Assembly (NCBI GenBank): GCA_964486045.1
Contig: CAZALK010000011.1
Location: 32,001-96,000, forward strand
Length of the DNA stretch: 64,000 nt
DNA from: an uncultured archaeon
Lineage (GTDB): Archaea; Asgardarchaeota; Lokiarchaeia; Sigyniarchaeales; SOKP01
Direction of reading: 5' to 3'
This document shows, piece after piece, positions 1-64,000 of this stretch. Under the pieces are notes generated by a model. That model saw nothing but the letters and a program-made list of their open reading frames with translations. It was not told the origin of the DNA and ran no database searches. The translations under genes and the position numbers were made by a program. The first letter of the stretch is position 1. Each line of letters starts with the position of its first letter.

Positions 1-93
1 AAATAATTGAGGTGATATAGATTCTTTAAAAGTTCTATGAAACACAACTATTCCTGATTTATGCAGAATCCAAACATCTTGGAGTACTTTCAA
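1..93 (-). CDS. Asgard longin-like small protein, N-terminal part (runs off window start)
   Basis: Manual translation from TTG at 93 gives MKVLQDVWILHKSGIVVFHRTFKESISPQLF. This has the 'hWIhxxSGhxhF' beta-hairpin start of Loki longin/sedlin-like domains. Not in the ORF track. Confidence 0.6.
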   Translation of the reverse strand, partial: MKVLQDVWILHKSGIVVFHRTFKESISPQLF

Positions 94-142
94 TTAAAAC
101 CCTTTTTGATTATTCTTATAATTTAGATTGAATATCTGTAAA

Positions 143-706
143 TTAATTTCCCCATCTTTTTATATCAATTTCTATTCCTGTTTGATCTAGTATCCTCCCG
201 ATTGTATGGTTAATAATATCATCAACATTCTTAGGATTGTGATAAAATGAAGGTACTGGTGGAAATATTACAACACCGAGTCTTGTTAATTTCAGCATAT
301 TTTCAAGATGAATAGCACTTAAAGGAGTTTCTCTAACGACAAGAATAATCCTTCTTCTTTCTTTTATCATTACATCCGCAACCCTGCTAATTAAATTATC
401 AGAATAACCATTTGCTACAGCTGCTAATGTTTTCATTGAACATGGAATTACAACCATGTTTTCTATCACATATGATCCGCTTGACGGGGCAGCTGTTAAA
501 TCATTTACTTCATAATTTATTGCCGCCAATTTACGTACATCTTCAATACTATAATTAGTTTCAGCTTTTATTATAATTTCAGCTTTTTCAGAGATAATTA
601 GTTCCGTTTTAATTTCAAGGTTTTTTAATTCTTCAAGAAACTTAATTCCTAAGATAGCACCACTCGCACCTGTCATAGCAACTAGAATTTGTATTACACG
701 TTCCAG
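143..706 (-). CDS. ubiX: flavin prenyltransferase UbiX
   Basis: Motifs TGASG, SSGS, PCSMKTLA, RETPL and FY. The ORF track starts at 676, but the first beta strand (QILVAM) lies upstream, so the true start is probably ATA 694 or CTG 706. Confidence 0.93.
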   Translation of the reverse strand: MERVIQILVAMTGASGAILGIKFLEELKNLEIKTELIISEKAEIIIKAETNYSIEDVRKLAAINYEVNDLTAAPSSGSYVIENMVVIPCSMKTLAAVANGYSDNLISRVADVMIKERRRIILVVRETPLSAIHLENMLKLTRLGVVIFPPVPSFYHNPKNVDDIINHTIGRILDQTGIEIDIKRWGN

Positions 707-816
707 ACCAAATCTATATTTTCAATAATTAATGAAGAATGGGTAATTTAATATGAGAAATGATAATGATTTAAATTTTTTATTAGAATTTTTACATTAA
801 AATTAAAATAAATTAT

Positions 817-1884
817 TTAGAAAGATCTGTTTAAGACAAAATCTAATAAATTAATAAAAAATTCTGTTTCAGATTCATTAATAGTGGACTTTAACTTCTC
901 AATCGCTGTTTTAGCCTCTTGATAATATTTTTTGGCAATTTTCTTACAAGAATTAGCTGAATCTGCTCTAAGAAATAACTCCTTAACTTCATTAACGTCA
1001 TTTTCAGCCATTTTTGGCTTTTCAATTAATTCTAAAATTCGATTTTTTTCCTTTTCATTAGACTTATCTAAAGCTTCTATTAACAAACAAGTATGCTTAC
1101 CTTCTCGTATATCTCCATCAGTTGGTTTTCCCGTGATTTTTTCATCTCCAAAAGTTCCTAAAATATCATCAATTATTTGAAAAATAATGCCGAGATTCAC
1201 TCCATAAATTGAAAGAGGCTTTCTAAACTTTTCATCGGCTTTCGAATAGTTTGCTCCAATTAAAATCGATTTCTCAATTAATGCTCCAGTTTTTAGAGAG
1301 ATCATTTCAATGTAATCATCCATGGAAATTTTTTTTTGATTCACCATATCAGTTTCAATTAAAACACCATTGATTATATCCGTAAATGCTTGCTCATAAA
1401 GTTTAATTGCATTTAGGTTTAAGTCAACCTCAAAGTCATTGAAGAAATAAGCTTCTAATCCTGAAATAAACGCGGAATCACCTCCTATTATTCCAATGGA
1501 ATTACCAAAATCAGAGGCAATCATTTTTTTAAGTTGATACTTTTCATGATAATTTCTAAATCGGAAATGAAAAGCTGGTTTTCCCCTTCTAAAATCATCC
1601 TTATCAATGATATCATCATGAATTAATGAACCATTATGAAGGAATTCTGTCCCTACACTTGGTACGACAATCTTTTCGTCCCTTTGACCTTTAAAAGCAT
1701 TATAGGCGGCAATACATAGTAAAGGGCGTATTCTTTTTCCACCCGCTAAGAAATACTCTCTTAATTCTAAGTAATATTCTTTTAGAAATGAATTTTTTAC
1801 ACTTTTTAGTTTAGAATCATAAATAGATTTAATTGCATCATTTATTTTCTGTTTATATTCCTCAACATAATCTATAAATTTCAG
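817..1884 (-). CDS. idsA: polyprenyl/geranylgeranyl diphosphate synthase (IdsA/GGPPS family)
   Basis: The frame is open from CTG 1884 (just after a TAA) and includes GGKRIRP, FARM LIHDDIIDKDDFRRG, KTGAL and SARM FQIIDDILG. The ORF track captures only the C-terminal 235 aa. Confidence 0.92.
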   Translation of the reverse strand: MKFIDYVEEYKQKINDAIKSIYDSKLKSVKNSFLKEYYLELREYFLAGGKRIRPLLCIAAYNAFKGQRDEKIVVPSVGTEFLHNGSLIHDDIIDKDDFRRGKPAFHFRFRNYHEKYQLKKMIASDFGNSIGIIGGDSAFISGLEAYFFNDFEVDLNLNAIKLYEQAFTDIINGVLIETDMVNQKKISMDDYIEMISLKTGALIEKSILIGANYSKADEKFRKPLSIYGVNLGIIFQIIDDILGTFGDEKITGKPTDGDIREGKHTCLLIEALDKSNEKEKNRILELIEKPKMAENDVNEVKELFLRADSANSCKKIAKKYYQEAKTAIEKLKSTINESETEFFINLLDFVLNRSF

Positions 1885-2027
1885 AAATTACCACTATTCT
1901 CGTTTTTATTTTAAATTATAAAACAAAAATTTTTGTTTTATATAAGTGATATCAAATTATCAATATTCTTAATTACTAGAGAGTAAACTCTATTCTCAAA
2001 ATTTAAAAATTAGGGTAAAAACGCTTT

Positions 2028-3716
2028 TTGGCAAATTTAAAAAAATTAAAATCAAATAAAAAAAAATTAGGTTTAATAATCAGTATCTCAATAATAATCA
2101 TTGGGGTAGTACCACTACTTATTTTAACATTTGTTCCTGAACTGAGACATTCATATACAATTGAGCCATTAGCTCTTGAATCCGAAGATAACATATATAT
2201 TAGTGCTTTTAAATATACTCCAAAAGGGGAAAAAAGCCATGGTGGGATCGTTGTCGGTCATAGTTTTTTTGGGAATAAGCTCAATATGCAACCATTGAGT
2301 ATAGAATTTGTTAAACGAGGATTTACAGTAATAAATATAGATTTTCGAGGTCATGGTGCTTCCGGTGGAAATTTCTACCGTAGTGAATTAATAAAAGATA
2401 TGAAAGCTGCGGTTGATTATCTCGAATATAATTTATCATACATTTCTGAAATTGGACTCGTAGGACATTCATTAGGTGCGGAAGTAGCATTAAAGTTATC
2501 AAATGCTTATCCCGATAGAATCAACGCAACCGCGGCAATTGGGGCAACAACTGGCAATATTACATCAGTTTCGAATCTATTTTTAGCAGCAGGGGAATAT
2601 GACACAGGTTTATCTGAAGAAATAATGCTTGATGTCCTAAGATCATATACCGGGGAGGAAAATGTAGTAGTTGGTCAAATGTATTATGGAGATTTCAATG
2701 GAGGAAATAACATACAAGGTTTTATTAGCCCCTTTTCAGATCATTTAACTGAAATTATAGATTCAGCCATTATTTACCAAACAGTTCAATGGTTCGAGCA
2801 AGCGTTTAATGGAGAATTGGGGAGTGATATCTTTATAACAGCTACAATTTTGCAAGTTTTTTCCTATGTAGCTCTTTTTGGGGTAATCGTGCTGAATGCG
2901 GTATTAGTAATATATATTAGTACCTTCATTTTTAAAAATAGAAAATTTTTCCCCGAAAAAGAAATATTAAAAGAATTTGGGAGTCTATCATATAAAAAAC
3001 TCTCACTATATTATACCGTCCCTGTTGTGGTAATTCAATTTATCTTCTTTTTATTTCTCTCAGACATTACACTAGATATATTCCCCTTTTCTACGACAAG
3101 TATAACATTATTGCTAATCGTTGGAGCTGCGGTTGGGATAATACTTGTATATAATTTCCTTTTATTAAATTTAAGTGAAAAATTTTCTATCAGAGATTTC
3201 TTCTTGAAAATTAAATTAATGTGTTCCAAGAATTCTGGAAGGTCGGTTATTTATGGAACCCTAATAGGGTTACAAGTGATATTCTCAATAGCGGCAATTT
3301 GGCATTGGTCTGTACAAAATTCACTCCCAACTTTAGAAGGAATTGGGAGAATGATATTGATAACTCTTATATCTTTCCCTTTTTTTTTAATTAAAGAATT
3401 CTATTACAGAAATGTTCAGGGACGATTAAACATTTTAAGTCGATATGATGAATACATTGTAATGGTTGGAATTGGAATTATTATGGATAATACGCTTATC
3501 ATTTTTATAATAATAATAGGAAGAATCAATTTAGCTTACATACCAGCATATGTTCTTTACCTTTTAGGATGGGTCATTTTTTCAATTATACAACATGCCT
3601 CAGTTACTTATGTATATATGCATTCAGGGAGGAATATTTTAGGATCGACGATTTTTATAAGTATCTTTTACTCTTGGATTGTAGTTGTTTTTTTCCCATC
3701 CTATGGATTTCTGTAA
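2028..3716 (+). CDS. membrane-anchored alpha/beta hydrolase with multi-TM C-terminal domain
   Basis: N-terminal TM, DFRGHGAS, nucleophile elbow GHSLG, then about 8 hydrophobic helices. Confidence 0.8.
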   Translation: MANLKKLKSNKKKLGLIISISIIIIGVVPLLILTFVPELRHSYTIEPLALESEDNIYISAFKYTPKGEKSHGGIVVGHSFFGNKLNMQPLSIEFVKRGFTVINIDFRGHGASGGNFYRSELIKDMKAAVDYLEYNLSYISEIGLVGHSLGAEVALKLSNAYPDRINATAAIGATTGNITSVSNLFLAAGEYDTGLSEEIMLDVLRSYTGEENVVVGQMYYGDFNGGNNIQGFISPFSDHLTEIIDSAIIYQTVQWFEQAFNGELGSDIFITATILQVFSYVALFGVIVLNAVLVIYISTFIFKNRKFFPEKEILKEFGSLSYKKLSLYYTVPVVVIQFIFFLFLSDITLDIFPFSTTSITLLLIVGAAVGIILVYNFLLLNLSEKFSIRDFFLKIKLMCSKNSGRSVIYGTLIGLQVIFSIAAIWHWSVQNSLPTLEGIGRMILITLISFPFFLIKEFYYRNVQGRLNILSRYDEYIVMVGIGIIMDNTLIIFIIIIGRINLAYIPAYVLYLLGWVIFSIIQHASVTYVYMHSGRNILGSTIFISIFYSWIVVVFFPSYGFL

Positions 3717-4126
3717 TTTTTTTTATTTTTATCCATTACAGAATTATCCAGCATTGGTTTTAAGTGACTTAATAAATCATCAAAATCTGCTAAATCAAAA
3801 TGTTTTTTCAAAAAACCGTCTGCTTTTGTTTCAAGAGTTTTAATTGCAACCTCCGCTTCTGGAACTCCAGAAAAGTAATAAACAAGGATATCCTTGTATC
3901 TATCATTTGATTTGATATAGCTACAGAACTCATATCCACTCAAATGTGGCAAATGTACGTCTAAAAGAATTAACTGTGGTTTTTGGTTTTTTAATTCTTC
4001 AATTGCTTCTGAGGTATTACCAACAGATTTACATGAATAACCCTTAATTCGGAAAATCTTTTTTAGTAAATCAATTATATATTTGCTGTCATCTATAATT
4101 AAAATATCATATTGAGAATAGACCAA
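3701..4126 (-). CDS. single-domain response regulator (CheY-like receiver)
   Basis: ILIIDD, LILLDVHLPHLSGYE, ADGFLKK (KHF replaces the usual KPF). Confidence 0.88.
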   Translation of the reverse strand: MVYSQYDILIIDDSKYIIDLLKKIFRIKGYSCKSVGNTSEAIEELKNQKPQLILLDVHLPHLSGYEFCSYIKSNDRYKDILVYYFSGVPEAEVAIKTLETKADGFLKKHFDLADFDDLLSHLKPMLDNSVMDKNKKNYRNP

Positions 4127-4394
4127 TTTGAGATCAACTACAATTCATGTTGTTTTAGGTCCTTGCAACATCACTTTTTCTTAATATCCCTAATAACATA
4201 TCTCTAACAATAACAGAATTATTTAAATTTGAGTTTTTCGTTATAATTACTTGAGAATTTGATTTTTTCATATAAAAAAATGACACTTAAATTATATCAT
4301 ATCTTTTTGTCTCATTAGTTATAGATTTTAAAAATTCATATAGCTCTCTTTTTTTAGTTCCCCAGTTTTTCTTAGTCGTTAACAGATTACATCA

Positions 4395-7187
4395 TTAACT
4401 AGTTTCAATTTTAAAAGTTACAATAACATGAGGTTCTAATGAAATACTTAGTTGATTTTCACCATACCTATTAATTTTTGCTTTAATTTCATTTATTGGT
4501 TCTTCTTCGAGGAGGTTTACAATTTTCACACTTGTTATCGAAATTTCCTTAAAAAAAGTTAATAAAGCCTTTTGAGGAATGGATGATATGTTGTATACTC
4601 TTAGAATTAAATAATTTCCTACTTCAGCCTTTTTCAGAGCACTTAAAATTACATTGTTATTATCTATTTCAAGAAAACTAAGGACTGGTGGAAGGTAAGG
4701 CTTTAAATTTAATGATTTGGATACATCAAAGTACGATATAATTCCAGATGGTTGTAATATCACTTTATCTGAAACTCTAATAGGACTTTGTACCATATTA
4801 GGAAAAAGAGGTCTGAGGGGGCTGTTAAATTCTTTTCCTTTTTGATGTATCTCCGATTCTAACCAATTTGATTTTGAAGTAGTAATAAGCGATAATTCAA
4901 ATAAGTGTTTTCCAAGACACTGAGCACCTGGAGTGTTATATCCTGGACCAGCATGAGACATTTTTGTCTTAAAATCATCACGAGATAACCATCCAATACA
5001 TCTCAGAAGAGTAATCGCAAATGTTATTTTCTTTTCTTTATTAATTATAGCTTCATACTCGGGTATACCTTTATTAAGTACTGCAAAAGTTCTCGAATCA
5101 TCACTAATAGATATGAAATCTTTTTGGTGGTTAGTTGGTAAGGGTTTTTGGACCCAATCATCAGCGGGGGGTAGTTTTACACTCCTTGGAACAACATAAA
5201 AATGACCATCGGCATAAATTTTATCTGATTTTATTTTGGTAGGAAATAAAACACGAATTCGATGATCTTTACAATTATTTTCTAACTCAATCTTAAAATC
5301 GATTCGTTTTATACCTTTAAATAAGGAAATATATATGATTATTTCATTATCTACGAGACAATCTTCTCTATTGTTTCGTTCTTCTGTAAGTGAGTTGGGA
5401 AGCTTTAGATTTAGTCTTATTTTAAAGATTTTCTGAGTGGGACCATCTACATATATGGATCGTTCAATAACGGTAGCATCTTCAGATAGGAAAACTAAAT
5501 CTGTTTGATTTTCTTTTGGACCTGAAAAATCATATTCATCACCCCAATCTCCCATATCTTCAAATTCACATATATTTTTATAGGTCAGACCTGCTTCCTT
5601 GTCTACGACTTTAATAAAGCCATTAGAATCTATATCAATTCGATAAAATTCATTTTCTAGAAACTCTTGTTTTATATTAAAGAAATTGCTCTCCAATGGA
5701 AAAACATTAGCAGAATCAACTGGTTGAAGGTAATAAACTTTATATCCACATGCAGGTACTTCTGCCAAAAAGGTAAATTTATGACTTATACCAAGTTTTC
5801 GGGTGAATCTAGACTCTTCTTTAACTGAATGATATTGATAGGCAATTTCTCTTCCCTCAAAATCAGTCAATTTAAGATTATATGGAAATTTTTCACCACT
5901 CACTTTGCGAGATATTGTATTAAACTTGACAATATCCTTTCGTTGCCATGGGAGTGGATTAAATACTAGTATTGTATGTTGCCCATTAAGTTCATTATCA
6001 ATTTTTATAAGCTGAGCTAAATAAAGAAAGGAGTTTTTATAGACCTCATTTGCAATTTGTTCTGCCCAATCAAACCGAATTTTCATTTCATCGTGAACTT
6101 GGTCGATGCTACAGCCACATATACTGTCATGAGGCGCATTTTTTTGAAGCCACTTTAAACCAGTCAAAATATAATCTTTAGGGTAAGTAAACCTGTTATA
6201 TTTGTCTAATAACCACGTTATTGTTGATAAAGGTTCTGAATATCTTTCATAAAGGTATTCTATAGTAGTATTCCTCTGTTTAATCCAAATTCGAGCAGAA
6301 AAAACTCCAGATAATAGGTGAACATACCTTCCTCCTCTTAATTCTCCTTGAAATTCTTTTAATCCTGGATTTGATTCCAATACCTTATTGACATAATATT
6401 CAAAATCAGCTTGTACCATTAGTTGATCAGGGTGTGTTGTATTCCATTGTTTTATTATTTCAGGGATTTCTGGGCGTGCTTCATGGTGATCTGAACCATT
6501 GTTAAGAAGTATATTTGGAGTAGCTATGTATTTTTGAAAATTTTGTATCCTTTGTTTAATTGTTCTGAGGGCTGTTTTGTATTCACCCTTGATTTTTTTT
6601 CCATTTAATCTAGCTAGTGAACCATAGCTATAGATCAAATAAATCCCTAAAATTGATGCTGCTTTACCAGGTGCATTCCATGTAAATTCCATATTCAACT
6701 TATTATTTTCAAACTCATTGCCAAAGCCTCTCCAAAATATGACTGATGGGATTTCAAAACCGTGAATTATTTGAGGTAATTGAGCAATATGGCCAAAGGG
6801 ATCGGGGATATATCCAGCATTCATAACTCTACCAAACCTTCTACTAATTTGGTGTCCAATCATGAGATTTCTGATTATAGATTCCCCGCTGACTAAAAAT
6901 TCATCAGGTAATACATACATAGGACCAATAGAAAGCCTTCCCTCTTTTACATATCTTTTTATGTCTTCCTCTTTCTCTGGGCGTATCTCTAAATAATCCT
7001 CTAAAGGAATAGTTTGCCCATCTAGAACAAAATTTTTATACTCGGGATTCACTCTAAAAATTTCCAATAGTTTATCCATCATCATTACAAGTCTAGCACG
7101 GAATTCTTGAAAAGGGAGGTACCATTCTCTATCCCAATGAGTTTCTGGAACGATTATAATATTATTAGCTTTCATGAGAAATAGCAT
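4395..7187 (-). CDS. GH38 alpha-mannosidase
   Basis: ETHWDREWY, LDGQT, PDEFLVSGES, PDPFGH, HDSICGCSID motifs. Confidence 0.93.
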   Translation of the reverse strand: MLFLMKANNIIIVPETHWDREWYLPFQEFRARLVMMMDKLLEIFRVNPEYKNFVLDGQTIPLEDYLEIRPEKEEDIKRYVKEGRLSIGPMYVLPDEFLVSGESIIRNLMIGHQISRRFGRVMNAGYIPDPFGHIAQLPQIIHGFEIPSVIFWRGFGNEFENNKLNMEFTWNAPGKAASILGIYLIYSYGSLARLNGKKIKGEYKTALRTIKQRIQNFQKYIATPNILLNNGSDHHEARPEIPEIIKQWNTTHPDQLMVQADFEYYVNKVLESNPGLKEFQGELRGGRYVHLLSGVFSARIWIKQRNTTIEYLYERYSEPLSTITWLLDKYNRFTYPKDYILTGLKWLQKNAPHDSICGCSIDQVHDEMKIRFDWAEQIANEVYKNSFLYLAQLIKIDNELNGQHTILVFNPLPWQRKDIVKFNTISRKVSGEKFPYNLKLTDFEGREIAYQYHSVKEESRFTRKLGISHKFTFLAEVPACGYKVYYLQPVDSANVFPLESNFFNIKQEFLENEFYRIDIDSNGFIKVVDKEAGLTYKNICEFEDMGDWGDEYDFSGPKENQTDLVFLSEDATVIERSIYVDGPTQKIFKIRLNLKLPNSLTEERNNREDCLVDNEIIIYISLFKGIKRIDFKIELENNCKDHRIRVLFPTKIKSDKIYADGHFYVVPRSVKLPPADDWVQKPLPTNHQKDFISISDDSRTFAVLNKGIPEYEAIINKEKKITFAITLLRCIGWLSRDDFKTKMSHAGPGYNTPGAQCLGKHLFELSLITTSKSNWLESEIHQKGKEFNSPLRPLFPNMVQSPIRVSDKVILQPSGIISYFDVSKSLNLKPYLPPVLSFLEIDNNNVILSALKKAEVGNYLILRVYNISSIPQKALLTFFKEISITSVKIVNLLEEEPINEIKAKINRYGENQLSISLEPHVIVTFKIETS

Positions 7188-7276
7188 TTAATTGAAAATT
7201 CTAATTGCAATGATAAAAGAATACTTTAATAAAAATTAATTGAATATAAATGTAATAATTTGAAAAGGAAAAGTAA

Positions 7277-8809
7277 TCACCAATGTTGTTTGTGAGATAA
7301 AACTGATTGACCAATTACACTTGAATGAGGTTTCTTCCCTAACAAATCTAATAATGTGGGGACTATATCCGTAGTTTTACAATAAGATAGTCTAATTTTA
7401 GGAATTTCAAGAGATCCCCCTATGATTAAAGGTACAAGCATAGATCTTCTACTTGCTATGTCATGATTATAGAGTGAAATGTCTTTTGTCTTTCCATGCT
7501 CAAAATTAAAACAATATTCACCTCGAGTCGAAACCATAATATCACATGAACGAGGATTTTTGAAATAACGAGGAAGTTGATCTATTAACCCAACAAAATC
7601 AGATTTAAAGGTAGCTGAAAACCATTCATCAACAGTATGCCCTTTATCATCAAGTAAACCCTGAGATTCTTCGAAATTTTCATATCCCAATAAATCTTGA
7701 GTCTCATAAGCGTATTTAGTTTTCTGATCTCCTTCTATTCCATTATATTCTATTTTCCCTTTTAAAATTTTTCCATATTCTTTATCATAACGCTCTATAT
7801 GTATAGTTCCTTTATCAGGAGTACAATTGTCATCCTTATAATACATCAATTTTACACCAGGAATTTCCCATAATGTTTTAAACAGGTTTAGGGAATTGTT
7901 TCCTGCTCTATTTGTTTTATAATTCTTCATTTCCTTTATGGTTGGGTGGTGATGCCAAGTAGTTCCATGAAAATTGAAAAAACCAACACCACCAAAATTA
8001 GAATCAAAATCACCTAAACCTGTTTTTGGATTATAAGGTATTAGTCCTTTATTGTGGAAAAAAGGTTTAAGATCATATGATTTCTCAGCTTTATAATTTC
8101 CATGATCGGATGTAATGCAGATTGTGGTATCTTCATAATATCCTGTTTGTTTAAGAGTTTCTACTAACGATCCTATATAATCATCACATCGTAATATAAG
8201 ATTTCGATACTCTGGGTGATCGAAACCCAACTCATGCATATAAGCATCAGTATGAGGAATGTAACCAACCGTAATTATAGGAACCTCATTACTAGAAAAA
8301 AATTTATTTGGGTTTCTGTAAACTTCTTCAATCTTTTTAAAAATCGATTCTACTTTAAATTCATTAGGAATAGGGAAAATCGATCCCCGATATAAAAAGT
8401 TAATAACACTCAAAAGGTTTCCGTCGTCAACTTGCTCAAAAATTGTCTTTACACTTGACCCAACATCTTTATTGATTTTAAAAATATCACGCCGTTCACT
8501 ATAATTACGAATAAATGGTGGTTTTTTTCTCTCCAAAGGTGGATCTCTGCGATCAATCCAATGATAACTTGGTACTCCACTACCTTCTTTAGGATAATAT
8601 CCGGAATAAGATCCAGTTAGAATATTTGAATAACAAGGTAACGTTACACTAGGAAAAGATGTAATGCAATTTTGGCTTGTAATACCATTTTTAGCTATCT
8701 GTGCAATATTTGGAAGCTTTCCCTCAGCCAACCACTTGAACATATGTTCAGAGCGAACGTCATCAAGGATAATTAATAAAACTTGGTTAACTTTAGCACT
8801 ACGACTCAT
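7277..8809 (-). CDS. alkaline phosphatase superfamily protein (type I phosphodiesterase/nucleotide pyrophosphatase-like)
   Basis: LLIILDD, FPSVTLP nucleophile motif, DAYMH, TSDHG, DIVPT. Confidence 0.82.
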   Translation of the reverse strand: MSRSAKVNQVLLIILDDVRSEHMFKWLAEGKLPNIAQIAKNGITSQNCITSFPSVTLPCYSNILTGSYSGYYPKEGSGVPSYHWIDRRDPPLERKKPPFIRNYSERRDIFKINKDVGSSVKTIFEQVDDGNLLSVINFLYRGSIFPIPNEFKVESIFKKIEEVYRNPNKFFSSNEVPIITVGYIPHTDAYMHELGFDHPEYRNLILRCDDYIGSLVETLKQTGYYEDTTICITSDHGNYKAEKSYDLKPFFHNKGLIPYNPKTGLGDFDSNFGGVGFFNFHGTTWHHHPTIKEMKNYKTNRAGNNSLNLFKTLWEIPGVKLMYYKDDNCTPDKGTIHIERYDKEYGKILKGKIEYNGIEGDQKTKYAYETQDLLGYENFEESQGLLDDKGHTVDEWFSATFKSDFVGLIDQLPRYFKNPRSCDIMVSTRGEYCFNFEHGKTKDISLYNHDIASRRSMLVPLIIGGSLEIPKIRLSYCKTTDIVPTLLDLLGKKPHSSVIGQSVLSHKQHW

Positions 8810-8927
8810 GTTATCTAATAATTGATAATAACTTATATAAATTTTAAATAAAATAATGTTGTATAAGATTAGAGTTTTTGATTATTAAAAATTGAGGAAT
8901 GATCATTAGTAACTCTGTAAAGCGATA

Positions 8928-10004
8928 ATGAACACAAATCACACTATATATTTCAAAGATTCATCTGATATGAGTGAGTTACAGTCAAATTCTATTGATT
9001 TAATGATCACATCACCACCTTACCCCATGATAGAGATGTGGGATGCGTTATTTTCTTCTTTTAATGATGATATAAAACTAGCACTCGAAGAAAAGGATGG
9101 AAAAAGTGCATTTAATTATATGCATGAAGAGTTAGACAAGGTATGGCGAGAAGTCGCGCGTGTTTTAAAATCGGGGGGAATAGCTTGTATTAATATTGGA
9201 GATGCTACAAGAAAAATCAAAAATAGTTTCCAATTATATCCAAATCATGTTAAAATTACTAATTTTTTTCTGAATAGTGATTTTAATGAATTACCTTGCA
9301 TATTATGGAGAAAACCAACAAATATTCCAAATAAGTTTCTAGGTTCTGGGATGTTACCTCCTAATGCGTATGTTACTCTGGAACATGAATATATTTTGAT
9401 TTTTAGAAAAGGTAAAACTAAAAGAAAAATCCCCCCCAAATCAAAGAATAGATACAATAGTGCTTTTTTTTGGGAAGAAAGGAATAGATGGTTTTCTGAT
9501 ATATGGAAAAATATAAGAGGTATTTCTCAAAAATTAAAAGCTGATAATGGTATTCAAAAAAATTTGAGAGAACGCTCAGCAGCTTTCCCATTAGAATTAC
9601 CATATCGATTAATTAATATGTTTTCAATATATGAAGATTATATTTTAGATCCATTCTGGGGAACAGGCACTACTTCATTAGCTTCGATGATCTCAATGAG
9701 AAACTCATTTGGGTATGAATTAAATACTAACTTTTTAGAAATATTCAAAAAAAATGTAAACAATTCAAAGCAATTAAATATTGATATTAATAAAAAGAGG
9801 TTAAATAATCACATCAAATTTATTGACAATTACAGCAAGAAAGGAAAAGATATTAAATATAAATCAATTCACTATAAATTTCCTGTCATGACTAAACAAG
9901 AAACGAATTTTTTATTATATTCGATTAAAGATTGCAAGGAGAATCGAAATAAAATTATAATTGACCATGAAACTTTTAATATTGCCAATTTTATTGATGA
10001 ATGA
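8928..10004 (+). CDS. site-specific DNA methyltransferase, beta class (N4-cytosine/N6-adenine)
   Basis: TSPPY catalytic motif precedes the DPFWGTGTT SAM-binding motif; AAFP. Confidence 0.9.
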   Translation: MNTNHTIYFKDSSDMSELQSNSIDLMITSPPYPMIEMWDALFSSFNDDIKLALEEKDGKSAFNYMHEELDKVWREVARVLKSGGIACINIGDATRKIKNSFQLYPNHVKITNFFLNSDFNELPCILWRKPTNIPNKFLGSGMLPPNAYVTLEHEYILIFRKGKTKRKIPPKSKNRYNSAFFWEERNRWFSDIWKNIRGISQKLKADNGIQKNLRERSAAFPLELPYRLINMFSIYEDYILDPFWGTGTTSLASMISMRNSFGYELNTNFLEIFKKNVNNSKQLNIDINKKRLNNHIKFIDNYSKKGKDIKYKSIHYKFPVMTKQETNFLLYSIKDCKENRNKIIIDHETFNIANFIDE

Positions 10005-10156
10005 TACATTCATTATAAAATTTAATCTCAGAGAATAATTTAGAATTCTTCATTAATCGTTTGACCATTACATTTCATTAACATTTATAAGTAAACAACT
10101 CAACTTTCAATTAAAAGCATTAACAGATAATTTTATCATTCATTTAATAGAACAAG

Positions 10157-10973
10157 TTGAATTCAAATGAGGTAGAATTTTTCATGAAAGAAGATGATAA
10201 CTACGTAGTTCAGTTGAAAAGTCAGATACGGAAATTAAAATTAGAAATAGAAAAAAAAAATCAAGAAAATAATTCATTTATTGAAAGAATTCAGGATAAT
10301 GAGGAAGAGCTTATGAAACTTCATGAACTTACTTCAAAAACACCCACTCAAGAAAATACTCAAGATTTAATTAAATCTAAGTTTGATTTTAAATTAAAAG
10401 AGAAAAATAGGGAGATTAGGGACTTAAAAAGTCGAATGGGATATTTAAGAAAAGAAAAAACCATGGTTCAAAGAGAACTTGAGGAATTAATAATATCAAG
10501 TAAATCATCCGCGATGTCTATAGAAAAAATAAGGGAGGAGGAAAAATATGCTAAAGATTTGTTAAATCTTGAAACATTGAATAATGATTTACGCAGAAAA
10601 TTGGATATGCAAAAAATTTTAATTAGTAAATTGAGAAATGAAATTGGAGAAAAAAAGAATCAAATTAATAATATAAGTCTGAAAGCGAAAGAATTAAATC
10701 AAAGATTAAAAAATCAAAATTCAAATTTAGAAGGGAAATTTTTCAATGAAAAAAAAAAAAAAAAAGCTCAAAAAAGGTTTGCAAAAGGAACTAAATGAAT
10801 CTAAAAAACAAATTGATGACTTAAAAAATCAATTATCTAAATACAAGAGACCTAAGAGAGATAAAATAAAAAATGATATTGAAATACAGGACCTTGAAAA
10901 TAAGATTACCCTTTTAAAAGAAGATTTGGATAGAAAAGATGGTATAATTAGCAGACTCAAGTCAAAGAATTAA
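10157..10973 (+). CDS. coiled-coil protein split into two overlapping ORFs (10157-10798, 10746-10973) by a frameshift in an A17 run
   Basis: Both ORFs are heptad-rich and overlap exactly at the 17-A homopolymer 10749-10765. Confidence 0.6.
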
Positions 10974-11026
10974 CCATTAAAATTCCATAATGCTTTATTG
11001 ATAAGTTTTCATTAATTGAACTAATT

Positions 11027-21449: not shown

Positions 21450-21626
21450 ATGATAAGAGATTCCTCCTTAAAAAATAATACAAGAGATATTGCAAAATTT
21501 GAAGAAAATATTACTAACATCTTAGATCGTGCTGTAAATCTCTTTAGAAGAACAGATCTCCCCGAACTCGCTGATAAATGGGATAAAATCTTAAATACAT
21601 ATCGATCTAAAAAGAAAAGTAGTTAG
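21450..21626 (+). CDS. small helical hypothetical protein or gene remnant (58 aa)
   Basis: Manual ORF MIRDSSLKNNTRDIAKFEENITNILDRAVNLFRRTDLPELADKWDKILNTYRSKKKSS fills an otherwise empty gap. Confidence 0.4.
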   Translation: MIRDSSLKNNTRDIAKFEENITNILDRAVNLFRRTDLPELADKWDKILNTYRSKKKSS

Positions 21627-21710
21627 TTTGGAGTAAAATGTTAACTTTTTAGGATATATTTTTTTCTTTTAATTTTTAACTTTCTTTTAGAGCAAAATTT
21701 CACGATAAAT

Positions 21711-22283
21711 TCATAAAACTCCTTTAGTTGATGGAATCTCTTCTGAGATGACCATTTTTGCTTGTCGGATGGATATTGCTAAAGATTTAAACGCGGCTTC
21801 AACTTTATGGTGCTGATCTTCCCCATAAAGAATATGTAGATGCAGGTTCATTTTAGCATTTTCAGCAAAAGAAGTAAAAAAATGTGTGATATCTTCAACA
21901 GCAACATTTTCTATTTCACATTCATTTAAGTTTAAGTCAAGAATCAAAGCTTGTCGACCACTAAAATCTAATGCACATCTCGCAAGGGTTTCATCCATCG
22001 GAATTAGGGCAGATCCATACCTACATATACCTTTTTTATCACCTAATGCTTTTTGAAAGCATTTTCCTAGTGAGATTCCTATATCTTCAATAATATGATG
22101 ATTTAAATCTCCTGTTGCTTTTACCTTAAGATCACAATTAGAATGTTTTGCTAACAATATTAGCATATGATCCATAAATTTAACACTAGTATCAATTGAA
22201 TTTTCTCCAGAGCCATCCAAATTTAATTCAATTGTTATTTCGGTTTCACTTGTTTTTCTTATAACCTTAGCTGTTCTTCCCAT
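21711..22283 (-). CDS. hisB: imidazoleglycerol-phosphate dehydratase
   Basis: RKTSET, FMDHML, HHIIED, PMDE, HHKVEAAFK, PSTKGVL. Confidence 0.96.
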   Translation of the reverse strand: MGRTAKVIRKTSETEITIELNLDGSGENSIDTSVKFMDHMLILLAKHSNCDLKVKATGDLNHHIIEDIGISLGKCFQKALGDKKGICRYGSALIPMDETLARCALDFSGRQALILDLNLNECEIENVAVEDITHFFTSFAENAKMNLHLHILYGEDQHHKVEAAFKSLAISIRQAKMVISEEIPSTKGVL

Positions 22284-22350
22284 ATTGTTATCACCAAGAA
22301 ATAATATTAAAACAAAGATTATAATTTTTAGGAATTTTCAATCAAGTATC

Positions 22351-23748
22351 ATGTTGAAAATTTCATTCATTGGTGCTGGTTCTTTAATTTTTGGAAGAAA
22401 TGTTATCACTGACATCTTAACGTTCCCTGCTTTTCGCAACAATACAGTAATTTGCCTTGAAGATGTTGATCCAAAGCGTTTAGATTTAATGTTTAACTAT
22501 ATGCAAAAATATAAAGAGTCTTATCCCCAAGACACAGAAGGGATTGTCTTTGAAAAAACAACAAACCAGAAAAAGGCTGTAGAAGATGCAAAATATATTA
22601 TTAATGCGGTTCATATTGGTGGCTTAGATGCTTTTAAATTAGATATAGAAATACCCTTTAAGTATGGTGTAACACAATGTGTTGGAGATACACTAGGTCC
22701 TGGTGGTGTTTTTCGTTTCCTAAGAAGTGTTCTATTTTTTAAATCACTTTTGAAAGATATTAAAGATGTTGGATACAATCCAAGAAAATCTGAGACAAAA
22801 CCATTAATCCTAAATTATACCAATCCCATGGCAATCAACACTTGGTTTTGTAATATTGTTTCACCAGATTCTACTATTGGATTATGTCATGGAGTACAAG
22901 GAACTGCTGCTTTATTAAGGGATTTAATTAGTTCGGAGAAATCAATTGAATTGTCTAATAGAGATTTTAGTTATATGTGTGCAGGTATTAATCATATGGC
23001 TTGGTTTCTGGAAGCTAAATATCGAAATCCTGAAATTCTTAATGGAGCTTGGATAGATGCTTATCCAGTTTTAAATAAAATAATAAAAAACAAACCTAAA
23101 TCTGTGTTAACAGAAAAACTCCGTTTTGACATGATGAAAGCAACAGGTTATTTTATGACGGAATCCTCTGGACATCTCAGTGAATATCTTCCTTACTACC
23201 GAAAGAGAGAAGATCTTTTAGAAAAGTATAAAGGAGGTAACAAAGGACATAGAAGTCTGAAACATTCAGAAGATTATAACATGCAATTTATACAACAAGG
23301 TGATATGGAAGAAAATTTCAAGAAGAGAATGGCGAATAAAACATTAAAATATAAAGAGAAACCCTCAGGAGAATATGCTTCCAGGATAATTAATGCTCTG
23401 GAAACAGGTAGGCCATTCCGATTTAATGGGAATATATTAAATAAGGAGAGGGCTTTTATTACCAATCTCCCAATAGACTGCTGTGTTGAAATGTCAGTAT
23501 TCGCAGATAGACATGGATTACATCCTCAGGGGGGAATAAAACTACCTACTATCTGTCAAGCGTTATGTATGTCAAATATCATGGTACAAAAAGCAGCTGT
23601 AGAAGGGGCGGTTGAATTAAATAAGGATAAGATTTTTCATGCTGTGATGTTAGATCCAAATACTGCCAGCGTTAGTTCTCCTACTGAAATTCAAGAGATG
23701 GTTGATGAGATGTTCGAAAAGGAAGCAAAATGGATACCGCAATTTTAA
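22351..23748 (+). CDS. melA: GH4 NAD-dependent alpha-galactosidase/alpha-glucosidase (MelA-like)
   Basis: KISFIGAGS, GDTLGPGG, NYTNPM, GLCHGVQ, AGINHMAW, TESSGHLSEY. True start is ATG 22351, 67 bp from the divergent hisB. Confidence 0.9.
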   Translation: MLKISFIGAGSLIFGRNVITDILTFPAFRNNTVICLEDVDPKRLDLMFNYMQKYKESYPQDTEGIVFEKTTNQKKAVEDAKYIINAVHIGGLDAFKLDIEIPFKYGVTQCVGDTLGPGGVFRFLRSVLFFKSLLKDIKDVGYNPRKSETKPLILNYTNPMAINTWFCNIVSPDSTIGLCHGVQGTAALLRDLISSEKSIELSNRDFSYMCAGINHMAWFLEAKYRNPEILNGAWIDAYPVLNKIIKNKPKSVLTEKLRFDMMKATGYFMTESSGHLSEYLPYYRKREDLLEKYKGGNKGHRSLKHSEDYNMQFIQQGDMEENFKKRMANKTLKYKEKPSGEYASRIINALETGRPFRFNGNILNKERAFITNLPIDCCVEMSVFADRHGLHPQGGIKLPTICQALCMSNIMVQKAAVEGAVELNKDKIFHAVMLDPNTASVSSPTEIQEMVDEMFEKEAKWIPQF

Positions 23749-25640
23749 CGATTCATAAATTCTAAAATATGTTGTTTATGTGATTCTGGAATTGTGTAAA
23801 TAATAAATACAAGATCGTCTACAATTTTTTGTATTTGTCTTATTTTTTTGTCACTTTTTTCATTAGAATTCAATAAGATTTTAGTGTTTTCTATTATTTT
23901 TGACGCTATTTTTCTTTCCTCTTTACTCTCAGGAACTTTTATAGGGAGATCTTTAATTTTTTCAATCAAAATTCGTGGAAACAGCTTTTTATAAGAACCA
24001 AATAATTGGGTAAAATAATAAGATAAGAGTAAAGAATTAAGTATTCCAAGTAAATATATATTGTTAAACTCCTTGACAGGAGATTGACAGACTTTTAAAT
24101 TATAGAAAGACTGAGATGTAAAAGATAAATTTTTATCATATGTGGCACATATAAGGTTCTTTTGGCTCAATTGTCTAATTATTATTCTATCATTATAGAT
24201 TTCCAAGTTCTTATAATTAATACCAATTTTGTTTGTGTTGATATATTTATATTCTTTTATCTCATATCGGTTTAATGAATAGATAAACAATTTAAATATG
24301 CCTTTATCTTCTATAGGAACGGAATCAGATATTATCTTTTCAATACTTTCTCGCTTTAGATCACATTTGCAATTAGGGCATATTAAATCTTTTTTGGGTA
24401 AAGGGATAAATTTTTGACAATCAATACAGAAAATAATCTTTCCTGTCTTAGTTAGTTCCACACCTCTGCTTAATAAAATTCTAAAATCCTTTTTTGTTAT
24501 TAACTCATTCAATTTAGGGTTTTTCTTGTTTAAATTACTAAGAATTGAGATATCAATATCATCAATATCGATTAAAAATTTAAAATTCCAATTCTTGAAA
24601 GAACTTTGGAGAATCTTATTTTGCTGTAGATCTCTTGTTTTTGTGTCAATCCAGTTCTTTTCCCTGTTATTAACATATTTCTCTTTTTCCATAATAATAA
24701 TTATGTTTGAAACCACGGACATATGGAACGAAGGTCCAATATGATAAATCTCTTTAATCTTTGTGTGATCATAAATATATTTTCTAATTATTGAACGATT
24801 TGATAAAGCTAGCAAGGAATCTGGGACAATATATCCAAGTAGACCCTTATTTTTTAGAAATTTAATTCCCAGTTCAATAAAAATTTGAAAATAATCATAT
24901 TGACCCTTATTTGTGTAAAAACAATTCTCTTTAATTATCCGTTTCTGCTCTTGTGGAATATCCCTTATAAATAAATATGGTGGATTGCCCACTACAAAGT
25001 CAAATTGGTCTGTTTCTGTGATTATTAAAGCATTTTGGTTTTTTATATTAAAAATAGGAAAATGGTAATCGCTTTCCTCAATTCGGATTTCCTTCAAGAA
25101 TTCGAAAAGAATAAAATGAATATGGATTTGGCACAATATACAAGCAATTGGATTTATATCTATACCATAAATATTTTGTTTAACACTCGAGACTATTAAT
25201 CTAGCTCTTTCAGCAATTGAACCTAAATTTTCCCATCCCTTGCAATTTTTATAAAATCTATTAATTAAAACTCTGATGGCTTGAGCAAGAAAGCTTCCTG
25301 AACCACAGCTTATATCAATTAATTTTTTATTTTCAATTTTTTTTTTAGGATTAAATCCTACAGCTTCTAAAATATAACTCACAATTTGATTTGGTGTATA
25401 GAATTCGCCTAATTTTTTACGTTCCTTGGGAGAAATTTTCTGCTCATATTCATTCCCAAAAATATCAGGATGAGTAATCGATAAATCAAAATTTCTGCTA
25501 AAATCTGTTAAAGGATGGTCATTTCCACAAATATTCTTCAAATATTCTTCTAGAACGCATTTTAGATGTGGAACCTTATAATGTTCTATAAGTTTCTGAA
25601 TAATTTTGTCTTTCCTCAAATAGTCGAAGAAATCTTTCAT
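23745..25640 (-). CDS. N6-adenine DNA methyltransferase, gamma class (TaqI/Eco57I-like) with TaqI_C-like TRD and Zn-ribbon insertion
   Basis: GEFYTP, DISCGSGSFL, GIDIN, VVGNPPY, LLGILNS; CxxC..CxxC insertion in the TRD region. Confidence 0.88.
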   Translation of the reverse strand: MKDFFDYLRKDKIIQKLIEHYKVPHLKCVLEEYLKNICGNDHPLTDFSRNFDLSITHPDIFGNEYEQKISPKERKKLGEFYTPNQIVSYILEAVGFNPKKKIENKKLIDISCGSGSFLAQAIRVLINRFYKNCKGWENLGSIAERARLIVSSVKQNIYGIDINPIACILCQIHIHFILFEFLKEIRIEESDYHFPIFNIKNQNALIITETDQFDFVVGNPPYLFIRDIPQEQKRIIKENCFYTNKGQYDYFQIFIELGIKFLKNKGLLGYIVPDSLLALSNRSIIRKYIYDHTKIKEIYHIGPSFHMSVVSNIIIIMEKEKYVNNREKNWIDTKTRDLQQNKILQSSFKNWNFKFLIDIDDIDISILSNLNKKNPKLNELITKKDFRILLSRGVELTKTGKIIFCIDCQKFIPLPKKDLICPNCKCDLKRESIEKIISDSVPIEDKGIFKLFIYSLNRYEIKEYKYINTNKIGINYKNLEIYNDRIIIRQLSQKNLICATYDKNLSFTSQSFYNLKVCQSPVKEFNNIYLLGILNSLLLSYYFTQLFGSYKKLFPRILIEKIKDLPIKVPESKEERKIASKIIENTKILLNSNEKSDKKIRQIQKIVDDLVFIIYTIPESHKQHILEFMNR

Positions 25641-25857
25641 ACGGGATTAAATGAATAAGTTCTTTTCTATTATTATTGTTTTTATTTATTTCTTTTTTAT
25701 TATTTGCTATTTAATAAAACAGCTTATTTGATTCGGGAAATAAAGTATGAATTGTAGTGACTTTGTAATGTAATATTTGATATAATACATATTTATATAA
25801 TATTGATATATATATCCTTTAGCTGAACAAAGAAATCATCTCCAACGAGGGAGTATA

Positions 25858-26979
25858 ATGATTCCGATAAGTATTTTTCCTATGATAGTTTCAATCGTGA
25901 TTTCTATGATTGGTATTATATACAGTTATTTAAATCGGGAGAATTATGGGACTTTGTTGAATGTCTCGCTAAATATTCTGCTTTATCTCTTTTTAGGAGT
26001 AATATTTTCAATATTATATGTTCTTTCTGCATACGTAGATTTAAATATAAGCACAGCGTTATTGATTTGGAAAATTTCAATTATTTTTTGGACGATTTCT
26101 ATAAGCCTTTTAAGCCTCCTTCAAGTTGCTGTTATTAGGTTCAAAAATTTAACACCGCTCCCCTCTATTTTCTACGCCTTAATAGGGGGTTTTGTTATAA
26201 GCCAATTATATCTTTCAAATTCAATTGAAATTCTCGAAGGTTCCGACTCTCATTATTATTTTGTATTTAATAATTGGTTGTTCCCGTTTTCTCTTATTAC
26301 ATTTAATATAATGATCGTAACTATTATGTGGTATAATTTTACTTCCAATTTCTCGAGTTTTCGAGATAAAGCAAGAGGTAGAAATTTAGGTTTTCTTACT
26401 ATTCACTTTACACTAATTATATTCATTTATTCCCTGCATCTGATTTTTCAAAGTATTATTTTTAGATATCTTTATTTAATAGTTTACCTAATTGGGTCAT
26501 TAATTGCAACGTATAATATATTCAAGCGACCTACTTTGTTTTTTGAGTTGACAAATAAAATTTTTGATTTCATTATTTTCCACAAGAGTGGAATTCTTTT
26601 ATATTCATATAATTTTGAAACAGGAAAGGAAACAGATGAATCTCTACTTAAAGGTTCAATATTAATAGGAATAAATCATATTCTCTCTAATTTCATAGAC
26701 AAAAAAGATCAATTAAATCTTATCAAAATGAAGGAAAGGGAAATTGTTTTTGAATATGATAATACTCATGGGTATGCTATTCTCTTGACAACCAATCATA
26801 GAAATAATTTCATAGAAAAAGCAGTTAGTAGTTTTATGGAAAAATTTACAAAATTGAATAAAGAAAAATTGAAAAGCATGCAAGGTATTATAGATATTTC
26901 AGAATTTAAGAATGCTAGGGAATTAATTCTCGAAAATTTTGACCCCTATATCTCAAATGATTTAAAGTCTAAGAATTAA
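25858..26979 (+). CDS. multi-pass (~7 TM) membrane protein with C-terminal longin-like domain
   Basis: About 7 hydrophobic helices, then IFHKSGILLYSYNF..GINHILSNF..IVFEYD..YAILL. Confidence 0.65.
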   Translation: MIPISIFPMIVSIVISMIGIIYSYLNRENYGTLLNVSLNILLYLFLGVIFSILYVLSAYVDLNISTALLIWKISIIFWTISISLLSLLQVAVIRFKNLTPLPSIFYALIGGFVISQLYLSNSIEILEGSDSHYYFVFNNWLFPFSLITFNIMIVTIMWYNFTSNFSSFRDKARGRNLGFLTIHFTLIIFIYSLHLIFQSIIFRYLYLIVYLIGSLIATYNIFKRPTLFFELTNKIFDFIIFHKSGILLYSYNFETGKETDESLLKGSILIGINHILSNFIDKKDQLNLIKMKEREIVFEYDNTHGYAILLTTNHRNNFIEKAVSSFMEKFTKLNKEKLKSMQGIIDISEFKNARELILENFDPYISNDLKSKN

Positions 26980-27180
26980 TTACAATTATTTCTTTTTAAT
27001 TATTTTTCCAAGCCGAAGCTATTGATTGTATTTTAACAAATGAATGTTTCGGAAGAAAAACCTTAATTATAAAATTTGAATCTATTCTATCTATCAGAGC
27101 TATGTTTTAAAAGAATAAATTTAAGTTATTCCCAAATATAATAGTAATAGAATACGTGAATTCCTCCCTTTAAATTAACC

Positions 27181-28326
27181 ATGAATGTATTATTTTTTAT
27201 TTTATTGGCAATTGGGTATATTTTCATTTTTTGTATATGTATTTTTACCCTAATTCATTTAATTCGTTTTAAAGAAAAATTTGGGGTGAAACTAATTGCC
27301 TATATTAATTTTTTAGCAGTGTTCATTGCAATAATAATATACTCATCCTTATATTTTACATCTATTACAATATATTTTTCAGAGAGTCTGAATTTAATTC
27401 TGTGGAAACTTTCAATTGCTTCAGGAATTTTAAGTTTCTTATTTATTTCTCTTATGTTCACCTTCTTAAAAGAATTTAAGAAAATCCCTGATTTTCCATT
27501 TTTATATTTCTTGACACTTTTTGGGTTTTTGATAGGTTTTTTATTTTTTCCTGATTCAATAAAAATAAATAGTAGTATTTCTAATTCTCCCCCTTTCCTC
27601 CAAATAAACTCATCTACTGTTAATTATTCTTTTAGTGTTATAGTTAAGATTATAATTATTCTTTTTTATGGCTCCATCCTGATTTATTTTTCCTTTCTCA
27701 CAATTATGATTAATCAAAGAACATGGAATGAAGAAAGAGCAAAGAAAATGATTCTAAATACAGTAATTTTTAGCTTCCCAATATTATCGCTCATCTTACA
27801 CATTTTGTCAGAACTTCCAGTTTTTAGAGAAATGCATATTCTATTTTTTTGGATTACACTGTTGGGGATATGTATAACCTTGCTTAAAAAGCCAGAAATG
27901 TTTATAGAATTAACAAACCAGATTTATTATATTAATATCTATCATAAATCAGGGATTTTACTCTACTCTTATCAATTTGATCAAACTAAAAGTGAAACAG
28001 ATTCAGCCATATGGGGAAATATTCTTATTGGGTTAAATCAAATTTTATCTGAATTTGTAGATAAACAAAATCAAATCGATGTTCTTCAAACGAAGAACAC
28101 GGATATAATTGTGCATTATGACGACTTTGGGTTTGCTGTTGTTTTGATTGCAAAAAAAAAAAATATCATCCTTCAAAATCTAATGAAGAAATTTACTGTA
28201 GAATTTAGAGATAAATATAAAGAAGAATTGCTTGAAATTCAAGATCTTAACAAATTGATTAATGTTTCTGGGTTTACTGAAACAAAAGAACTAATAGAAA
28301 AAGGATTTCAACTTTACATTTCGTAA
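27181..28326 (+). CDS. multi-pass (~7 TM) membrane protein with C-terminal longin-like domain (tandem paralog)
   Basis: Same architecture; IYHKSGILLYSYQF..GLNQILSEF. Confidence 0.65.
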   Translation: MNVLFFILLAIGYIFIFCICIFTLIHLIRFKEKFGVKLIAYINFLAVFIAIIIYSSLYFTSITIYFSESLNLILWKLSIASGILSFLFISLMFTFLKEFKKIPDFPFLYFLTLFGFLIGFLFFPDSIKINSSISNSPPFLQINSSTVNYSFSVIVKIIIILFYGSILIYFSFLTIMINQRTWNEERAKKMILNTVIFSFPILSLILHILSELPVFREMHILFFWITLLGICITLLKKPEMFIELTNQIYYINIYHKSGILLYSYQFDQTKSETDSAIWGNILIGLNQILSEFVDKQNQIDVLQTKNTDIIVHYDDFGFAVVLIAKKKNIILQNLMKKFTVEFRDKYKEELLEIQDLNKLINVSGFTETKELIEKGFQLYIS

Positions 28327-28469
28327 TATTTATAGTTCAGTCTAAATGGTATTCGCTTTTATATTAATAATTTATTAAAATTGGACTATACAACTATTTA
28401 ACAATTCATAAATTAAAAACTCTTAAGTAAAAAAAACAAGTCTAATAATATCAATTTGGTGTTCTTAAA

Positions 28470-29090
28470 ATGGCATTAAAATTTTGCCCTAAATGTGGAA
28501 ATAAGTTGGACCCAGAGGCATCTTTTTGTAACACTTGTGGAGCAGACTTGAAAATTAAAACAGGCCCACCTGTTGTTACATCTCTTGTCGCTAAGACTCC
28601 TGAATTAAAACAAACTGCTGAAAAACAAGAGTCTATAACCGAAACTGTGATTTATGCGTACTTTTTGAAAAGAGTAATTGCAATATTCTTCGACACTATT
28701 ATAATCGGAATTGTCGGATCGTTCCTTTCGTGGATCATTATCAATCCCTTGGTCACTATTAATTTCTTTGATCCTTTAGGATTTACTTTAGGAGCATGGT
28801 GGTTCACTTTCCCTTTTGATTGGCTAGCCGGATTTTTGTACCACTGGCTTTTAGAGACACATAATAATGGTCAAACAATTGGAAAAATGGCAATGAGTAT
28901 TAGAACTGTTGATGAAAAAACTCTCGGACCAGCAAACTCAAAGAATCTAGCCCTAAGTAATATTTTCAAGAGTTCTCCATTTCTCATTTTAGATTTGATT
29001 ATAGGCGTTCTTAAAAATACAGGTGATCCTAAGAAAAGAATAAGAATTATGCAAAATGTCTCAGAAACAGTCGTAATTTTATCTAGATAA
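28470..29090 (+). CDS. zinc-ribbon plus RDD family membrane protein
   Basis: FCPKCG..FCNTCG; A.FLKRVIAIFFD; GQTIGK. Confidence 0.85.
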   Translation: MALKFCPKCGNKLDPEASFCNTCGADLKIKTGPPVVTSLVAKTPELKQTAEKQESITETVIYAYFLKRVIAIFFDTIIIGIVGSFLSWIIINPLVTINFFDPLGFTLGAWWFTFPFDWLAGFLYHWLLETHNNGQTIGKMAMSIRTVDEKTLGPANSKNLALSNIFKSSPFLILDLIIGVLKNTGDPKKRIRIMQNVSETVVILSR

Positions 29091-29205
29091 AATTTTACAC
29101 CAATTCTACACCTATTTTTTTTTCTTTACTTTATTTTTTTAAGTAATCAGAAATCTGTATGATCCTCAATATTTATATAGGTGAATTTATATAAATTAAC
29201 TCAGT

Positions 29206-29406
29206 ATGCAAACATATCAAGATTATCAATGGGCTCATGATTGGAATATTATTGTGAAGATATTTGACACCATTGATGATTTAAAATCACAATTTAAACA
29301 ATTAGATGTTACCTATTTGCGTGAAATTCAACAAAAAATCATAGTTTTAAACCTTGAAAAATATGCTTTTTCTTTGCAAAACTATATTATTCAGAAATAT
29401 TCGTGA
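29206..29406 (+). CDS. small hypothetical protein (66 aa)
   Basis: ATG ORF with an upstream TTTATATA box, filling an intergenic gap. Confidence 0.6.
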   Translation: MQTYQDYQWAHDWNIIVKIFDTIDDLKSQFKQLDVTYLREIQQKIIVLNLEKYAFSLQNYIIQKYS

Positions 29407-29523
29407 GAATAAATTACTTGATTTTTTTAAATGATAACACTTTAGTCTAATTTCAAATTGTGGAAATCTATATTAAGTAATCCTTCAAATATATATAGAA
29501 AGTTACTAAGTTGTGACTAATTT

Positions 29524-30930
29524 ATGAATGAATCAAAGATACAACCAGAAATAAAATTTGAAGGATATGGAAAAAGACAAAAATGGAGTTTTGGGATGGC
29601 TTCATTTGCTCAATTCTTTATTAATACGTCGTTCAATACTTGGGTCCTAACATTTTACTTTGCAGCTGTCGGATTAGCTATGGGATATATCATGCTCGCA
29701 TTTGTCTTGTGGGCTATTTGGAATGCGATTAATGATCCACTTATTGGATATCTTTCAGATCGTACTAATACTCGTTGGGGCCGCCGAAGGCCTTATTTAA
29801 TGATTGGATTAATTCCCGTACTTATCATTGAACTTATACTATGGTTGCCGCCTGTGGGTAATCAGATACTAGGATTCGTTTATTTACTTATCATGTTAAT
29901 CAGTTACGATACATTTTATACCATGCTCGCCCTTCCAACAGATAGTTTATTTCCTGAATTATATACATCTGAAGAAGAAAGAGCTGAAGTAAACACCATT
30001 AGACAAATCTTATCAACTATCGGTTTAATCTTAGCATTTTTAGTTCCAGGGTTGTTTATTGGGGACATCACTGAACCATCTGGTTATCTAATTAATGGGA
30101 TAGTTACATCAGTTATTGTGGGTATAACTATGCTTATTTTTATAAAATGGGGTGCTAAAGAACGTTCAGAATTTCAAATGGACCATCACCATGAATTCAA
30201 ATTTTTCCAAGGCTTAAAATATACTTTTAAAAATAAAGGATTTCTCCTTTATACGGCAATATTTTTCTTATATGAATACACAATTCTCGTTTTAGCTACT
30301 ACTGTTCCATTGTTTGCTGTTAAAGTACTAGGTGTAGCAGAGGAAGATACTTTACTTACAGCATTACTGCTAGGAATAATGTTTATTATTGCTATTATAT
30401 CGGTGTTTATTTGGAAGAAATTAGATTTGCTATTTGGGAGTAAAAAAGCATATGCGATTTCGATTATTGCTTATCTTTTAGCATCAATTCCATTAATATT
30501 TGTTTCAAATTTCCTTTCAGGATTGATTACAGTAATAAGCATGGGATTTGGATTTGGAGGAATGCTATATTTTATTTATCTTATTATAGCAGATGTCATT
30601 GACGAGGACGAGATTAAAACAGGTGTAAGACGAGAGGGGACCTTCTTTGGAATTACAAACTTCTTTATGCGACTTTCTATGATTTTATCAATAGTAACAG
30701 TTGGATTAGTGTTCACAGGGGCCGGTTGGGAAGAATATACGGCGATTTCAGGAGAAATTGAAACAATAATAGGTCTTAAACTTCTCGTTTTCTTATTTCC
30801 AGCAATTGCCCTTAGTTTATCATTAGTGTGCTTATATTTTTATCCCTTTTCAAAATCGAGGGTTGAGGAAATAAAGGTAAAATTAAATGAGTTACATAAA
30901 GAAAAGAAAGAACGAATTAAGGCTACTTAA
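29524..30930 (+). CDS. MFS glycoside-pentoside-hexuronide (GPH) transporter
   Basis: NAINDPLIGYLSDRTNTRWGRRRPY; ADVIDEDEIKTGVRREG; 12 TM. Confidence 0.92.
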   Translation: MNESKIQPEIKFEGYGKRQKWSFGMASFAQFFINTSFNTWVLTFYFAAVGLAMGYIMLAFVLWAIWNAINDPLIGYLSDRTNTRWGRRRPYLMIGLIPVLIIELILWLPPVGNQILGFVYLLIMLISYDTFYTMLALPTDSLFPELYTSEEERAEVNTIRQILSTIGLILAFLVPGLFIGDITEPSGYLINGIVTSVIVGITMLIFIKWGAKERSEFQMDHHHEFKFFQGLKYTFKNKGFLLYTAIFFLYEYTILVLATTVPLFAVKVLGVAEEDTLLTALLLGIMFIIAIISVFIWKKLDLLFGSKKAYAISIIAYLLASIPLIFVSNFLSGLITVISMGFGFGGMLYFIYLIIADVIDEDEIKTGVRREGTFFGITNFFMRLSMILSIVTVGLVFTGAGWEEYTAISGEIETIIGLKLLVFLFPAIALSLSLVCLYFYPFSKSRVEEIKVKLNELHKEKKERIKAT

Positions 30931-30953
30931 AAATAATTTCTTTTTTTTTATAT

Positions 30954-31040
30954 CTAAATCTCTTTGATAACCTGTTGTAGATATTTAATTAAATCTTCTC
31001 CATCACCCAACCCTGCAGAAAACCTAAAATGAGAATTTGA
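30954..31040 (-). pseudogene. C-terminal remnant of Cys/Met metabolism PLP enzyme (cystathionine gamma-lyase-like)
   Basis: SHFRFSAGLGDGEDLIKYLQQVIKEI* resembles the family C-terminal RLSVGLEDxEDLIxDLxQAL motif; no 5' part is present. Confidence 0.5.
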
Positions 31041-31067
31041 TATACAAATAGAGTATCATAAATTTTT

Positions 31068-31229
31068 TTGTCATTTACACCACCAGTTGTGGATCGAGTT
31101 ATTGAAGAAAAGCTTGTTTACTATATTAAAAATGTTGAAAAAAGAGCTATAGATCAATATAAAAAGGCTAATGGAATAACTACCGGGAATGTGTCTCTCC
31201 CCGGGAAAGATGTGACACTAGAAGACTAA
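31068..31229 (+). pseudogene. 53-codon ORF, probable C-terminal gene remnant
   Basis: SFTPPVVDRVIEEKLVYYIKNVEKR... looks like a C-terminal helix (loosely MttB-like) and sits back-to-back with the other remnant. Confidence 0.3.
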
Positions 31230-31249
31230 TAGGTTTTAAATCTCTTGAT

Positions 31250-31948
31250 TTAATTTCTTATTTTTTTTAAGAACTTGATAATGTCAACCTTTAACATAAG
31301 ATAAACTGTAATTACCGTAAAATATAAAGATGCTATACTAAAAATCCAATTTTCACCTCCTATGAATTGACAAATATTTAATACGTTATAGGCAAAAATA
31401 AGCATCAAACCATATTTTCCTAACCAAATAAATAAGATAGTTCTTTTCACATCATACTTAATTATCCCTAATGGAATTGTTACCATATCGTCATTTAAAG
31501 GAGTAAATCCGAAAAGGAAGATGAGAAAAGGAGCTAACTTTGGATGATTAACTAAATACATTTGATAATTCTTTAGTTTTTCCATTCTATCATCTGAAAT
31601 TATTTCAGCAGCACCTCTACCAACTAAATACCCTCCCATCTCCCCAATTAAGCATCCTAGTGATGCGGTAAACCCCACTAATAATGGAAAGAAAAAATTC
31701 ATCTGAAGAAAGGGTAGGGAGGAGAAACAAACCACGAATATATAAGGTGTTGGCACAGGGAGCAAATTTCCTACTAAACAAACCCAAAAAGTTATAAGTA
31801 GTCCAGTGCCTAAATTTTGGAAAGAGGCATATTTAGAAATATTTTCAATAGCCTGACGGTGAGAAATATTTATTAATAAATCAATTGAAATGATGGAGAT
31901 TATAATTATTAGAATTAAAAAAATATAATCTGCTTTCTTTAATTTCAA
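31250..31948 (-). CDS. DedA/VTT (SNARE-associated Golgi protein) family membrane protein
   Basis: NLLPVP, GCLIGEMGGYLVGRG, FLFGFTPLNDDM..IPLG. Confidence 0.85.
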   Translation of the reverse strand: MKLKKADYIFLILIIIISIISIDLLINISHRQAIENISKYASFQNLGTGLLITFWVCLVGNLLPVPTPYIFVVCFSSLPFLQMNFFFPLLVGFTASLGCLIGEMGGYLVGRGAAEIISDDRMEKLKNYQMYLVNHPKLAPFLIFLFGFTPLNDDMVTIPLGIIKYDVKRTILFIWLGKYGLMLIFAYNVLNICQFIGGENWIFSIASLYFTVITVYLMLKVDIIKFLKKIRN

Positions 31949-32023
31949 TACTTGATTTGATTTTTAATTTAATTAAGGTAAATAAAAGACTCTGAATTTT
32001 ATAGTTATTGATTTGACTTTAAA

Positions 32024-32179
32024 TTAAAAAGGTAGAGAGATTACAGCAAGTATTATACCTATTATAATACTTAAAATAAATAAAACTATAAGGATGAGTC
32101 CAAGACCTGCTCTTCTTTTTTGTTTTTTACTGATTTTTGATCGGGATTTCTGAGATGATCTATATCTTACTCGACTCAT
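32024..32179 (-). CDS. small tail-anchored membrane protein (51 aa)
   Basis: Manual ORF with GAGGA SD: MSRVRYRSSQKSRSKISKKQKRRAGLGLILIVLFILSIIIGIILAVISLPF. Basic N-terminus plus C-terminal TM. Confidence 0.7.
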   Translation of the reverse strand: MSRVRYRSSQKSRSKISKKQKRRAGLGLILIVLFILSIIIGIILAVISLPF

Positions 32180-32215
32180 TATTCCTCATTTATAAAAGAA
32201 TATAATTATTTCAAT

Positions 32216-32899
32216 CTAATTGTTTTGATCTTCTTTCTTTTGTAAAAGTTCAGTTAATACAACATTATTATAAGAGAAAAGCATTCTAGGGATATAATCT
32301 TCAGCTAAATATGGCCCATCCTCAACTTCTTCCCTTAATGGGAACAATTGTTTTTCTTTAATAACAGAATCCAAATAGACTCTGTCATATTCTTTATAAC
32401 CATATATTTTATTCTTTACAATTACCATTTTCCTCTCAAAACCTTCAGGAATTCCAGCCTTCTCTAAAAGTAAGAGAATTTTTTCTCTAGACAAAGATTC
32501 AATTAATTCTAAATCTTCCTTTGTTCCCTCGTAAGCAGGACCTGTTTGTGTTTCAGTGTAGTCTACCTCTTTTTCCAGGCCAATCATCGCTTTAAACACA
32601 GTAGTTTCACTCCCATCATCAATGGATGTTATTTTAAACGCAATTCCATATCGGTCCCTTATACTGGGAGCTATTCTGGCGGAAATAAATTTCATTCGAG
32701 TAGTAGTATTAATTCCCTGCCAGATCCAAACCCTATATCGTATTGGGTCAACGAAAAGAAGTATGAAATCTGAATCTAATAACTCATTCAATGGAATATC
32801 TCCTTCTAATTCTAATTCTTGATATTCGCTTAATTCATCACTAAATTGAAAAACTAGGATTTTTTCCTTATCTTCTTGGGGTGGGGTTCCATCTGACAT
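32216..32899 (-). CDS. single gelsolin-like domain protein with C-terminal domain of unknown function
   Basis: LLDSDFILLFVD..RVWIWQG..TT..KF.SA..A..IRD....ITSIDDGSE...FKAM follows the gelsolin-domain pattern. Confidence 0.75.
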   Translation of the reverse strand: MSDGTPPQEDKEKILVFQFSDELSEYQELELEGDIPLNELLDSDFILLFVDPIRYRVWIWQGINTTTRMKFISARIAPSIRDRYGIAFKITSIDDGSETTVFKAMIGLEKEVDYTETQTGPAYEGTKEDLELIESLSREKILLLLEKAGIPEGFERKMVIVKNKIYGYKEYDRVYLDSVIKEKQLFPLREEVEDGPYLAEDYIPRMLFSYNNVVLTELLQKKEDQNN

Positions 32900-32980
32900 A
32901 ATACGGGTTTTTTAGTTTTCTTTTATAATACTATATAATTTTTATCTTATATTATTATATTTGTTTTATTAGTAGACTAA

Positions 32981-33065
32981 TGCGGGAAGGGAGATTTGAA
33001 CTCCCGAACTCCTTCGAGAATGGATTCTGAGTCCACCGCCTTAGACCAGACTTGGCAATTCCCGC
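32981..33065 (-). tRNA. tRNA-Leu(CAG), intronless, CCA not encoded
   Basis: GCGGGAA/TTCCCGC acceptor stem, GTGGA-CT-CAG-AA-TCCAT anticodon arm, long variable arm, GGGAG-TTCAAAT-CTCCC T arm, discriminator A. Confidence 0.96.
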
Positions 33066-33522
33066 AATTTTGAATTTTCTATAATTAAATTAAATTGAAT
33101 AATTATTTAATTTTACCCAATCTTGAATTTATCTATAAAATCTATTGTATTTGAATGTAAAACACCTTCATAAGGATTTTATCCTATTATTTAAAACTTC
33201 AACGGACTAGTCAATTCATCTAATATTATATTTATTAGTTATAATTATATAAAAAATAAATGTTTTATCTCGTTTGGGAGTATTTTATCGTGAAAAATTG
33301 ACGTTCTAATCTTAAAATTGGCAGAGAATAAAGAGAAATAAATTAAAAAAGGAAAATTTTAAAAAATAGGTTTTAATTTTTGGAAAACTTAAGTTTAAAA
33401 CAATAAATTTTTTTATTAAAAACAGTACGGTAAATAAAAAATAATATTCTCACTTTATTCCAAATTCACATGTTATTTTTCATGTGAACACGATTATAAT
33501 AACTAAAATTTATGATTTAGGA

Positions 33523-36500
33523 ATGAAAATTATGGTAGTAAAAAAACTAAAGCAAGATCTTTTAAGCCGAATTGGTTTATCAGAATTAGAAGGTCAAATA
33601 TATTCTACTCTTACTGGTGTGGGAGCAAGGACATTAGAAGAAATATCTGTTTATGTGGGTTCAGATTTAAGCAAAACTGAAGAGGCTCTCAATAATTTAG
33701 GCAAGAAAGATTACATAAATATTATTGAAGGAAAGATACCCCTTTATTTTCCCATAAATCCTCAGATATTATTAACCGCGGAAGCGAAGAATAAATTGGA
33801 AACGGATTTACATGCTATTAATAACAAGGTAAATGTCATTTTAAAGTCTTTAACTTCCATGGTTGAAGATGTTTCTTCTGATTTTGATAACTCAATTAAT
33901 AACATCTCAGAAAATTCCATAAACTCGATTGAAACCACTATATCAACTATTGTAGAAAAGTTAGGTTCTGTTTTTAGTACTTTTCAGGAAGAGATTTCTA
34001 CGCGCTCTAGTGATTCTGGAAAATCAATTGGTACTGAAATTGAAGAAAAATTCAAAAAACTTGATTTAGCATTCAATAAATTACGAGATGATTTAGAAAA
34101 TATCATGAATACCCAAGTTGGAGAGTTAGAAAAAGCGAGTGATAAACTTAAAACTGATTTGGGAAATACTTTAGAAGAAACAAAAACAAGCCGTCATAAA
34201 ATAGTTAATGAACATAAAGATAACTTTCTTTCCATTTTAGATGCTTATTCCGTATCAATTGAGGGGATTATTAAGGAGAATTACGATGAACTTGGTAAAA
34301 TTAATTCTCAGTTTAAAGAAAAGAGTGAATCAGATAAAGCAAATCTTGAGAAATTAACTGAAGAAGTTAGTGGTGTTTCCGAAGAAGATATGAAAACAAT
34401 TATTGAAACGATAAAGGAAAGTTACGAAAAAGCGATTTCTCAAAGTATTAAAAATATCGAATCGAATTGGGCAGATATAAATAAAGAAGCCAAGAGCTTT
34501 TCGAATGGAATTCAGAATAATCTCTCAGATTCAAATAAAAATATTTCTAGTATCCTGGAGTCTGCCTCTTCTAAATCTACTGAGGCTTTCACGAGCTCTA
34601 CCGAGGCGCTAATAAAAAGTTTAGAAAGTTTCAAATCTTTAAGAGCTAAATTAGGAGAAATCTTAAAAAGTAGTACTGAATCTGTCGTATTAACGGGGCA
34701 AAATATCTATTCACCTATTGAAACCTTAATAAACTCAATATTAACAGAGATTTCAGAGTTCATGGAAAAATTTAGATCAAAGGCTCAATCTTTATTGGAG
34801 AATATATCCATTTCAGTCAAGGGAGAAAATAAAAAAGTTTTAATATCTATTGTTGAGGATTACGAGCAAGAAATGGATCAATTTAAAGAATCTACGGAAT
34901 CAAGCTTTTCAGAAGGAAAAGAAAATTTGTTCAACCAATTTTCAGATTTTCAAGCCAATATCACTAATCAATTAGATTCTGGAAATAATAATTTAATTAA
35001 ATCAATTAATTCATTTTCCTCCTCTGTTGAAAAATCCTTAAGTCGAATGAAGGGGGATATCTCAAGTCCTTTAGAAATATTAATGACAGATTATAAGGAT
35101 TCAATTAGAAATTTTGAATTAGGATTTACAGAAGGGATTAACAAATTCTCTGAACTTGTTTCCAACTTCCAAAGTGGCGCTGTGAGTGATAAAAACATAA
35201 ATAAGTGGATTTCGAAGAATCCCGAATTTCAAAAAACTATAGATGATACTGAAGCCGCTTTAATGTCTCGCAAAAATGATTTAAGGAATTTGGTTACAAC
35301 TCATACTGAAAAATATGAGATGGATATCTCAGGTTTTCTTGATATTCTTAATCGTACCTTAACTGGGCATGTAAAGGCAGGACAAAAATCAAAAGCAACA
35401 CAAAATGATCAAGTAAAATTAATTATTAAGGGAGTTAATAAAGAAATAGACACTCTGGGGGATACCTTTAAAATTGCATTCGCAAATCAAGTTGAATCTC
35501 TCTCTCAAGCTAGTAAAACCATATCTGAGACAAGCAAAAATAAAGTGAAATCCAATCTTGGGTTTGCTGAAGATAATTCTCAAGATGATGTGTATTCTAA
35601 ATTGATAAACAATATGATGATTATCTTTAATAACAAAATTGGAGAGATACAAACTGAAACTATCGCAACTTTTAAGGATAAAACTGATGAATTTAATAAT
35701 AGTACTAAGGAAAATATAGAAAAATCCCTAAAAAATTTAAAAACTGAAAGTAGCAAGTTCGAGGAATCAATACCTTCAAACAAAGATTTAGATGACGCGG
35801 TGAATCCTCACATTAAAAACACGGAAGAGGCTTCAAAGACGGTTTCTGATGGATTAGAGCATGTTATTGGTGACCTAGTCAAAGACATTGAAAAGATTCA
35901 AACTACTTTATCTTCTACACTTAGCGAGATTCAAAATATCGAAGGTTCAAGTGTGGCAGATTTGAATGAGTCAAATCTTAAAATTGCAAATCAAATTGAT
36001 TCAGAGGGAGGGGCATTAATTAAGAATTCAACCCAAATAATTGTCGATTTTCGTTCCAAGGTTCTAAGCCTATTGAACCAAGATTCTGAACAAAAAAACT
36101 TAACTATGGATAAATTGCAGAATTCCTTTAAAGAACAAGTTGAAAAATTATTTTCAAAATACAAGGATGAAACAATTGGAAATAAAGAACGCATAGTGAA
36201 GGTCAGTAACGATCATTTAGAATCTGTGGATAGAAATTACAATATTGTAAGTAATACGATTTTAGGAATGGGTGCTGAACCCATCCGCTTAATTAAAAAT
36301 GTGGCCATTGATGCTATGCAAGATTTAACTAATTTAATTAGCCAAAACATCCTCTCAATAAAAGAATTGCTATTTGGCAGCTCAGATGAAATTAAGCGGA
36401 TTTTAGATGACTTTTCTAAGAATTCTGTAGAAATTCTCTCTACTACCAAGGAGAACAGTGAGCAAAATCTTTTAAATCAAGCAAGTTCTAGTAAAGATCA

Positions 36501-37098
36501 ATTACTCGATTTCCGAAAGAAAATAGGTAATGATTTAATGGAAATGAAGGGGGAAGTATCAAATTCACTTAAAAATGCTCTTTCTGATATCCCCCGAACT
36601 ATTGATGAAGCATTAAGCGCGACATCAGAAACCATGAATTTCCTTAATCAGGTGAAACAGATCGCTTTGGATATACAACCACCTGCGATAGAAAATACTT
36701 GGAGAGTAGTTGGATTAGAAGCAGTATATAAAGCAATTTCTTCCATTATTAAAAGAACAGAAAGAAATACAACATTACTAGTTCCAAAAATTGATGCAAT
36801 TCCTGTCGCTCTTTTAAAAGATTTCAACCCGAGAGCACGAATTGAAATCATCAGTGATGTTAAAGAGAATGATCCGCACCTGAAAAAATTAATTGAAACC
36901 TTTTCGGGAAATTTGAAAGTTCGAACTTATAAAAATTTAAATGTAATTGCAGCAGATCGGGATAATGATGAAATATTAATTGGACCATTTGGAAAGGATA
37001 TTGAATCTGAAGCCATTCAAACCACTCACGATAATCTCAGAAAGGTTTTATTTGAGTTAATTCCAACGATAAGAAATAAAGCTCAACCCCTAATTTAA
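33523..37098 (+). CDS. TrmB-like wHTH plus ~1000-aa helical/coiled-coil repeat region plus TrmB/PLD-like C-terminal domain
   Basis: N-terminal IGLSELEGQIYSTL..TLEEIS..L..KDY..YFPINP; C-terminal W.V.GLEAVY..I..IIKRTE....LL.P..ADRDNDEILIG. Likely ATG 33523 or 33532 (the track uses GTG 33484). Confidence 0.7.
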   Translation: MKIMVVKKLKQDLLSRIGLSELEGQIYSTLTGVGARTLEEISVYVGSDLSKTEEALNNLGKKDYINIIEGKIPLYFPINPQILLTAEAKNKLETDLHAINNKVNVILKSLTSMVEDVSSDFDNSINNISENSINSIETTISTIVEKLGSVFSTFQEEISTRSSDSGKSIGTEIEEKFKKLDLAFNKLRDDLENIMNTQVGELEKASDKLKTDLGNTLEETKTSRHKIVNEHKDNFLSILDAYSVSIEGIIKENYDELGKINSQFKEKSESDKANLEKLTEEVSGVSEEDMKTIIETIKESYEKAISQSIKNIESNWADINKEAKSFSNGIQNNLSDSNKNISSILESASSKSTEAFTSSTEALIKSLESFKSLRAKLGEILKSSTESVVLTGQNIYSPIETLINSILTEISEFMEKFRSKAQSLLENISISVKGENKKVLISIVEDYEQEMDQFKESTESSFSEGKENLFNQFSDFQANITNQLDSGNNNLIKSINSFSSSVEKSLSRMKGDISSPLEILMTDYKDSIRNFELGFTEGINKFSELVSNFQSGAVSDKNINKWISKNPEFQKTIDDTEAALMSRKNDLRNLVTTHTEKYEMDISGFLDILNRTLTGHVKAGQKSKATQNDQVKLIIKGVNKEIDTLGDTFKIAFANQVESLSQASKTISETSKNKVKSNLGFAEDNSQDDVYSKLINNMMIIFNNKIGEIQTETIATFKDKTDEFNNSTKENIEKSLKNLKTESSKFEESIPSNKDLDDAVNPHIKNTEEASKTVSDGLEHVIGDLVKDIEKIQTTLSSTLSEIQNIEGSSVADLNESNLKIANQIDSEGGALIKNSTQIIVDFRSKVLSLLNQDSEQKNLTMDKLQNSFKEQVEKLFSKYKDETIGNKERIVKVSNDHLESVDRNYNIVSNTILGMGAEPIRLIKNVAIDAMQDLTNLISQNILSIKELLFGSSDEIKRILDDFSKNSVEILSTTKENSEQNLLNQASSSKDQLLDFRKKIGNDLMEMKGEVSNSLKNALSDIPRTIDEALSATSETMNFLNQVKQIALDIQPPAIENTWRVVGLEAVYKAISSIIKRTERNTTLLVPKIDAIPVALLKDFNPRARIEIISDVKENDPHLKKLIETFSGNLKVRTYKNLNVIAADRDNDEILIGPFGKDIESEAIQTTHDNLRKVLFELIPTIRNKAQPLI

Positions 37099-37244
37099 CC
37101 CAAAATAACTATTATTATTTTTAAAAAATAATTAAAATCTCATTTTTCAAATTTATATTGTTTTAGTTTTACAAATTCTTTTTTAATATCAGTTTTATTA
37201 TTTTTTAAATAATTTTAAAAAAAAACCAAGAAAGAAGAAATTAA

Positions 37245-39035
37245 ATGATTTTGGAAAATCGAGATGTTTTTGTTGGTCGAACAGCTATTTTAAATGAGTT
37301 TCGAGGATCATTTATCGTAAAGCAGCAGAAGGATGTCCCTAGGGTTTATATCATAAAAAGTCAACCCGGAACTGGAAAATCTAAATTGCTTGAGATATTT
37401 GACAAGACCGCTCAATCGGAACGTTTAAAAGTCTTTTCATTTAAGATTCCTATTAGTACAGAAAAACTTAAGTATTTTCCTAAAGTAATCCTGGAAAAAA
37501 TACAGAATATTCTTCCCACTCAACTCAGTAAACAGAAAAAAAAGGAAAGAGATAAAAAATGGAAAGGTAAAAAGCCTCTTACAGAATGGACATTCACTGA
37601 TTTATCCGATAATTTTTTTACTAAACTAGAAGAACAAGATGAAGACCTTAAAATAGCACGGGATGCTGTCGTCCTGTTACTTGATAATGTTGAAAATCTT
37701 GTGTTAAAGCAAGATTTTGTTGAGGAAACGGTTACCTTGATCTTTAAAATGGCGGACTGGATAATGGAGAATAAGGCAAATATAATCATGGTGTTTTCCA
37801 TTGATTCCAACTATTTAGAATCTTTGAAACATGATATCAGTGGATATAAAGTGCATGAACTTCTTGCATTAGATATGAGAGAATCTGAAGTATTAATCCG
37901 AAGATTAGAAAAAGAGATCACAGGAGATGTGATTAATAGAGATATTCATCAGGAAATCATTAAGGTGACTGACCGAACACCATTCTCTCTTATTTCTGTT
38001 TTATCATATATCTCATCTAAGGATAAATCTGAAATCAGTAGCATCTTTGAATTTATAGAATCAACGGAAACAAATGATGATGAGAATTCATCGATGGAAG
38101 AGAATGAAGTAGATGTTGTTGATAGCCTCGCATGGAAATCTTTAAAGGAGGAATTAGCAGGCAATTATATAGAAGACCTTTTAAATCTAAAGAGAACGGA
38201 ATCTAAATTAATTCATTTTTTACTACCCAAATCTCAAGATAATCTCTTTTCTATCTCAGACATGAATATTCCAAAAGAATTAATTCTTGTTATTGATTCT
38301 TTAGTTGAAAAAAAAATTATGTTCAAAGAAGATGATTTTTTTCAATTTGAATCCTCAGCATTATATCACTTTTTAAAGCAAAGATCCTTTAAACCCAATA
38401 TTTTAGCGGAACTTAAAATTTATCTGGACTTAATAAAAACTTATATTTTACAAAAATTGAAAACACCATCTTATTTAATTGCCAGATTAGAAAAAAATAT
38501 TGATTTAATTAACCAACAAGATTCTGCCGATGTTGATAAATCCCTCGCTTACGATATTGCCGTGAAAACGGAGATATATGGTCAAAACCTATTTGAGTTG
38601 AATTATTTTCATGATGCATTCATTTTATTTATTAGCACAGGAAATTTATTTAATTTGGCAGGGGATATAGAAAGAGCGGCTTCGACATTTGAAAATAGTT
38701 CAAAATTATTTATTGAAAATAGTCTTCCAGTATATGGAAAAAAGCTTCTGATTGAAGCATCAGAATTATTCTCTAGCACGGGATTAGATTATAAAGCAAA
38801 AAGTATGGCAAGAGAAGCTTTATGGCTGATTGAAGAAATTGCTGATGACTATTCAAGTAAAGATCTTCATAATCTCGCTAGAGTGTATTATTATCATGCA
38901 CAAAAATTATGCGATATCGCTGATGAGAGCGATAAAAAAATTGAATTAATTGAAAAAGCCATTATTTCTTCCGGAAATTCTAAAATAAGAAAGTCTTATT
39001 TTGAAAAGCTCTTATCAGAAGGTAACAATGATTGA
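37245..39035 (+). CDS. STAND/AAA_16-like P-loop NTPase with C-terminal TPR/SNAP-like repeats
   Basis: FVGR..IL, Walker A SQPGTGKS, Walker B VLLLDNVE, TP.sL motif, helical repeats. Confidence 0.7.
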   Translation: MILENRDVFVGRTAILNEFRGSFIVKQQKDVPRVYIIKSQPGTGKSKLLEIFDKTAQSERLKVFSFKIPISTEKLKYFPKVILEKIQNILPTQLSKQKKKERDKKWKGKKPLTEWTFTDLSDNFFTKLEEQDEDLKIARDAVVLLLDNVENLVLKQDFVEETVTLIFKMADWIMENKANIIMVFSIDSNYLESLKHDISGYKVHELLALDMRESEVLIRRLEKEITGDVINRDIHQEIIKVTDRTPFSLISVLSYISSKDKSEISSIFEFIESTETNDDENSSMEENEVDVVDSLAWKSLKEELAGNYIEDLLNLKRTESKLIHFLLPKSQDNLFSISDMNIPKELILVIDSLVEKKIMFKEDDFFQFESSALYHFLKQRSFKPNILAELKIYLDLIKTYILQKLKTPSYLIARLEKNIDLINQQDSADVDKSLAYDIAVKTEIYGQNLFELNYFHDAFILFISTGNLFNLAGDIERAASTFENSSKLFIENSLPVYGKKLLIEASELFSSTGLDYKAKSMAREALWLIEEIADDYSSKDLHNLARVYYYHAQKLCDIADESDKKIELIEKAIISSGNSKIRKSYFEKLLSEGNND

Positions 39036-39070
39036 TTTCTATAAAATAAAAAGAAAGAGGTTGAAAAAAA

Positions 39071-40660
39071 ATGAGTGAAAAAATATCTAAAATTATTATA
39101 AAACTAGACGAAGATATTAAAGAAATTACAGCTGTAGAACAAAAAATTGAGACTTCAAGAAAAGACTTCAGTATAGAAGTACAAAATTTAAAAACAAATG
39201 TAATGTCAATCATAGATGGAATAAAAAAAGAGAATGTAACAATCACAGATAATATAATTTCTTCTTCGAATAAATTCATTGATGAATTAAGTCAAGAGGA
39301 ATTAAAGTTAATTAATGATCTTGAAACTGAATCAAAAAATCAAGATTACTGGAATAAATATATTGAGTCTTTGGATGAAAAAAACCAATCTTTAATTTCA
39401 ATGCTTGAAGAAACTAAAGGAACATTACAAGATGTTTCTTCAAATTATGAAAAACAATTGAAAGATCTTTTAATGGGGCTAAACAATACTCAAGAAAATA
39501 ATTCTTTAAACCTAAGTGAAAAATTGTTAAATCATATAAGGAGTGTAATTGAATCAATTAAAAATGCATCAAATGATTTTGAAACAAAGGCTAAAGATTC
39601 TCATCACAATTTAAATGAATCAGTAAGCGCTTTCCTGAAAGAATATTCGTTAAAAATGAATGAAACCTTAGATAATACTACTCAAAACATTGGAGATTCA
39701 TTAAATATGGATGAAATCGATTTAAAAACAATACTTTCTACAAAAATTGAGGATGTTCATGAAAAATTTCAAGAGGGATTATACGGTTCATTAGAAGGTG
39801 TTATAGATTCGTTTACAATGTTTAAAACCATTTTTGAGCAAAATATCGATGATGCAATATCCCGACTCACTGAAGTTGCAAAACAATTAAAAAGTCAAAT
39901 TGATGAGATTTTGTTAAATAAATTAAAGGAATTAGAAAATTTTTCATCAAATTATGAAGAAAAATTTATTACATTCATGAATGAGTCTATTAGTCAAATC
40001 GCCGAGGATGTTACTTCAAAAATGAACCAAACCAATGAAAATTTAACTAATAATGCGAAAAAAATTCAAGAAACATTCAATACAAAAAACTCAGAGCAGA
40101 TGGAAGTGATTCAATCGAATTTTGCATCAACAGATAAGAATATAACGAGTTTAATGAAAGATTTTAGTGAAAAGTTAACTCAAGCAGAGGCGGATGTAAA
40201 AGTTATGATTGACTCAAGTTTGAACGAATCTGAATTAGCAATACATAAATCTGTTGAAGAAACAGAACAGGTTATTGTCAATGAAACTAATGATAAATTG
40301 AAAGAATTAATTGTTTTAATTAGTGAAACAAGAGAAAAAACAGAAAAAATATTTAATATAGTTAAAACTGAATCTGATACAATTCAATCGACATTACAAG
40401 AGGATGTTTCTGCTAGAAAAACTTCAATGTCAAGTCAGTTGGACTCTATTAAAAATTCTACCAATAGCACTTTAAACGGTTTAAAAGAAACAATAATATC
40501 ACATGTAATTAAATTTGACACTATAAGCAAAGAAGGTGAAATTTCAATTCAAGAATTAGATAAAGGCCTTTCAAAAGATATTGATAATATTAAAAAAATC
40601 TTCGGTAGAGCCAAAAAAGCTACAGAAAATATAGCTAAAGAACATAAAAAGACATATTAA
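39071..40660 (+). CDS. long coiled-coil/apolipoprotein-like repeat protein
   Basis: 529 aa, almost devoid of Pro/Gly/Cys, with amphipathic periodicity like the central region of 33523-37098. Confidence 0.65.
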   Translation: MSEKISKIIIKLDEDIKEITAVEQKIETSRKDFSIEVQNLKTNVMSIIDGIKKENVTITDNIISSSNKFIDELSQEELKLINDLETESKNQDYWNKYIESLDEKNQSLISMLEETKGTLQDVSSNYEKQLKDLLMGLNNTQENNSLNLSEKLLNHIRSVIESIKNASNDFETKAKDSHHNLNESVSAFLKEYSLKMNETLDNTTQNIGDSLNMDEIDLKTILSTKIEDVHEKFQEGLYGSLEGVIDSFTMFKTIFEQNIDDAISRLTEVAKQLKSQIDEILLNKLKELENFSSNYEEKFITFMNESISQIAEDVTSKMNQTNENLTNNAKKIQETFNTKNSEQMEVIQSNFASTDKNITSLMKDFSEKLTQAEADVKVMIDSSLNESELAIHKSVEETEQVIVNETNDKLKELIVLISETREKTEKIFNIVKTESDTIQSTLQEDVSARKTSMSSQLDSIKNSTNSTLNGLKETIISHVIKFDTISKEGEISIQELDKGLSKDIDNIKKIFGRAKKATENIAKEHKKTY

Positions 40661-40702
40661 TGAAAAAATTTGTAAAAAAATAAAGTTAACAAATCAAATC
40701 AA

Positions 40703-42856
40703 TTATCTTAAATCCATTTTATCCTCACAATAAGGGCAGTGAAGTGGAAGCTCTTCGTCACAAGTCTCTAATTCTTCACTACTTAATATACTCTTCCAAC
40801 AAACTAGTTTCTCCCCTTTTTTAACCATATCTCTTCCGTGATGTTGTGGAATAATATCCTTCGTATCACAGTGCTCACAGATGATAAGTTTAGACTCACT
40901 TTCAATTTCTTCGGTTGAGATCTCCTTGTAGAGATATTTATATCTGAAAATTGTCATGCTGTTTATTAAAATTACGAGTGATAGACCCATATCTCCCACA
41001 CCTACTGCAACCCACAGTGTCATAAAGCCAATAACTGTAAGAATTGCAAAGGAGACCTTTATAATTATGGAAGACCAGATGTTTTCTTTAATTTTTTTAT
41101 TTGTTTTTTTAGCTATGTCAATGTAAGTAAGAATTTTCTTTAGATCATCATTAATTATGATTATATCGGCAGTTTCGAGAGTAACATCCGTAGCAGAAGC
41201 ACCTATTGCGATTCCTAAATCTGAAAGAGCTAAAGCGGGAGCGTCATTGATTCCATCGCCAACCATAGCTACCCCCTTATATTGTTTCTTAAGATTTTTG
41301 ACCTCTTCTAGTTTTTGATCCGGTAAATGTTCACCATATGCACGATCTATATCCAAACAAGCACCAATTGAATCGCATACTCTCTGATTATCACCCGATA
41401 TTAAGATAGTTTCATAACCTCTTTTTTTTAATCCTTTTATTAGAATGGGTGCTGATACCCTTAATACATCCCTTATAGAAAGTATTCCTAATAGATTATA
41501 TTTGTTTCCCAGTAGTATTGGAATTGTCCCAGAATTTTCTATTTCTATAATATCCTCAATAGGTAGCTCGTAGTTCAATTCTTCAATGAAGGTTTGACTT
41601 CCCACATAAAAAAATTCCCCATTTATCTTTCCTTTTATACCTTTTCCCTTGATTATTTCAAAATCCTCAACATTCTGAAAAGTTAAATCCATTTTCTTTG
41701 CTTGTTTTACAATAGTTTTGCCAATTGAATGTTCTGAAAGAGCTTCTAAACTTGCCCCTATCCCAATAACATCTGATTTTGATGCTCCATTGTAAGAAAA
41801 AATATTGAATATTTTTAGCTTCCCTTCAGTAAGTGTGCCAGTCTTATCGAATGCGAACACTTCAATATCTTGAATTTTTTCGATAAACTTATTTCCTTTA
41901 ACTAACACCCCCTCTCTTGCAAGTTTTGTCAATGATGCTATATTAGCTAAAGGAGTAGATAATGTTAATGCACAAGGACAAGAAACGACTAGTAGAACTA
42001 ATCCACGATAAAACCACTCATAAAAATTTAAGTTAAACAAAATAGGTAAAATCATAACAAATATAGACGATAGAATGATTAGGGGAGTGTAATACTTTGC
42101 AAATTTTTCAATAAACTTTTCTTGGGTACTTTTATTTTGTTGAGCTACTTTAACACTCTCAGCAATTTGAGCTACTATGGTATTTTTACTCTCACGTATA
42201 ACTTCAATATCCACAAAACTGTCTGAATTTATACTTGCTGCAAAGATTTCTTTACCCTTCTTTTTAAATACGGGAATTGATTCTCCAGTTATCGCGCTTT
42301 CATCAAAATAAGAACCACCTTTAACTATAATACCATCTAGAGGGACTTTCATACCTGGTTTTATCCCAATAATATCTCCAACTTTCACCTCTCTTGAAGG
42401 GGTGTTCTTATACCCATTTTCTATTTTTAGTAAAGACTCATCAGGGGCTAACTCAAGCAATTCTTTAATTGCATTCCTTGACTTATCAGCCGTTAATTCT
42501 TCCAACATTTCTGCTATTGCATATAAAAGTATGGCAGTCGCCCCTTCCTGTCCATGAAAGATAAAAAATGATGCGATACCAGCAATTAACATTAGTATAT
42601 TTGCTGTAATTTTTTTATTTTTAACATCCTCAATAGCTTCCTTCACTACTCCTGAGCTTGAAAGGAGAATTGATATGATAGCTAATAATTGATCGATTAT
42701 TATCAGATCGAGTGTAATTTCCATAAAAATTGAAATTGCTAAAATTATCCCTGCCGGGATAAGGAAATACCAGAAATTTTCTTCAAAAAAAGATTCTTCC
42801 TCTGATTCCTCCTCAATTTCTTCGCAAAAAGATGTTGAACATGCTGTTGTATTTAT
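40703..42856 (-). CDS. zntA: P1B-2 type heavy-metal (Zn/Cd/Pb) P-type ATPase with C-terminal Cys/His metal-binding domain
   Basis: TGES, CPC, DKTGT, GDGIND, Lys in TM7 and Asp/Gly in TM8. The frame extends to ATA 42856 behind AGGTGAG, adding CSTSFC, an acidic stretch and TM1. Confidence 0.9.
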   Translation of the reverse strand: MNTTACSTSFCEEIEEESEEESFFEENFWYFLIPAGIILAISIFMEITLDLIIIDQLLAIISILLSSSGVVKEAIEDVKNKKITANILMLIAGIASFFIFHGQEGATAILLYAIAEMLEELTADKSRNAIKELLELAPDESLLKIENGYKNTPSREVKVGDIIGIKPGMKVPLDGIIVKGGSYFDESAITGESIPVFKKKGKEIFAASINSDSFVDIEVIRESKNTIVAQIAESVKVAQQNKSTQEKFIEKFAKYYTPLIILSSIFVMILPILFNLNFYEWFYRGLVLLVVSCPCALTLSTPLANIASLTKLAREGVLVKGNKFIEKIQDIEVFAFDKTGTLTEGKLKIFNIFSYNGASKSDVIGIGASLEALSEHSIGKTIVKQAKKMDLTFQNVEDFEIIKGKGIKGKINGEFFYVGSQTFIEELNYELPIEDIIEIENSGTIPILLGNKYNLLGILSIRDVLRVSAPILIKGLKKRGYETILISGDNQRVCDSIGACLDIDRAYGEHLPDQKLEEVKNLKKQYKGVAMVGDGINDAPALALSDLGIAIGASATDVTLETADIIIINDDLKKILTYIDIAKKTNKKIKENIWSSIIIKVSFAILTVIGFMTLWVAVGVGDMGLSLVILINSMTIFRYKYLYKEISTEEIESESKLIICEHCDTKDIIPQHHGRDMVKKGEKLVCWKSILSSEELETCDEELPLHCPYCEDKMDLR

Positions 42857-43082
42857 AACTTCTCACCTATGTAATAATTGTCATTAATTCAATTAGAACT
42901 TAACAATTATTGAGTATAAGAGAATTATCTTATATTTGAAGGCATTTAATTATTCTTCGACATTATTTTTATTTTTAATAAATTTCGGGAAAAAAATCAA
43001 TTCAAATTGTTATTTCAGATTTGAGATATTCTATAATAAAGTCCGGATATATCATTGTTATTTTAAATAATCTTTAAGACGG

Positions 43083-44297
43083 TTAAAAAGAGGATTCTTT
43101 GCTTTTTCGACATAATTTAAGAAATTGAGGTATAATTTCAAATAAATCACCAATGATTCCAAAATCCGCTACTTTAAATATCGGGGCTTCAGGATCATTA
43201 TTTATTGCTATAATAATATCACTCGTTTGCATTCCAACTAAATGTTGAATTGCTCCACTAATACCTAGGGCAATATATAATTTAGGAGATACAGTTTTTC
43301 CTGATTGACCAACTTGAATTGGATATTTTGTCCAACCAAGTTCTACTAATGCTCGTGAGCTTGATACTGTTCCTTTTAGTTCCTGTGCAAGCTCGTAAAT
43401 TAATTTGATATTTTCCTTGCTTCCAATACCTCTTCCAACTGAAACTAAGATGTCTGTATTTTCAATATCTATTAATTCTGTTTTGGAACTAATTTCTTCA
43501 ATAATTTTTGTTCTAATACTTTGTTTTTCTAATTTTACGATTATTTTTTCAATAGAGCCTTTGTTGGGTTGTTTTGATTTAATTTCTGAAAAAGTATTTG
43601 GTCTAACTGTTGCCATCTGTGGTCTTGTATATGGAGATAATATGGAGGCCATTATATTACCCCCAAAAGCAGGGCGAGTTTGAACAAGTTGCTTTTGTTT
43701 GTTAATTGATAAACCAGTACAATCTGCTGTTAATCCCAAACTAAGTCTAGCTGCTATTCTAGGTGCTAATTCACGTCCCTTTATTGTTGCACCGTATAAT
43801 ACGATCGATGGTGTTTTATCTATTATTAATGAAGTAAGTACAGTTGTATATCCATCATTTGAAAACTCTTTTAAAAGTTCATGTTCACAGAGATACACAA
43901 TATCTGTACCATAATAAAATAGTTCATCGATTATTGCTGATATTCCTGGAAGTCCAAGAACAACCACAGAAATTTTTTCTTTAAGTTCTTTATTCAACTC
44001 TAAAGCTTTACTTAATAATTCGTACACTACTTTTTTAAACTGTAATTGTCCATTCTTATTTTCTGTTTCCCCCCATATCATAATCCCTTTAAATTTCTTA
44101 AGATCCTTAACGGATTTCATTATATGCTCTATACTAAGGGCTTTATATCTACAAATATTTACACAAGAACCGCATAATGTGCAATTATCAAGCACTTTAG
44201 CCTTTTTAGTATCTAAATCGATAATTATTGCTCCATAGGGGCATATTTGTTCGCAAATTTTGCATCCAATACAAGTTTCTTCATTAATTTGGAGTAT
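43083..44297 (-). CDS. etfA: electron transfer flavoprotein alpha subunit with N-terminal 2x[4Fe-4S] ferredoxin domain
   Basis: GLTADCT, RPAFGGN, QVGQSGKTV, GISGAIQH. The upstream in-frame CIGCKICEQICP motif requires a start at ATA 44297 or CTA 44300 behind AGGTGG. Confidence 0.93.
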   Translation of the reverse strand: MLQINEETCIGCKICEQICPYGAIIIDLDTKKAKVLDNCTLCGSCVNICRYKALSIEHIMKSVKDLKKFKGIMIWGETENKNGQLQFKKVVYELLSKALELNKELKEKISVVVLGLPGISAIIDELFYYGTDIVYLCEHELLKEFSNDGYTTVLTSLIIDKTPSIVLYGATIKGRELAPRIAARLSLGLTADCTGLSINKQKQLVQTRPAFGGNIMASILSPYTRPQMATVRPNTFSEIKSKQPNKGSIEKIIVKLEKQSIRTKIIEEISSKTELIDIENTDILVSVGRGIGSKENIKLIYELAQELKGTVSSSRALVELGWTKYPIQVGQSGKTVSPKLYIALGISGAIQHLVGMQTSDIIIAINNDPEAPIFKVADFGIIGDLFEIIPQFLKLCRKSKESSF

Positions 44298-44317
44298 TAG
44301 ATTTCCACCTTAGTTTA

Positions 44318-45118
44318 TTATAGAATCTTCTTTTTTTTAAGAAACATGAATAATTTTCGTGCAGCAATAATTGAATCACTTCCATCAATAACCTCACCTG
44401 CATCTTTATTAGGAGGACTAAAAATTTTGATCACCTGGGTGAACGAACCATTAAGACCAATTTTGTTTTCATCTATATTCAAAGATTTAGCACTAATAAT
44501 TTCTAACGGCTTTTTTCTCGCTTCCACAATCTCCATCATAGATGGCAATCTTCTAATAGAGGATGGTCCTTTACTTATCGTTACCAGTGCAGGCAACCTC
44601 ACTTCAATAACTTGATAACCTTTTTCAGTTTCTTTTTTGACATTAATTTTCTTATTATCAAATTTTATGTCAAAACCATAATATATATGAGGAATTCCTA
44701 AATTCTCAGCTAATTCAGCAGGTACCTGTGCGGTATCACCATCAATTGCTTGTTTCCCAGTTAAAATTAAATCAAAATCCTCAATTTTTTTTAAGATCCC
44801 TTCTTTTAATGCTAATGCTGTAGCCCAAACATCTGATCCTGCAAAAGCTCTATCTGATAAAATGTATGCCCTGTCAGCGCCTAATTCTAAGCAACGTAAA
44901 AGTGCATATTTTGCCTGAGGTGGGCCCATTGTAATAACAGTAATCTCGACTTTTAGATCAGGATTCTGATTTTTTAATTCCACTGCCATATCTAAAGCAT
45001 ATTCACAAAATGGATTTAAAATTGACTCGACTCCTTCTCTAATTAATGTACCTGTCTTAAGATTGACAGCTACTTTATTTGCCTCAGGAACCTGTTTAAT
45101 TGTTACAACAATTTTCAT
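44318..45118 (-). CDS. etfB: electron transfer flavoprotein beta subunit
   Basis: KQVP, NPFCEYA, MGPPQA, GSDVWAT, GKQAIDGDTAQV. Confidence 0.95.
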   Translation of the reverse strand: MKIVVTIKQVPEANKVAVNLKTGTLIREGVESILNPFCEYALDMAVELKNQNPDLKVEITVITMGPPQAKYALLRCLELGADRAYILSDRAFAGSDVWATALALKEGILKKIEDFDLILTGKQAIDGDTAQVPAELAENLGIPHIYYGFDIKFDNKKINVKKETEKGYQVIEVRLPALVTISKGPSSIRRLPSMMEIVEARKKPLEIISAKSLNIDENKIGLNGSFTQVIKIFSPPNKDAGEVIDGSDSIIAARKLFMFLKKKKIL

Positions 45119-45121
45119 AAT

Positions 45122-46768
45122 TTATTCCGTCTCAGCGTTAAACTTAACTATATTCCCATAATTTAAAATTAATGATGGATCTAAACTTTTTTTTATCGAA
45201 CGCATTTCATCAAGATCTTTCTGACTATACATAATTTTCAAATAGTCTGTTTTGATCTTCCCAATTCCATGTTCTGCAGATATGCTTCCACCATATTCTA
45301 CTGCTTTTCTTGAAAATCTTTCGTAGATTTCCTCCCCTAATTGTAATTCTTTCATATTTTTTGGGAGAATATTAACATGTACGTGATTTTCTCCAATATG
45401 GCCAAAAATGACATATTCTAGATTGGCATTTCGCAAAACAGTATGATAATATTTCATTATTTGTCTGAAATGTTTTCCTGGTACGCATATATCCGTTCCG
45501 AGCTTATGTAATTGTGAAAATTGTTGTTTACGTGTAGCAATTATTGCATTTACATTTTCAGGTAATGCATGTCGAAAATGTGTAAGTCGGGTAACTTCAC
45601 GATTTTCATAGCCTGACCAGCTATTTGACAGACTAGTGTTACATATTTTTGATATTTTATTTATCTCACCGAAAATAATATCAATTTTCTCTTCAGAATA
45701 TGGTACATCAAAAAATATAGCTGATTTTGCATATATTGGAATTTGAGGTATATTTAATGAACTAAATTCTTTTTTTTGAACCTTTTTCAACAGATTTAAT
45801 GCTTCACTAGAAAAAAATTCAATGAATTCTGGGGATATAGTTCTATTATTCCGGATTTGTTCAACAAAGCTTATTGAATCTTCTTCGGTGTCAAAGAATA
45901 AGACGTTAGAAATTAACTGTTTCTTCTTAATAATCCAAATATCAATCTGTGTAATGATTCCTAAAATTCCCTCACTGCCAATAAATAGATCAATTAAATC
46001 CATATTAGGTTTGGAATAAATTCCCGCTGCATTTTTCACTGAAGTGTTGAATATATAATTTGGGATCGTAAAATGCAATATTTCTCCGTTTGGTTTTTTA
46101 ACTATAAAACTTCCTTCTTTTGAAGCAAAATATTCACCACGTTGAATATCTAAAATATCACCAGAAGATAATAAAACTCTTAGTCCTTTAATCCATTTTC
46201 TTGTTGGACCATACTTCAAGGTTCTTGCTCCGGAGGCATTTGTTGCTAGCGTTCCCCCTATTGTTGCGGACATTTCTGTTGGATCAACGGGATAATGAAA
46301 TGGTTCTCTTATCTCTTTAAAGTTTCCAATTGCTTCGGGAGTTAATTCTGGGATATTATCAAGTTCCTTCTTCCTCAATTTATTATTAATTTCATTTAAA
46401 GTGATTCCTGGTTCAAGACGAATGAAATAGTTATTTTTGTTCTTATCATAACCAAATCCAATAAAATTATTCATTTTCTCGAGGGATAAAACAGACCCAG
46501 AAGTTGGAACACACGCACCAACAATTCCTGTACGCGCCGCACTGACATAAGTTCGAATTTTATTTTTGCGCAAGAAATCTAATATTGAAACTATTTCTGC
46601 TTCAGATTTTGGAAAAAATAACCAATCCGCAGTCCCACTTAATTTACTTTCATCCATAAGATATGATGAAAAATTGATAGAAATTTCATCTTTTCCACGG
46701 ACACAATTAATCTCTTTAAATTGAATCTCTTCAGTGGTTTTTTCTGAATTTATAATATGATTAGACAT
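45122..46768 (-). CDS. FAD-linked oxidoreductase, GlcD/D-lactate dehydrogenase family
   Basis: PVDP..SATIGG..ATNASG, GSEGILGII, FGHIGENHVH, SAEHGIGK, DP..ILN.G. Confidence 0.88.
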   Translation of the reverse strand: MSNHIINSEKTTEEIQFKEINCVRGKDEISINFSSYLMDESKLSGTADWLFFPKSEAEIVSILDFLRKNKIRTYVSAARTGIVGACVPTSGSVLSLEKMNNFIGFGYDKNKNNYFIRLEPGITLNEINNKLRKKELDNIPELTPEAIGNFKEIREPFHYPVDPTEMSATIGGTLATNASGARTLKYGPTRKWIKGLRVLLSSGDILDIQRGEYFASKEGSFIVKKPNGEILHFTIPNYIFNTSVKNAAGIYSKPNMDLIDLFIGSEGILGIITQIDIWIIKKKQLISNVLFFDTEEDSISFVEQIRNNRTISPEFIEFFSSEALNLLKKVQKKEFSSLNIPQIPIYAKSAIFFDVPYSEEKIDIIFGEINKISKICNTSLSNSWSGYENREVTRLTHFRHALPENVNAIIATRKQQFSQLHKLGTDICVPGKHFRQIMKYYHTVLRNANLEYVIFGHIGENHVHVNILPKNMKELQLGEEIYERFSRKAVEYGGSISAEHGIGKIKTDYLKIMYSQKDLDEMRSIKKSLDPSLILNYGNIVKFNAETE

Positions 46769-46963
46769 ATTAAAAAAGATATATCTTTTAGAAAGTTAAA
46801 ATATGATCATAGAATAAATTTATGACTAAATTGAATTATTACAAATCCTTAGGGTGCATGTGGATCTTTTTGAATCAAAGAGAATAAATTTACTCTCTTT
46901 TTTTCATATTTCCAATTTAACTATTAATTTCAGAGATTGATTTAGTAATAAAAAAAATCAAAT

Positions 46964-47120
46964 AAAGTCGCTAATACAAATGATACCAAACCATTTTGGA
47001 ATGATGGGGATGATATAGCACTAAAAATCTCTGTTCTAGCTCCTAGTATTAATCAATTTTTTGGAAGTACCGCCCCAGACTTTACTATCTTAATTACAGA
47101 TTTAAATCTTAATTACATGA
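46964..47120 (+). pseudogene. remnant of Lokiarchaeal Ig-like surface-protein repeat
   Basis: ISVLAPSINQFFGSTAPDFTILITDLNLNY resembles the 'I.SP..NQ.FG..AP.F.I.I.D.NL' repeat of Loki surface proteins; no start codon. Confidence 0.4.
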
Positions 47121-47416
47121 AAGTTTTATCACTTCATTACTCTTCTTTAGAATTTTGCTGGAATTTTGAATAAGAAAGACATGCCAAAATAAAAAATGCT
47201 TAATTTGTTGAAACAAAGGATTTATAATAATTTACAAACAGGATCTCACACAGTATTAATAAAATTGAGTAGTAATTTAAATATGGAATAAGGAGGATTT
47301 GGCTAAGATAATTGGCTTTTAGAGGAGCCCTAACTTAACCAAATTACCCCCATTCTCAAGGTAGTTTTATTTGAACCAAATTTTCAATAAAAACAACCAA
47401 AAGAATCATGAATATT

Positions 47417-48313
47417 TTATTTAATTACATAAACTAATTTTTCCCCTTCTTCCTCTCTCAGGTTCAATTCTCTTCTTATAGCATTTCTAATTAAGTACCC
47501 ACCTACATGAAGTATTGAATCTTTTAACATTGAATCTTGATCCATTGAAGCATTACAAGGATAAGCATGATGAGCTTTGCTTATTCTTTCATTAAGTGAA
47601 ATATCTCGGCTTTCACCATTCTCAAAATATTTAGCCTTTAGCTGCTGACAAACATAGTAGCTACTTCCACATGGAGCAGATTGTAGAATGCAGCTATCTT
47701 CTATAGACTTTCCATCTTTACTAAGTAAGAAAGAGACTCTTGGAACTCCAATTTTAAAGTAATCAATGAATTCATAAATGAAGTTATGTTCTTTTGACAG
47801 ATGAAACCCTACTTTGTTGTGTTCATTTAAATCTCTACTTAAGGAGCAAAATGGCTTAGGAAATGCTGCTTGTATTCCATATTTTTCAAATTCTTCTAAA
47901 ACTTGAACTTGGAGTCCTGCTGGGACCCATTTAGGATTTTCTATAGGAACAATAACAGCCCGCACCCCATCCCTGTCTTTTAGATAAAAAGGGAGACCAG
48001 ACAACAAATCTTGATGAATACCTACTACCAAGATAAAATCTACGGGAGGAAGATTCTTTGGTAAATACTTTTCAGGTTCTTCAACAAATTCAGGGATATT
48101 CTCACCCACTTTTTCATAGAAATAAATTGCGCTTGAAAAACTTTTTAAATGTTCACGGCATTTATCACATTTTACGTTCTGTTCTAGATTTTCACATGCT
48201 TTACAGAATTCCTCATTATTTATAAGATTCCCAGCAAATTTTTGTGCTAACATTTCAGTATCGGGTTCAGTGCCATACAGAATTCCTATTTTATAATTTT
48301 TATCGGTCACCAT
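47417..48313 (-). CDS. DUF166 family protein
   Basis: FVEEPEKYLP, HQDLL, PKPFCSL, SAPCGSS, HHAYPCNASM motifs. Confidence 0.75.
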   Translation of the reverse strand: MVTDKNYKIGILYGTEPDTEMLAQKFAGNLINNEEFCKACENLEQNVKCDKCREHLKSFSSAIYFYEKVGENIPEFVEEPEKYLPKNLPPVDFILVVGIHQDLLSGLPFYLKDRDGVRAVIVPIENPKWVPAGLQVQVLEEFEKYGIQAAFPKPFCSLSRDLNEHNKVGFHLSKEHNFIYEFIDYFKIGVPRVSFLLSKDGKSIEDSCILQSAPCGSSYYVCQQLKAKYFENGESRDISLNERISKAHHAYPCNASMDQDSMLKDSILHVGGYLIRNAIRRELNLREEEGEKLVYVIK

Positions 48314-48378
48314 TAGAACAAAACTTATTAGAGTTTTTATTTGTATTTTTAATATTTTATAAAGAATTTAATCCTTTA

Positions 48379-49620
48379 GCTGAACATGTTCAATTTCAAG
48401 ATTTTGAAAGATTGAAGGTTAGTCCATAGCTCTCAAATTTAAAACCATTTTTCCTACTCACTGACTTTTGAAACATATTTAAATTATTAATTTTATGTTT
48501 ATGTTGATACTATATTATATTGCTATGCGAAAAAAATGCAATGGGAGATGATAATTGAAAAAAAATCTATTACTCCGGATCCAGAAATAATTAACAGATT
48601 AGCGAAATCCGTATACCCTTCTTTCACCTTTTTAACAAGCATGCAGCTAAACGTATTCTCAGTATTGGAGGATAGTGCCAAGACCCCACAAGAAGTAGCA
48701 GAAGTTTTGAATGTTGAAAAAAAACATATTGAACGACTTCTATATGCTTTAGTCTCCATTGGGTTATTAAAAATAGAAAAAAACCAATTTGCCAACTCAA
48801 TTGAAGCAAGCTGTTATCTAGTCCCCGGTAAGCCTTCTTACATGGGGAATAACACTTGGATTAATCCTTACCTCAATTACTATATCTGGGGATCAGCTGT
48901 AAAAACCGCAGAAACAATTCACACAGGAACTCCCCTAGAAAAGTTCGATTATGCGGGAGCATCTGAGGAACAATTAGAAGAACTATTCCGAAGTACTCGT
49001 CCAATAGCCTATAAAGCAGGAGAAGAATTAGCTATAAAATATGATTTTTCGCAATACCAGTCATTTGTAGATGTTGGTGGAGCCTCAGGAGGACTCGCCG
49101 TCGCTGTAAGTGATATTTATCCACATTTGAGGATTACGGTTGTCGACCTTCCTTCAGTTAGTCCTGTTGCTAAACACCTCATAGAAACAGAGGGGGCAAA
49201 TGATAGAGTCCATGTTATGAAGGTTAATATTGTGAAAAATCCCCTGCCAGAGTCATACGACATAGCTGTACTGAGAGCACTTATTCAGGTGCTGTCACCT
49301 GAACATGCCCGTCATGCAATTATCAACCTGGCTACTTCTATTAATTCTAAAGGTAGAATTTTCATTCTTGGTCATTTCATGGATAATTCGAAAACATCAC
49401 CTTTAGAAGAGGTTATATGGTTTCTAAACAATCTAAATTGGGATGATGAGGCTGGTTTCTATACGGAGGATAATCACATAAGCTGGTTGAAAGAAGCTGG
49501 GTTTGTGGATATTAAAAGAGAAATTTTACCCAATGGTGATGGCGTTATCCACGCGATTAAACCTTAGATCTATTTTTAATAAAATATAAAACTTTTAACA
49601 ATAACGCTGAACATGTTCAG
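48379..49620. repeat. 14-bp direct repeat GCTGAACATGTTCA (palindromic core) at 48379-48392 and 49606-49619, flanking the O-methyltransferase gene
   Basis: Exact 14-nt match seen at both sites. Confidence 0.7.
48536..49567 (+). CDS. class II O-methyltransferase (ASMT/CrtF-like, with dimerisation domain)
   Basis: N-terminal wHTH dimerisation region (ERLLYAL.SIGLL), VDVGGASG, VVDLP, WLKEAGF. Confidence 0.88.
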   Translation: MQWEMIIEKKSITPDPEIINRLAKSVYPSFTFLTSMQLNVFSVLEDSAKTPQEVAEVLNVEKKHIERLLYALVSIGLLKIEKNQFANSIEASCYLVPGKPSYMGNNTWINPYLNYYIWGSAVKTAETIHTGTPLEKFDYAGASEEQLEELFRSTRPIAYKAGEELAIKYDFSQYQSFVDVGGASGGLAVAVSDIYPHLRITVVDLPSVSPVAKHLIETEGANDRVHVMKVNIVKNPLPESYDIAVLRALIQVLSPEHARHAIINLATSINSKGRIFILGHFMDNSKTSPLEEVIWFLNNLNWDDEAGFYTEDNHISWLKEAGFVDIKREILPNGDGVIHAIKP

Positions 49621-49742
49621 TTTTTTTTAAAATTCCTTATCATCAGTTATTCAAGAAAAAAATTGCTATAGTAAAAATATTTAACAGCAAAATAATATTT
49701 TATAAGAAAAGATTTTCAATTAATTAGATATATTAGATATAT

Positions 49743-50402
49743 ATGATAGATTCTAAGGACGCAAGTGAAAAAGGGTTGTATAAAGATATCCTTGCTGTAT
49801 GTCCTACATGTAAATCAAAAAAGGAGTTGAAGATTCCCACCAAAATTATAAATCAGAGTAAACAATTAACAACTGTTTCTATCCCTTCAGGAACCGTATG
49901 TGAACACAGTTTTCAATCTTTTGTAGATAAGAACTTTGTAGTAAGGGGATATCAAAAAGTCGACTTTGAATTCGCGAAGATGGAATTTTATGAAGGAGGA
50001 GGGGAACTCGCTGAGTCTGAACCGGATGATCAAGCGTCTCAAATAATTTCACAGCCATTATTCCAAGAGATAGTTAATCTTTTAAGAAGTTATGTCGATG
50101 ATAAAGAGATTTTAGGGAGTGGGATGTTTACTGTTGAAGGACATGTACTATATTCCTCACTTCCAAGCAATACACTCTTTTCAATAACAAAAGAATTTGA
50201 AGTTAGAAGTGAGAAGAAGTTAAGTAGCTTAAAAAAGATGTATTTAGAGTTGGAAAATAATCAAAAAATTTGTTCAAATTACATTGAGTTTCAAGATAGG
50301 AGGTTTGCTTTAGTATTATTTTTCTCTCAATTAGTAAAGTTAGGAATGGGCAACTTATACCTTAATGATTTAGTTAAGAAAATTAAGAAATTAGAGGGTT
50401 AA
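49743..50402 (+). CDS. Asgard-type Zn-ribbon plus roadblock/profilin-like domain protein
   Basis: CPTC..CEHSFQSFVDKNFVVRGY N-terminal domain; C-terminal ILGSGMFTVEGHVLYSSLP. Confidence 0.55.
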   Translation: MIDSKDASEKGLYKDILAVCPTCKSKKELKIPTKIINQSKQLTTVSIPSGTVCEHSFQSFVDKNFVVRGYQKVDFEFAKMEFYEGGGELAESEPDDQASQIISQPLFQEIVNLLRSYVDDKEILGSGMFTVEGHVLYSSLPSNTLFSITKEFEVRSEKKLSSLKKMYLELENNQKICSNYIEFQDRRFALVLFFSQLVKLGMGNLYLNDLVKKIKKLEG

Positions 50403-50851
50403 TTCTCAAATTTAATCGGTTTTATTGCTTTTTCAGGACATAGTGCTTCACATCTTAAACATCCTTGACATTTAGCTATTTCTCTAAACGCAAATCTAAT
50501 CCCTTCTACTTCTTGATTTCCTTTGTTTTTTACAATGCCTTTATAAAAAAGATTTTTTAGGCAAAAATTACCACTTTTATCATGGCATTCTTCGCACATT
50601 GAACATTTTTCATGATCGATTTTGATACTAACTATTTGATTTTCAAATTCAATTGATGTAACTTCTACAGCATTCCTAGGACAGACTTGAACACAATTTA
50701 AACATGCTTTACACTTAGTATAATCAATTAACCTAACACTATGCTTAAAATATCTTGCTTGAGCTTTGCATGCTCGTAGGCACCATTCACACCTTAAACA
50801 TAATTCTTGATTTATCTGAACCGGAACGATTTTTTCTTTAATTTTTATCAA
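50399..50851 (-). CDS. polyferredoxin (4Fe-4S dicluster domains)
   Basis: Four CxxCxxC...C(P) motifs. Confidence 0.88.
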   Translation of the reverse strand: MIKIKEKIVPVQINQELCLRCEWCLRACKAQARYFKHSVRLIDYTKCKACLNCVQVCPRNAVEVTSIEFENQIVSIKIDHEKCSMCEECHDKSGNFCLKNLFYKGIVKNKGNQEVEGIRFAFREIAKCQGCLRCEALCPEKAIKPIKFEN

Positions 50852-51048
50852 AATCTACCACATGCTTGAATTAAATATTCGATATCTTGGAGAGGAATAA
50901 ATCTTATGCAAATAGGGCAAAATAGGTCAATAACTGCTGTACTATGTTTATTATAATTTATAATTTTGCAGTATTCTCTCCAACTTTGGTTTTTAGATAA
51001 AAAATAGTTTAATAAAAAAATAATTATAAAAAATTGAAAAAAAATGCC

Positions 51049-51875
51049 CTATTGAAAATATTGAGTGTATTCTTTACCAGTGCCTGGTAATTGTTGTTGT
51101 TGTTGATATTGTTGCGCTTTTTGAGCAAGTTCTAGCATTTTTGCTTTAATATCTTTACCTTGTTCAATAAGTTCTGAGGTCTTAATCTCTAAGTTATAAA
51201 TTTTGTTGAGAACTTCAAGAATGCTAGCTGCACCCTCTGGTGTTGGTATTTCAAGAACAGGAGTGAATAAAGCATAAGCTTGCAGTCTGTTTGTTAGTGC
51301 TTCGTTTAATACTGTAGCTTCTGGTCCAACTATTATGCCCCTATCGAGTTTGCTAATGCCAAATTTTTCAAGAGACTCCATCATTGCCTTTTCAGCGGCG
51401 TAATAAACAGGATATTCATCAATGATTCCCCGTTGCGGCATACCTTGGAAAATTACGATTTCCTTTGCCTTAACATCCTCAGATAAAGCCCAATTACATA
51501 GAGTTCTTGACAAGTCATTGTAGGCTGATGGAATTTGAAAAGGAACCTCACAGATACCAATAATCAAGTTATTCAGCGGAGAATAAAGAAGTCTAAAAGG
51601 ATGTTTTAAAACTCCTGAATAGAAAACACTTATTGGAGGAAGATATTCACTAGTTACAAATCCAATTTCTTGAACATCCGTTAATTGCTTTATTAGAGTA
51701 TTGGCAACAATAGGACCAATTAGACCGATCCCTGCAAAACCTAAGATAAATGATGCTCCTTCCTTTATATCAACAGACAAATTGTCAATTACAACGGAAC
51801 TTTTTTTGCCTTAAACCTCTATGGTGAAATACCAGATTGTAGAGTTTTTTTACAAATATATTCCTTTTTATCCAA
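51049..51875 (-). CDS. PAC2 family proteasome assembly chaperone (PbaA/PbaB-like); join(51875..51846, 51810..51049)
   Basis: GFAGIGLIGPI, PFRL, G.IVGP, PTPEGAA. A 10-codon first exon from TTG 51875 (SD GATGTGA) joins in frame after removal of the BHB intron. Confidence 0.85.
51811..51845 (-). other. 35-nt BHB intron in PAC2-family gene
   Basis: UUUGU-AAAA-AA^A-CUCUA..UAGAG-GUUU-AA^G-GCAAA: outer helix, 4-nt central helix and two 3-nt bulges. Contains an in-frame TAG; removal restores the frame. Confidence 0.72.
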
Positions 51876-52119
51876 TGTAATCACATCTCTTTGTTAATTT
51901 TTTGCTTTTTAATCACTTTAATTTATTTGTAGTATATTTGATATTAGAATTCTACCATATTAATATTAATTCTATTTTTTAAAATATCTACGGATTTTCA
52001 TTTACAAGTTAATAGTTCTATATCTTTATCTTTTATTGTTTTTTTCTTTAAAGAAGCTGTTAATAAATCTTATATGAAATTATACATTAAGCAAAAATAA
52101 AAATTATATCGTGAAAATC

Positions 52120-52635
52120 ATGGAGAAAAAAGATTTGAATGAGGGAGATGAAGCCCCGCTGTTTAAGTTAGAATCGTATAATGCCGAGACAATTGATTTG
52201 GCAGAATTTAAGGGACAAAAAGTTGTTTTAATTTTCTCTAGATATTGGGGTTGCCCAATTTGTCAGATTGATTTCAAAATTTTGATGGATCGTAAATCTG
52301 AGATTGAAGATAAGGGAGCAAAGATTTTATACATTACTCAATCAAGTGAAAAAGTAGCAAAAGAATATATTGAAAAGGAGAATATTAACTTTCCCGTTAT
52401 ACCAAGTTCTAAGGATGAATTATATGCAGAGTATGGATTAGGATTGATGAATCCGGAAACTGTTAAACAAATTCCACTTAAATTAAAAGATGTAATGAAA
52501 TATGGCTTTAAACATGGAGAATATGAAGGTTGGGAGAAACAAGGACCGGGGCAATTCGTTATAGATGAGCAAGGTATAATAATTCATACTTTAAAAGGAT
52601 GGCTTGACATTGATAGCTTAATTTCAGTGTTCTAG
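52120..52635 (+). CDS. AhpC/TSA peroxiredoxin-like protein (PRXL2-like)
   Basis: GDEAPLF, FSRYWGCPICQ, QGPGQFVIDEQG. ATG 52120 (the track uses GTG 52111). Confidence 0.85.
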   Translation: MEKKDLNEGDEAPLFKLESYNAETIDLAEFKGQKVVLIFSRYWGCPICQIDFKILMDRKSEIEDKGAKILYITQSSEKVAKEYIEKENINFPVIPSSKDELYAEYGLGLMNPETVKQIPLKLKDVMKYGFKHGEYEGWEKQGPGQFVIDEQGIIIHTLKGWLDIDSLISVF

Positions 52636-52830
52636 TTTTTGGGAAGAAAATATTACTTTTTTTTATTTTCTGGTTCTATATTATTTTTTATGAAGATATT
52701 ACCGGGATATCACTTAATTTCAAAAGAAAAATCATATGTCTTTAGTATATATGTGGATATTTCTCAGCTAATATGAGGTATTCACGATGAATTGAATGAA
52801 TCATATTAAAAACAATAAAAAAATAAGAGA

Positions 52831-53094
52831 ATGTTAAGCTCAAGAATAGAAGATTCAGAAGCCGTTCTTAATCTTACAAATTTATTTTATGAAAAAAAAG
52901 AAAATACTACCATAAAAGAAATACCTGAAATAATACAACAAAAGGCTAAATATGATAATTTTAAACTACTTACCGATATTTCGAGGGTGTTACAAAAATG
53001 CACAAATTTGACAGATAAAGATAGATTAATGTATTGTTCAAGTCAAAGATACTTTATGAAGCTATATTTACGTGAAATTAATAAACGTGAGTAG
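52831..53094 (+). CDS. small hypothetical protein
   Basis: 87-aa ATG ORF with no recognised motif. Confidence 0.4.
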   Translation: MLSSRIEDSEAVLNLTNLFYEKKENTTIKEIPEIIQQKAKYDNFKLLTDISRVLQKCTNLTDKDRLMYCSSQRYFMKLYLREINKRE

Positions 53095-53118
53095 CTTAAC
53101 TATAAATAATATATTTAA

Positions 53119-54834
53119 CTATAAATAATACTTTTTAACTTCAGTTATTACTAGATCAATTAAATCTTTAGTATTTCTTATTCCATAGAAGGTTACTTTA
53201 TCCATTAGGTTTTTAAATTTATCCTTTGGGATTTTAGATGGTCCTATAAAGAATCCTACAATCTTATGCCCTCTTTGTGCTAAATCTATCATTGTTTTCT
53301 TTGACTTAGTCCAGTTATAAATTCCAAAATCAGTGATTATAAAGATAAGAGATTTGCGTTCTGCTTTTCCGCATTGTTGAGTAATTTGTTTTATTGGTAA
53401 AATAGTGCCCCCTCCTTGATATCTTAATAATACATGTTCTGCTATTTTATAATCTGAAGTCCATTGACAAACATCTGCTCTATTTGAGAAATTAATAATG
53501 CTGAATTTTGCCCCTTTACCCGCAGCATAATGAAGAGCAGCAAACGCGGCTACTGTTGCTATATGATATGGTCCTCTCCCTCTTTCAGATCTTGATGTGT
53601 AATTCCATTTCATAGAACCAGAAGAATCCAGAACAATTAGTAGATCAGGTATTTGTTTTTCTACTAAATGACCAGGTCCTTCTTTGAATGCCCATTTTCT
53701 TGTAGTGAGATTAGGAATAATAACGGGACTATTTAATAAAGTTTGAACCACATCCAAATCTTCGATTCTATCTCCTATACGCCACACTTCTGGATAGACT
53801 GGTAACTGGCCGCCAGGTTTTTCTTCAAATATCTTGATTTCTATGAGATTTTTCGCCAATCCTCTATACCAAGTAGCTAAAGCACTTCCATCAGTCAAGA
53901 TCCCCGCTTGGGTAGCAGGTCCTCCAAATTCAGAGTATGGAATATTTTTGGCAAAATCTTCAGCTTTTTGTCTTAATTCATCCTCATTTCCTTCTTTCAA
54001 TTTATCAGAGTTTTTATTCTCTAAGGGATTATCCATTACCTCTAATATATCCCTTGGAACCTCAATAAATGTTCCCCCAGGACCTTTTCTTTTTTCACTT
54101 CCTTTATCAGTTACCCCATTTTTCCCGAGTAAAGCAAAAGTGTCATTTATCAAATTATTTAAATATCTTGCTACAGTACCTACCTTTTTCTCCCATGTAG
54201 ATTCATCTTCAAAATCTTTGAGGATTACTTTTGTAATTTTCTCGGTCAATGAGTCCATTTCCTTTAATGATTCATCTTCTAAAAGATCGACATCCCACAG
54301 TTTTTCATATGCTCGAAATAAAAATTTGGTGAAATTACTCATTGGTCCTTTACCTTTAATGTGTTTATAAGTAGTTTTTACTTCCCATGATATCAGGTTT
54401 GGGTATCTTTTATATAATTTTGTATCAATAATTAAATCTGCAAAGACATTTACAATTATAGGGGCATAATTCCGATTTACATGTTTCATTGCCGCACTAA
54501 GCAATTTAGCGTGGATTAAACCATCATAAGGAATAATTTCGTAATGTGAAACTTCATGCAGTGAGATAATATGAAAGTAGTCGATATATTCTTGATCTTC
54601 TTTAAATAGTGGAGTATTCGCAAGATTCATAGTTATTTGCCATTGATTTTCTGGATCAATGTAAAATCCCTCTAAATGGGTGTAATCAAAAACATAATTA
54701 GGTTCGTTTAAAGGTGGAAAATAAAATTCTTTTAGAGTAAGACTCCACGCATTTTTTGCTAATTCAACGAATTTTTTCTGCTTTGCAGTTAATTCTTTTG
54801 AAGCCTTGCTTTTTCTTCTTTTAGAATATGCCAA
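53119..54834 (-). CDS. VWA-domain protein with N-terminal HExxH metallopeptidase-like domain
   Basis: LHEVSHY..NVFAD..ID; MIDAS DSSGSM, GGGT, ITD. Confidence 0.85.
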   Translation of the reverse strand: MAYSKRRKSKASKELTAKQKKFVELAKNAWSLTLKEFYFPPLNEPNYVFDYTHLEGFYIDPENQWQITMNLANTPLFKEDQEYIDYFHIISLHEVSHYEIIPYDGLIHAKLLSAAMKHVNRNYAPIIVNVFADLIIDTKLYKRYPNLISWEVKTTYKHIKGKGPMSNFTKFLFRAYEKLWDVDLLEDESLKEMDSLTEKITKVILKDFEDESTWEKKVGTVARYLNNLINDTFALLGKNGVTDKGSEKRKGPGGTFIEVPRDILEVMDNPLENKNSDKLKEGNEDELRQKAEDFAKNIPYSEFGGPATQAGILTDGSALATWYRGLAKNLIEIKIFEEKPGGQLPVYPEVWRIGDRIEDLDVVQTLLNSPVIIPNLTTRKWAFKEGPGHLVEKQIPDLLIVLDSSGSMKWNYTSRSERGRGPYHIATVAAFAALHYAAGKGAKFSIINFSNRADVCQWTSDYKIAEHVLLRYQGGGTILPIKQITQQCGKAERKSLIFIITDFGIYNWTKSKKTMIDLAQRGHKIVGFFIGPSKIPKDKFKNLMDKVTFYGIRNTKDLIDLVITEVKKYYL

Positions 54835-54849
54835 TTTCTTCTTATTTTC

Positions 54850-56577
54850 TCACACTTGTTTTTGAATATATTCCAATTTATCCATTATCGACCTTAATTT
54901 TAATGCATCTGCTCCTCCAGAGATTTGAATATTAACTAAGGATTCCTCTTCTACCCCAGTAACATTGATTTCGATTAATAAATCTTCAGTACGGATTTGT
55001 TTAGTCTGCCTTTGGGCAAAAGCATCCTTCAATGGTTGATCTAAATTTAAGAATTCTGCGGCAACTTCTGCCCATATATCCTTCCAATAGGAATATTTGA
55101 TTACATAATCGGTGACAGTTTGCTTATATAATTCAAGATTACACCATTCTATTAAATCTCCTCTGTTCGGGAAATCTATTTTTTCTAAAAGATCATTTCT
55201 TATTTCAGCTAATTTGTTTATATCTCCTTTCTTTGCAGCATCTTTTATTTGTTGAGCAACAGGTGAATACTTTTTATTATTGATTGAATTTACAAATGGG
55301 AGTAAATCATATTTCACTATTAAATCATTTTTCTCAAATTTTTTCAATTCCATTAAATCGTTCTCTTTAGGGGCACCTTCGCGAAACCTTTCAGTAATTT
55401 GATAGCACTTTTCACGATTTTTAAATCGTTTTTGAATCGATTTTAGTATATTCTTAGTAAATTCGTACTTATTGCCAAAATATGGTGGTTTATCTAATTC
55501 TCTTTTTACATAAGCTACTCGATGTGAGATGACATATGGTGCAACAGTATTCACGATGTTTACATCAATGTTGTTGATTCCCAGAAGCCATGCGAGAGCT
55601 TTTGAATATCTCAGTAAGTCTTTTGCCACCCTAACGCTTAATATCGTATCAATTTTATTACAGACATTCTGAGCTGTATTAAAATGACAACCAGAACATA
55701 AACCCGCGCTTGGTTTAACATCATCTGTATTACCCTTATCTATTCTAGAACATAAAGTAAATTCTCTAATTATTGCATGAATAAAATTGTTTACTTTAGG
55801 AGTAAATTGGATTCTGTTAACAAAGTACCATATTTCCATTAACTCATCAATGGTCAAAATTTTTGGAACTTGAATTAGCTCATCAAAACTTGAATATTTG
55901 TCATCTTTCCCAGATAAAATTAACTGTAAGTCGTGACTTGTTGGCATTGAAATTGGAACGGAAATACCAAAACGGTCTAGGAATGGTTGGGATAATTCAA
56001 AAGTTCCCACATCATTTGGGTTTATTGTCGCAAAAAGAGAAAACTTACTAATTGTTATTATGGAGTCATAGTACTTCACAGTGCCCTCAGCAAGCAGGGA
56101 TAATAAAATATCTTGAGCATAAGGAGTCAAACGATTTACTTCATCTATAATTTTCCAGAAATTTGTTACAAATTGTCGCCAAACAACTTCTTCCTCACCG
56201 TCTTTCATCAGTTTGCCTAATTTTAAAGTCCCAATCAACTTTTCTTCGGTTAATTGAGGGTGTCCTCTAATAATTGAATTTTCAATATCAGCAAGTGAGG
56301 TAGCAGTAAACATACGGCCTAAAAATTTAGTTATTGAGGTCTTTCCGCCACCGTGGCCTCCAATCAAGAGCATGGCAGAATTAGGAACGATAGCATTTAA
56401 AACACATAAAGATAGTATTTCTGGTAAACTTTTTGATTGAACTTTTTTACTTTTTTCTCCCAAAAATTTAATACTCAATTCTTTATAATGAACGAAAAGT
56501 TGGTTAGCTTGGATTAAATTGATGATTTTCCAAACCTTTTTTCTCAGAATATCCTCTTCTCCTAAATTTGTCGCCAT
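54850..56577 (-). CDS. MoxR-type AAA+ ATPase
   Basis: GGHGGGKT, IIDEVNRL..QDILL, ATINP, FLDRF, SVR, VISHR. Confidence 0.9.
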   Translation of the reverse strand: MATNLGEEDILRKKVWKIINLIQANQLFVHYKELSIKFLGEKSKKVQSKSLPEILSLCVLNAIVPNSAMLLIGGHGGGKTSITKFLGRMFTATSLADIENSIIRGHPQLTEEKLIGTLKLGKLMKDGEEEVVWRQFVTNFWKIIDEVNRLTPYAQDILLSLLAEGTVKYYDSIITISKFSLFATINPNDVGTFELSQPFLDRFGISVPISMPTSHDLQLILSGKDDKYSSFDELIQVPKILTIDELMEIWYFVNRIQFTPKVNNFIHAIIREFTLCSRIDKGNTDDVKPSAGLCSGCHFNTAQNVCNKIDTILSVRVAKDLLRYSKALAWLLGINNIDVNIVNTVAPYVISHRVAYVKRELDKPPYFGNKYEFTKNILKSIQKRFKNREKCYQITERFREGAPKENDLMELKKFEKNDLIVKYDLLPFVNSINNKKYSPVAQQIKDAAKKGDINKLAEIRNDLLEKIDFPNRGDLIEWCNLELYKQTVTDYVIKYSYWKDIWAEVAAEFLNLDQPLKDAFAQRQTKQIRTEDLLIEINVTGVEEESLVNIQISGGADALKLRSIMDKLEYIQKQV

Positions 56578-56745
56578 GTCAACTATTCTCCTTAGAATTT
56601 CAATATTAAATAAAAAGCTGTTGGATTATTTAATTTTTTTCATTCATAAAATATTAGTAGACTAGTTAAGAGGTATTAACCAATGTGAAAAATTAGTAAG
56701 ATGCTTGACACTCTTTCTATTCTTAATGTTCATGAATGAAATTAT

Positions 56746-57099
56746 TTAATAATACCCTATATGACCTAAATTATTTTTTTTCTCATCTAGCGCATAAACC
56801 ATTCCCATTGATAAAGGTTCTTCGTTTTCATCTTTAGTAGATTTAGCAACTTTTTTCAATGTCTCTAGCTTCAAGATAAAAACTCTATTACATTTCTTAC
56901 ATCTTACATGGATTTCTTTGGTCTTTTTTTTATCATCTTCATATTCTTCCTTCTTAAAAGGCTCCAATAATCCTGGATCTTCATTATCACAGTTTTCCAA
57001 GAAACATTGATCTAATGAAATTTTCTCCATCCCTCGTCGTGCAAGAGAAATGTAAGCATCAGGGGGAATTTCTTTTCTTAAATCTTCACTTCCAGTCAT
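56746..57099 (-). CDS. hypothetical Cys-containing (Zn-finger-like) protein
   Basis: CFLENC...CKKC. Confidence 0.65.
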   Translation of the reverse strand: MTGSEDLRKEIPPDAYISLARRGMEKISLDQCFLENCDNEDPGLLEPFKKEEYEDDKKKTKEIHVRCKKCNRVFILKLETLKKVAKSTKDENEEPLSMGMVYALDEKKNNLGHIGYY

Positions 57100-57246
57100 T
57101 ATTAGTTTATAAAATCGTCTAAATTAATTCTTGTTATTATTTAATATAGAATTAATTAGTACAAATCTTATTAAAGTTAGTTATATGGGTCAGATAGTCT
57201 AAAAAGAATAAGCTTAATTAGCAGTTATAATTATTTAAATTGAGCT

Positions 57247-57552
57247 ATGCCTAAAAAAGAAGAATTTTCAAAAGAAACAATTGATCACATTTCTAAGTTA
57301 GCATTATTAGATTTGTCTGAAGAAGAAAAAGAAAAACTCTCAAAGCAATTAGGAGATATTCTCGATTATTTTAGAAAATTAGATGATCTTGATACTAGTA
57401 ATGTTAAACCTACAACCCATCCGATAGATGGTCTCTCCAATGTTTTCAGAGAAGATATTCCTTGGAAATCTCTTTCAAATGAAGAAGCATTAAAGAACAC
57501 AAAATACAAAAAAGATGGTTATTTTAAAGCACCGAGAATTTTAAAGCAATAG
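57247..57552 (+). CDS. gatC: Asp/Glu-tRNA amidotransferase subunit C
   Basis: HISKLALL.L, IL.YF..L..LDT, NVFRED, GYFKAPRIL. Confidence 0.95.
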   Translation: MPKKEEFSKETIDHISKLALLDLSEEEKEKLSKQLGDILDYFRKLDDLDTSNVKPTTHPIDGLSNVFREDIPWKSLSNEEALKNTKYKKDGYFKAPRILKQ

Positions 57553-58545
57553 TTATTTCTTATATTCTTCGGTTAATTTTCTTATTGCTTCAGCCATATC
57601 TCTCAATGCTTGTCGTCTTTCTATTGGAGTTAGCGTGTTAAAATCATCTCCAATATTTGTGCCAATTGTAGAAGCCATTGCTTGAAATTTTCTTTGGACT
57701 AATCCTAATACGTATCGCTCGTAATATTCTAACGCTTTAGTTAATTTCGGGTTATCCTTAATTTTCTCCCAAAGTTCCAAGGTTTCCAATGATTTTATAC
57801 CAAGATCTATTCTAAACCAACTAATAGGGAAGAGTAATTCTCTTTCTATCCCCATCTCAATAATCATAAGGTTTTCTTCATCAATATACAGCTCTGGGAT
57901 AACATCATCCTTAAACACAAGGTTATCACTCATGATATACATGTTAGCAGCTCCCCTACTTGTACATACTATACCTGTGGCAAATCCCCTAGCCATTCTC
58001 AGAACTTCACCATAATCCTCTAATTTATTACCGTTTAGATGAAGATTTAACCTTTTTTCTCCTTGAAATTCTATTTTAATCTTATGAGTTCCTTTCGCAT
58101 CTGATAAAATCTTTGGGAATAATTCTAGATCTCTTGTTTTCTTATGTGCTTCAAGTAGTTTATTTATTATTTTATAATCTAATTTTAATCCGGGAATAAC
58201 CGTGTTTTGATTGAGAAACGCATCAACTTCAAAATCGAGTAACCCATAGAATAGTTTTTTCTGATTCATTATATCATAAATAGTATCTACAATAGTTTTG
58301 ATTAGAGCCTCTGGATCTTCTCGAATCGAATCAAATTCTTTGGTTTCAAAAGTGTCAATTTGGTCCGTTAGACCCTCTTCCTGATAGAATGCGCCCCAAC
58401 TTAATTCACTGAAAATCAACCTTTCTGAATAAAGATTATGATGGCCATCAATACTAATGATACTTTTAGAGCCCCCTAATTCCACACCTAATTTAGATCC
58501 AGATGCGATTATCGCAGAAGGAGGATTATAAAATTCTATTGGCAA
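57553..58545 (-). CDS. conserved hypothetical protein
   Basis: 330-aa ORF with genome-like codon usage; no recognised family. Confidence 0.75.
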   Translation of the reverse strand: MPIEFYNPPSAIIASGSKLGVELGGSKSIISIDGHHNLYSERLIFSELSWGAFYQEEGLTDQIDTFETKEFDSIREDPEALIKTIVDTIYDIMNQKKLFYGLLDFEVDAFLNQNTVIPGLKLDYKIINKLLEAHKKTRDLELFPKILSDAKGTHKIKIEFQGEKRLNLHLNGNKLEDYGEVLRMARGFATGIVCTSRGAANMYIMSDNLVFKDDVIPELYIDEENLMIIEMGIERELLFPISWFRIDLGIKSLETLELWEKIKDNPKLTKALEYYERYVLGLVQRKFQAMASTIGTNIGDDFNTLTPIERRQALRDMAEAIRKLTEEYKK

Positions 58546-58702
58546 TTTTCAACACTTTTTATTTTAAGTACCCAAATGAATTCAATCAGTTTTTATCACG
58601 TTTTTCTATTGACTATAGAAAGACTTTATATAAAAAATTAGTGGAATCATTAATGAAAAACTAAAAAGAAAGATTTTATTTTAGAGTAGGATTAAATAAA
58701 AG

Positions 58703-58915
58703 CTATGTATCTCTTAATAACGTTATTTCAGCTGAAAACCCGGGGATCATACCTTCATAGTCCACAATTGTTTTTTCCTTTAAATTCTTCAAAATTAATC
58801 TAACTCCTTCAAATTCATCCTGACAAAGGTTTTGTAGTTTTTTATAATTAAGTTGGCCACCATTCTCCTTTAATTTTTTAATAATAAAATTCTCTTCTTG
58901 AGTCAGTTCTGACAT
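58703..58915 (-). CDS. small winged-helix protein
   Basis: LTQEENFIIKKLKENGGQL.Y.KL...LILKNLKEK.IV wHTH pattern. Confidence 0.65.
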   Translation of the reverse strand: MSELTQEENFIIKKLKENGGQLNYKKLQNLCQDEFEGVRLILKNLKEKTIVDYEGMIPGFSAEITLLRDT

Positions 58916-58957
58916 AATGTTATAGTTTCACTTATTATTTATATAATTTTTCAAAAG

Positions 58958-59467
58958 TTATTTTTTTCCAGTACTCCCAAATCCATTCAATCCTCTTTCT
59001 GATCTCGACAAATTATCTGCGTCAATGAATTTATATTCTTCCATTTTCACTAAAATTAATTGACATATTCTTTCTTCTCTTTTCAAGATAATATCTTTAT
59101 TAGAAAGATTAACAACAATTGCCATCCATTCATTTCTATATCCTGAATCAATAGTACCAGGGGAATTAACTATTGATAAACCTTCCCATAAAGCTAATCC
59201 ACTTCTAGGAACAACTTTAAAATAGTATCCTTCTGGTATTGCTGTGGCAAATCCTAAAGAACATCCTACTCTCTCTAATGGTTTTAATATATAAGAGTTT
59301 GATTCGACATCATGTAATTCTCTTTTATTTCCCTCAACAATTATCTTTTTAAATCCTTCAATTCGAGCATCCGCCCCGGCATCACCTGGTTTAGATGGTT
59401 TTGGAATTGTTATATCTTTCCTTATTTTCTTCAATGGTATTAGTAATTTTTTTGCTTTCTTACTCAT
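58958..59467 (-). CDS. dut: trimeric dUTPase
   Basis: AGAD, PRSGLA, NSPGTIDSGYR, RICQL, RG..GFGSTG. Confidence 0.95.
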   Translation of the reverse strand: MSKKAKKLLIPLKKIRKDITIPKPSKPGDAGADARIEGFKKIIVEGNKRELHDVESNSYILKPLERVGCSLGFATAIPEGYYFKVVPRSGLALWEGLSIVNSPGTIDSGYRNEWMAIVVNLSNKDIILKREERICQLILVKMEEYKFIDADNLSRSERGLNGFGSTGKK

Positions 59468-59586
59468 TATTTATCATTCATAAATAGTTTGAATTCATAA
59501 AAATACTTCCTATTAAAGAATAATTAAATTCGAATAGAAAAAAAACTTAAACTATTATTCATTTAAACAAAGTAGTAATTCTTCCG

Positions 59587-60054
59587 TTGGTGAAAATGTT
59601 GATAATTATTGATAGATATGATCCTAGAAGTGACAAAGAGCCCTTGAAAGAAATTTTCCAGAACTTTATCCAACATAAATCATATTTCTTCTCACATTGG
59701 CAAAAATTTGAAGAAGAATTGAACAGGAGAACGTTGGATCTCCAATATAGAAATTCGATGGTTGTAGCTAAAGAAGATAGAAAAATTATAGGCTTTGGCA
59801 CATATACATTATTTAGAGACTATTTAGGGAATGATAGAGTTCTTATACATCAAATCTTAACAAAAAAAGAAGACTCTTTTAGAAAAGGTATTGAAGAAAA
59901 AATTATTCGGGAAATTCAATTATATATTAAAAAGACTTTAAAAATTGATAAAGCCTATTTTATTTGCCCGGATGTGGATGGATCATTAAGATCGGTGTTT
60001 TTGAAAATGGGAATTAATAAATCTAGAAATATTTGGTATGAACATGAGATATAA
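59587..60054 (+). CDS. GNAT-fold hypothetical protein
   Basis: VVAKED.KIIGFG, FRKGIE.KII, F.KMG. Likely ATG 59596. Confidence 0.6.
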   Translation: MVKMLIIIDRYDPRSDKEPLKEIFQNFIQHKSYFFSHWQKFEEELNRRTLDLQYRNSMVVAKEDRKIIGFGTYTLFRDYLGNDRVLIHQILTKKEDSFRKGIEEKIIREIQLYIKKTLKIDKAYFICPDVDGSLRSVFLKMGINKSRNIWYEHEI

Positions 60055-60104
60055 CCTATCTCTACATATTGTCTAATTAATTTAGAAGCGTTTTAATCTC
60101 AAAT

Positions 60105-60848
60105 GTGAAAATTTTGAAAGAAACTATTGAAGAATTAATTAATAAAGCGAAATTTTTAACCGATCAAGAAAAATTTAAGGAAGCTGTTGAAATCCTTGAG
60201 GATTTATTTAAAACTAACCCTACTATTAAAAAAGTCCTTGTAGAAACCCTATTCATCTATGGTGGATATATAAATGATGAATATACCCTTCAATATGCTA
60301 AAGCAAAAGAAATATTTAAAAGAATTGTAGATATTGACCCTAATAATTATAGAGCACACTATAACCTTGGAATTGCTAATTTTAATTTAGAAAATATAGA
60401 ACAAGCAAAATTATGTTATGAAGAAGCGATTAAAATTAAACCAGATTACAAATACTGTTTTTATAATATGGGATTAATTTATGAGGGAGAAGGAAGTTTT
60501 CAAGAAGCTTTAAAATATTATGGGAAAGCATTAGAGATAGACCCTAAATTTTCTTATGCTCTAAATGCAAGAAATCATATCCTGACAGATTTAGAAAGTT
60601 TGAAAAACGGAAGTGAAAATATCAGACAACAGAAAAATCTAGACCAACTGAAATCATTACTTGAAATGTCTAAACGTATTAATATCGAGATGATTCAAAC
60701 CTTATTGAATCTTGAGAAGGAGAAATTGGTGAGGTTACTTATTGATTGGGGTGTGAGATACCAATTTGAGATTGATGGTGATTTTTTAATCATAAATAAA
60801 GATACTTTACCAGACTTAATAAAATCTTTTAATATTTTGGATTTATGA
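60105..60848 (+). CDS. TPR-repeat protein with C-terminal PCI-like winged helix
   Basis: TPRs (AHYNLG, CFYNMG, ALEIDP); C-terminal RINIEMIQTLLNL..LIDW..FEIDGDFL. Confidence 0.75.
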   Translation: MKILKETIEELINKAKFLTDQEKFKEAVEILEDLFKTNPTIKKVLVETLFIYGGYINDEYTLQYAKAKEIFKRIVDIDPNNYRAHYNLGIANFNLENIEQAKLCYEEAIKIKPDYKYCFYNMGLIYEGEGSFQEALKYYGKALEIDPKFSYALNARNHILTDLESLKNGSENIRQQKNLDQLKSLLEMSKRINIEMIQTLLNLEKEKLVRLLIDWGVRYQFEIDGDFLIINKDTLPDLIKSFNILDL

Positions 60849-60893
60849 CATTGCTACTAAGTAGAAGTCCTTTACGCTTTATTAAAAGAATTA

Positions 60894-61022
60894 TTATTTC
60901 GTTAATTTATTATGAATACTATAGCAGATGATGAATACTATAATGAGAATTACACCCCCAATGATATACTGGACAGTTGCGGGGTTACCCAGTAAATCTG
61001 CGAAAAGGTCAGATTGAAACAT
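60894..61022 (-). CDS. small single-TM protein (42 aa)
   Basis: Manual ORF MFQSDLFADLLGNPATVQYIIGGVILIIVFIICYSIHNKLTK. Confidence 0.55.
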   Translation of the reverse strand: MFQSDLFADLLGNPATVQYIIGGVILIIVFIICYSIHNKLTK

Positions 61023-61165
61023 AGAAAAATTTTATTAAAAGTTTTAAAGTCTTAATATTACTAGTCATATTTAAAATTTAACAATTGTTTTCATACGGAA
61101 ATTTCACCGTGAGATAAAAACGAATACACATAAAGAAAAAAAAAATAAATTGTAGTTAATAATTA

Positions 61166-61434
61166 TTATCTTTCCAATTGGAAGTTGACTTGAACTCTCA
61201 CTCTATTCACAAGCTACACGAAAAGTGTCTCTTTATATATGAGCTTGTCAACATCCTCTTTAACTTTAACGTCCGATTCAATTATCTGAATATTTCTAAT
61301 TCCACGTAAAGTTTTTTTAGCTTCTTCATATGCGTTTTTAGTTGAATAAAACATGAGTATTTTTATCCTTTAACCGCATCTGCCCAATTTTTTTCACTAG
61401 TTGATACTAATTGAATTGACTTATAAACTGGCAT
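61166..61434 (-). CDS. dodecin (flavin-binding), interrupted by two BHB introns; join(61434..61370, 61337..61235, 61204..61166)
   Basis: Spliced product MPVYKSIQLVSTSEKNWADAVKNAYEEAKKTLRGIRNIQIIESDVKVKEDVDKLIYRVRVQVNFQLER (68 aa) shows the dodecin pattern YK.I.LV.TS..W..A..A..TLR..YRV...F.L. AGTGA SD upstream. Confidence 0.88.
61205..61234 (-). other. 30-nt BHB intron 2 of dodecin gene
   Basis: GCUC-AUAU-AU^A-AAG..ACAC/GUGU..CUU-GUGA-AU^A-GAGU. Carries an in-frame TAG; removal gives LIYRVRV. Confidence 0.8.
61338..61369 (-). other. 32-nt BHB-type intron 1 of dodecin gene
   Basis: GGUU-AA^A-GGAUAAAA..UUUUAUUC-AACU-AA^A. Carries an in-frame TAA and shifts the frame; removal gives AVKNAY. Confidence 0.8.
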
Positions 61435-61646
61435 TCTAGATCACTTTTTTTTTAATATTTTTGGATGTTAATATGTTTTTTTGTAAGATAATTTGTTATA
61501 GGGTACTATTTAAATATTTCTTAGAAAACTCATAATCCTAAAAATTTATAATGAGAAAATATAATCTCATTGATATTATCTTAAATCTAGAAAAAATCAA
61601 AAAAAAAATTGAAAAGTGAATATAATTGTTATCAATAATTCAATGA

Positions 61647-62930
61647 TTAAGCGTCGAGGTTTTCGATTAATGTTGCGACACCCTGACCACCTCCGACACA
61701 AGCATTAGCAACGCCGTATTTTGCTTTCTTATCTTTAAGTATTCGTGCTAATGTGCCTGGTAATCTTACCATTGTTGAGCCCAACGGATGACCAATTGCT
61801 GTTGAGCCTCCCATTACGTTGACTCTCTCTTCTGGAATATTGAAAGCTTTCATACAATTTAATGCTACGATACAGAAAGCCTCGTTAATTTCCCAGTAAT
61901 CTATATCATCAGCAGTCAAACCAGCATATTTTAAAGCTTTTTCAGATGCAGGTACAGGACCTCTACCCATAACAGTGGGATCTACACCTGAAAAACCAAT
62001 TGAAACGATTCTAGCCATCGGCTCAATACCTCTTTGTTTTGCTTCTTCTGCTTCCATTAATAAACAAGCTGTTGCACCAGCATTCAATGGAGAGGAATTC
62101 CCTGCGGTGATAACTCCTTCCTTAGTGCCTTCTCGCTTCTCATAGCCCTCTTTTCCTCCATTTTGTTCTAAAAAGAATGGTCTTGATAACCTACGTAATC
62201 CTGCAACACCTTCTAAAGTAGATTTTCTTGCCGCCATATCCCTATCAATCATCATCTTTTCTTCAACATTTCCCTCAACATGACCTTCAATAGGAATAAT
62301 TTCACCTTTAAACCATCCTTTTTCAGTATTTTCTACTGTTAAATTATGAGCTCGCACACCAAATTTGTCCATATCTTCTTTGGTGAATGCAGGAACTTCT
62401 TGTTCATAAAGTTTTTGAGCTGTTTGAATCATATTACTTGTTGTCAAGAAGTCTTGCCGTGGGCGATACCATTCGCTCTTTTTATCGATTATTTTTAAGT
62501 TTGGAGTGATGTGTGTGTTTTGCATACTAACACGGGTCATATGCTCCACACCAGTTGATAATACACATTTACTAAATCCAGTCATGATTTCCATGATGCC
62601 CATATGCATCCCTGCTCCTGCGCTCCCACATTGTTTATCAAGAAACACTGAGGAAGCTCTAAATGGCATATCGGCTAAAAATGCAGGGGTTCTGCCGCCA
62701 TAACTCCAGTTTTCGCCAACACCCATTGCACTTCCAACAGTGATTTCATCGACATCCTCTTTAGTAATGCCCTTATCTGCAAGTTTTCCCTCAAAGAATT
62801 TTAATAATAGTGTGCCAAGAAGTTCATCTCCACGGATCTCGCCAAAAACATCACGTTCTGGTTGTCTTGGTCTGGATCGCGAAAAAGCGGTTCTCGCATA
62901 ATCAATCATCCATACTTCTTTTAAGTCCAT
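61647..62930 (-). CDS. acetyl-CoA C-acyltransferase (thiolase)
   Basis: KQCGSAG, GVEHM, TAGNSSPLNAGA, WEINEAF, GHPLG, CVGGGQG. Confidence 0.95.
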   Translation of the reverse strand: MDLKEVWMIDYARTAFSRSRPRQPERDVFGEIRGDELLGTLLLKFFEGKLADKGITKEDVDEITVGSAMGVGENWSYGGRTPAFLADMPFRASSVFLDKQCGSAGAGMHMGIMEIMTGFSKCVLSTGVEHMTRVSMQNTHITPNLKIIDKKSEWYRPRQDFLTTSNMIQTAQKLYEQEVPAFTKEDMDKFGVRAHNLTVENTEKGWFKGEIIPIEGHVEGNVEEKMMIDRDMAARKSTLEGVAGLRRLSRPFFLEQNGGKEGYEKREGTKEGVITAGNSSPLNAGATACLLMEAEEAKQRGIEPMARIVSIGFSGVDPTVMGRGPVPASEKALKYAGLTADDIDYWEINEAFCIVALNCMKAFNIPEERVNVMGGSTAIGHPLGSTMVRLPGTLARILKDKKAKYGVANACVGGGQGVATLIENLDA

Positions 62931-63127
62931 TTTTATCCCTCTAAAATTTAAGATATTTTTTGTATTTGATTATTTGATAATACTTGTTGGAAGTTTAAAA
63001 AAATATTAAACCTTTTGATAAAGAAGAGTGTTTTTTTAATACTTGATTTTTTTCGTTTCGAAAATTAGGTGATGAATATTAAGATACTATTAGAATTATT
63101 TTTATTCATAGGATATTTAGATAAAAT

Positions 63128-63553
63128 ATGCCTAAACCAAACGTGGACAGTAATAAGCCATTCCTTATATCAATAATAGCGGGGAGTACTTCAGATAAAG
63201 AAGTTTACAAGAAAACTGAAAAAGTTTTGAATGAAAATGGTATAGCATATGATCTGCAAATTCTTTCCGCACATCGAAATCCCGCAGAATTAGATGAGTA
63301 TATTAAAAATTGTAACTCTCTAATTTATATAGCAATTGCTGGACTTTCTGCTGCTTTACCAGGAGTTATTGCTTCAAAGACAGATAAACCCGTTATAGGT
63401 GTTCCTGTAAGTACAAAATTAGGGGGATTAGATGCTTTATTATCTATAGTACAAATGCCTCCAGGAGTTCCTGTAGCAAGTGTAGGCATAGATAGAGGCG
63501 AAAATGCAGCACATTTGGCAATGAGAATATTAAAATTATCAAAAACTAATTAA
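63128..63553 (+). CDS. purE: N5-CAIR mutase / AIR carboxylase
   Basis: [39 protein letters not shown]. Confidence 0.96.
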
Positions 63554-63567
63554 ATAAAGGGTTTTCA

Positions 63568-64000
63568 ATGAGCGAGAATCTAATTGAGAAAGGCAAAAAA
63601 AACGCTGCAATTAAAGCTGTTGATGAAAATATCAAGGTAGGGATGGTCTTAGGAATAGGAAGCGGTTCTACTGTAGTTTATGCTGTAGAAAAAATAGCAG
63701 AGTTAAACCAAGAGAAAGATTTAAAGTTAAAGTGTATTCCTACATCTTTTCAATCATCTCAATTAATAGTGGAAAATAGATTGACATTAGCTTCACTCGA
63801 CCAATATCCTGAATTAGATCTTGATATTGATGGGGCTGATGAAATAGACAAAAAACTAAATTTGATTAAAGGCGGTGGAGGGTGTTTAGTGCAAGAGAAG
63901 ATCGTGGCTTCAAATTCTAAAAAATTTGTTATTGTTGCAGACTTTAGGAAAAATTCAGTAAATTTAGGAGAAAAATGTGTAAGCGGAGTCCCAATTGAAG
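63568..64000 (+). CDS. rpiA: ribose-5-phosphate isomerase A (runs off window end)
   Basis: Manual translation: GIGSGSTV, IPTS, DIDGADE, LIKGGGG..QEKIVA. Not in the ORF track. Confidence 0.95.
   Translation, partial: MSENLIEKGKKNAAIKAVDENIKVGMVLGIGSGSTVVYAVEKIAELNQEKDLKLKCIPTSFQSSQLIVENRLTLASLDQYPELDLDIDGADEIDKKLNLIKGGGGCLVQEKIVASNSKKFVIVADFRKNSVNLGEKCVSGVPIE

Follow-up and report, generated by a model that had tools for sequence, protein, structure and literature searches.

The window, a term used here for the whole 64,000-nucleotide stretch analysed, comes from the genome of an AT-rich Asgard (Loki-type) archaeon. Among its approximately 45 genes are six for which the most likely start, judged from the sequence, is a near-cognate codon (ATA, ATT or CTG, not ATG, GTG or TTG). 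These genes, with their proposed starts and associated features, are as follows.

143-694, reverse strand: UbiX flavin prenyltransferase; candidate starts ATT 688-686 (favoured), ATA 694-692 and the annotated ATG 676-674.
817-1884, reverse strand: short-chain prenyl diphosphate (GGPP-type) synthase; proposed start CTG 1884-1882, giving 355 codons.
1890-1894, reverse strand: weak SD-like sequence GTGGT before CTG 1884.
11027-11986, reverse strand: short-form Roadblock/LC7-Ras-like GTPase; start probably ATT 11986-11984, with TTG 11971 as the alternative.
11993-11999, reverse strand: SD AAGGTGA, 6 nt before ATT 11986; the in-frame TGA at the 5' limit of the ORF lies within it.
19205-19285, reverse strand: structured, SECIS-like 3' UTR element, with AUGA...UGAUGA flanks around nested helices.
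19290-20210, reverse strand: gene of 306 codons without a Pfam family; proposed start ATT 20210-20208, with TGA 20171-20169 probably read as selenocysteine.
20220-20225, reverse strand: SD GGAGGT, 9 nt before ATT 20210.
40703-42856, reverse strand: P1B-type heavy-metal ATPase; 717 codons from the proposed start, ATA 42856-42854.
42862-42868, reverse strand: SD AGGTGAG, 5 nt before ATA 42856; it includes an in-frame TGA.
43083-44297, reverse strand: EtfA with an N-terminal 2x[4Fe-4S] ferredoxin domain; proposed start ATA 44297-44295.
44305-44310, reverse strand: SD AGGTGG, 7 nt before ATA 44297 and directly past the stop of the upstream etfB.

The six codons and their SD-like motifs, proposed in a sequence-only reading of this DNA, were verified in the window sequence at the coordinates claimed for them. 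That reading also held that conserved sequence precedes the first canonical start of several genes, and on this point Pfam matches, ortholog alignments and codon-position comparisons agree. In all six genes, conserved coding sequence lies 5' of the first ATG, GTG or TTG and is bounded by an in-frame stop, and the frames are uninterrupted over 192-719 codons. As the density of stops in AT-rich non-coding DNA is about 0.08 per codon, a run of 120 stop-free codons is unexpected by chance. In five of the six genes the aligned orthologs have ATG, TTG or GTG at the proposed codon or one codon away; the sixth, the Roadblock-GTPase, is supported by conservation of its ATT. Throughout the ortholog alignments, the start position holds start-like codons only, and never the common Leu/Ile synonyms TTA, CTT and CTA.

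Frameshifted starts at out-of-frame ATG, TTG or GTG codons near each site were rejected, as stops are reached within 2-20 codons in all cases. Near-cognate starts were also considered for seven further window genes, in which 10-38 stop-free codons precede the canonical start. The Pfam domains of these genes all begin 3' of the canonical start, so that a near-cognate start is unnecessary.

The EtfA ORF (43083-44309, reverse strand) encodes a Fer4 motif at residues 7-28 (Pfam), and its first canonical codon, GTG 44195, is residue 39; a product starting there would lack the first cluster motif. The aligned start codon is ATA in this genome and in genomes L022 and L023, and ATG in L024. In a group of EtfA paralogs, the codon that follows AAGGTGA and 6 nt is CTG in 14 genomes, TTG in nine and ATA in one. 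In the P1B ATPase (stop-to-stop ORF 40703-42862, reverse strand), the first ATG (42724) falls within the first predicted membrane helix, and the public call that starts there is 673 aa long. About 26 of 30 genus orthologs keep TAGGTGA followed by 6 nt and ATT (about 19) or ATA (seven), with ATG in L055, and their first canonical codon lies anywhere from codon 36 to codon 88. Pairwise differences at codon positions 1, 2 and 3 are 0.20, 0.12 and 0.44 in the ATPase extension, compared with 0.44, 0.51 and 0.52 in the 60 nt upstream. This indicates that the extension is under coding-type evolution.

The AAGGTGA, 6 nt and ATT of the Roadblock-GTPase are kept in L113 and L114, the two other short-form orthologs read, where no canonical codon occurs before codon 18 or 14. 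In the present genome, the canonical TTG 11971, five codons downstream, may be the start instead.

In the candidate selenoprotein gene, 13 codons lie between ATT 20210 and the in-frame TGA 20171-20169, and the ATG used in the public call (ATG 20150, 286 aa) is further downstream. The order GGAGGT, 9-10 nt, ATA or ATT, 13 codons and TGA is kept in 27/30 genus genomes, and the sequence before and after the TGA is conserved at the codon level. Throughout family f1 the gene has a single internal TGA, and its start is ATA or ATT in all readable orthologs except those of genus g13, in which there is a GTG one codon downstream and C-x-x-U is present. Both homologs inspected in family f2 (G028 and G040) have Cys (TGC or TGT) at the TGA position, and in G040 the aligned start codon is ATG. 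The alignment of an in-frame TGA with Cys suggests that the TGA probably encodes selenocysteine. The genome has a tRNA-Sec(TCA) at C15:137829-137921. The 3' UTR element is shared by 29 orthologs, and several of its base pairs show compensatory changes; an Rfam scan of 18900-20400 gave no match above noise and none to a SECIS family.

The sequence-only reading attributed the six starts to SD-driven initiation. This holds for EtfA, the ATPase, the Roadblock-GTPase and the candidate selenoprotein gene, which have strong SDs, but the motifs of the prenyl synthase and UbiX are weak and degenerate, and strong SD drive is thus not universal among the cases. In the prenyl synthase (stop-to-stop ORF 817-1887, reverse strand), the AGTGGT before CTG 1884 matches GGTGAT at 4/6 positions, at the modal spacing. 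The Pfam polyprenyl_synt match begins at ORF residue 40 and the first canonical start, ATG 1524, lies 120 codons after CTG 1884; the FARM motif (IHDDIID) is upstream of this ATG and is missing from the 235 aa public call made from it. The CTG AAA TTT of this genome is opposite ATG AAA TTT in 17 and TTG AAA TTT in two of 19 genus orthologs, and the closest ortholog (82% identity) begins TTG AAA TTT. In UbiX (stop-to-stop ORF 143-721, reverse strand), the Flavoprotein domain extends from residue 11 and the annotated ATG 676 is residue 16 (Pfam), such that a start at this ATG would lose strand beta-1. Genus orthologs have ATG CTA GTT GCT ATA ACA GGT where this genome has ATT CTA GTT GCT ATG ACA GGT, and in relatives from run X5 the codon at 688-686 is ATG, with A>C at position 686. 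The UbiX start was originally placed at ATA 694 or CTG 706, but the orthologous ATG lies opposite ATT 688, which was not among the codons listed. ATA 694 is still a candidate, as Met1 of a solved UbiX (PDB 6m8v) is opposite it.

Among the orthologs seen, CTG 1884 and ATT 688 occur only in this genome, and neither has a strong SD; these two could be recent start-loss mutations, with expression reduced or absent. Applied to the cases as a whole, start loss would mean that the start codons have decayed and that the genes have fallen silent, have become pseudogenes or give truncated products from the next canonical codon. A single base separates CTG 1884 from the TTG of the closest relative and ATT 688 from the orthologous ATG, and UbiX has a new ATG (676) four codons downstream of ATT 688. 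Nevertheless, start loss is a very unlikely general explanation: the frames are uninterrupted, and the ATT, ATA and CTG states are kept across dozens of species-level genomes. The extensions of the ATPase and prenyl synthase are under coding constraint, and the position of the first canonical codon is not conserved among ATPase orthologs. Depending on the gene, truncation would also cost the product its FARM motif, its first Fe-S motif, its strand beta-1 or one half of a membrane helix. Annotations were predicted to be truncated, and shortened forms of 673, 235, 177 and 286 aa are indeed present in public collections; if the genes start at ATA, ATT or CTG, these calls would remove working parts of the proteins.

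Codon excess at SD distances of 8-11 was determined genome-wide for 3602 ORFs of at least 150 codons. The 16S 3' end is GGATCACCTCCT, which gives the SD consensus GGAGGTGATCC; an earlier SD word set with GTGAT and TGATC was dropped as too noisy. The sense codons with the largest excess at SD spacing are ATA (23.5), ATT (17.3), ATC (9.7), CTG (2.8) and ACG (about 2.5), while the remaining codons dip at this distance. The modal SD distance is identical for ATG and for ATA, ATT and ATC, and enrichment at SD spacing is absent for out-of-frame near-cognates genome-wide. The excess of these five codons comes to about 56 sites versus 146 canonical sites; for 6-mer SDs, the numbers are 33 versus 38. 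Direct support extends to at least 2% of genes genome-wide, and a rough and weak extrapolation would give up to approximately 9%, or about 300 genes, with a near-cognate start. The proportion of one gene in ten given in the sequence-only reading is borne out in the window (6/~45), but the directly supported genome-wide rate is only about 2%. Log-odds codon-usage scores, from which the total of about 300 genes is extrapolated, separate coding from non-coding extensions weakly over 20-30 codons, and their null from SD-bearing genes is biased by G-rich SD regions. Among ORFs with long coding-like extensions, a strong SD with a near-cognate codon accounts for only some 27% and leaves most of them unexplained.

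It is highly probable that these are intact genes whose translation begins at near-cognate codons: AUA, AUU and AUC for the most part, CUG and ACG less often. The ordinary initiator tRNA-Met (anticodon CAU) would pair with a one-mismatch codon, which the SD:anti-SD duplex (GGAGGUGA paired with the 3' end of the 16S rRNA) would bring into the P site with normal spacing. The mismatch would be tolerated because the duplex positions the codon, and the protein would still begin with Met. The yield may be lower than from AUG, and start-codon checking by aIF1 may be relaxed. The single SUI1/aIF1 gene (C1:612478-612693) lacks a Met codon in its 108-codon frame; the third codon of this frame is ATT, which precedes the Cys-knuckle motif.

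A special decoding device, either a wobble-modified initiator tRNA or an additional initiator tRNA for AUH codons, could produce a similar pattern, since the excess is mostly of third-position variants (ATA, ATT and ATC), as in mitochondrial start-codon sets. Mitochondria use AUA, AUU and AUC as starts, and in these organelles AUA is reassigned to Met in elongation via a modified tRNA-Met, in which f5C34 allows AUA to be read. The same AUH start set in an AT-rich genome is common to both systems; unlike in mitochondria, ATA here is abundant at ordinary in-frame positions and there is no sign of reassignment. A hand-made pattern found only one initiator-type tRNA gene, with anticodon CAU. ARAGORN, with and without introns, and the Rfam tRNA model recovered only 12-31 tRNAs, a set that is incomplete because of introns, and a second, unusual initiator tRNA could therefore have escaped detection. 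A wobble change would not explain the CTG and ACG starts, and there is little probability that such a device is responsible.

A contig from run X1, which may be the source sample, has a depth of about 265 and shows no differences over 600-3679. A contig from run X2 (another sample of the same study) has eight SNPs in 600-5504, none of them at 686-688 or 1882-1884; two are within the prenyl synthase extension and both are synonymous. Contigs from two sediment samples thus agree at these sites, which verifies the bases. The genome is a metagenome-assembled draft of 45 contigs, with an estimated contamination of 7.8%, but given this agreement, and the recurrence of the same near-cognate codons in independently assembled genomes (orthologs of EtfA, the ATPase and the candidate selenoprotein gene in dozens of species-level genomes), there is almost no chance that consensus or assembly errors conceal true ATG codons.

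Bacterial AUU and AUA starts behind strong or extended SDs are known from infC and pcnB of Escherichia coli and from infC, cvfC1, ccpN and citZ of Staphylococcus aureus, and in S. aureus reporters such starts yield approximately 10-30% of AUG (PMC13009471). As in the present genome, these are one-mismatch codons at normal spacing after a strong SD, conserved among relatives. In infC, too, the gene of a fidelity factor has itself a near-cognate start, the factor being IF3 there and aIF1 here. The bacterial cases differ in that they comprise a few genes in each genome, for which there is a regulatory rationale, as opposed to at least about 60 SD-supported cases in this one genome. The Asgard genes include those of housekeeping enzymes, a transporter and a probable selenoprotein, and are served by archaeal/eukaryote-type aIF1/aIF1A/aIF2 machinery.

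For archaea, AUG, GUG and UUG are the only start codons given in a review, in which SDs are described as not prevalent in the single Lokiarchaeon genome analysed (PMC7531240). In ribosome profiling of Haloferax volcanii, about 30% of putative alternative starts were near-cognate and were set aside as possible false positives (PMC7261190). Leadered, SD-assisted initiation occurs in archaea, as proposed here. A literature search for AUA, AUU, AUC or CUG as the main starts of conserved archaeal genes found no report. NCBI translation table 11 formally allows ATA, ATT, ATC and CTG starts; in contrast, the calls deposited for this genome start at ATG and are truncated.

The near-cognate start trait is common to the genus, and the start of the candidate selenoprotein gene is common to the sampled genera of the family. 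In a cross-family comparison based on 0.4-1.2 Mb per genome, one other AT-rich family seems to show the trait less strongly, and a GC-rich relative gave no sign of it. Tentatively, relaxed start selection may be a trait of this Asgard family, in which approximately 5-10% of genes, including that of aIF1, would start at AUH, CUG or ACG with or without a strong SD; this is conceivable, though somewhat less than an even prospect.

Asgard genomes, nearly all from uncultured organisms, are searched for proteins that resemble those of eukaryotes. Should a few percent of genes start at ATA, ATT, ATC or CTG, then catalytic motifs, Fe-S clusters, membrane helices and selenocysteine sites are lost from gene calls, as seen in the proteins deposited for this genome, and the truncation errors are carried into structure predictions and phylogenies. 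The SD-anchored test can be applied to any genome to flag affected lineages. Archaeal initiation relies on homologs of eIF1, eIF1A and eIF2, and a lineage with tolerance of near-cognate codons after SDs and with an AUG-less aIF1 gene would be a natural system for the study of how start-codon stringency is set. Were relaxed start selection a trait of the family, there would be an IF3-like feedback acting on archaeal/eukaryote-type initiation machinery through aIF1, the homolog of eIF1, and many published Asgard proteins, eukaryotic-signature GTPases among them, would be N-terminally truncated.

All six near-cognate sites (ATA, ATT or CTG rather than the canonical ATG, GTG or TTG) proposed in the sequence-only reading were present as described in the window, which has 31% G+C and derives from a 5.18-Mb draft genome of 45 contigs. 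In four of the genes, initiation at the first ATG, GTG or TTG would drop recognizable functional sequence.

Prenyl synthase ORF, 817-1887 (-), proposed start CTG 1884: Pfam polyprenyl_synt match from residue 40; first canonical codon at residue 122, with the first aspartate-rich motif between the two
UbiX (-), candidate start ATT 688 or ATA 694: Flavoprotein family match from residue 11; ATG at residue 16
EtfA (-), proposed start ATA 44297: 4Fe-4S motif at residues 7-28; first canonical codon, GTG, at residue 39
P1B ATPase (-), proposed start ATA 42856: first predicted membrane helix contains the first ATG

Support for initiation at such codons comes from a genome-wide comparison. The 16S rRNA 3' end is GGATCACCTCCT, giving the Shine–Dalgarno (SD) consensus GGAGGTGATCC. 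The comparison covered 3602 stop-to-stop ORFs, each 150 codons or longer and none overlapping another. Every in-frame codon that preceded the first canonical start by five codons or more was scored for its distance to strong SD words. Canonical starts peaked at an anchor distance of 9-10 from the SD; ATA, ATT and ATC showed the same sharp peak, and the remaining codons, pooled, dipped there. When codons were ranked by excess over flanking distances with 5-mer SDs, ATA (23.5), ATT (17.3), ATC (9.7) and CTG (2.8) came top, and ACG (2.5) took sixth place, narrowly below TCT (2.7); first canonical starts reached 146. With 4-mer SDs these five near-cognates filled the top five ranks, and with 6-mers their total was about 33 versus 38 for canonical starts. 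Out-of-frame near-cognates were not enriched at SD spacing. The in-frame excess of ATA, ATT and ATC at canonical spacing supports the proposal of SD-placed near-cognate initiation.

Each gene was also compared with its orthologs in the same genus, drawn from as many as 54 species-level genomes. The prenyl synthase reads CTG AAA TTT at 1884 versus ATG AAA TTT in 17 genomes, and two orthologs, including the closest (82% identity), open with TTG AAA TTT. UbiX orthologs open ATG CTA GTT GCT ATA ACA GGT and this genome has ATT(688) CTA GTT GCT ATG(676) ACA GGT, so that the orthologous start corresponds to ATT 688; more distant relatives in sequencing run X5 have ATG at 688-686. The favoured near-cognate start of UbiX is thus ATT 688 and not ATA 694 or CTG 706, the codons originally listed. 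In a solved UbiX (6m8v), Met lies opposite ATA 694, which makes that codon a possible second choice. Strand beta-1 is kept with a start at ATT 688 or ATA 694 and lost with ATG 676. These two genes have only degenerate SDs, and the description of the starts as strongly SD-driven fits EtfA, the ATPase, the Roadblock-GTPase and the 'Sec candidate'. For this reason the prenyl synthase and UbiX starts are likelier than the other four to have lost strength recently.

At the position of ATA 44297, the nearest two EtfA orthologs likewise carry ATA, and one with 67% identity carries ATG. An EtfA paralog group has a conserved AAGGTGA, and the codon that follows it at 6 nt is CTG (14 genomes), TTG (9) or ATA (1). 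In the CTG-bearing genomes, the next canonical codon is reached only 5 to 106 codons further on (28 or more in all but one genome), so that starting there would delete the ferredoxin domain. A third paralog (G000 C21:53441-54436 (+), in this genome), which lacks the ferredoxin domain, has no canonical start before codon 29 and has GGTGAT followed by ATT at 4 nt and ATC at 7 nt. The ATPase genes carry TAGGTGA and, 6 nt further on, ATT (about 19 genomes), ATA (7) or ATG (1); their first canonical codon may come as early as codon 36 or as late as codon 88. At codon positions 1/2/3 the differences amount to 0.20/0.12/0.44 in the extension, 0.125/0.04/0.43 in the gene body and 0.44/0.51/0.52 in the 60 nt upstream; the extension evolves like coding sequence.

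The Roadblock-GTPase gene (11027-11992 (-)) is a short form of 321-325 codons found in this genome and three relatives. The proposed ATT 11986 is matched by AAGGTGA + 6 nt + ATT in the two other readable short-form orthologs (L113, L114), where no canonical codon comes before codon 18 or 14; for this genome, a start at TTG 11971 instead is possible. In most genus homologs (L115-L136) the open frames span 686-704 codons and place about 370 additional codons ahead of the Roadblock domain. Another short paralog is encoded at 20319-21302, and a giant ORF (12218-19144 (+), 2308 codons from TTG 12221) is divergent from the Roadblock-GTPase gene. In this ORF, a 24-nt in-frame insertion at 13797 in run X2 and a low-depth X4 contig, relative to the assembly, is strain variation.

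The near-cognate codons are not a sequencing artefact: over 600-3679 no difference separates the assembly from a contig of run X1, which has a depth of about 265 and may come from the source sample, and a second-sample contig has eight differences in 600-5504, none at 686-688 or 1882-1884, the two within the prenyl synthase extension being synonymous. Frameshifted starts at out-of-frame canonical codons near the six sites were rejected, stops being met within a few codons in all.

In the 'Sec candidate' (19205-20225 (-)), a genus-wide pattern comprises GGAGGT, 9-10 nt, ATA or ATT, 13 codons, an in-frame TGA (codon 14) and further coding sequence, with synonymous variation on both sides of the TGA. 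The TGA is a family-wide feature, shared even by genera no more than 40-43% identical. Two homologs from another family encode Cys in place of the TGA, and one homolog there has an ATG start aligned with ATT 20210. Within the gene's own family, one genus has a GTG start one codon downstream and C-x-x-U. The genome encodes a tRNA-Sec (G000 C15:137829-137921), and the 3' UTR contains a conserved structured SECIS-like element with compensatory changes. Neither this element in Rfam nor the protein in Pfam had a match. Together, these comparisons make ATT 20210 a well-supported start codon, as had been proposed, and the protein probably an undescribed selenoprotein of a new family. Three genus orthologs of 19290-20210 (L144, L155, L170) carry a 37-nt insert directly after the TGA. 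In two of the three it folds into a hairpin of 8-10 perfectly paired bp, with compensatory differences. The insert puts the main frame at +1 with respect to the leader that begins at ATA, and may represent a frameshift site, a mobile hairpin or a loss of the Sec leader.

A frequency of roughly one gene in ten had been suggested. This describes the window (six of about 45 genes), but the genome-wide floor is only 2%, about 60 genes. There are 113 ORFs with at least 30 coding-like codons before any canonical start, and in 31 of these a near-cognate lies behind an SD of at least 5 nt, in most cases no more than seven codons from the bounding stop (frame-shifted control, 12). The total could be extrapolated to about 300 genes (about 9%), on a base of weak codon-usage discrimination. 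Seven further window genes, in which the stop-free stretch upstream is shorter, can be explained without a near-cognate start. The comparison across genomes has low power and used samples of 0.4-1.2 Mb.

Near-cognate codons at SD spacing in genome samples (near-cognate; background; canonical)
This genome, 1.1 Mb: 18; 5.0; 42
Same genus (G006), 0.4 Mb: 11; 3.2; 22
Another family, AT-rich (G032), 1.2 Mb: 11; 2.8; 63
GC-rich relative (G033), 0.4 Mb: 3; 2.2; 31

One initiator-type tRNA-Met was found (G000 C1:583601-583725 (+)), with anticodon CAU and a 49-nt intron. It has A1:U72 and a GGG/CCC anticodon stem; the intron follows position 37 and contains a TGATGA (C-box-like) motif. The simplest reading is that this tRNA would pair by mismatch with AUH (third position) or with CUG and ACG, the SD duplex stabilizing the pairing. 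Similar mismatch initiation behind an SD is known for bacterial infC and pcnB and Staphylococcus aureus cvfC1, ccpN and citZ, in which reporter output from AUU or AUA behind extended SDs is about 10-30% of that from AUG (PMC13009471). The open frame of the sole SUI1/aIF1 gene (G000 C1:612478-612693 (-)) spans 108 codons, none of them Met; an ATT before the zinc-knuckle motif, 9 nt after GTGA, is the likely start. This is compatible with IF3-like feedback, though no proof of it.

A review of archaeal translation gives AUG, GUG and UUG as the only starts, and describes the single Lokiarchaeon genome analysed as one in which SDs are not prevalent (PMC7531240), a statement repeated in a 2026 Asgard review (PMC12993045). 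Ribosome profiling of Haloferax volcanii found about 30% near-cognates among putative alternative sites, which were set aside (PMC7261190). Full-text literature searches turned up no published account of near-cognate starts in Asgard archaea. In this genome the near-cognate sites are confirmed, and sequence comparison supports their interpretation as initiation sites, with corrections to the UbiX codon, SD strength and genome-wide rate, and with the TTG alternative for the Roadblock-GTPase. As had been anticipated, annotation is truncated: public collections hold shortened 673-, 235-, 177- and 286-aa products of this contig.

What the first reader, a model, noticed from the sequence alone, without database searches (positions are those of the whole stretch)
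51811..51875. Third BHB intron, in the 5' end of the PAC2 proteasome-chaperone gene
Seen: a 10-codon exon (TTG 51875, SD GATGTGA, MDKKEYICKK) is followed by a 35-nt hairpin insert with an in-frame TAG. The geometry is textbook: UUUGU/GCAAA outer helix, AAAA/GUUU central helix (one A.G mismatch), AAA and AAG bulges, CUCUA/UAGAG inner helix. Canonical cleavage fuses the exon in frame to GKKSSVVIDNLSVDIKEG of the PAC2 ORF. Inference: production of a proteostasis factor could be gated by endonuclease/RtcB splicing, conceptually like non-spliceosomal HAC1/XBP1 splicing (speculative). Caveat: TTG 51780 offers an unspliced alternative start, but it has no evident SD.
Basis: partly seen in the sequence, partly recalled or inferred. 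Interest (0 to 1): 0.88.

Follow-up and report, generated by a model that had tools for sequence, protein, structure and literature searches.

The report
tRNA-type mini-intron in Asgard PAC2 gene
A 35-base hairpin splits the start of a proteasome-chaperone gene in a Loki-type Asgard archaeon exactly where related genomes have nothing or a similar insert, and it has the shape cut by the tRNA-splicing enzyme, so it is very probably a spliced protein-gene intron, which papers report in archaea for only one other gene (cbf5).

Summary
On the minus strand, a short first exon (start TTG 51875 or GTG 51884, ending KKEYICKK at 51846) is followed by 35 nt (51845-51811) with an in-frame TAG. The PAC2 frame reopens at 51810.

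About 100 orthologs read MxKKEYICxKGKxSS without a break. The two closest relatives show a precise 35-nt empty site with nearly identical flanks.

Nine related sequences carry 30-32 nt inserts at the same site, and two more carry inserts 2 nt upstream and about 8 nt downstream. All same-site inserts fold as helix-bulge-helix-bulge-helix. Cutting after the second bulge base restores the conserved frame. Across the ten sequences, 96% of pair cells are paired, 10 of 18 pairs show compensatory changes, and 0 of 500 shuffles match this.

The genome encodes EndA alpha and beta-like subunits and RtcB.

Weak points: no RNA data could be obtained. The window's own central helix has one A.G mismatch. 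The HAC1-like gating idea has no support.

This scan has already reported the same phenomenon on other Asgard DNA. In the papers I searched, only cbf5 is reported as a spliced archaeal coding sequence. Verdict: a new member of a known kind, confidence about 0.85.

The parts
51881..51887 (-). GATGTGA: a Shine-Dalgarno-like motif (part of GGUGA) that also contains an in-frame GTG (51884-51882), a possible alternative start
   Evidence: A GGTGA/GTGAT-like motif sits 5-8 nt before the start in nearly all orthologs. The GTG is conserved in the window and in its two closest relatives, and one of those (L080) has CTG where the window has TTG.
51846..51875 (-). Exon 1: TTG start plus 9 codons (MDKKEYICKK); 13 codons (MITLDKKEYICKK) if the start is GTG 51884
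   Evidence: Orthologs begin MVKKEYICEK. Exon 1 is intact in all ten intron-bearing sequences.
51852..51856 (-). Outer helix h, 5' strand (UUUGU, exon 1)
   Evidence: Pairs 5 of 5 with GCAAA 51809-51805. The pairs stay standard in all ten sequences.
51848..51851 (-). Central helix H, 5' strand (AAAA, exon 1)
   Evidence: Pairs with GUUU 51816-51813: three A-U pairs and one A.G mismatch. The first pair is A-U here and G-C in the nine relatives, a compensatory change.
51845..51847 (-). 5' bulge AAA; predicted cut between 51846 and 51845
   Evidence: The canonical EndA rule (cut after the second bulge base) applied. The junction matches the ortholog empty site.
51811..51845 (-). 35-nt intron with in-frame TAG at 51821-51819; inner hairpin CUCUA (51844-51840) / UAGAG (51821-51817) plus UGGU/ACCA
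   Evidence: It is single-copy in the genome. It is absent from the closest relatives as a precise 35-nt gap. A DNA contig in run X3 skips exactly 51811-51845, and an independent contig in X4 spans the site without a gap.
51813..51816 (-). Central helix H, 3' strand (GUUU, intron)
51810..51812 (-). 3' bulge AAG; predicted cut between 51811 and 51810
51805..51809 (-). Outer helix h, 3' strand (GCAAA, exon 2)
51049..51810 (-). Exon 2: 253 codons of the PAC2 family protein plus the stop (51051-51049); the spliced product is 263 aa (266 aa from GTG)
   Evidence: PF09754 at E 5.6e-29. Orthologs are 263-266 aa. dN/dS against the closest relatives is 0.07-0.11.
51778..51780 (-). Internal TTG that gene callers use as the start (243-aa product), with no SD-like motif upstream
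   Evidence: P0001. The ten conserved codons upstream of it (GKKSSVVIDN) contain no start codon of their own.

Best explanation
The 35 nt at 51811-51845 (minus strand) are a bulge-helix-bulge (BHB) intron in the pre-mRNA of the single PAC2-family (proteasome assembly chaperone-like) gene of a Lokiarchaeia-type Asgard archaeon.

Exon 1 and exon 2 pair with each other (UUUGU/GCAAA). Exon 1 also pairs with the 3' end of the intron (AAAA/GUUU). This presents two 3-nt bulges four base pairs apart on top of an intron hairpin.

The splicing endonuclease (an EndA alpha plus beta-like pair, inferred to be a heterotetramer) would cut after the second base of each bulge, and RtcB would join the exons. 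The result is ...TGT AAA AAA|GGC AAA..., a 263-aa (or 266-aa) protein whose N-terminus, MxKKEYICKK-GKKSSVVIDN, matches the intron-less orthologs.

Without splicing, translation from the conserved start ends after 18 (or 21) codons, and the conserved first 20-23 residues cannot be made.

Shown: the insert, its exact boundaries against orthologs, the BHB geometry, covariation of the structure among relatives, the enzyme genes, and purifying selection on the gene.

Inferred: that cutting and ligation actually happen in the cell.
For: 1. Orthologs (80-91% identical) are 263-266 aa and read MVKKEYIC[EK]KGK[KR]SS without a break. The spliced window product would be 263 aa.

2. The two closest relatives form a 100/100-supported clade with the window. 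They show a precise 35-nt gap with almost identical flanks (A2).

3. Nine further sequences carry 30, 31 or 32 nt at the same site. Each has h 5/5, H 4/4 and 3-nt bulges, with an inner hairpin that closes directly on the motif.
   - These lengths include both frame-shifting and in-frame forms.
   - Close relatives differ by CAG/TAG/TAA at one codon inside the insert, so the insert is not coding.

4. Covariation over the ten sequences is strong: 96.1% of cells are paired and 10 of 18 pairs change on both sides. 0 of 500 shuffles reach these values, and slid controls reach at most 51%.
   - This includes G-C to A-U in the central helix of the window itself.

5. Two other lineages have inserts in different registers, 29 nt placed 2 nt upstream and 32 nt placed about 8 nt downstream. 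BHB cuts in their own registers restore the same conserved peptide.

6. The genome encodes two EndA-family proteins, both matching PF01974 and PF02778. One has the Tyr/His/Lys catalytic residues and one lacks the His. It also encodes RtcB.

7. The gene is single-copy with this query and under purifying selection, with dN/dS 0.07-0.11 at dS 0.47-0.76.
   - The ten codons between the intron and the internal TTG are conserved yet have no start codon of their own.

8. The insert is real DNA. An independent study's contig spans it without a gap.

9. BHB geometry of this stringency occurs at about 1e-4 of position/length combinations in this genome.

10. The N-terminal Cys and the (G/A)K.S..V motif are conserved even in other families of the order.
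Against: - No RNA data could be obtained for this locus, so excision is inferred and not observed.
- The window's central helix has an A.G mismatch next to the 5' bulge.
- Its BHB conformer is about 5 kcal/mol above the minimum-energy fold, against about 1.2 kcal/mol in eight of the nine relatives (4.1 in L060).
- The hairpin alone is not more stable than shuffles.
- An in-frame TTG at 51780 could give a 243-aa product without splicing.
- The exon-1 residues are modelled with low confidence in a fold of an ortholog, so their structural role is unclear.
Confidence: 0.85

Rival explanations
1. The insert is not spliced. The gene is expressed as a 243-aa protein from the internal TTG 51780, and exon 1 is a relic or a small upstream ORF.
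For: TTG 51780 is in frame and gene callers choose it. The window's BHB is the weakest of its family, with one mismatch and a conformer 5 kcal/mol above the MFE. No RNA evidence exists. Exon-1 residues have low model confidence.
Against: - Exon 1 with its start and SD-like motif is intact in all ten intron-bearing sequences.
- The ten codons upstream of TTG 51780 remain conserved without a start codon.
- The structure covaries, including a compensatory change in the window itself.
- The N-terminal segment is conserved across families.
- An internal start would delete a confidently modelled beta-strand, residues 17-21 of the ortholog.
- No SD-like motif precedes TTG 51780.
Confidence: 0.08
2. 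The intron is spliced, but only conditionally. It acts as a HAC1/XBP1-like switch that gates chaperone production under stress.
For: There is only an analogy: RtcB-type ligation also completes XBP1 splicing, which is established knowledge. The weak central helix could in principle make splicing tunable.
Against: Most orthologs (29 of 41 distinct sequences in the tree) lack any intron, and the closest relatives lack it, so no conserved regulatory role is indicated. The cut sites lie in 3-nt bulges, not in 7-nt IRE1-type loops. No IRE1-type RNase domain was found, although that search had no positive control. Similar inserts sit in an unrelated dodecin gene nearby.
Confidence: 0.04
3. The insert is an assembly or sequencing artefact, or a freshly inserted mobile element.
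For: The genome is metagenome-assembled.
Against: A contig from an independent study spans 51691-51903 without a gap. Homologous inserts occur at the same site in nine other sequences. The 35 nt have no other copy in the 5.18-Mb genome.
Confidence: 0.01
4. The ribosome bypasses the 35 nt by programmed translational hopping, as in T4 gene 60.
For: A hairpin with a stop codon lies between two coding segments.
Against: The take-off codon AAA has no matching landing codon before GGC. The bases there are UAA in the window and CAA or CAC in relatives. Insert lengths and sequences vary, while the BHB register, not codon matching, is what stays conserved.
Confidence: 0.01

Closest known systems
cbf5 pre-mRNA intron of Crenarchaeota (Watanabe 2002; Yoshinari 2006; Yokobori 2009, PMC2738675)
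   Same: Both are short BHB introns inside a protein-coding sequence. Both occur in lineages with a hetero-oligomeric EndA. Both have a patchy distribution with lineage-specific loss, and both mislead gene callers.
   Different: The gene differs (PAC2 family, not a pseudouridine synthase) and so does the phylum (Asgard/Promethearchaeota). The intron lies 10 codons from the start. Splicing is not shown experimentally here. At least three insert registers occur in the same 30-nt stretch among relatives.
Archaeal tRNA and rRNA BHB introns (Marck and Grosjean 2003, as cited in PMC5829648)
   Same: The geometry matches: 4-bp helix, two 3-nt bulges, flanking helices, and a cut after the second bulge base. 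The size is similar (30-35 nt), and the same enzymes are expected.
   Different: The host RNA is an mRNA. The outer helix is built from two coding exons, so the pairing bases are also constrained by codons (TGY Cys, GGY Gly).
BHB intron in the 5' UTR of Haloferax volcanii HVO_1309 (PMC7714728)
   Same: It is an EndA substrate in an mRNA.
   Different: That intron is in the untranslated leader and does not interrupt the reading frame. It was confirmed by circRNA-seq and in vitro cleavage, which are lacking here.
HAC1/XBP1 unconventional splicing (IRE1 plus tRNA ligase/RtcB)
   Same: It is non-spliceosomal, protein-catalysed cutting of an mRNA followed by ligation, and it changes the reading frame.
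   Different: IRE1 cuts in twin 7-nt loops and is stress-activated. Here the cut sites are 3-nt bulges of a BHB, no IRE1-type RNase domain was found (no positive control), and nothing indicates regulation.

Membership tests
Archaeal BHB (EndA-type) intron | [quoted passage not shown] | tested here: met
   Window: bulges AAA and AAG, central helix AAAA/GUUU with 3 of 4 pairs (one A.G), a relaxed form. Nine same-site relatives: GAAA/UUUC with 4 of 4 pairs.
Archaeal BHB (EndA-type) intron | Flanking helices h (outer) and h' (inner) adjoining the motif | tested here: met
   UUUGU/GCAAA pairs 5 of 5 and CUCUA/UAGAG pairs 5 of 5. In the ten-sequence alignment the outer helix is 100% paired and the three inner-helix pairs nearest the motif are also 100% paired.
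Archaeal BHB (EndA-type) intron | Cutting after the second base of each bulge yields the functional, contiguous RNA | tested here: met
   The predicted junction TGTAAAAAA|GGCAAA equals the empty site of the closest relatives and the conserved peptide KK|GKK. A DNA contig skips exactly 51811-51845.
Archaeal BHB (EndA-type) intron | Structure maintained in evolution (compensatory changes) | tested here: met
   96.1% of cells are paired, 10 of 18 pairs change on both sides, 0 of 500 shuffles are as high, and slid controls reach at most 51%.
Archaeal BHB (EndA-type) intron | Splicing endonuclease and RNA ligase encoded by the organism | tested here: met
   Two PF01974 plus PF02778 proteins, one alpha-like with Tyr/His/Lys and one beta-like. 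RtcB matches at E 3.6e-167.
Archaeal BHB (EndA-type) intron | Excision and exon ligation observed in RNA (junction reads, circular intron) | not testable with these tools
   No RNA run was listed for this DNA. Only DNA contigs could be laid.
PAC2 family (PF09754, proteasome assembly chaperone 2-like) | Match to the family profile above the curated cut-off | tested here: met
   E 5.6e-29, 101.9 bits against a cut-off of 25.8, covering profile positions 1-214 of 215. The chaperone function itself was not tested.
IRE1-type (HAC1/XBP1) unconventional splicing | Cut sites in twin stem-loops with 7-nt loops, and an IRE1 kinase/RNase | tested here: not met
   The cut sites lie in 3-nt bulges of a BHB. 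No PF06479 domain was found in the genome, though that search rang in no control genome.

The most novel reading that the evidence does not exclude
This intron is one visible member of a population of EndA-spliced mini-introns in ordinary mRNAs of Lokiarchaeia. These introns turn over (gain, precise loss, 2-nt sliding) at exon-defined 'proto-splice' sites where the two exons already supply half of the BHB motif. That would make Asgard archaea the first prokaryotes with eukaryote-like intron dynamics in protein genes, and many 'truncated' or oddly starting Asgard proteins would be annotation errors.

Support here:
- There are three registers within about 30 nt of one gene.
- At least 4 gains or losses of the same-site intron are needed on the gene tree (AU p = 2e-8 against a single clade).
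- Two more inserts lie in a dodecin gene 10 kb away.
- Ten of the 120 ortholog protein records examined have missing or aberrant N-termini traceable or attributable to an intron.
Probability: 0.35. Interest if true: 0.85.

Novelty: new member of a known kind. Interest (0 to 1): 0.72.

Why it matters
In the papers I could search, tRNA-endonuclease splicing of an archaeal coding sequence is reported only for cbf5 of Crenarchaeota, plus one 5'-UTR case in Haloferax. Here a second, unrelated gene in the archaeal lineage closest to eukaryotes needs such splicing to make its conserved N-terminus.

The intron shows presence, absence and register shifts among close relatives. That bears on how protein-gene introns arise and are lost without a spliceosome.

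There is also a practical consequence. Gene callers mis-annotate these genes: the window's protein is called 20 residues short, and several database orthologs carry N-termini that are the intron read in the exon-2 frame.

This single case is not unique within this scan. Earlier follow-ups reported the same phenomenon in other Asgard genomes, two of them with RNA-derived contigs.

Tried and rejected
- **RNA evidence.** No RNA holder was listed for this DNA in two searches.
- **Hairpin stability alone.** The z-score is -1.55, so this is not informative.
- **Rfam.** There was no match at E <= 1 in 51600-52100.
- **Mobile-element reading.** The 35 nt have no second copy in the genome.
- **Genome-wide count.** My strict BHB scan gave 43,527 candidates.
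  - I then applied an ORF-fusion test with shifted-cut controls. It showed no clear excess: 631 against 585-634 overall, and 90 against 68-80 for lengths 28-33.
  - Restricting to A-rich bulges gave none either.
  - The background comes from fusions of neighbouring genes, and the filter misses relaxed motifs such as the dodecin introns.
  - The test is therefore inconclusive, and I make no claim about a genome-wide number.
- **ARAGORN intron calls.** They are noisy, including Pyl and Stop 'tRNAs', and were used only as a hint.
- **Structure model of an intron-less ortholog.** Mean pLDDT was 72.5, and residues 1-8 were below 50. It gave no clear role for the exon-1 residues.
- **IRE1 RNase domain search.** Nothing was found, but no control genome rang either.
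- **Translational bypass.** Rejected for lack of matching take-off and landing codons.

Full report
**What is in the sequence**

On the minus strand, TTG 51875 opens MDKKEYICKK, which ends at 51846. The next 35 nt (51845-51811) carry an in-frame TAG at 51821-51819. A different frame then reopens at GGC 51810 as GKKSSVVIDNLSVDIKEG... and runs 253 codons to the stop at 51051-51049. That frame is a PAC2-family protein (PF09754, E 5.6e-29). Gene callers start it at the internal TTG 51780, giving 243 aa (P0001).

**Orthologs define the gap**

A protein search returned 390 relatives. The best 120 are 74-100% identical, and nearly all are 263-266 aa. Their N-termini read MVKKEYIC[EK]KGK[KR]SS[IV]VI[DE]D without interruption. 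Joining the window's exon 1 to the frame at 51810 gives 263 aa and the same peptide.

The two closest relatives are L079 (P0003) and L080 (P0002). They are 91% identical in protein and form a 100/100-supported clade with the window. Aligned at the DNA level, they show a precise 35-nt gap with almost identical flanks (A2).

Because an A precedes the insert and AA ends it, three placements of the gap are equivalent. The read-laying tool reported the same ambiguity ('both = 2') for a DNA contig in run X3 that skips exactly 51811-51845.

**The same site is occupied in other lineages**

Scanning orthologous loci from 40 related genomes, 24 GenBank contigs and several metagenome contigs turned up nine further sequences with an insert at the same place, between the second of the two [E/K]K codons that follow the Cys and the Gly codon:

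| Insert length | Loci |
|---|---|
| 30 nt | L019, L020, L021, L064 |
| 31 nt | L002, L013, L065 |
| 32 nt | L058, L060 |

L019 and L020 are in frame without a stop. Their close relatives L021 and L064 have TAG or TAA where those two have CAG. The 31-, 32- and 35-nt forms shift the frame. The insert is therefore not conserved as coding sequence, while exon 1 (M/L-VKKEY[IV]CEK) is intact in every case.

Several database proteins are mis-called because of this. P0057, P0062, P0065, P0066, P0074 and P0092 have N-termini that are the insert read in the exon-2 frame (P0057 also reads exon 1 out of frame).

**Geometry**

In the proper register, all ten sequences read as follows:

- outer helix h (UUUGY with GYAAA): 5 of 5 pairs
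- central helix H: 4 of 4 pairs (GAAA/UUUC) in the nine relatives, and 3 of 4 (AAAA/GUUU, one A.G) in the window
- 5' bulge AAU or AAA
- inner hairpin
- 3' bulge AAG (ACG in L002)

Cutting after the second bulge base gives the ortholog junction in every case. Geometry of this stringency is met by 43,527 of about 4.5e8 position/length combinations in this genome, roughly 1e-4. Its coincidence with an ortholog-defined gap is therefore not chance.

**Covariation**

On the ten-sequence alignment A1 with this structure:

- 96.1% of pair cells are standard pairs, against 82% in shuffles.
- 10 of 18 pairs change on both sides.
- The covariation score is 0.478 against 0.206, and 0 of 500 shuffles are as high.
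- Sliding the 3' partners by 1-3 columns drops pairing to 36-51%.

The window's own Glu-to-Lys change (GAA to AAA) in the central helix is matched by C to U on the other strand.

**Other registers**

L061 carries 29 nt placed 2 nt upstream. Its own central helix is GCGA/UCGU, and the cuts give C-E-K|G-K-R.

L066 is the second of two neighbouring PAC2 genes on its contig. It carries 32 nt about 8 nt downstream, with central helix CUGG/CCAG and a displaced outer helix. The cuts give G-K-K-S-K. I chose these registers partly by requiring the conserved frame, so they are supporting evidence, not independent proof.

**Machinery**

The genome (5.18 Mb, 45 contigs, 99% complete) encodes two roughly 200-aa EndA-family proteins. 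Each has the N-terminal and catalytic domains. One has Tyr, His and Lys at the expected places, and one lacks the His, which is the alpha/beta arrangement. It also encodes RtcB.

PMC5829648 reports that Asgard archaea have the (alpha-beta)2 enzyme with the L1 loop insert previously known only from TACK archaea, and that EndAs carrying such loop inserts have broad substrate specificity.

ARAGORN finds only 31 tRNA genes, 20 with intron calls and several plainly mis-called. This fits the heavily interrupted Asgard tRNA genes described in preprint 10.64898/2026.10.13.758758.

**Reality of the DNA, and selection**

A contig from an independent study (X4) spans 51691-51903 without a gap at about 95% identity. 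The 35 nt have no other copy in the genome.

The gene is single-copy with this query. Against L079 and L080, dN/dS is 0.07-0.11 at dS 0.47-0.76. The ten codons between the insert and TTG 51780 are conserved but have no start codon of their own.

PAC2 genes of other families in the order also begin with a Cys followed by (G/A)K.S..V.

**Distribution**

On a maximum-likelihood tree of exon 2 (41 distinct sequences), the same-site intron needs at least four gains or losses in every bootstrap tree. A single clade of intron-bearers is rejected (AU p = 2e-8).

The inserts share features of the loop region, including an invariant C and an AUUUC-like loop, along with the UUUC-AA 3' end. One old gain with several precise losses is therefore plausible, as proposed for cbf5 (PMC2738675). 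Repeated gain at a permissive site cannot be excluded.

**Context in the window**

Relatives lack exactly 32 and 30 nt inside the dodecin gene at 61338-61369 and 61205-61234.

A motif-free comparison of the window with 59 kb of collinear DNA from G013 found only two frame-breaking indels of 20-60 nt inside genes: the PAC2 insert and dodecin insert 2. Dodecin insert 1 is shared by both genomes. The other indels are intergenic, apart from one 24-nt in-frame indel in a surface protein.

My attempt at a genome-wide count was inconclusive.

**Weak points**

- No RNA run could be found, so splicing is inferred.
- The window's motif is the weakest of its family. It has one mismatch, and its BHB conformer is -4.9 kcal/mol against an MFE of -10.1. 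Eight of the nine relatives differ by only 1.2 kcal/mol, and L060 by 4.1.
- The local fold is not unusual against shuffles.
- The start may be GTG 51884 rather than TTG 51875. The GTG is conserved in the three closest sequences, and L080 has CTG at the TTG position.
- An AlphaFold model of ortholog P0003 gives low confidence for residues 1-8 and places a strand at residues 17-21. The internal start would delete that strand, but the role of exon 1 itself is unclear.

**Literature and novelty**

Five full-text searches found coding-sequence BHB introns in archaea only for cbf5 (Watanabe 2002; Yoshinari 2006; Yokobori 2009, PMC2738675). They also found a 5'-UTR intron in Haloferax (PMC7714728), whose authors say cbf5 is the only other example reported. 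Nothing turned up on Asgard mRNA introns.

This scan has already reported the same phenomenon on other Asgard DNA, twice with RNA-derived contigs lacking the intron. I did not test those reports.

**Verdict**

The BHB-intron reading is strongly supported by comparison and covariation, with confidence 0.85 for this copy and higher for the family. The HAC1-like gating idea is unsupported. This is a new member of a known kind.

Noticed in passing
window 61205-61234 and 61338-61369 (minus strand): The dodecin gene carries two further short inserts of 30 and 32 nt. Relatives G005, G006, G009 and G015 lack exactly these bases, while G013 shares the 32-nt insert and lacks the 30-nt one. They fail my strict BHB filter, so they are relaxed motifs.
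   Followed up: partly
L019 (G016) 2248-2307 and L020 (G015) 1420-1479: In two relatives the same-site PAC2 intron is 30 nt, in frame and free of stops. Both the spliced and the unspliced mRNA would give a full-length protein, the unspliced one with 10 extra residues. This is a natural case for testing whether splicing is complete.
   Followed up: no
L061 and L066 (PAC2 loci from metagenome contigs): Inserts sit in shifted registers in the same 30-nt stretch of the gene: 29 nt placed 2 nt upstream, and 32 nt placed about 8 nt downstream. L066 lies next to a second PAC2 gene on the same strand.
   Followed up: partly
Protein records P0057, P0062, P0065, P0066, P0074, P0078, P0092, P0093, P0096: Public annotations of intron-bearing orthologs have wrong N-termini. 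Either the intron is translated in the exon-2 frame or a later start is used. One record is filed as Hodarchaeota and one as Odinarchaeota, although all belong to this close group by sequence.
   Followed up: partly
whole genome G000: ARAGORN finds only 31 tRNA genes, 20 of them with intron calls, including implausible Pyl and Stop anticodons. This suggests many tRNA genes are interrupted at non-canonical positions and are missed or misread.
   Followed up: no
window 51846-51940 compared with L079 and L080: The leader and exon 1 are almost identical between the window and its closest relatives, although synonymous divergence over the gene is 0.47-0.76. The 5' region seems constrained at the nucleotide level, in intron-less relatives too.
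   Followed up: no
window 50399-52635: The neighbourhood is conserved: a peroxiredoxin-like (AhpC/TSA) gene is divergent upstream of PAC2 in two closely related contigs (an ABC-ATPase gene sits there in three others), and a 4Fe-4S ferredoxin-like gene lies downstream in most related contigs examined.
   Followed up: no
alignment A1, columns 34-39: The hairpin loops of the same-site introns share an AUUUC-like sequence with an invariant C, although the stems have diverged with compensatory changes. This may reflect common ancestry or a constraint on the loop.
   Followed up: no

What the first reader, a model, noticed from the sequence alone, without database searches (positions are those of the whole stretch)
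51811..61369. Three similar-sized mRNA introns within 10 kb imply a genome-wide class of hidden micro-introns
Seen: the three inserts are unrelated in sequence but share features. All are 30-35 nt, start with A, end in AA or AU, have A-rich 3-nt bulges (AAA/AUA/AAG), form an internal hairpin and contain an in-frame stop. Inference: this density suggests many 'truncated' or 'missing' small genes in such genomes are spliced by the tRNA-splicing machinery with relaxed specificity (mismatches tolerated in the central helix). This bears on the pre-eukaryotic history of split genes. In-frame stop-free introns would be invisible to my manual scan.
Basis: inference. Interest (0 to 1): 0.85.

Follow-up and report, generated by a model that had tools for sequence, protein, structure and literature searches.

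The report
tRNA-type micro-introns split Asgard genes
Two genes in this Asgard archaeon are interrupted by three 30-35-base hairpin inserts shaped like tRNA introns, part of a set of roughly 50-100 such inserts in its protein genes, a kind of gene splitting that the papers I could search document for only one archaeal gene (cbf5).

Summary
Observation confirmed; interpretation supported, but no RNA was seen.

**The three inserts.** They are exact insertions relative to uninterrupted orthologues: PAC2 51845-51811 (35 nt), dodecin 61369-61338 (32 nt) and 61234-61205 (30 nt). Each fits a bulge-helix-bulge (BHB). Cutting after the second bulge base gives the orthologous protein to the residue.

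**Statistics.** For seven inserts defined by homology alone, random placements score as well at P = 5e-5 to 0.03 each (combined 1.5e-15).

**Genome-wide.** About 20 inserts were checked individually, including EF-2, RpoA', RNase HII, thiolase, mevalonate kinase and RhaA. A frame-control test gives an excess of 75 +/- 22 in-frame BHB inserts, peaking at 30 nt. That is tens to about 100 per 5.2 Mb, not thousands.

**Covariation.** The RNase HII intron, conserved across the family, shows compensatory changes in 7 of 13 pairs, including the exon-intron helix.

**Enzymes.** The genome encodes a two-subunit EndA (catalytic alpha with a Crenarchaea-type lysine loop, beta lacking the catalytic His) and RtcB.

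**Turnover.** Dodecin has five different intron sites among congeners.

**Limits.** This scan has noted the same class in at least 98 other Asgard genomes. The searchable literature documents coding-sequence BHB splicing only for cbf5.

The parts
51846..51875 (-). PAC2 (proteasome-assembly-chaperone family) exon 1: TTG start plus 9 codons (MDKKEYICKK). The last 6 nt are central-helix strand H_A (51851-51848, AAAA) plus the first two bulge bases (51847-51846).
   Evidence: It aligns to the N-terminus MVKKEYIC[EDK]K of 15 uninterrupted orthologues. A GTGAT Shine-Dalgarno-like motif lies 5 nt upstream.
51811..51845 (-). PAC2 micro-intron, 35 nt. Layout: A + inner stem CUCUA/UAGAG around an 18-nt loop + H_B GUUU (51816-51813) + AA. 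In-frame TAG. Outer helix UUUGU (51856-51852) / GCAAA (51809-51805).
   Evidence: Absent from all 15 orthologues, and recovered as an exact 35-nt window-specific insertion against G013 and G004. The minimum-energy fold shows the outer helix, bulges and inner stem. Random-placement P = 0.007.
51049..51810 (-). PAC2 exon 2 (GKKSSVVIDNL... to the stop).
   Evidence: Stop-to-stop ORF. Residues 1-253 match the orthologues at 72-88% identity.
61370..61434 (-). Dodecin exon 1 (MPVYKSIQLVSTSEKNWADAV + 2 nt of the Lys codon).
   Evidence: Pfam Dodecin positions 1-20. Orthologue alignment.
61338..61369 (-). Dodecin micro-intron 1, 32 nt. Central helix GGUU/AACU, 5' bulge AAA, 8-bp inner stem, enlarged 3' bulge (relaxed HBh' type). 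In-frame TAA.
   Evidence: Exact insertion against G004 and about 26 congeners. Shared only with G013, where the central helix carries a compensatory U-A to C-G change. P = 1e-4.
61235..61337 (-). Dodecin exon 2 (third base of the Lys codon, then NAYEEAKKTLRGIRNIQIIESDVKVKEDVDKLIY).
   Evidence: Pfam Dodecin positions 20-48. Orthologue alignment.
61205..61234 (-). Dodecin micro-intron 2, 30 nt. Outer helix GCUC/GAGU, weak central helix AUAU/GUGA (A.A mismatch and two G.U pairs), bulges AUA/AUA. In-frame TAG.
   Evidence: Exact 30-nt window-specific insertion against G013 and G004. Removing it restores the conserved C-terminal strand ...LIY|RVRVQVNFQLER. Weakest of the three: P = 0.03, and there is a competing minimum-energy hairpin.
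61166..61204 (-). Dodecin exon 3 (RVRVQVNFQLER + TAA), followed by a T-rich run.
   Evidence: Identical or near-identical to the C-terminus of uninterrupted orthologues. The T10 run downstream is visible.

Best explanation
The three inserts are archaeal bulge-helix-bulge (BHB) introns inside protein-coding transcripts. They belong to a population of roughly 50-100 such micro-introns in this Promethearchaeota (Asgard, Loki-type) genome.

**Anatomy (shown).**
- The last 6 nt of the upstream exon supply one strand of a 4-bp helix plus two bulge bases.
- The intron supplies the third bulge base and a hairpin, typically a 9-bp stem with a 5-nt loop.
- The intron then supplies the complementary 4-nt strand and two more bulge bases.

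**Mechanism (inferred).**
1. The two-subunit splicing endonuclease EndA (catalytic alpha with a lysine-bearing loop, non-catalytic beta) cuts after the second base of each 3-nt bulge.
2. RtcB joins the exons and probably circularises the intron.
3. Only then can full-length PAC2 and dodecin be translated.
4. The in-frame stop inside each intron would terminate ribosomes on unspliced RNA, so no insert-bearing protein is made.

**Evolution.** Presence or absence differs between congeneric species, so introns are gained and precisely lost on short time scales.
For: 1. **Exact junctions.** Canonical BHB cuts give products identical at the junction to uninterrupted orthologues: PAC2 and dodecin.
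2. **Non-random register.** For seven inserts whose limits come from homology alone, per-insert P is 5e-5 to 0.03 and Fisher combined P is 1.5e-15.
3. **Same architecture in essential or single-copy genes of this genome.**
   - EF-2 P-loop and RpoA' zinc-clamp motif.
   - RNase HII, thiolase, BcrAD-type ATPase, CdhA, RpoA' and RhaA, each with one Pfam alignment running across the insert.
   - Mevalonate kinase, MoxR and AMP phosphorylase motifs restored.
4. **Frame test.** Where a BHB-like segment bridges two coding stretches, the best BHB is in the rescuing frame more often than in the two shifted frames. Counts are 337 vs 269/255 at score >=18, for lengths both divisible and not divisible by 3, with the peak at L=30 (43 vs 21.5).
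5. **Covariation.** The RNase HII intron of this genome is conserved in the family.
   - In 24 distinct sequences, 92.6% of cells pair in the BHB register, against 30-39% when the partners are slid.
   - 7 of 13 pairs have changes on both sides, 2 of them in the exon-intron helix.
   - 0 of 500 shuffles reach any of the five measures.
   - Smaller cases: dodecin intron 1 U-A to C-G and the EF-2 site-2 stem G-C to A-U.
6. **Exon constraint.** Both genomes with the EF-2 P-loop intron have GCG CAT before it. The 27 intron-less orthologues have GCT, GCC or GCA.
7. **Enzymes are present.**
   - EndA alpha has Tyr/His/Lys and a loop aligned to the A. pernix Crenarchaea-specific loop, including its Lys.
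   - EndA beta lacks the catalytic His.
   - RtcB is present.
   - Published work ties this EndA type to relaxed BHB cleavage and reports it in Asgard (PMC5829648, PMC6379350).
Against: - No RNA evidence.
- Dodecin intron 2 has a weak central helix (one mismatch, two G.U) and a competing minimum-energy hairpin. It occurs only in this genome, so on its own it could be a disabling insertion in a non-essential gene.
- The three focal introns have too few orthologous copies for a covariation test. The strong covariation comes from another intron of the same class.
- The genome is a MAG with 7.8% estimated contamination.
Confidence: 0.85

Rival explanations
1. The inserts are removed from the RNA, but by something other than EndA/RtcB: an unknown endonuclease or ligase that recognises the hairpin.
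For: No enzyme assay or RNA data exist here. Two of the three focal motifs deviate from the strict BHB.
Against: The cut positions required by homology coincide with the canonical EndA positions, after the second base of each bulge and 4 bp apart, in about 20 cases. Covariation maintains exactly the 4-bp helix and inner stem that EndA reads. EndA with the broad-specificity loop and RtcB are encoded.
Confidence: 0.06
2. The inserts are disabling insertions: the interrupted genes are pseudogenes or decaying copies and are not rescued.
For: Each insert carries in-frame stops. Dodecin and PAC2 are not essential. Dodecin intron 2 and the PAC2 insert are unique to this genome.
Against: The same kind of insert sits in conserved motifs of EF-2 and of RpoA' and RNase HII, each of which turned up only once in the searches run. 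The flanking exons carry no other lesions and stay 88-94% identical to orthologues. Orthologous inserts persist across species and genera with compensatory changes.
Confidence: 0.04
3. Ribosomes hop over the inserts (programmed translational bypassing, as in phage T4 gene 60 or the mitochondrial 'byp' elements).
For: The inserts are short, hairpin-forming, and have a stop codon early in the gap. Dodecin intron 1 can be written with AAA at both take-off and landing positions.
Against: Across 20 checked inserts, the codon before the insert and the codon before the resumption point do not match in the register tested, apart from the dodecin intron 1 reading given under evidence for. Frame-shifting lengths (31, 32, 35) are resolved exactly by BHB cuts. 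Covariation involves the exon-intron helix, not codon identity.
Confidence: 0.03
4. Assembly or binning artefact: the inserts are not in the organism's DNA.
For: The genome is a short-read MAG. The only run holding the whole locus may be its own source.
Against: Inserts at the same sites, with sequence differences, occur in independently assembled MAGs carrying different isolate and accession prefixes: dodecin intron 1 in G013, EF-2 site 2 in 7 genomes, and RNase HII in more than 25 genomes including single-contig assemblies.
Confidence: 0.01

Closest known systems
BHB intron in the cbf5 (pseudouridine synthase) pre-mRNA of Crenarchaeota and some Thaumarchaeota (Watanabe 2002; Yoshinari 2006; Yokobori 2009, PMC2738675)
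   Same: It is a protein-coding transcript interrupted by a tRNA-type BHB intron. It is linked to the hetero-oligomeric (alpha-beta)2 EndA. Presence and absence vary among relatives.
   Different: That is one gene with one intron, in TACK lineages. Here there are tens of genes per genome in an Asgard lineage, none of them cbf5 among those checked. The introns share a stereotyped roughly 30-nt hairpin with in-frame stops, genes can carry several (dodecin, EF-2, CdhA), and sites differ between congeneric species.
Archaeal tRNA introns at canonical and non-canonical positions, including the heavily interrupted tRNA genes of Asgard archaea (PMC5829648; bioRxiv 10.64898/2026.10.13.758758)
   Same: Same motif (4-bp helix, two 3-nt bulges, relaxed HBh' variants), same presumed enzymes, similar small size (median 22-23 nt reported for Asgard tRNA introns), and repeated lineage-specific gains.
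   Different: The host RNA is an mRNA, so there is no tRNA body to help recognition. The upstream half of the central helix is coding sequence under amino-acid constraint. The preprint does not mention mRNAs.
Unconventional cytoplasmic splicing of HAC1/XBP1 mRNA (Ire1 endonuclease plus tRNA ligase/RtcB); from my own knowledge plus the reference list of PMC5829648
   Same: Protein-only endonuclease plus tRNA-type ligase acting on an mRNA. A short intron is defined by RNA stem-loops. Splicing is required for the full-length protein.
   Different: The endonuclease (Ire1 kinase/RNase) and the recognition motif are different, and that is a single stress-regulated target. Here nothing shows regulation.
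Programmed translational bypass elements (T4 gene 60; mitochondrial 'byps'); from my own knowledge
   Same: Short stop-containing hairpin inserts inside coding sequence that leave the protein intact.
   Different: Bypass elements need matching take-off and landing codons. That was tested here and not met.

Membership tests
Archaeal BHB intron (EndA substrate) | [quoted passage not shown] | tested here: met
   PAC2: full hBHBh' with one A.G mismatch in H. Dodecin 1: H of 4 bp, 5' bulge of 3 nt, 3' bulge enlarged (HBh'-like). Dodecin 2: both bulges 3 nt, H with one mismatch. 15 of the 17 other checked introns have 4 of 4 pairs in H.
Archaeal BHB intron (EndA substrate) | Cleavage after the second bulge base on each strand yields the functional RNA. 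| tested here: met
   These cut sites reproduce the orthologous protein exactly at all three junctions and restore conserved motifs or Pfam alignments in about 17 other genes.
Archaeal BHB intron (EndA substrate) | The helices are maintained by selection (compensatory substitutions). | tested here: inconclusive
   Met for the class: the RNase HII intron has 7 of 13 pairs with double changes and 0/500 shuffles. For the three focal introns there is only one compensatory pair (dodecin 1 vs G013), because there are too few orthologous copies.
Archaeal BHB intron (EndA substrate) | The genome encodes a splicing endonuclease able to read relaxed motifs, and an RtcB ligase. | tested here: met
   Alpha (201 aa; best PDB match A. 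pernix 3P1Z_B, 1.4e-33; loop with conserved Lys) plus beta (200 aa, no catalytic His). RtcB scores 557 bits.
Archaeal BHB intron (EndA substrate) | Spliced RNA and/or a circular intron observed. | not testable with these tools
cbf5-type pre-mRNA intron (orthologous family) | Located in the cbf5 gene at the conserved site. | tested here: not met
   The hosts are PAC2 and dodecin, and EF-2, RpoA', RNase HII and others elsewhere in the genome. The mechanism is the same but the introns are not orthologous.
Programmed translational bypass element | Matching take-off and landing codons flanking the gap. | tested here: not met
   No match in the register tested for the 20 inserts; one (dodecin intron 1) matches only by boundary sliding.
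Self-splicing group I/II introns or other curated RNA families | Ribozyme core detectable. | tested here: not met
   The inserts are 30-35 nt. An Rfam scan of 51000-62000 at E<=1 gives only two sub-threshold snoRNA-like hits elsewhere.

The most novel reading that the evidence does not exclude
These micro-introns are not relics. They are an actively renewing population, created de novo at many coding sites by a dedicated route that leaves only a structure: a roughly 23-nt hairpin plus 4 nt complementary to the upstream exon. One candidate route is reverse action of EndA/RtcB followed by reverse transcription. Another is templated hairpin insertion that is kept only where the flank completes a BHB.

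On this reading the closest archaeal relatives of eukaryotes already ran a protein-only 'interrupted gene plus obligatory mRNA splicing' regime. The in-frame stops would act as a fail-safe that couples translation to splicing.
Probability: 0.25. Interest if true: 0.9.

Novelty: new variant of a known kind. Interest (0 to 1): 0.8.

Why it matters
**Annotation.** Standard gene callers will report EF-2, RpoA', RNase HII, dodecin, PAC2 and dozens of other genes in these Asgard MAGs as truncated, split or missing. That distorts metabolic reconstructions and gene-content phylogenies of the lineage used to infer the archaeal ancestor of eukaryotes.

**Biology.** In the papers I could search, obligatory splicing of a coding sequence by the tRNA-splicing machinery is documented for one archaeal gene family only (cbf5). 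A genome with roughly 10^2 such introns, turning over between congeneric species, changes that picture.
- Intron gain and loss in protein genes, and the coordination of splicing with coupled transcription-translation, become directly testable in a prokaryote.
- It offers a concrete non-spliceosomal precedent for split genes on the eukaryotic stem. Whether it has any historical connection to eukaryotic introns is not shown.

Tried and rejected
1. **Crude frame statistics without a gene map.** All BHB-like hits, dicodon filter only, and same-frame stop islands gave no excess of in-frame joins. The background of off-frame ORFs and adjacent genes swamps tens of true cases. Real introns also leak into the 'control' frames through alternative registers. 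The signal appeared only after building a greedy gene map and taking the best BHB per site.
2. **RNA evidence.**
   - The look-up of sequencing runs (any) listed no RNA holder for the dodecin locus.
   - Exact searches for the spliced EF-2 and RpoA' junctions in metagenome contigs found nothing.
   - None of this bears on expression either way.
3. **Stop-free introns.** Strict 30-nt BHB hits inside open frames are no more frequent than at neighbouring lengths (371 vs 331-398). The window-vs-congener alignment shows no other coding insert of 25-40 nt.
4. **False candidates from my scan.**
   - Window 26971 (L29) is a natural gene end.
   - C1:155021 (L36) joins what look like two adjacent genes, DUF5981 and MTHFR.
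   - Many listed candidates with an 8-20-codon second 'exon' are probably chance.
5. **E2 lead.** An E2 ubiquitin-conjugating gene was checked because another report claims a spliced E2 intron elsewhere. The E2 genes here show no insert.
6. **Phylum-wide GTP_EFTU search.** It was meant to compare 'stops inside' rates between genera, but the output was truncated to 150 of 591 matches and was uninformative.
7. **Translational bypass, pseudogene and artefact readings.** See rival explanations.
8. **ARAGORN intron calls.** They were not used as evidence for EndA specificity because they look unreliable.
Full report
**What the window is.** The window is G000:C11:32001-96000 of a 5.18-Mb, 45-contig MAG with about 31% G+C and 99% completeness. 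A marine-sediment metagenome run holds the dodecin locus and may be the MAG's source. The nearest public records are 'Promethearchaeota archaeon' MAGs, that is Asgard of the Loki type.

**The three inserts.** All lie on the minus strand.

1. **PAC2-family gene.**
   - A 10-codon exon (TTG at 51875, ending 51846) is followed by 35 nt (51845-51811) carrying an in-frame TAG.
   - The long ORF then starts at 51810.
   - Fifteen relatives have an uninterrupted N-terminus MVKKEYIC[E/D/K]K-GK[K/R]S.
   - Ours, after removing exactly these 35 nt, reads MDKKEYICKK-GKKSS.
2. **Dodecin.**
   - Pfam Dodecin matches two separate minus-strand pieces, profile positions 1-20 and 20-48.
   - Removing 61369-61338 (32 nt, TAA) and 61234-61205 (30 nt, TAG) gives a 68-aa protein.
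   - That protein is 88-94% identical to the uninterrupted dodecins of about 26 congeners, with both junctions (ADAVK|NAYEE and KLIY|RVRVQVNFQLER) matching.
   - A T-run terminator follows the third exon.

A model-free DNA alignment of the window against two congeners covered about 48 kb vs G013 and about 12 kb vs G004. It returns these three as the only window-specific 25-40-nt insertions inside coding sequence.

**Geometry.**
- In each case the last six exon bases are a 4-nt helix strand plus two bulge bases.
- The intron is one bulge base, a hairpin, the complementary 4-nt strand and two bulge bases.
- This is the tRNA arrangement, with cuts after the second base of each bulge.

| Intron | Outer helix | Central helix | Bulges | Inner stem |
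|---|---|---|---|---|
| PAC2 | 5 bp | AAAA/GUUU, one A.G mismatch | 3 nt each | 5 bp |
| Dodecin 1 | AUGC/GCAU (4 bp) | GGUU/AACU | 5' AAA; 3' is 6 nt | 8 bp |
| Dodecin 2 | 4 bp | AUAU/GUGA, one mismatch and two G.U | AUA/AUA | interrupted |

Dodecin intron 1 is of the relaxed HBh' type. The minimum-energy fold of dodecin intron 2 is a competing hairpin.

**Chance.** I took seven inserts whose limits come from homology alone: these three, three further dodecin inserts in congeners, and one EF-2 insert. For each I allowed every boundary shift that gives the same mRNA. The BHB score in that register is reached by 0.005-3% of random genomic placements, and Fisher combined P is 1.5e-15.

**Is there a genome-wide class?** I scanned both strands of the whole genome for the descriptor at lengths 14-120 and got 7.1 million hits, so the motif alone is non-specific.

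- Naive counts of 'ORF-joining' hits showed no excess over frame-shifted controls.
- I then built a greedy map of 4,861 coding ORF fragments covering 86% of the genome. I kept only sites whose flanks agree with that map, and took the best-scoring BHB per site.
- After this the rescuing frame is over-represented: 337 vs 269/255 at score >=18, an excess of 75 +/- 22.
- The excess is present for lengths divisible by 3 (33 +/- 14) and not divisible by 3 (42 +/- 17), and it peaks at L=30 (43 vs 21.5).

The top of the list restores textbook motifs:
- RNase HII GIDEAG|RGP
- EF-2 AH|IDHGKTT
- RpoA' GHFGH|IELARP
- thiolase NYCASGM|DAF
- mevalonate kinase ILFGE|HFVVYG
- MoxR DEIDKAD|
- BcrAD-type ND|KCAAGTGRF
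- AMP phosphorylase DKHS|TGG
- a Rab-like GTPase
- CdhA (two introns)
- FwdA
- two AIR-synthase-family genes
- RhaA

Reading the in-frame inserts through as X, a single Pfam alignment runs across the insert in RNase HII, Thiolase_N, BcrAD_BadFG, Prismane, RNA_pol_Rpb1_1 and RhaA.

Properties of the 20 checked introns:
- 13 are exactly 30 nt, typically 1 + 9-bp stem + 5-nt loop + 9 + 4 + 2.
- The others are 27, 31, 32 or 35 nt.
- The bulges are A-rich.
- All carry in-frame stops, although my scan required one.
- I saw no shared primary sequence by eye.

The class is real. It numbers tens to about 100 per genome, not thousands, so three in 10 kb is a local cluster. Stop-free 30-nt BHB hits inside open frames are not enriched.

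**Selection on the structure.** The RNase HII intron of this genome is conserved through much of the family, and absent from some members and from other families at this site.

- In 24 distinct sequences, 92.6% of cells pair in the BHB register, against 30-39% for slid registers.
- 7 of 13 pairs show changes on both sides.
- Two of those pairs lie in the helix formed between coding exon and intron, for example exon UGGU/intron GCCA against AGGG/CCUU and GGGG/ACCU.
- None of 500 shuffles reaches the observed value on any of the five measures.

Smaller signals point the same way.
- Dodecin intron 1 and its only orthologue (G013) differ by a compensatory U-A to C-G change in the central helix.
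- The EF-2 site-2 intron, shared by seven congeners, has one G-C to A-U exchange and is 96% paired.
- Both genomes with the EF-2 P-loop intron have GCG CAT before it. The 27 intron-less orthologues use other Ala codons.

**Machinery.** Two EndA paralogues are encoded.
- One is 201 aa. Its best solved match is the A. pernix catalytic subunit 3P1Z_B.
- It keeps the Tyr/His/Lys triad.
- Its loop GSPLGINKPR aligns with the Crenarchaea-specific loop, including the lysine.
- The other is 200 aa and lacks the catalytic His, so it is a structural beta subunit.
- RtcB is present.

This is the (alpha-beta)2 type. According to PMC5829648 and PMC6379350, it is reported in Asgard and TACK archaea and, through that loop, accepts relaxed BHB motifs.

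**Turnover.**

| Locus | Where the intron occurs |
|---|---|
| Dodecin (204 nt) | Five different positions among about 31 congeners. Ours has two. G013 shares one. G004, G016 and G031 each have another, all with perfect 4-bp central helices. |
| EF-2 P-loop site | G000 and G018 only |
| EF-2 second site | Seven other congeners |
| EF-2, sampled genomes of other genera | None |
| PAC2 | None of 15 relatives |

The patterns are not nested: G018 lacks the dodecin intron that G013 shares with us, and G013 lacks the P-loop intron. So both gains and precise losses, or allelic replacement, must occur.

**Rivals.**
- Translational bypassing fails the take-off/landing test.
- Pseudogenisation is hard to reconcile with inserts in conserved motifs of EF-2 and of RpoA' and RNase HII (each found only once in the searches run), with otherwise intact exons, and with covariation.
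- An assembly artefact is excluded by recurrence in independently assembled MAGs.
- No Rfam family matches the region.
- What remains open is the RNA-level proof.
- Exact searches for spliced EF-2 and RpoA' junctions in metagenome contigs found nothing.
- For dodecin intron 2 alone I would put splicing at about 0.7.

**Literature and earlier notes.**
- Full-text searches found coding-sequence BHB splicing only for cbf5 (PMC2738675 and the references in PMC5829648).
- An October 2026 preprint describes heavily interrupted Asgard tRNA genes but does not mention mRNAs.
- This scan's own notebook holds many first-reader notes of the same class on other windows of this genome.
- It also holds 452 similar notes in at least 98 genomes.
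- Two follow-ups there state that public RNA data contain exactly spliced messages in other Asgard genomes. I could not test those, and they are not counted as evidence here.

**Verdict.** It is a new variant of a known kind, and interest is high because it makes mRNA splicing by the tRNA machinery, and intron gain and loss, testable in the archaeal relatives of eukaryotes.

Noticed in passing
G000:C11:28707-28737 (3.3 kb before the window start; locus L070:1508-1538): A 31-nt BHB insert with TAA splits the mevalonate kinase motif GKxILFGE|HFVVYG. Exon 2 carries GHMP_kinases_N.
   Followed up: partly
L036 (G004), L038 (G016), L039 (G031), L037 (G013): dodecin genes of congeners: The 204-nt dodecin gene carries 30-32-nt BHB inserts at five different positions across the genus. 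That is an unusually high density of independent insertions in one small gene.
   Followed up: partly
L087, L098, L100-L102, L105, L107 (EF-2 of seven congeners): A second EF-2 intron (30 nt, MTDSD|DEEQER) is absent from this genome but shared by seven congeners. G018 carries both EF-2 introns.
   Followed up: yes
whole genome G000: ARAGORN finds only 31 tRNA genes in a 99%-complete genome, many with odd intron calls and implausible 'tRNA-Stop/Pyl' labels. This is consistent with tRNA genes too interrupted for standard detection, as a recent preprint reports for other Asgard families.
   Followed up: no
G000 contigs C40 (5.8 kb) and C45 (2.4 kb): These contigs have G+C of 0.58-0.59 against about 0.31 for the rest of the MAG. 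They are probably mis-binned contamination.
   Followed up: no
L049:571-600 (PAC2 orthologue, isolate ABR15); also L048, L042, L044, L057: The conserved PAC2 N-terminus begins with ATA in one relative and with GTG or TTG in others, where most have ATG. This fits a first-reader note on ATA starts elsewhere in this window.
   Followed up: no
window 54847 (junction of the MoxR-like and vWA genes) vs L108: G013 has 33 extra nt exactly between the MoxR stop and the vWA start. This is probably just a spacer or start-site difference, not an intron.
   Followed up: partly
window 57179-57208, 61565-61594, 26999-27029: Several roughly 30-nt presence/absence differences between congeners also lie in intergenic DNA. 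Whether they are related to the coding micro-introns was not examined.
   Followed up: no

What the first reader, a model, noticed from the sequence alone, without database searches (positions are those of the whole stretch)
61166..61434. Dodecin gene split by two tRNA-type bulge-helix-bulge introns (mRNA splicing in an Asgard archaeon)
Seen: the minus strand encodes a complete 68-aa dodecin only if two short inserts are removed (61369-61338, 32 nt; 61234-61205, 30 nt). Each insert is a hairpin containing an in-frame stop (TAA, TAG). Insert 2 forms a full BHB: outer GCUC/GAGU, 4-nt central AUAU/GUGA (one A.A mismatch, two U.G), two AUA bulges, inner AAG/CUU. Insert 1 forms a relaxed BHB: central GGUU/AACU, AAA bulge, 8-bp inner helix, enlarged 3' loop before AUGC/GCAU. 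Cutting after the second nucleotide of each bulge, the known EndA rule, restores the frame exactly in both cases. Established: archaeal EndA plus RtcB splice BHB introns in tRNA and rRNA; the classic protein-coding example is cbf5 in some Thermoproteota. Inference: this is a multi-intron mRNA in Lokiarchaeia that standard annotation would miss. Junctions can slide within the A/AT runs without changing the product.
Basis: partly seen in the sequence, partly recalled or inferred. Interest (0 to 1): 0.95.

Follow-up and report, generated by a model that had tools for sequence, protein, structure and literature searches.

The report
Dodecin gene split by two tRNA-type introns
A tiny flavin-storage (dodecin) gene of an Asgard archaeon is cut into three pieces by two ~30-base hairpins shaped like tRNA introns. 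Comparison with relatives shows the gene is still under strong selection, so its mRNA almost certainly has to be cut and rejoined, a process published so far for only one archaeal protein gene (cbf5).

Summary
Observation confirmed. On the minus strand (61434-61166), removing 61369-61338 (32 nt) and 61234-61205 (30 nt) gives a 68-aa ORF that matches Pfam Dodecin end to end (E 3e-17). It is the only dodecin in this 99%-complete genome.

Interpretation supported, but without RNA proof.
- In the 54-genome genus plus metagenome contigs, most orthologs are uninterrupted.
- I found 17 distinct ~30-nt inserts at six sites of this 207-nt gene. Both window sites recur in other organisms.
- 16 of 17 inserts (6 of 6 sites) form a 4-bp exon:intron helix followed by a 3-nt bulge, in exactly the register where cutting after bulge nucleotide 2 restores the frame. 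A random placement does this 2.6% of the time.
- Helices show compensatory changes, including exon-intron ones.
- Orthologs sharing an intron have dN/dS 0.03-0.06 with dS above 1, so these are not pseudogenes.
- Ribosome hopping fits only 8 of 17.
- The genome encodes a crenarchaeal-like two-paralog EndA and RtcB.
- The same stereotyped inserts split other genes in this genome, including the only RNA polymerase A' copy.
- No RNA run holds the locus.

This scan had already noted the same phenomenon on other Asgard DNA and elsewhere in this genome. In the searchable papers I found only cbf5 (coding sequence) and HVO_1309 (5' UTR).

The parts
61441..61444 (-). Shine-Dalgarno-like GUGA, 6 nt upstream of the start codon
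   Evidence: Read. The same GTGA(A/T) block sits upstream of the ATG in the same-genus orthologs aligned. Its role in ribosome binding is inferred.
61370..61434 (-). Exon 1 of dodecin (ATG, codons 1-21 and the first two bases of codon 22)
61338..61369 (-). Intron 1, 32 nt, relaxed bulge-helix-bulge, inserted after CDS nt 65 (phase 2). Exon strand GGUU (61375-61372) pairs with intron AACU (61343-61340). The 5' bulge is AA|A (61371-61369). The inner helix is 8 bp (61368-61361 with 61351-61344) with a 9-nt loop. The 3' side is an A-rich 6-nt loop before the outer helix AUGC/GCAU (61379-61376 with 61333-61330). The intron holds an in-frame TAA.
   Evidence: Homologous introns at the same site occur in G013 and G068, with a compensatory U-A to C-G change in the central helix.
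61235..61337 (-). Exon 2 (103 nt)
61205..61234 (-). Intron 2, 30 nt, bulge-helix-bulge, inserted after CDS nt 168 (phase 0). The outer helix is GCUC/GAGU (61244-61241 with 61203-61200). The central helix is AUAU/GUGA (61240-61237 with 61210-61207; 3 of 4 pairs, or 4 of 4 in the register one base upstream). The bulges are AU|A (61236-61234) and AU|A (61206-61204). The inner hairpin is AAG-AG-ACAC, loop UUUUC, GUGU-AG-CUU. The intron holds an in-frame TAG.
   Evidence: Introns at the same site in metagenome loci L115, L123, L124 and L126 form a canonical motif with a perfect AUAU/AUAU helix.
61166..61204 (-). Exon 3 (12 codons plus the TAA stop)

Best explanation
The dodecin gene is a functional, three-exon gene. 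Its transcript carries two mini-introns (32 and 30 nt) of the archaeal bulge-helix-bulge type. In each, four exon bases just upstream of the 5' splice site pair with four bases near the intron's 3' end. This places a 3-nt bulge at each splice site, and the rest of the intron is a short hairpin.

Inferred steps: the cell's splicing endonuclease cuts after the second nucleotide of each bulge. This enzyme has two EndA paralogs, a catalytic one and one lacking the histidine, like the broad-specificity crenarchaeal (alpha-beta)2 enzyme. RtcB then joins the exons and probably circularises the introns. Only the spliced mRNA encodes the 68-aa dodecin.

Shown here: the gene anatomy, the motif geometry, its conservation with compensatory changes, purifying selection on the exons, and the presence of the enzymes' genes. 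The introns belong to a stereotyped class, typically 30 nt = 1 + 9-bp stem + 5-nt loop + 9 + 4 + 2. This class interrupts many protein genes of this genome and has entered the dodecin gene at six different sites within one genus.
For: (1) Splicing at the stated coordinates gives a full-length Dodecin match. It is the genome's only dodecin.
(2) 34 same-genus genomes gave one uninterrupted full-length match, 85-94% identical to the spliced product.
(3) 17 distinct inserts of 30-34 nt sit at six CDS sites (34, 47, 65, 143, 156, 168) in 10 genomes plus metagenome contigs. G067, like the window, carries two.
(4) 16 of 17 inserts, and 6 of 6 sites, have 4 of 4 central-helix pairs in the register where both cuts fall after bulge nucleotide 2. 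A random placement does so 2.6% of the time. All 17 hold in-frame stops.
(5) Covariation: at site 143 RNAalifold recovers the motif de novo, with 4 pairs changed on both sides. At site 65 the central pair U-A becomes C-G, between an exon third-codon base and an intron base. At site 168, 3 pairs are changed on both sides, and 91% of cells pair against 26-52% in slid registers.
(6) dN/dS is 0.03-0.06 with dS above 1 between orthologs that share an intron.
(7) The genome has EndA paralogs of 201 and 200 aa. The first is closest to the Aeropyrum pernix catalytic subunit (3p1z_B, E 1e-33) and the second lacks the catalytic His. RtcB scores 557 bits.
(8) The same insert type splits other genes of this genome at continuous Pfam profile positions: BcrAD_BadFG 1-135 | 137-271, thymidine-phosphorylase-like, two AIR-synthase-like genes and an AAA ATPase. 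It also splits RNA polymerase A' between GHFGH and IELARP, and an EF-2-like P-loop. In the genus the RpoA' motif is uninterrupted in 44 genomes. It is interrupted, with no second copy, in G000, G065 and G017, again with an exon-intron compensatory change (GGAC/GUCU to GGGC/GCCU).
(9) The inserts occur in contigs of other samples and studies.
Against: There is no RNA evidence for this organism: no spliced read and no circular intron. Folding energies of both inserts are within about 1.3 sd of shuffled sequence. The bare structural descriptor is not enriched genome-wide over a Markov background (4615 vs 4490 loci). The ORF-joining scan shows only modest excess over phase-shifted controls (30 vs about 20; 23 vs about 14). 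The class is therefore established by homology, not by motif counting. G013's intron-bearing ortholog begins with ATA instead of ATG.
Confidence: 0.85

Rival explanations
1. The gene is a decaying pseudogene, and the inserts are neutral insertions such as small mobile hairpins.
For: The unspliced frame stops after 23 codons. Hairpin energies are unremarkable. One intron-bearing ortholog (G013) has ATA in place of ATG.
Against: dN/dS is 0.03-0.06 at dS above 1 among orthologs that inherited the same insert. Apart from the inserts, the ten interrupted genes hold no frameshift or stop. The inserts always obey one splice geometry and keep their helices through compensatory changes. The same insert type sits in the single-copy RNA polymerase A' gene of three species.
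Confidence: 0.03
2. The inserts stay in the mRNA and are skipped by the ribosome, that is, programmed translational bypassing as in phage T4 gene 60 or the mitochondrial byp elements.
For: The inserts are hairpins with a stop codon soon after the 5' edge. For intron 1, an AAA take-off codon and an AAA landing codon exist 32 nt apart.
Against: Only 8 of 17 inserts have matching take-off and landing codons, all of them within A-runs. Window intron 2 (TAT vs AAT), G004, G031, the site-168 group and L121/L144 do not. At sites 47 and 143 (L121) the conserved residue is only created by joining bases from both sides of the insert. Bypassing does not explain the exon:intron 4-bp helix or its covariation.
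Confidence: 0.04
3. The inserts are removed from RNA, but by something other than EndA plus RtcB, for example another nuclease/ligase pair.
For: No enzyme assay exists. Intron 1's 3' site is not a canonical 3-nt bulge.
Against: The geometry is exactly that of EndA substrates: central helix 4 bp, 3-nt bulge, symmetric cut offset. The genome's catalytic EndA is closest to the crenarchaeal broad-specificity type, which published work credits with cleaving relaxed motifs (PMC5829648, PMC2724299 abstracts). A 30-nt RNA is far too small to be a group I or II ribozyme (established knowledge).
Confidence: 0.06
4. The inserts are an assembly or sequencing artefact.
For: The genome is a metagenome-assembled genome with 7.8% estimated contamination.
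Against: The source run's contigs match with 0 differences. Contigs from another sample (X2) and from two other studies (X3, X4) carry the inserts with their own substitutions. Homologous inserts are present in independently assembled genomes.
Confidence: 0.01

Closest known systems
cbf5 pre-mRNA intron of Crenarchaeota (Watanabe 2002; Yokobori 2009, PMC2738675)
   Same: A bulge-helix-bulge intron inside a protein-coding sequence. It is presumed or shown to be cut by the tRNA splicing endonuclease in organisms with a hetero-oligomeric, broad-specificity EndA, and it has been gained and lost among relatives.
   Different: The gene and the phylum differ (dodecin, Asgard). Here there are two introns in one 207-nt gene, six insertion sites within one genus, and a stereotyped ~30-nt size. 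The intron is one of many in the same genome rather than a single case. RNA proof exists for cbf5 but not here.
Archaeal tRNA and rRNA bulge-helix-bulge introns, including the heavily interrupted tRNA genes of Asgard archaea (PMC11291895; bioRxiv 10.64898/2026.10.13.758758)
   Same: The same motif (4-bp helix flanked by 3-nt bulges, cut after bulge nucleotide 2), the same enzymes, relaxed variants, and many independent gains.
   Different: The host RNA is an mRNA, so the exon strand of the central helix is constrained by codons. The covarying exon bases seen here are synonymous third positions.
HVO_1309 5'-UTR intron of Haloferax volcanii (PMC7714728)
   Same: An mRNA substrate of the splicing endonuclease, confirmed in vivo and in vitro in that paper.
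   Different: It lies in the 5' UTR, not in the coding sequence, so it does not have to restore a reading frame.
Translational bypass elements (T4 gene 60; mitochondrial byps)
   Same: Short hairpin inserts with stops inside otherwise intact genes.
   Different: Those need matched take-off and landing codons and stay in the mRNA. Here 9 of 17 inserts lack such codons, and all obey the splice geometry.

Membership tests
Archaeal bulge-helix-bulge (EndA-type) intron | A 4-bp central helix formed between the four exon bases ending 2 nt before the 5' cut and the four intron bases ending 2 nt before the 3' cut | tested here: met
   Intron 1 has GGUU/AACU, 4 of 4 pairs. Intron 2 has AUAU/GUGA, 3 of 4, or CAUA/UGUG, 4 of 4, one base upstream. 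16 of 17 dodecin introns reach 4 of 4, against 2.6% for random placement.
Archaeal bulge-helix-bulge (EndA-type) intron | Two 3-nt bulges on opposite strands, each closed by a flanking helix | tested here: inconclusive
   Both introns have a 3-nt 5' bulge closed by an inner helix. Intron 2 also has a 3-nt 3' bulge closed by GCUC/GAGU. Intron 1's 3' side is a 6-nt loop before AUGC/GCAU, that is, a relaxed motif. Orthologous site-168 introns are fully canonical.
Archaeal bulge-helix-bulge (EndA-type) intron | Cutting after nucleotide 2 of each bulge and joining the exons gives the functional product | tested here: met
   Doing so restores a 68-aa full-length Dodecin that is 88-94% identical to uninterrupted orthologs.
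Archaeal bulge-helix-bulge (EndA-type) intron | Structure maintained in evolution by compensatory changes | tested here: met
   Sample sizes are small (3-5 distinct sequences per site), so shuffle statistics are weak for site 65 (178/500) and better for site 168 (8/500).
Archaeal bulge-helix-bulge (EndA-type) intron | The host encodes the splicing endonuclease and the RtcB ligase | tested here: met
   There are two EndA-family genes (C7:36595-36819 and C10:137165-137410) and one RtcB (C1:512216-513523).
Archaeal bulge-helix-bulge (EndA-type) intron | The intron is absent from mature RNA: spliced junction, excised linear or circular intron | not testable with these tools
   No RNA run holding the locus was listed.
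Dodecin (Pfam PF07311) | Full-length match above the gathering score | tested here: met
   63 bits against a cut-off of 22.5, profile positions 1-64 of 64, spliced product only. The unspliced pieces score 17.8-19.7 bits, below the cut-off.
Programmed translational bypass element | Identical take-off and landing codons flanking the skipped stretch | tested here: not met
   Intron 2 has TAT vs AAT. 9 of 17 dodecin inserts lack matched codons.
Pseudogene | Relaxed constraint (dN/dS near 1, further lesions) | tested here: not met
   dN/dS is 0.03-0.06, and there are no other lesions in 10 interrupted orthologs.

The most novel reading that the evidence does not exclude
Asgard archaea of this genus carry a proliferating population of stereotyped ~30-nt endonuclease-spliced mini-introns that repeatedly invade protein-coding genes. 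Each intron recruits four upstream exon bases as one strand of its recognition helix. Small genes such as dodecin are hot spots (six sites, up to two introns per gene). Sites 65 and 143 share the same exon context GGUUAA and the same intron 3' end AACUAA, which hints at transposition to sequence-matched sites, for example by reverse splicing. This would be a protein-only (non-spliceosomal) route to intron-rich mRNAs in the archaeal lineage closest to eukaryotes.
Probability: 0.5. Interest if true: 0.92.

Novelty: new variant of a known kind. Interest (0 to 1): 0.85.

Why it matters
A 2020 paper in the searchable library (PMC7714728) counted one coding-sequence example of tRNA-type splicing in an archaeal mRNA (cbf5), plus one 5'-UTR case, and my three literature searches found no later one. 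Here a 207-nt gene carries two such introns, and its orthologs show six insertion sites in one genus. The same genome has them in essential genes such as RNA polymerase A'. Three consequences follow.

1. Standard annotation of these genomes miscalls many genes as broken or absent, so metabolic and "missing gene" inferences for Asgard archaea are affected.
2. mRNA maturation in these archaea must include an endonuclease and ligase step before or during translation. This raises the question of how translation of unspliced message is avoided in cells without a nucleus.
3. It gives a tractable system for studying how introns are gained. The system offers short introns, a known enzyme, and natural intron-plus and intron-minus alleles, in the prokaryotic lineage most relevant to the origin of eukaryotic gene structure.

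Tried and rejected
RNA evidence: the look-up of sequencing runs listed no RNA holder for the locus. I therefore say nothing about expression.

Folding energy: RNAfold z-scores of the two inserts are -1.1 to -1.6, which is not discriminating in 30% GC sequence.

Genome-wide motif counting:
- A loose descriptor plus ORF joining showed no excess over phase-shifted controls (908 vs 942-986; 751 vs 792-873).
- A strict descriptor with an A-rich bulge gave 7 vs 0-3.
- A hairpin-filtered version gave 30 vs about 20 and 23 vs about 14.
- The bare 30-nt architecture is not enriched over Markov-simulated sequence (4615 vs 4490).
- Motif counts therefore cannot size the intron population. I rely on homology-verified cases.

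tRNA introns: ARAGORN finds only 31 tRNAs, 20 of them with 'introns' of uncertain boundaries. I could not make a clean comparison of tRNA and mRNA intron architecture.

Rfam: there was no hit in 60800-61800.

Automatic nucleotide alignment misplaced several intron boundaries, and a first translation-guided script had an off-by-one-codon error. Both were corrected.

Literature: three full-text searches found no paper describing such introns in Asgard protein-coding genes. The library does not hold most subscription-journal papers.

Not done: I did not build a species tree, so the number of independent gains versus losses is inferred only from the six distinct positions.

Full report
THE OBSERVATION. 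The minus strand of 61434-61166 starts with ATG 6 nt downstream of a GUGA Shine-Dalgarno-like block and reads 23 codons before a TAA. Removing 61369-61338 (32 nt) and 61234-61205 (30 nt) produces a 207-nt ORF. Its 68-aa product matches Pfam Dodecin over the whole profile (positions 1-64 of 64, 63 bits against a cut-off of 22.5, E 3.2e-17). Unspliced, the pieces score below the cut-off, and the genome (5.18 Mb, 45 contigs, 99% complete) has no other dodecin. The junctions can slide in A or AT runs (5 and 4 equivalent placements) without changing the product.

Minimum-free-energy folding is not significantly better than shuffled sequence (z about -1.1 to -1.6). The hairpins by themselves would therefore not be evidence.

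The inserts are real DNA. Contigs from a second sample of the same study span the whole stretch. Contigs from two other studies cover intron 1 (61219-61403) and intron 2 (61176-61286) without gaps, each with its own substitutions.

COMPARISON WITH RELATIVES. The genus holds 54 species genomes, and I found dodecin in 45 of them (49 gave some match at E up to 1, but four of those are chance-level matches, E 0.2-0.9). 34 gave a single uninterrupted full-length match, 85-94% identical to the spliced window product, and they lack exactly the two inserts. Ten genomes carry inserts. Translation-guided mapping places them after these CDS nucleotides:
- 34: G031, 31 nt.
- 47: G004 and G067, 30 nt.
- 65: the window, G013 and G068, 32 nt.
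- 143: G074, G063 and G067, 31 nt.
- 156: G016, 30 nt; G066, 34 nt.
- 168: the window, 30 nt.

G067, like the window, has two introns. A metagenome scan added four contigs with a 30-nt intron at site 168 and four at site 143. Both of the window's intron positions therefore recur in other organisms. In total there are 17 distinct introns at six sites in a 207-nt gene.

GEOMETRY. In a true bulge-helix-bulge motif, each strand reads 5' to 3' as: central-helix strand, 3-nt bulge, flanking helix. The endonuclease cuts after bulge nucleotide 2 (established knowledge of EndA substrates). For an intron this predicts that the four exon bases ending 2 nt before the 5' cut pair with the four intron bases ending 2 nt before the 3' cut.
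- Among product-preserving placements, 16 of 17 introns (6 of 6 sites) have 4 of 4 such pairs. The remaining one has 3 of 4.
- A random placement in this genome has 4 of 4 pairs 2.6% of the time. Allowing for 1-9 equivalent placements per intron, six independent sites all passing is still expected well below 1e-5.
- Bulge 1 is AA|A in most introns. The rest of the intron is one hairpin, most often 9 bp with a 5-nt loop, which explains the modal length of 30 = 1+9+5+9+4+2.
- Window intron 1 fits with GGUU/AACU, AA|A, an 8-bp stem and a 9-nt loop. Its 3' side is a 6-nt A-rich loop before AUGC/GCAU, so the motif is relaxed.

CONSERVATION OF STRUCTURE.
- Site 143: RNAalifold on five distinct sequences recovers the central helix, the 3-nt bulge and the inner helix de novo. 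Four pairs are changed on both sides and kept.
- Site 65: the last central pair is U-A in the window and in G068, and C-G in G013. The exon partner is a synonymous third-codon base (GUU to GUC), and the intron partner changes A to G.
- Site 168: three inner-helix pairs changed on both sides, and 91% of cells pair against 26-52% in slid registers.
- Per-site samples are small, so the shuffle statistics are modest (178/500 and 8/500). The pattern is nevertheless consistent at every site.

SELECTION. Orthologs that share an intron diverged after gaining it. Their exons differ at 24-57 of 201 positions (24-47 for the pairs whose dS could be estimated) but at only 2-12 residues. dN/dS is 0.03-0.06 with dS above 1, where dS was estimable. 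Beyond the inserts, none of the ten interrupted genes has any other frameshift or stop. This rules out decay after insertion. The one blemish is an ATA in place of ATG in G013; G068 has GTG.

RIVAL: RIBOSOME HOPPING. All 17 inserts contain in-frame stops. Only 8 have identical take-off and landing codons, always AAA or GAA in purine runs. Window intron 2, G004, G031, G067 at site 47, the site-168 group and L121/L144 do not. In G004 (AA|U) and in L121 (AA|A replacing an unspliced AAU), the conserved residue exists only after joining bases across the insert. Hopping also does not predict the exon:intron helix.

MACHINERY. The genome has two EndA-family ORFs of 201 and 200 aa.
- The first keeps the Tyr/His/Lys catalytic residues. 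It is closest to the catalytic subunit of the Aeropyrum pernix heterotetramer (3p1z_B, E 1.4e-33).
- The second lacks the His, as a structural subunit would (the catalytic-residue reading is by eye).
[quoted passage not shown] That is what intron 1 would need.
- RtcB is present at 557 bits.

THE SAME INTRON CLASS ELSEWHERE IN THIS GENOME. A descriptor-plus-ORF scan was noisy (see Tried and rejected) but yielded cases I checked by homology. The exon halves hit continuous Pfam positions:
- BcrAD_BadFG 1-135 | 137-271 across a 27-nt insert.
- Glycos_trans_3N | Glycos_transf_3 11-253.
- AIRS | AIRS_C, twice.
- An AAA ATPase split after DEIDKAD.

Following leads from earlier notes of this scan, I confirmed two more. 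A 30-nt insert lies between GHFGH and IELARP of RNA polymerase A' (GGAC AU|U, 9-bp stem, 5-nt loop, GUCU AA|A). Another restores AHIDHGKTT in an EF-2-like gene.

A pattern search across the genus shows the RpoA' motif uninterrupted, once per genome, in 44 genomes. It is interrupted by a 30-nt insert, with no uninterrupted copy, in G000, G065 and G017. G017 shows the exon-intron compensatory change GGAC/GUCU to GGGC/GCCU. An essential single-copy gene cannot be a pseudogene in three species, so this class of insert must be removed at the RNA level.

WHAT IS KNOWN.
- PMC7714728 (2020) states that besides tRNA and rRNA, only the cbf5 mRNA intron of Crenarchaeota and their newly found 5'-UTR intron of HVO_1309 were known.
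- PMC2738675 describes cbf5 intron gain and loss.
- PMC11291895 and bioRxiv 10.64898/2026.10.13.758758 describe extreme tRNA intron loads in Asgard archaea but, in the passages I searched, not mRNA introns.
- Earlier notes of this scan report the same phenomenon in many other Asgard genomes, two of them with spliced reads in public RNA data, and at many places in this genome. Those notes are unchecked, apart from the two I re-tested.

VERDICT. The mechanism (EndA plus RtcB) is inferred from geometry, covariation, selection and gene content. It is not shown at the RNA level for this organism. The finding is a new variant of a known kind: the known tRNA-type splicing pathway acting on a multi-intron mRNA, as part of a dense and apparently mobile mini-intron population in an Asgard archaeon. 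Relatives of this genome are filed as Promethearchaeota MAGs, for example Loki_b32 in the same genus.

Noticed in passing
G000:C13:44101-44130 (+), outside the window: The only RNA polymerase A' copy is interrupted by a 30-nt intron between GHFGH and IELARP. The same insert occurs in G065 and G017 with an exon-intron compensatory change, and 44 other genus genomes are uninterrupted.
   Followed up: yes
G000:C13:92018-92047 (+): A 30-nt insert with stops splits the P-loop of an EF-2-like GTPase; removing it restores AHIDHGKTT. A second EF-2-like gene on C10 is uninterrupted, so which one is the essential EF-2 is open.
   Followed up: partly
G000:C7:54809-54835, C7:186723-186752, C5:195271-195300, C1:759271-759300, C3:187694-187725, C18:43552-43581, C3:186175-186204: More genes carry 27-32-nt inserts of the same architecture: a BcrAD/BadFG ATPase, a thymidine/AMP-phosphorylase-like gene, two AIR-synthase-like genes, an AAA ATPase, an unnamed gene, and a thiolase-like active site. 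The first five were checked by Pfam on the exon halves.
   Followed up: partly
Dodecin CDS sites 65 and 143 (window 61375-61369; L047, L050, L051, L121, L144): Two different insertion sites share the same exon context GGUUAA|A and the same intron 3' end AACUAA, although the intron interiors are unrelated. This hints at site choice by pairing, or at transposition between matching sites.
   Followed up: no
L031 (G013:C29) and L045 (G068:C11): The intron-bearing orthologs begin with ATA (G013) and GTG (G068) instead of ATG. ATA would be an unusual start codon.
   Followed up: no
L048/L049 (G075:C185 end, C299 start) and L052 (G062:C96 end): Assemblies break inside the dodecin gene, and in G075 the two contigs overlap (CDS nt 79-155). 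This may reflect intron-plus and intron-minus strain variation.
   Followed up: no
window 61149-61235, run X3: One 190-nt contig of another study joins 61149 to 61235, skipping 85 nt (exon 3 plus intron 2). Another contig stops fitting exactly at 61369, the 5' edge of intron 1. The relatives in that sample probably have different intron content.
   Followed up: no
whole genome G000: ARAGORN finds only 31 tRNA genes, 20 with predicted introns and several miscalled, in a 99%-complete genome. This is consistent with heavily interrupted tRNA genes.
   Followed up: partly
L209 (DATKTW010000099.1): A contig filed as 'Candidatus Nanopelagicaceae bacterium' encodes a dodecin 85% identical to the Asgard genus consensus, so it is probably a mis-binned Asgard contig.
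   Followed up: no
window 61647-62930 (-): The gene upstream of dodecin on the same strand is a 427-aa thiolase-like ORF, separated from it by a 212-nt AT-rich spacer.
   Followed up: no
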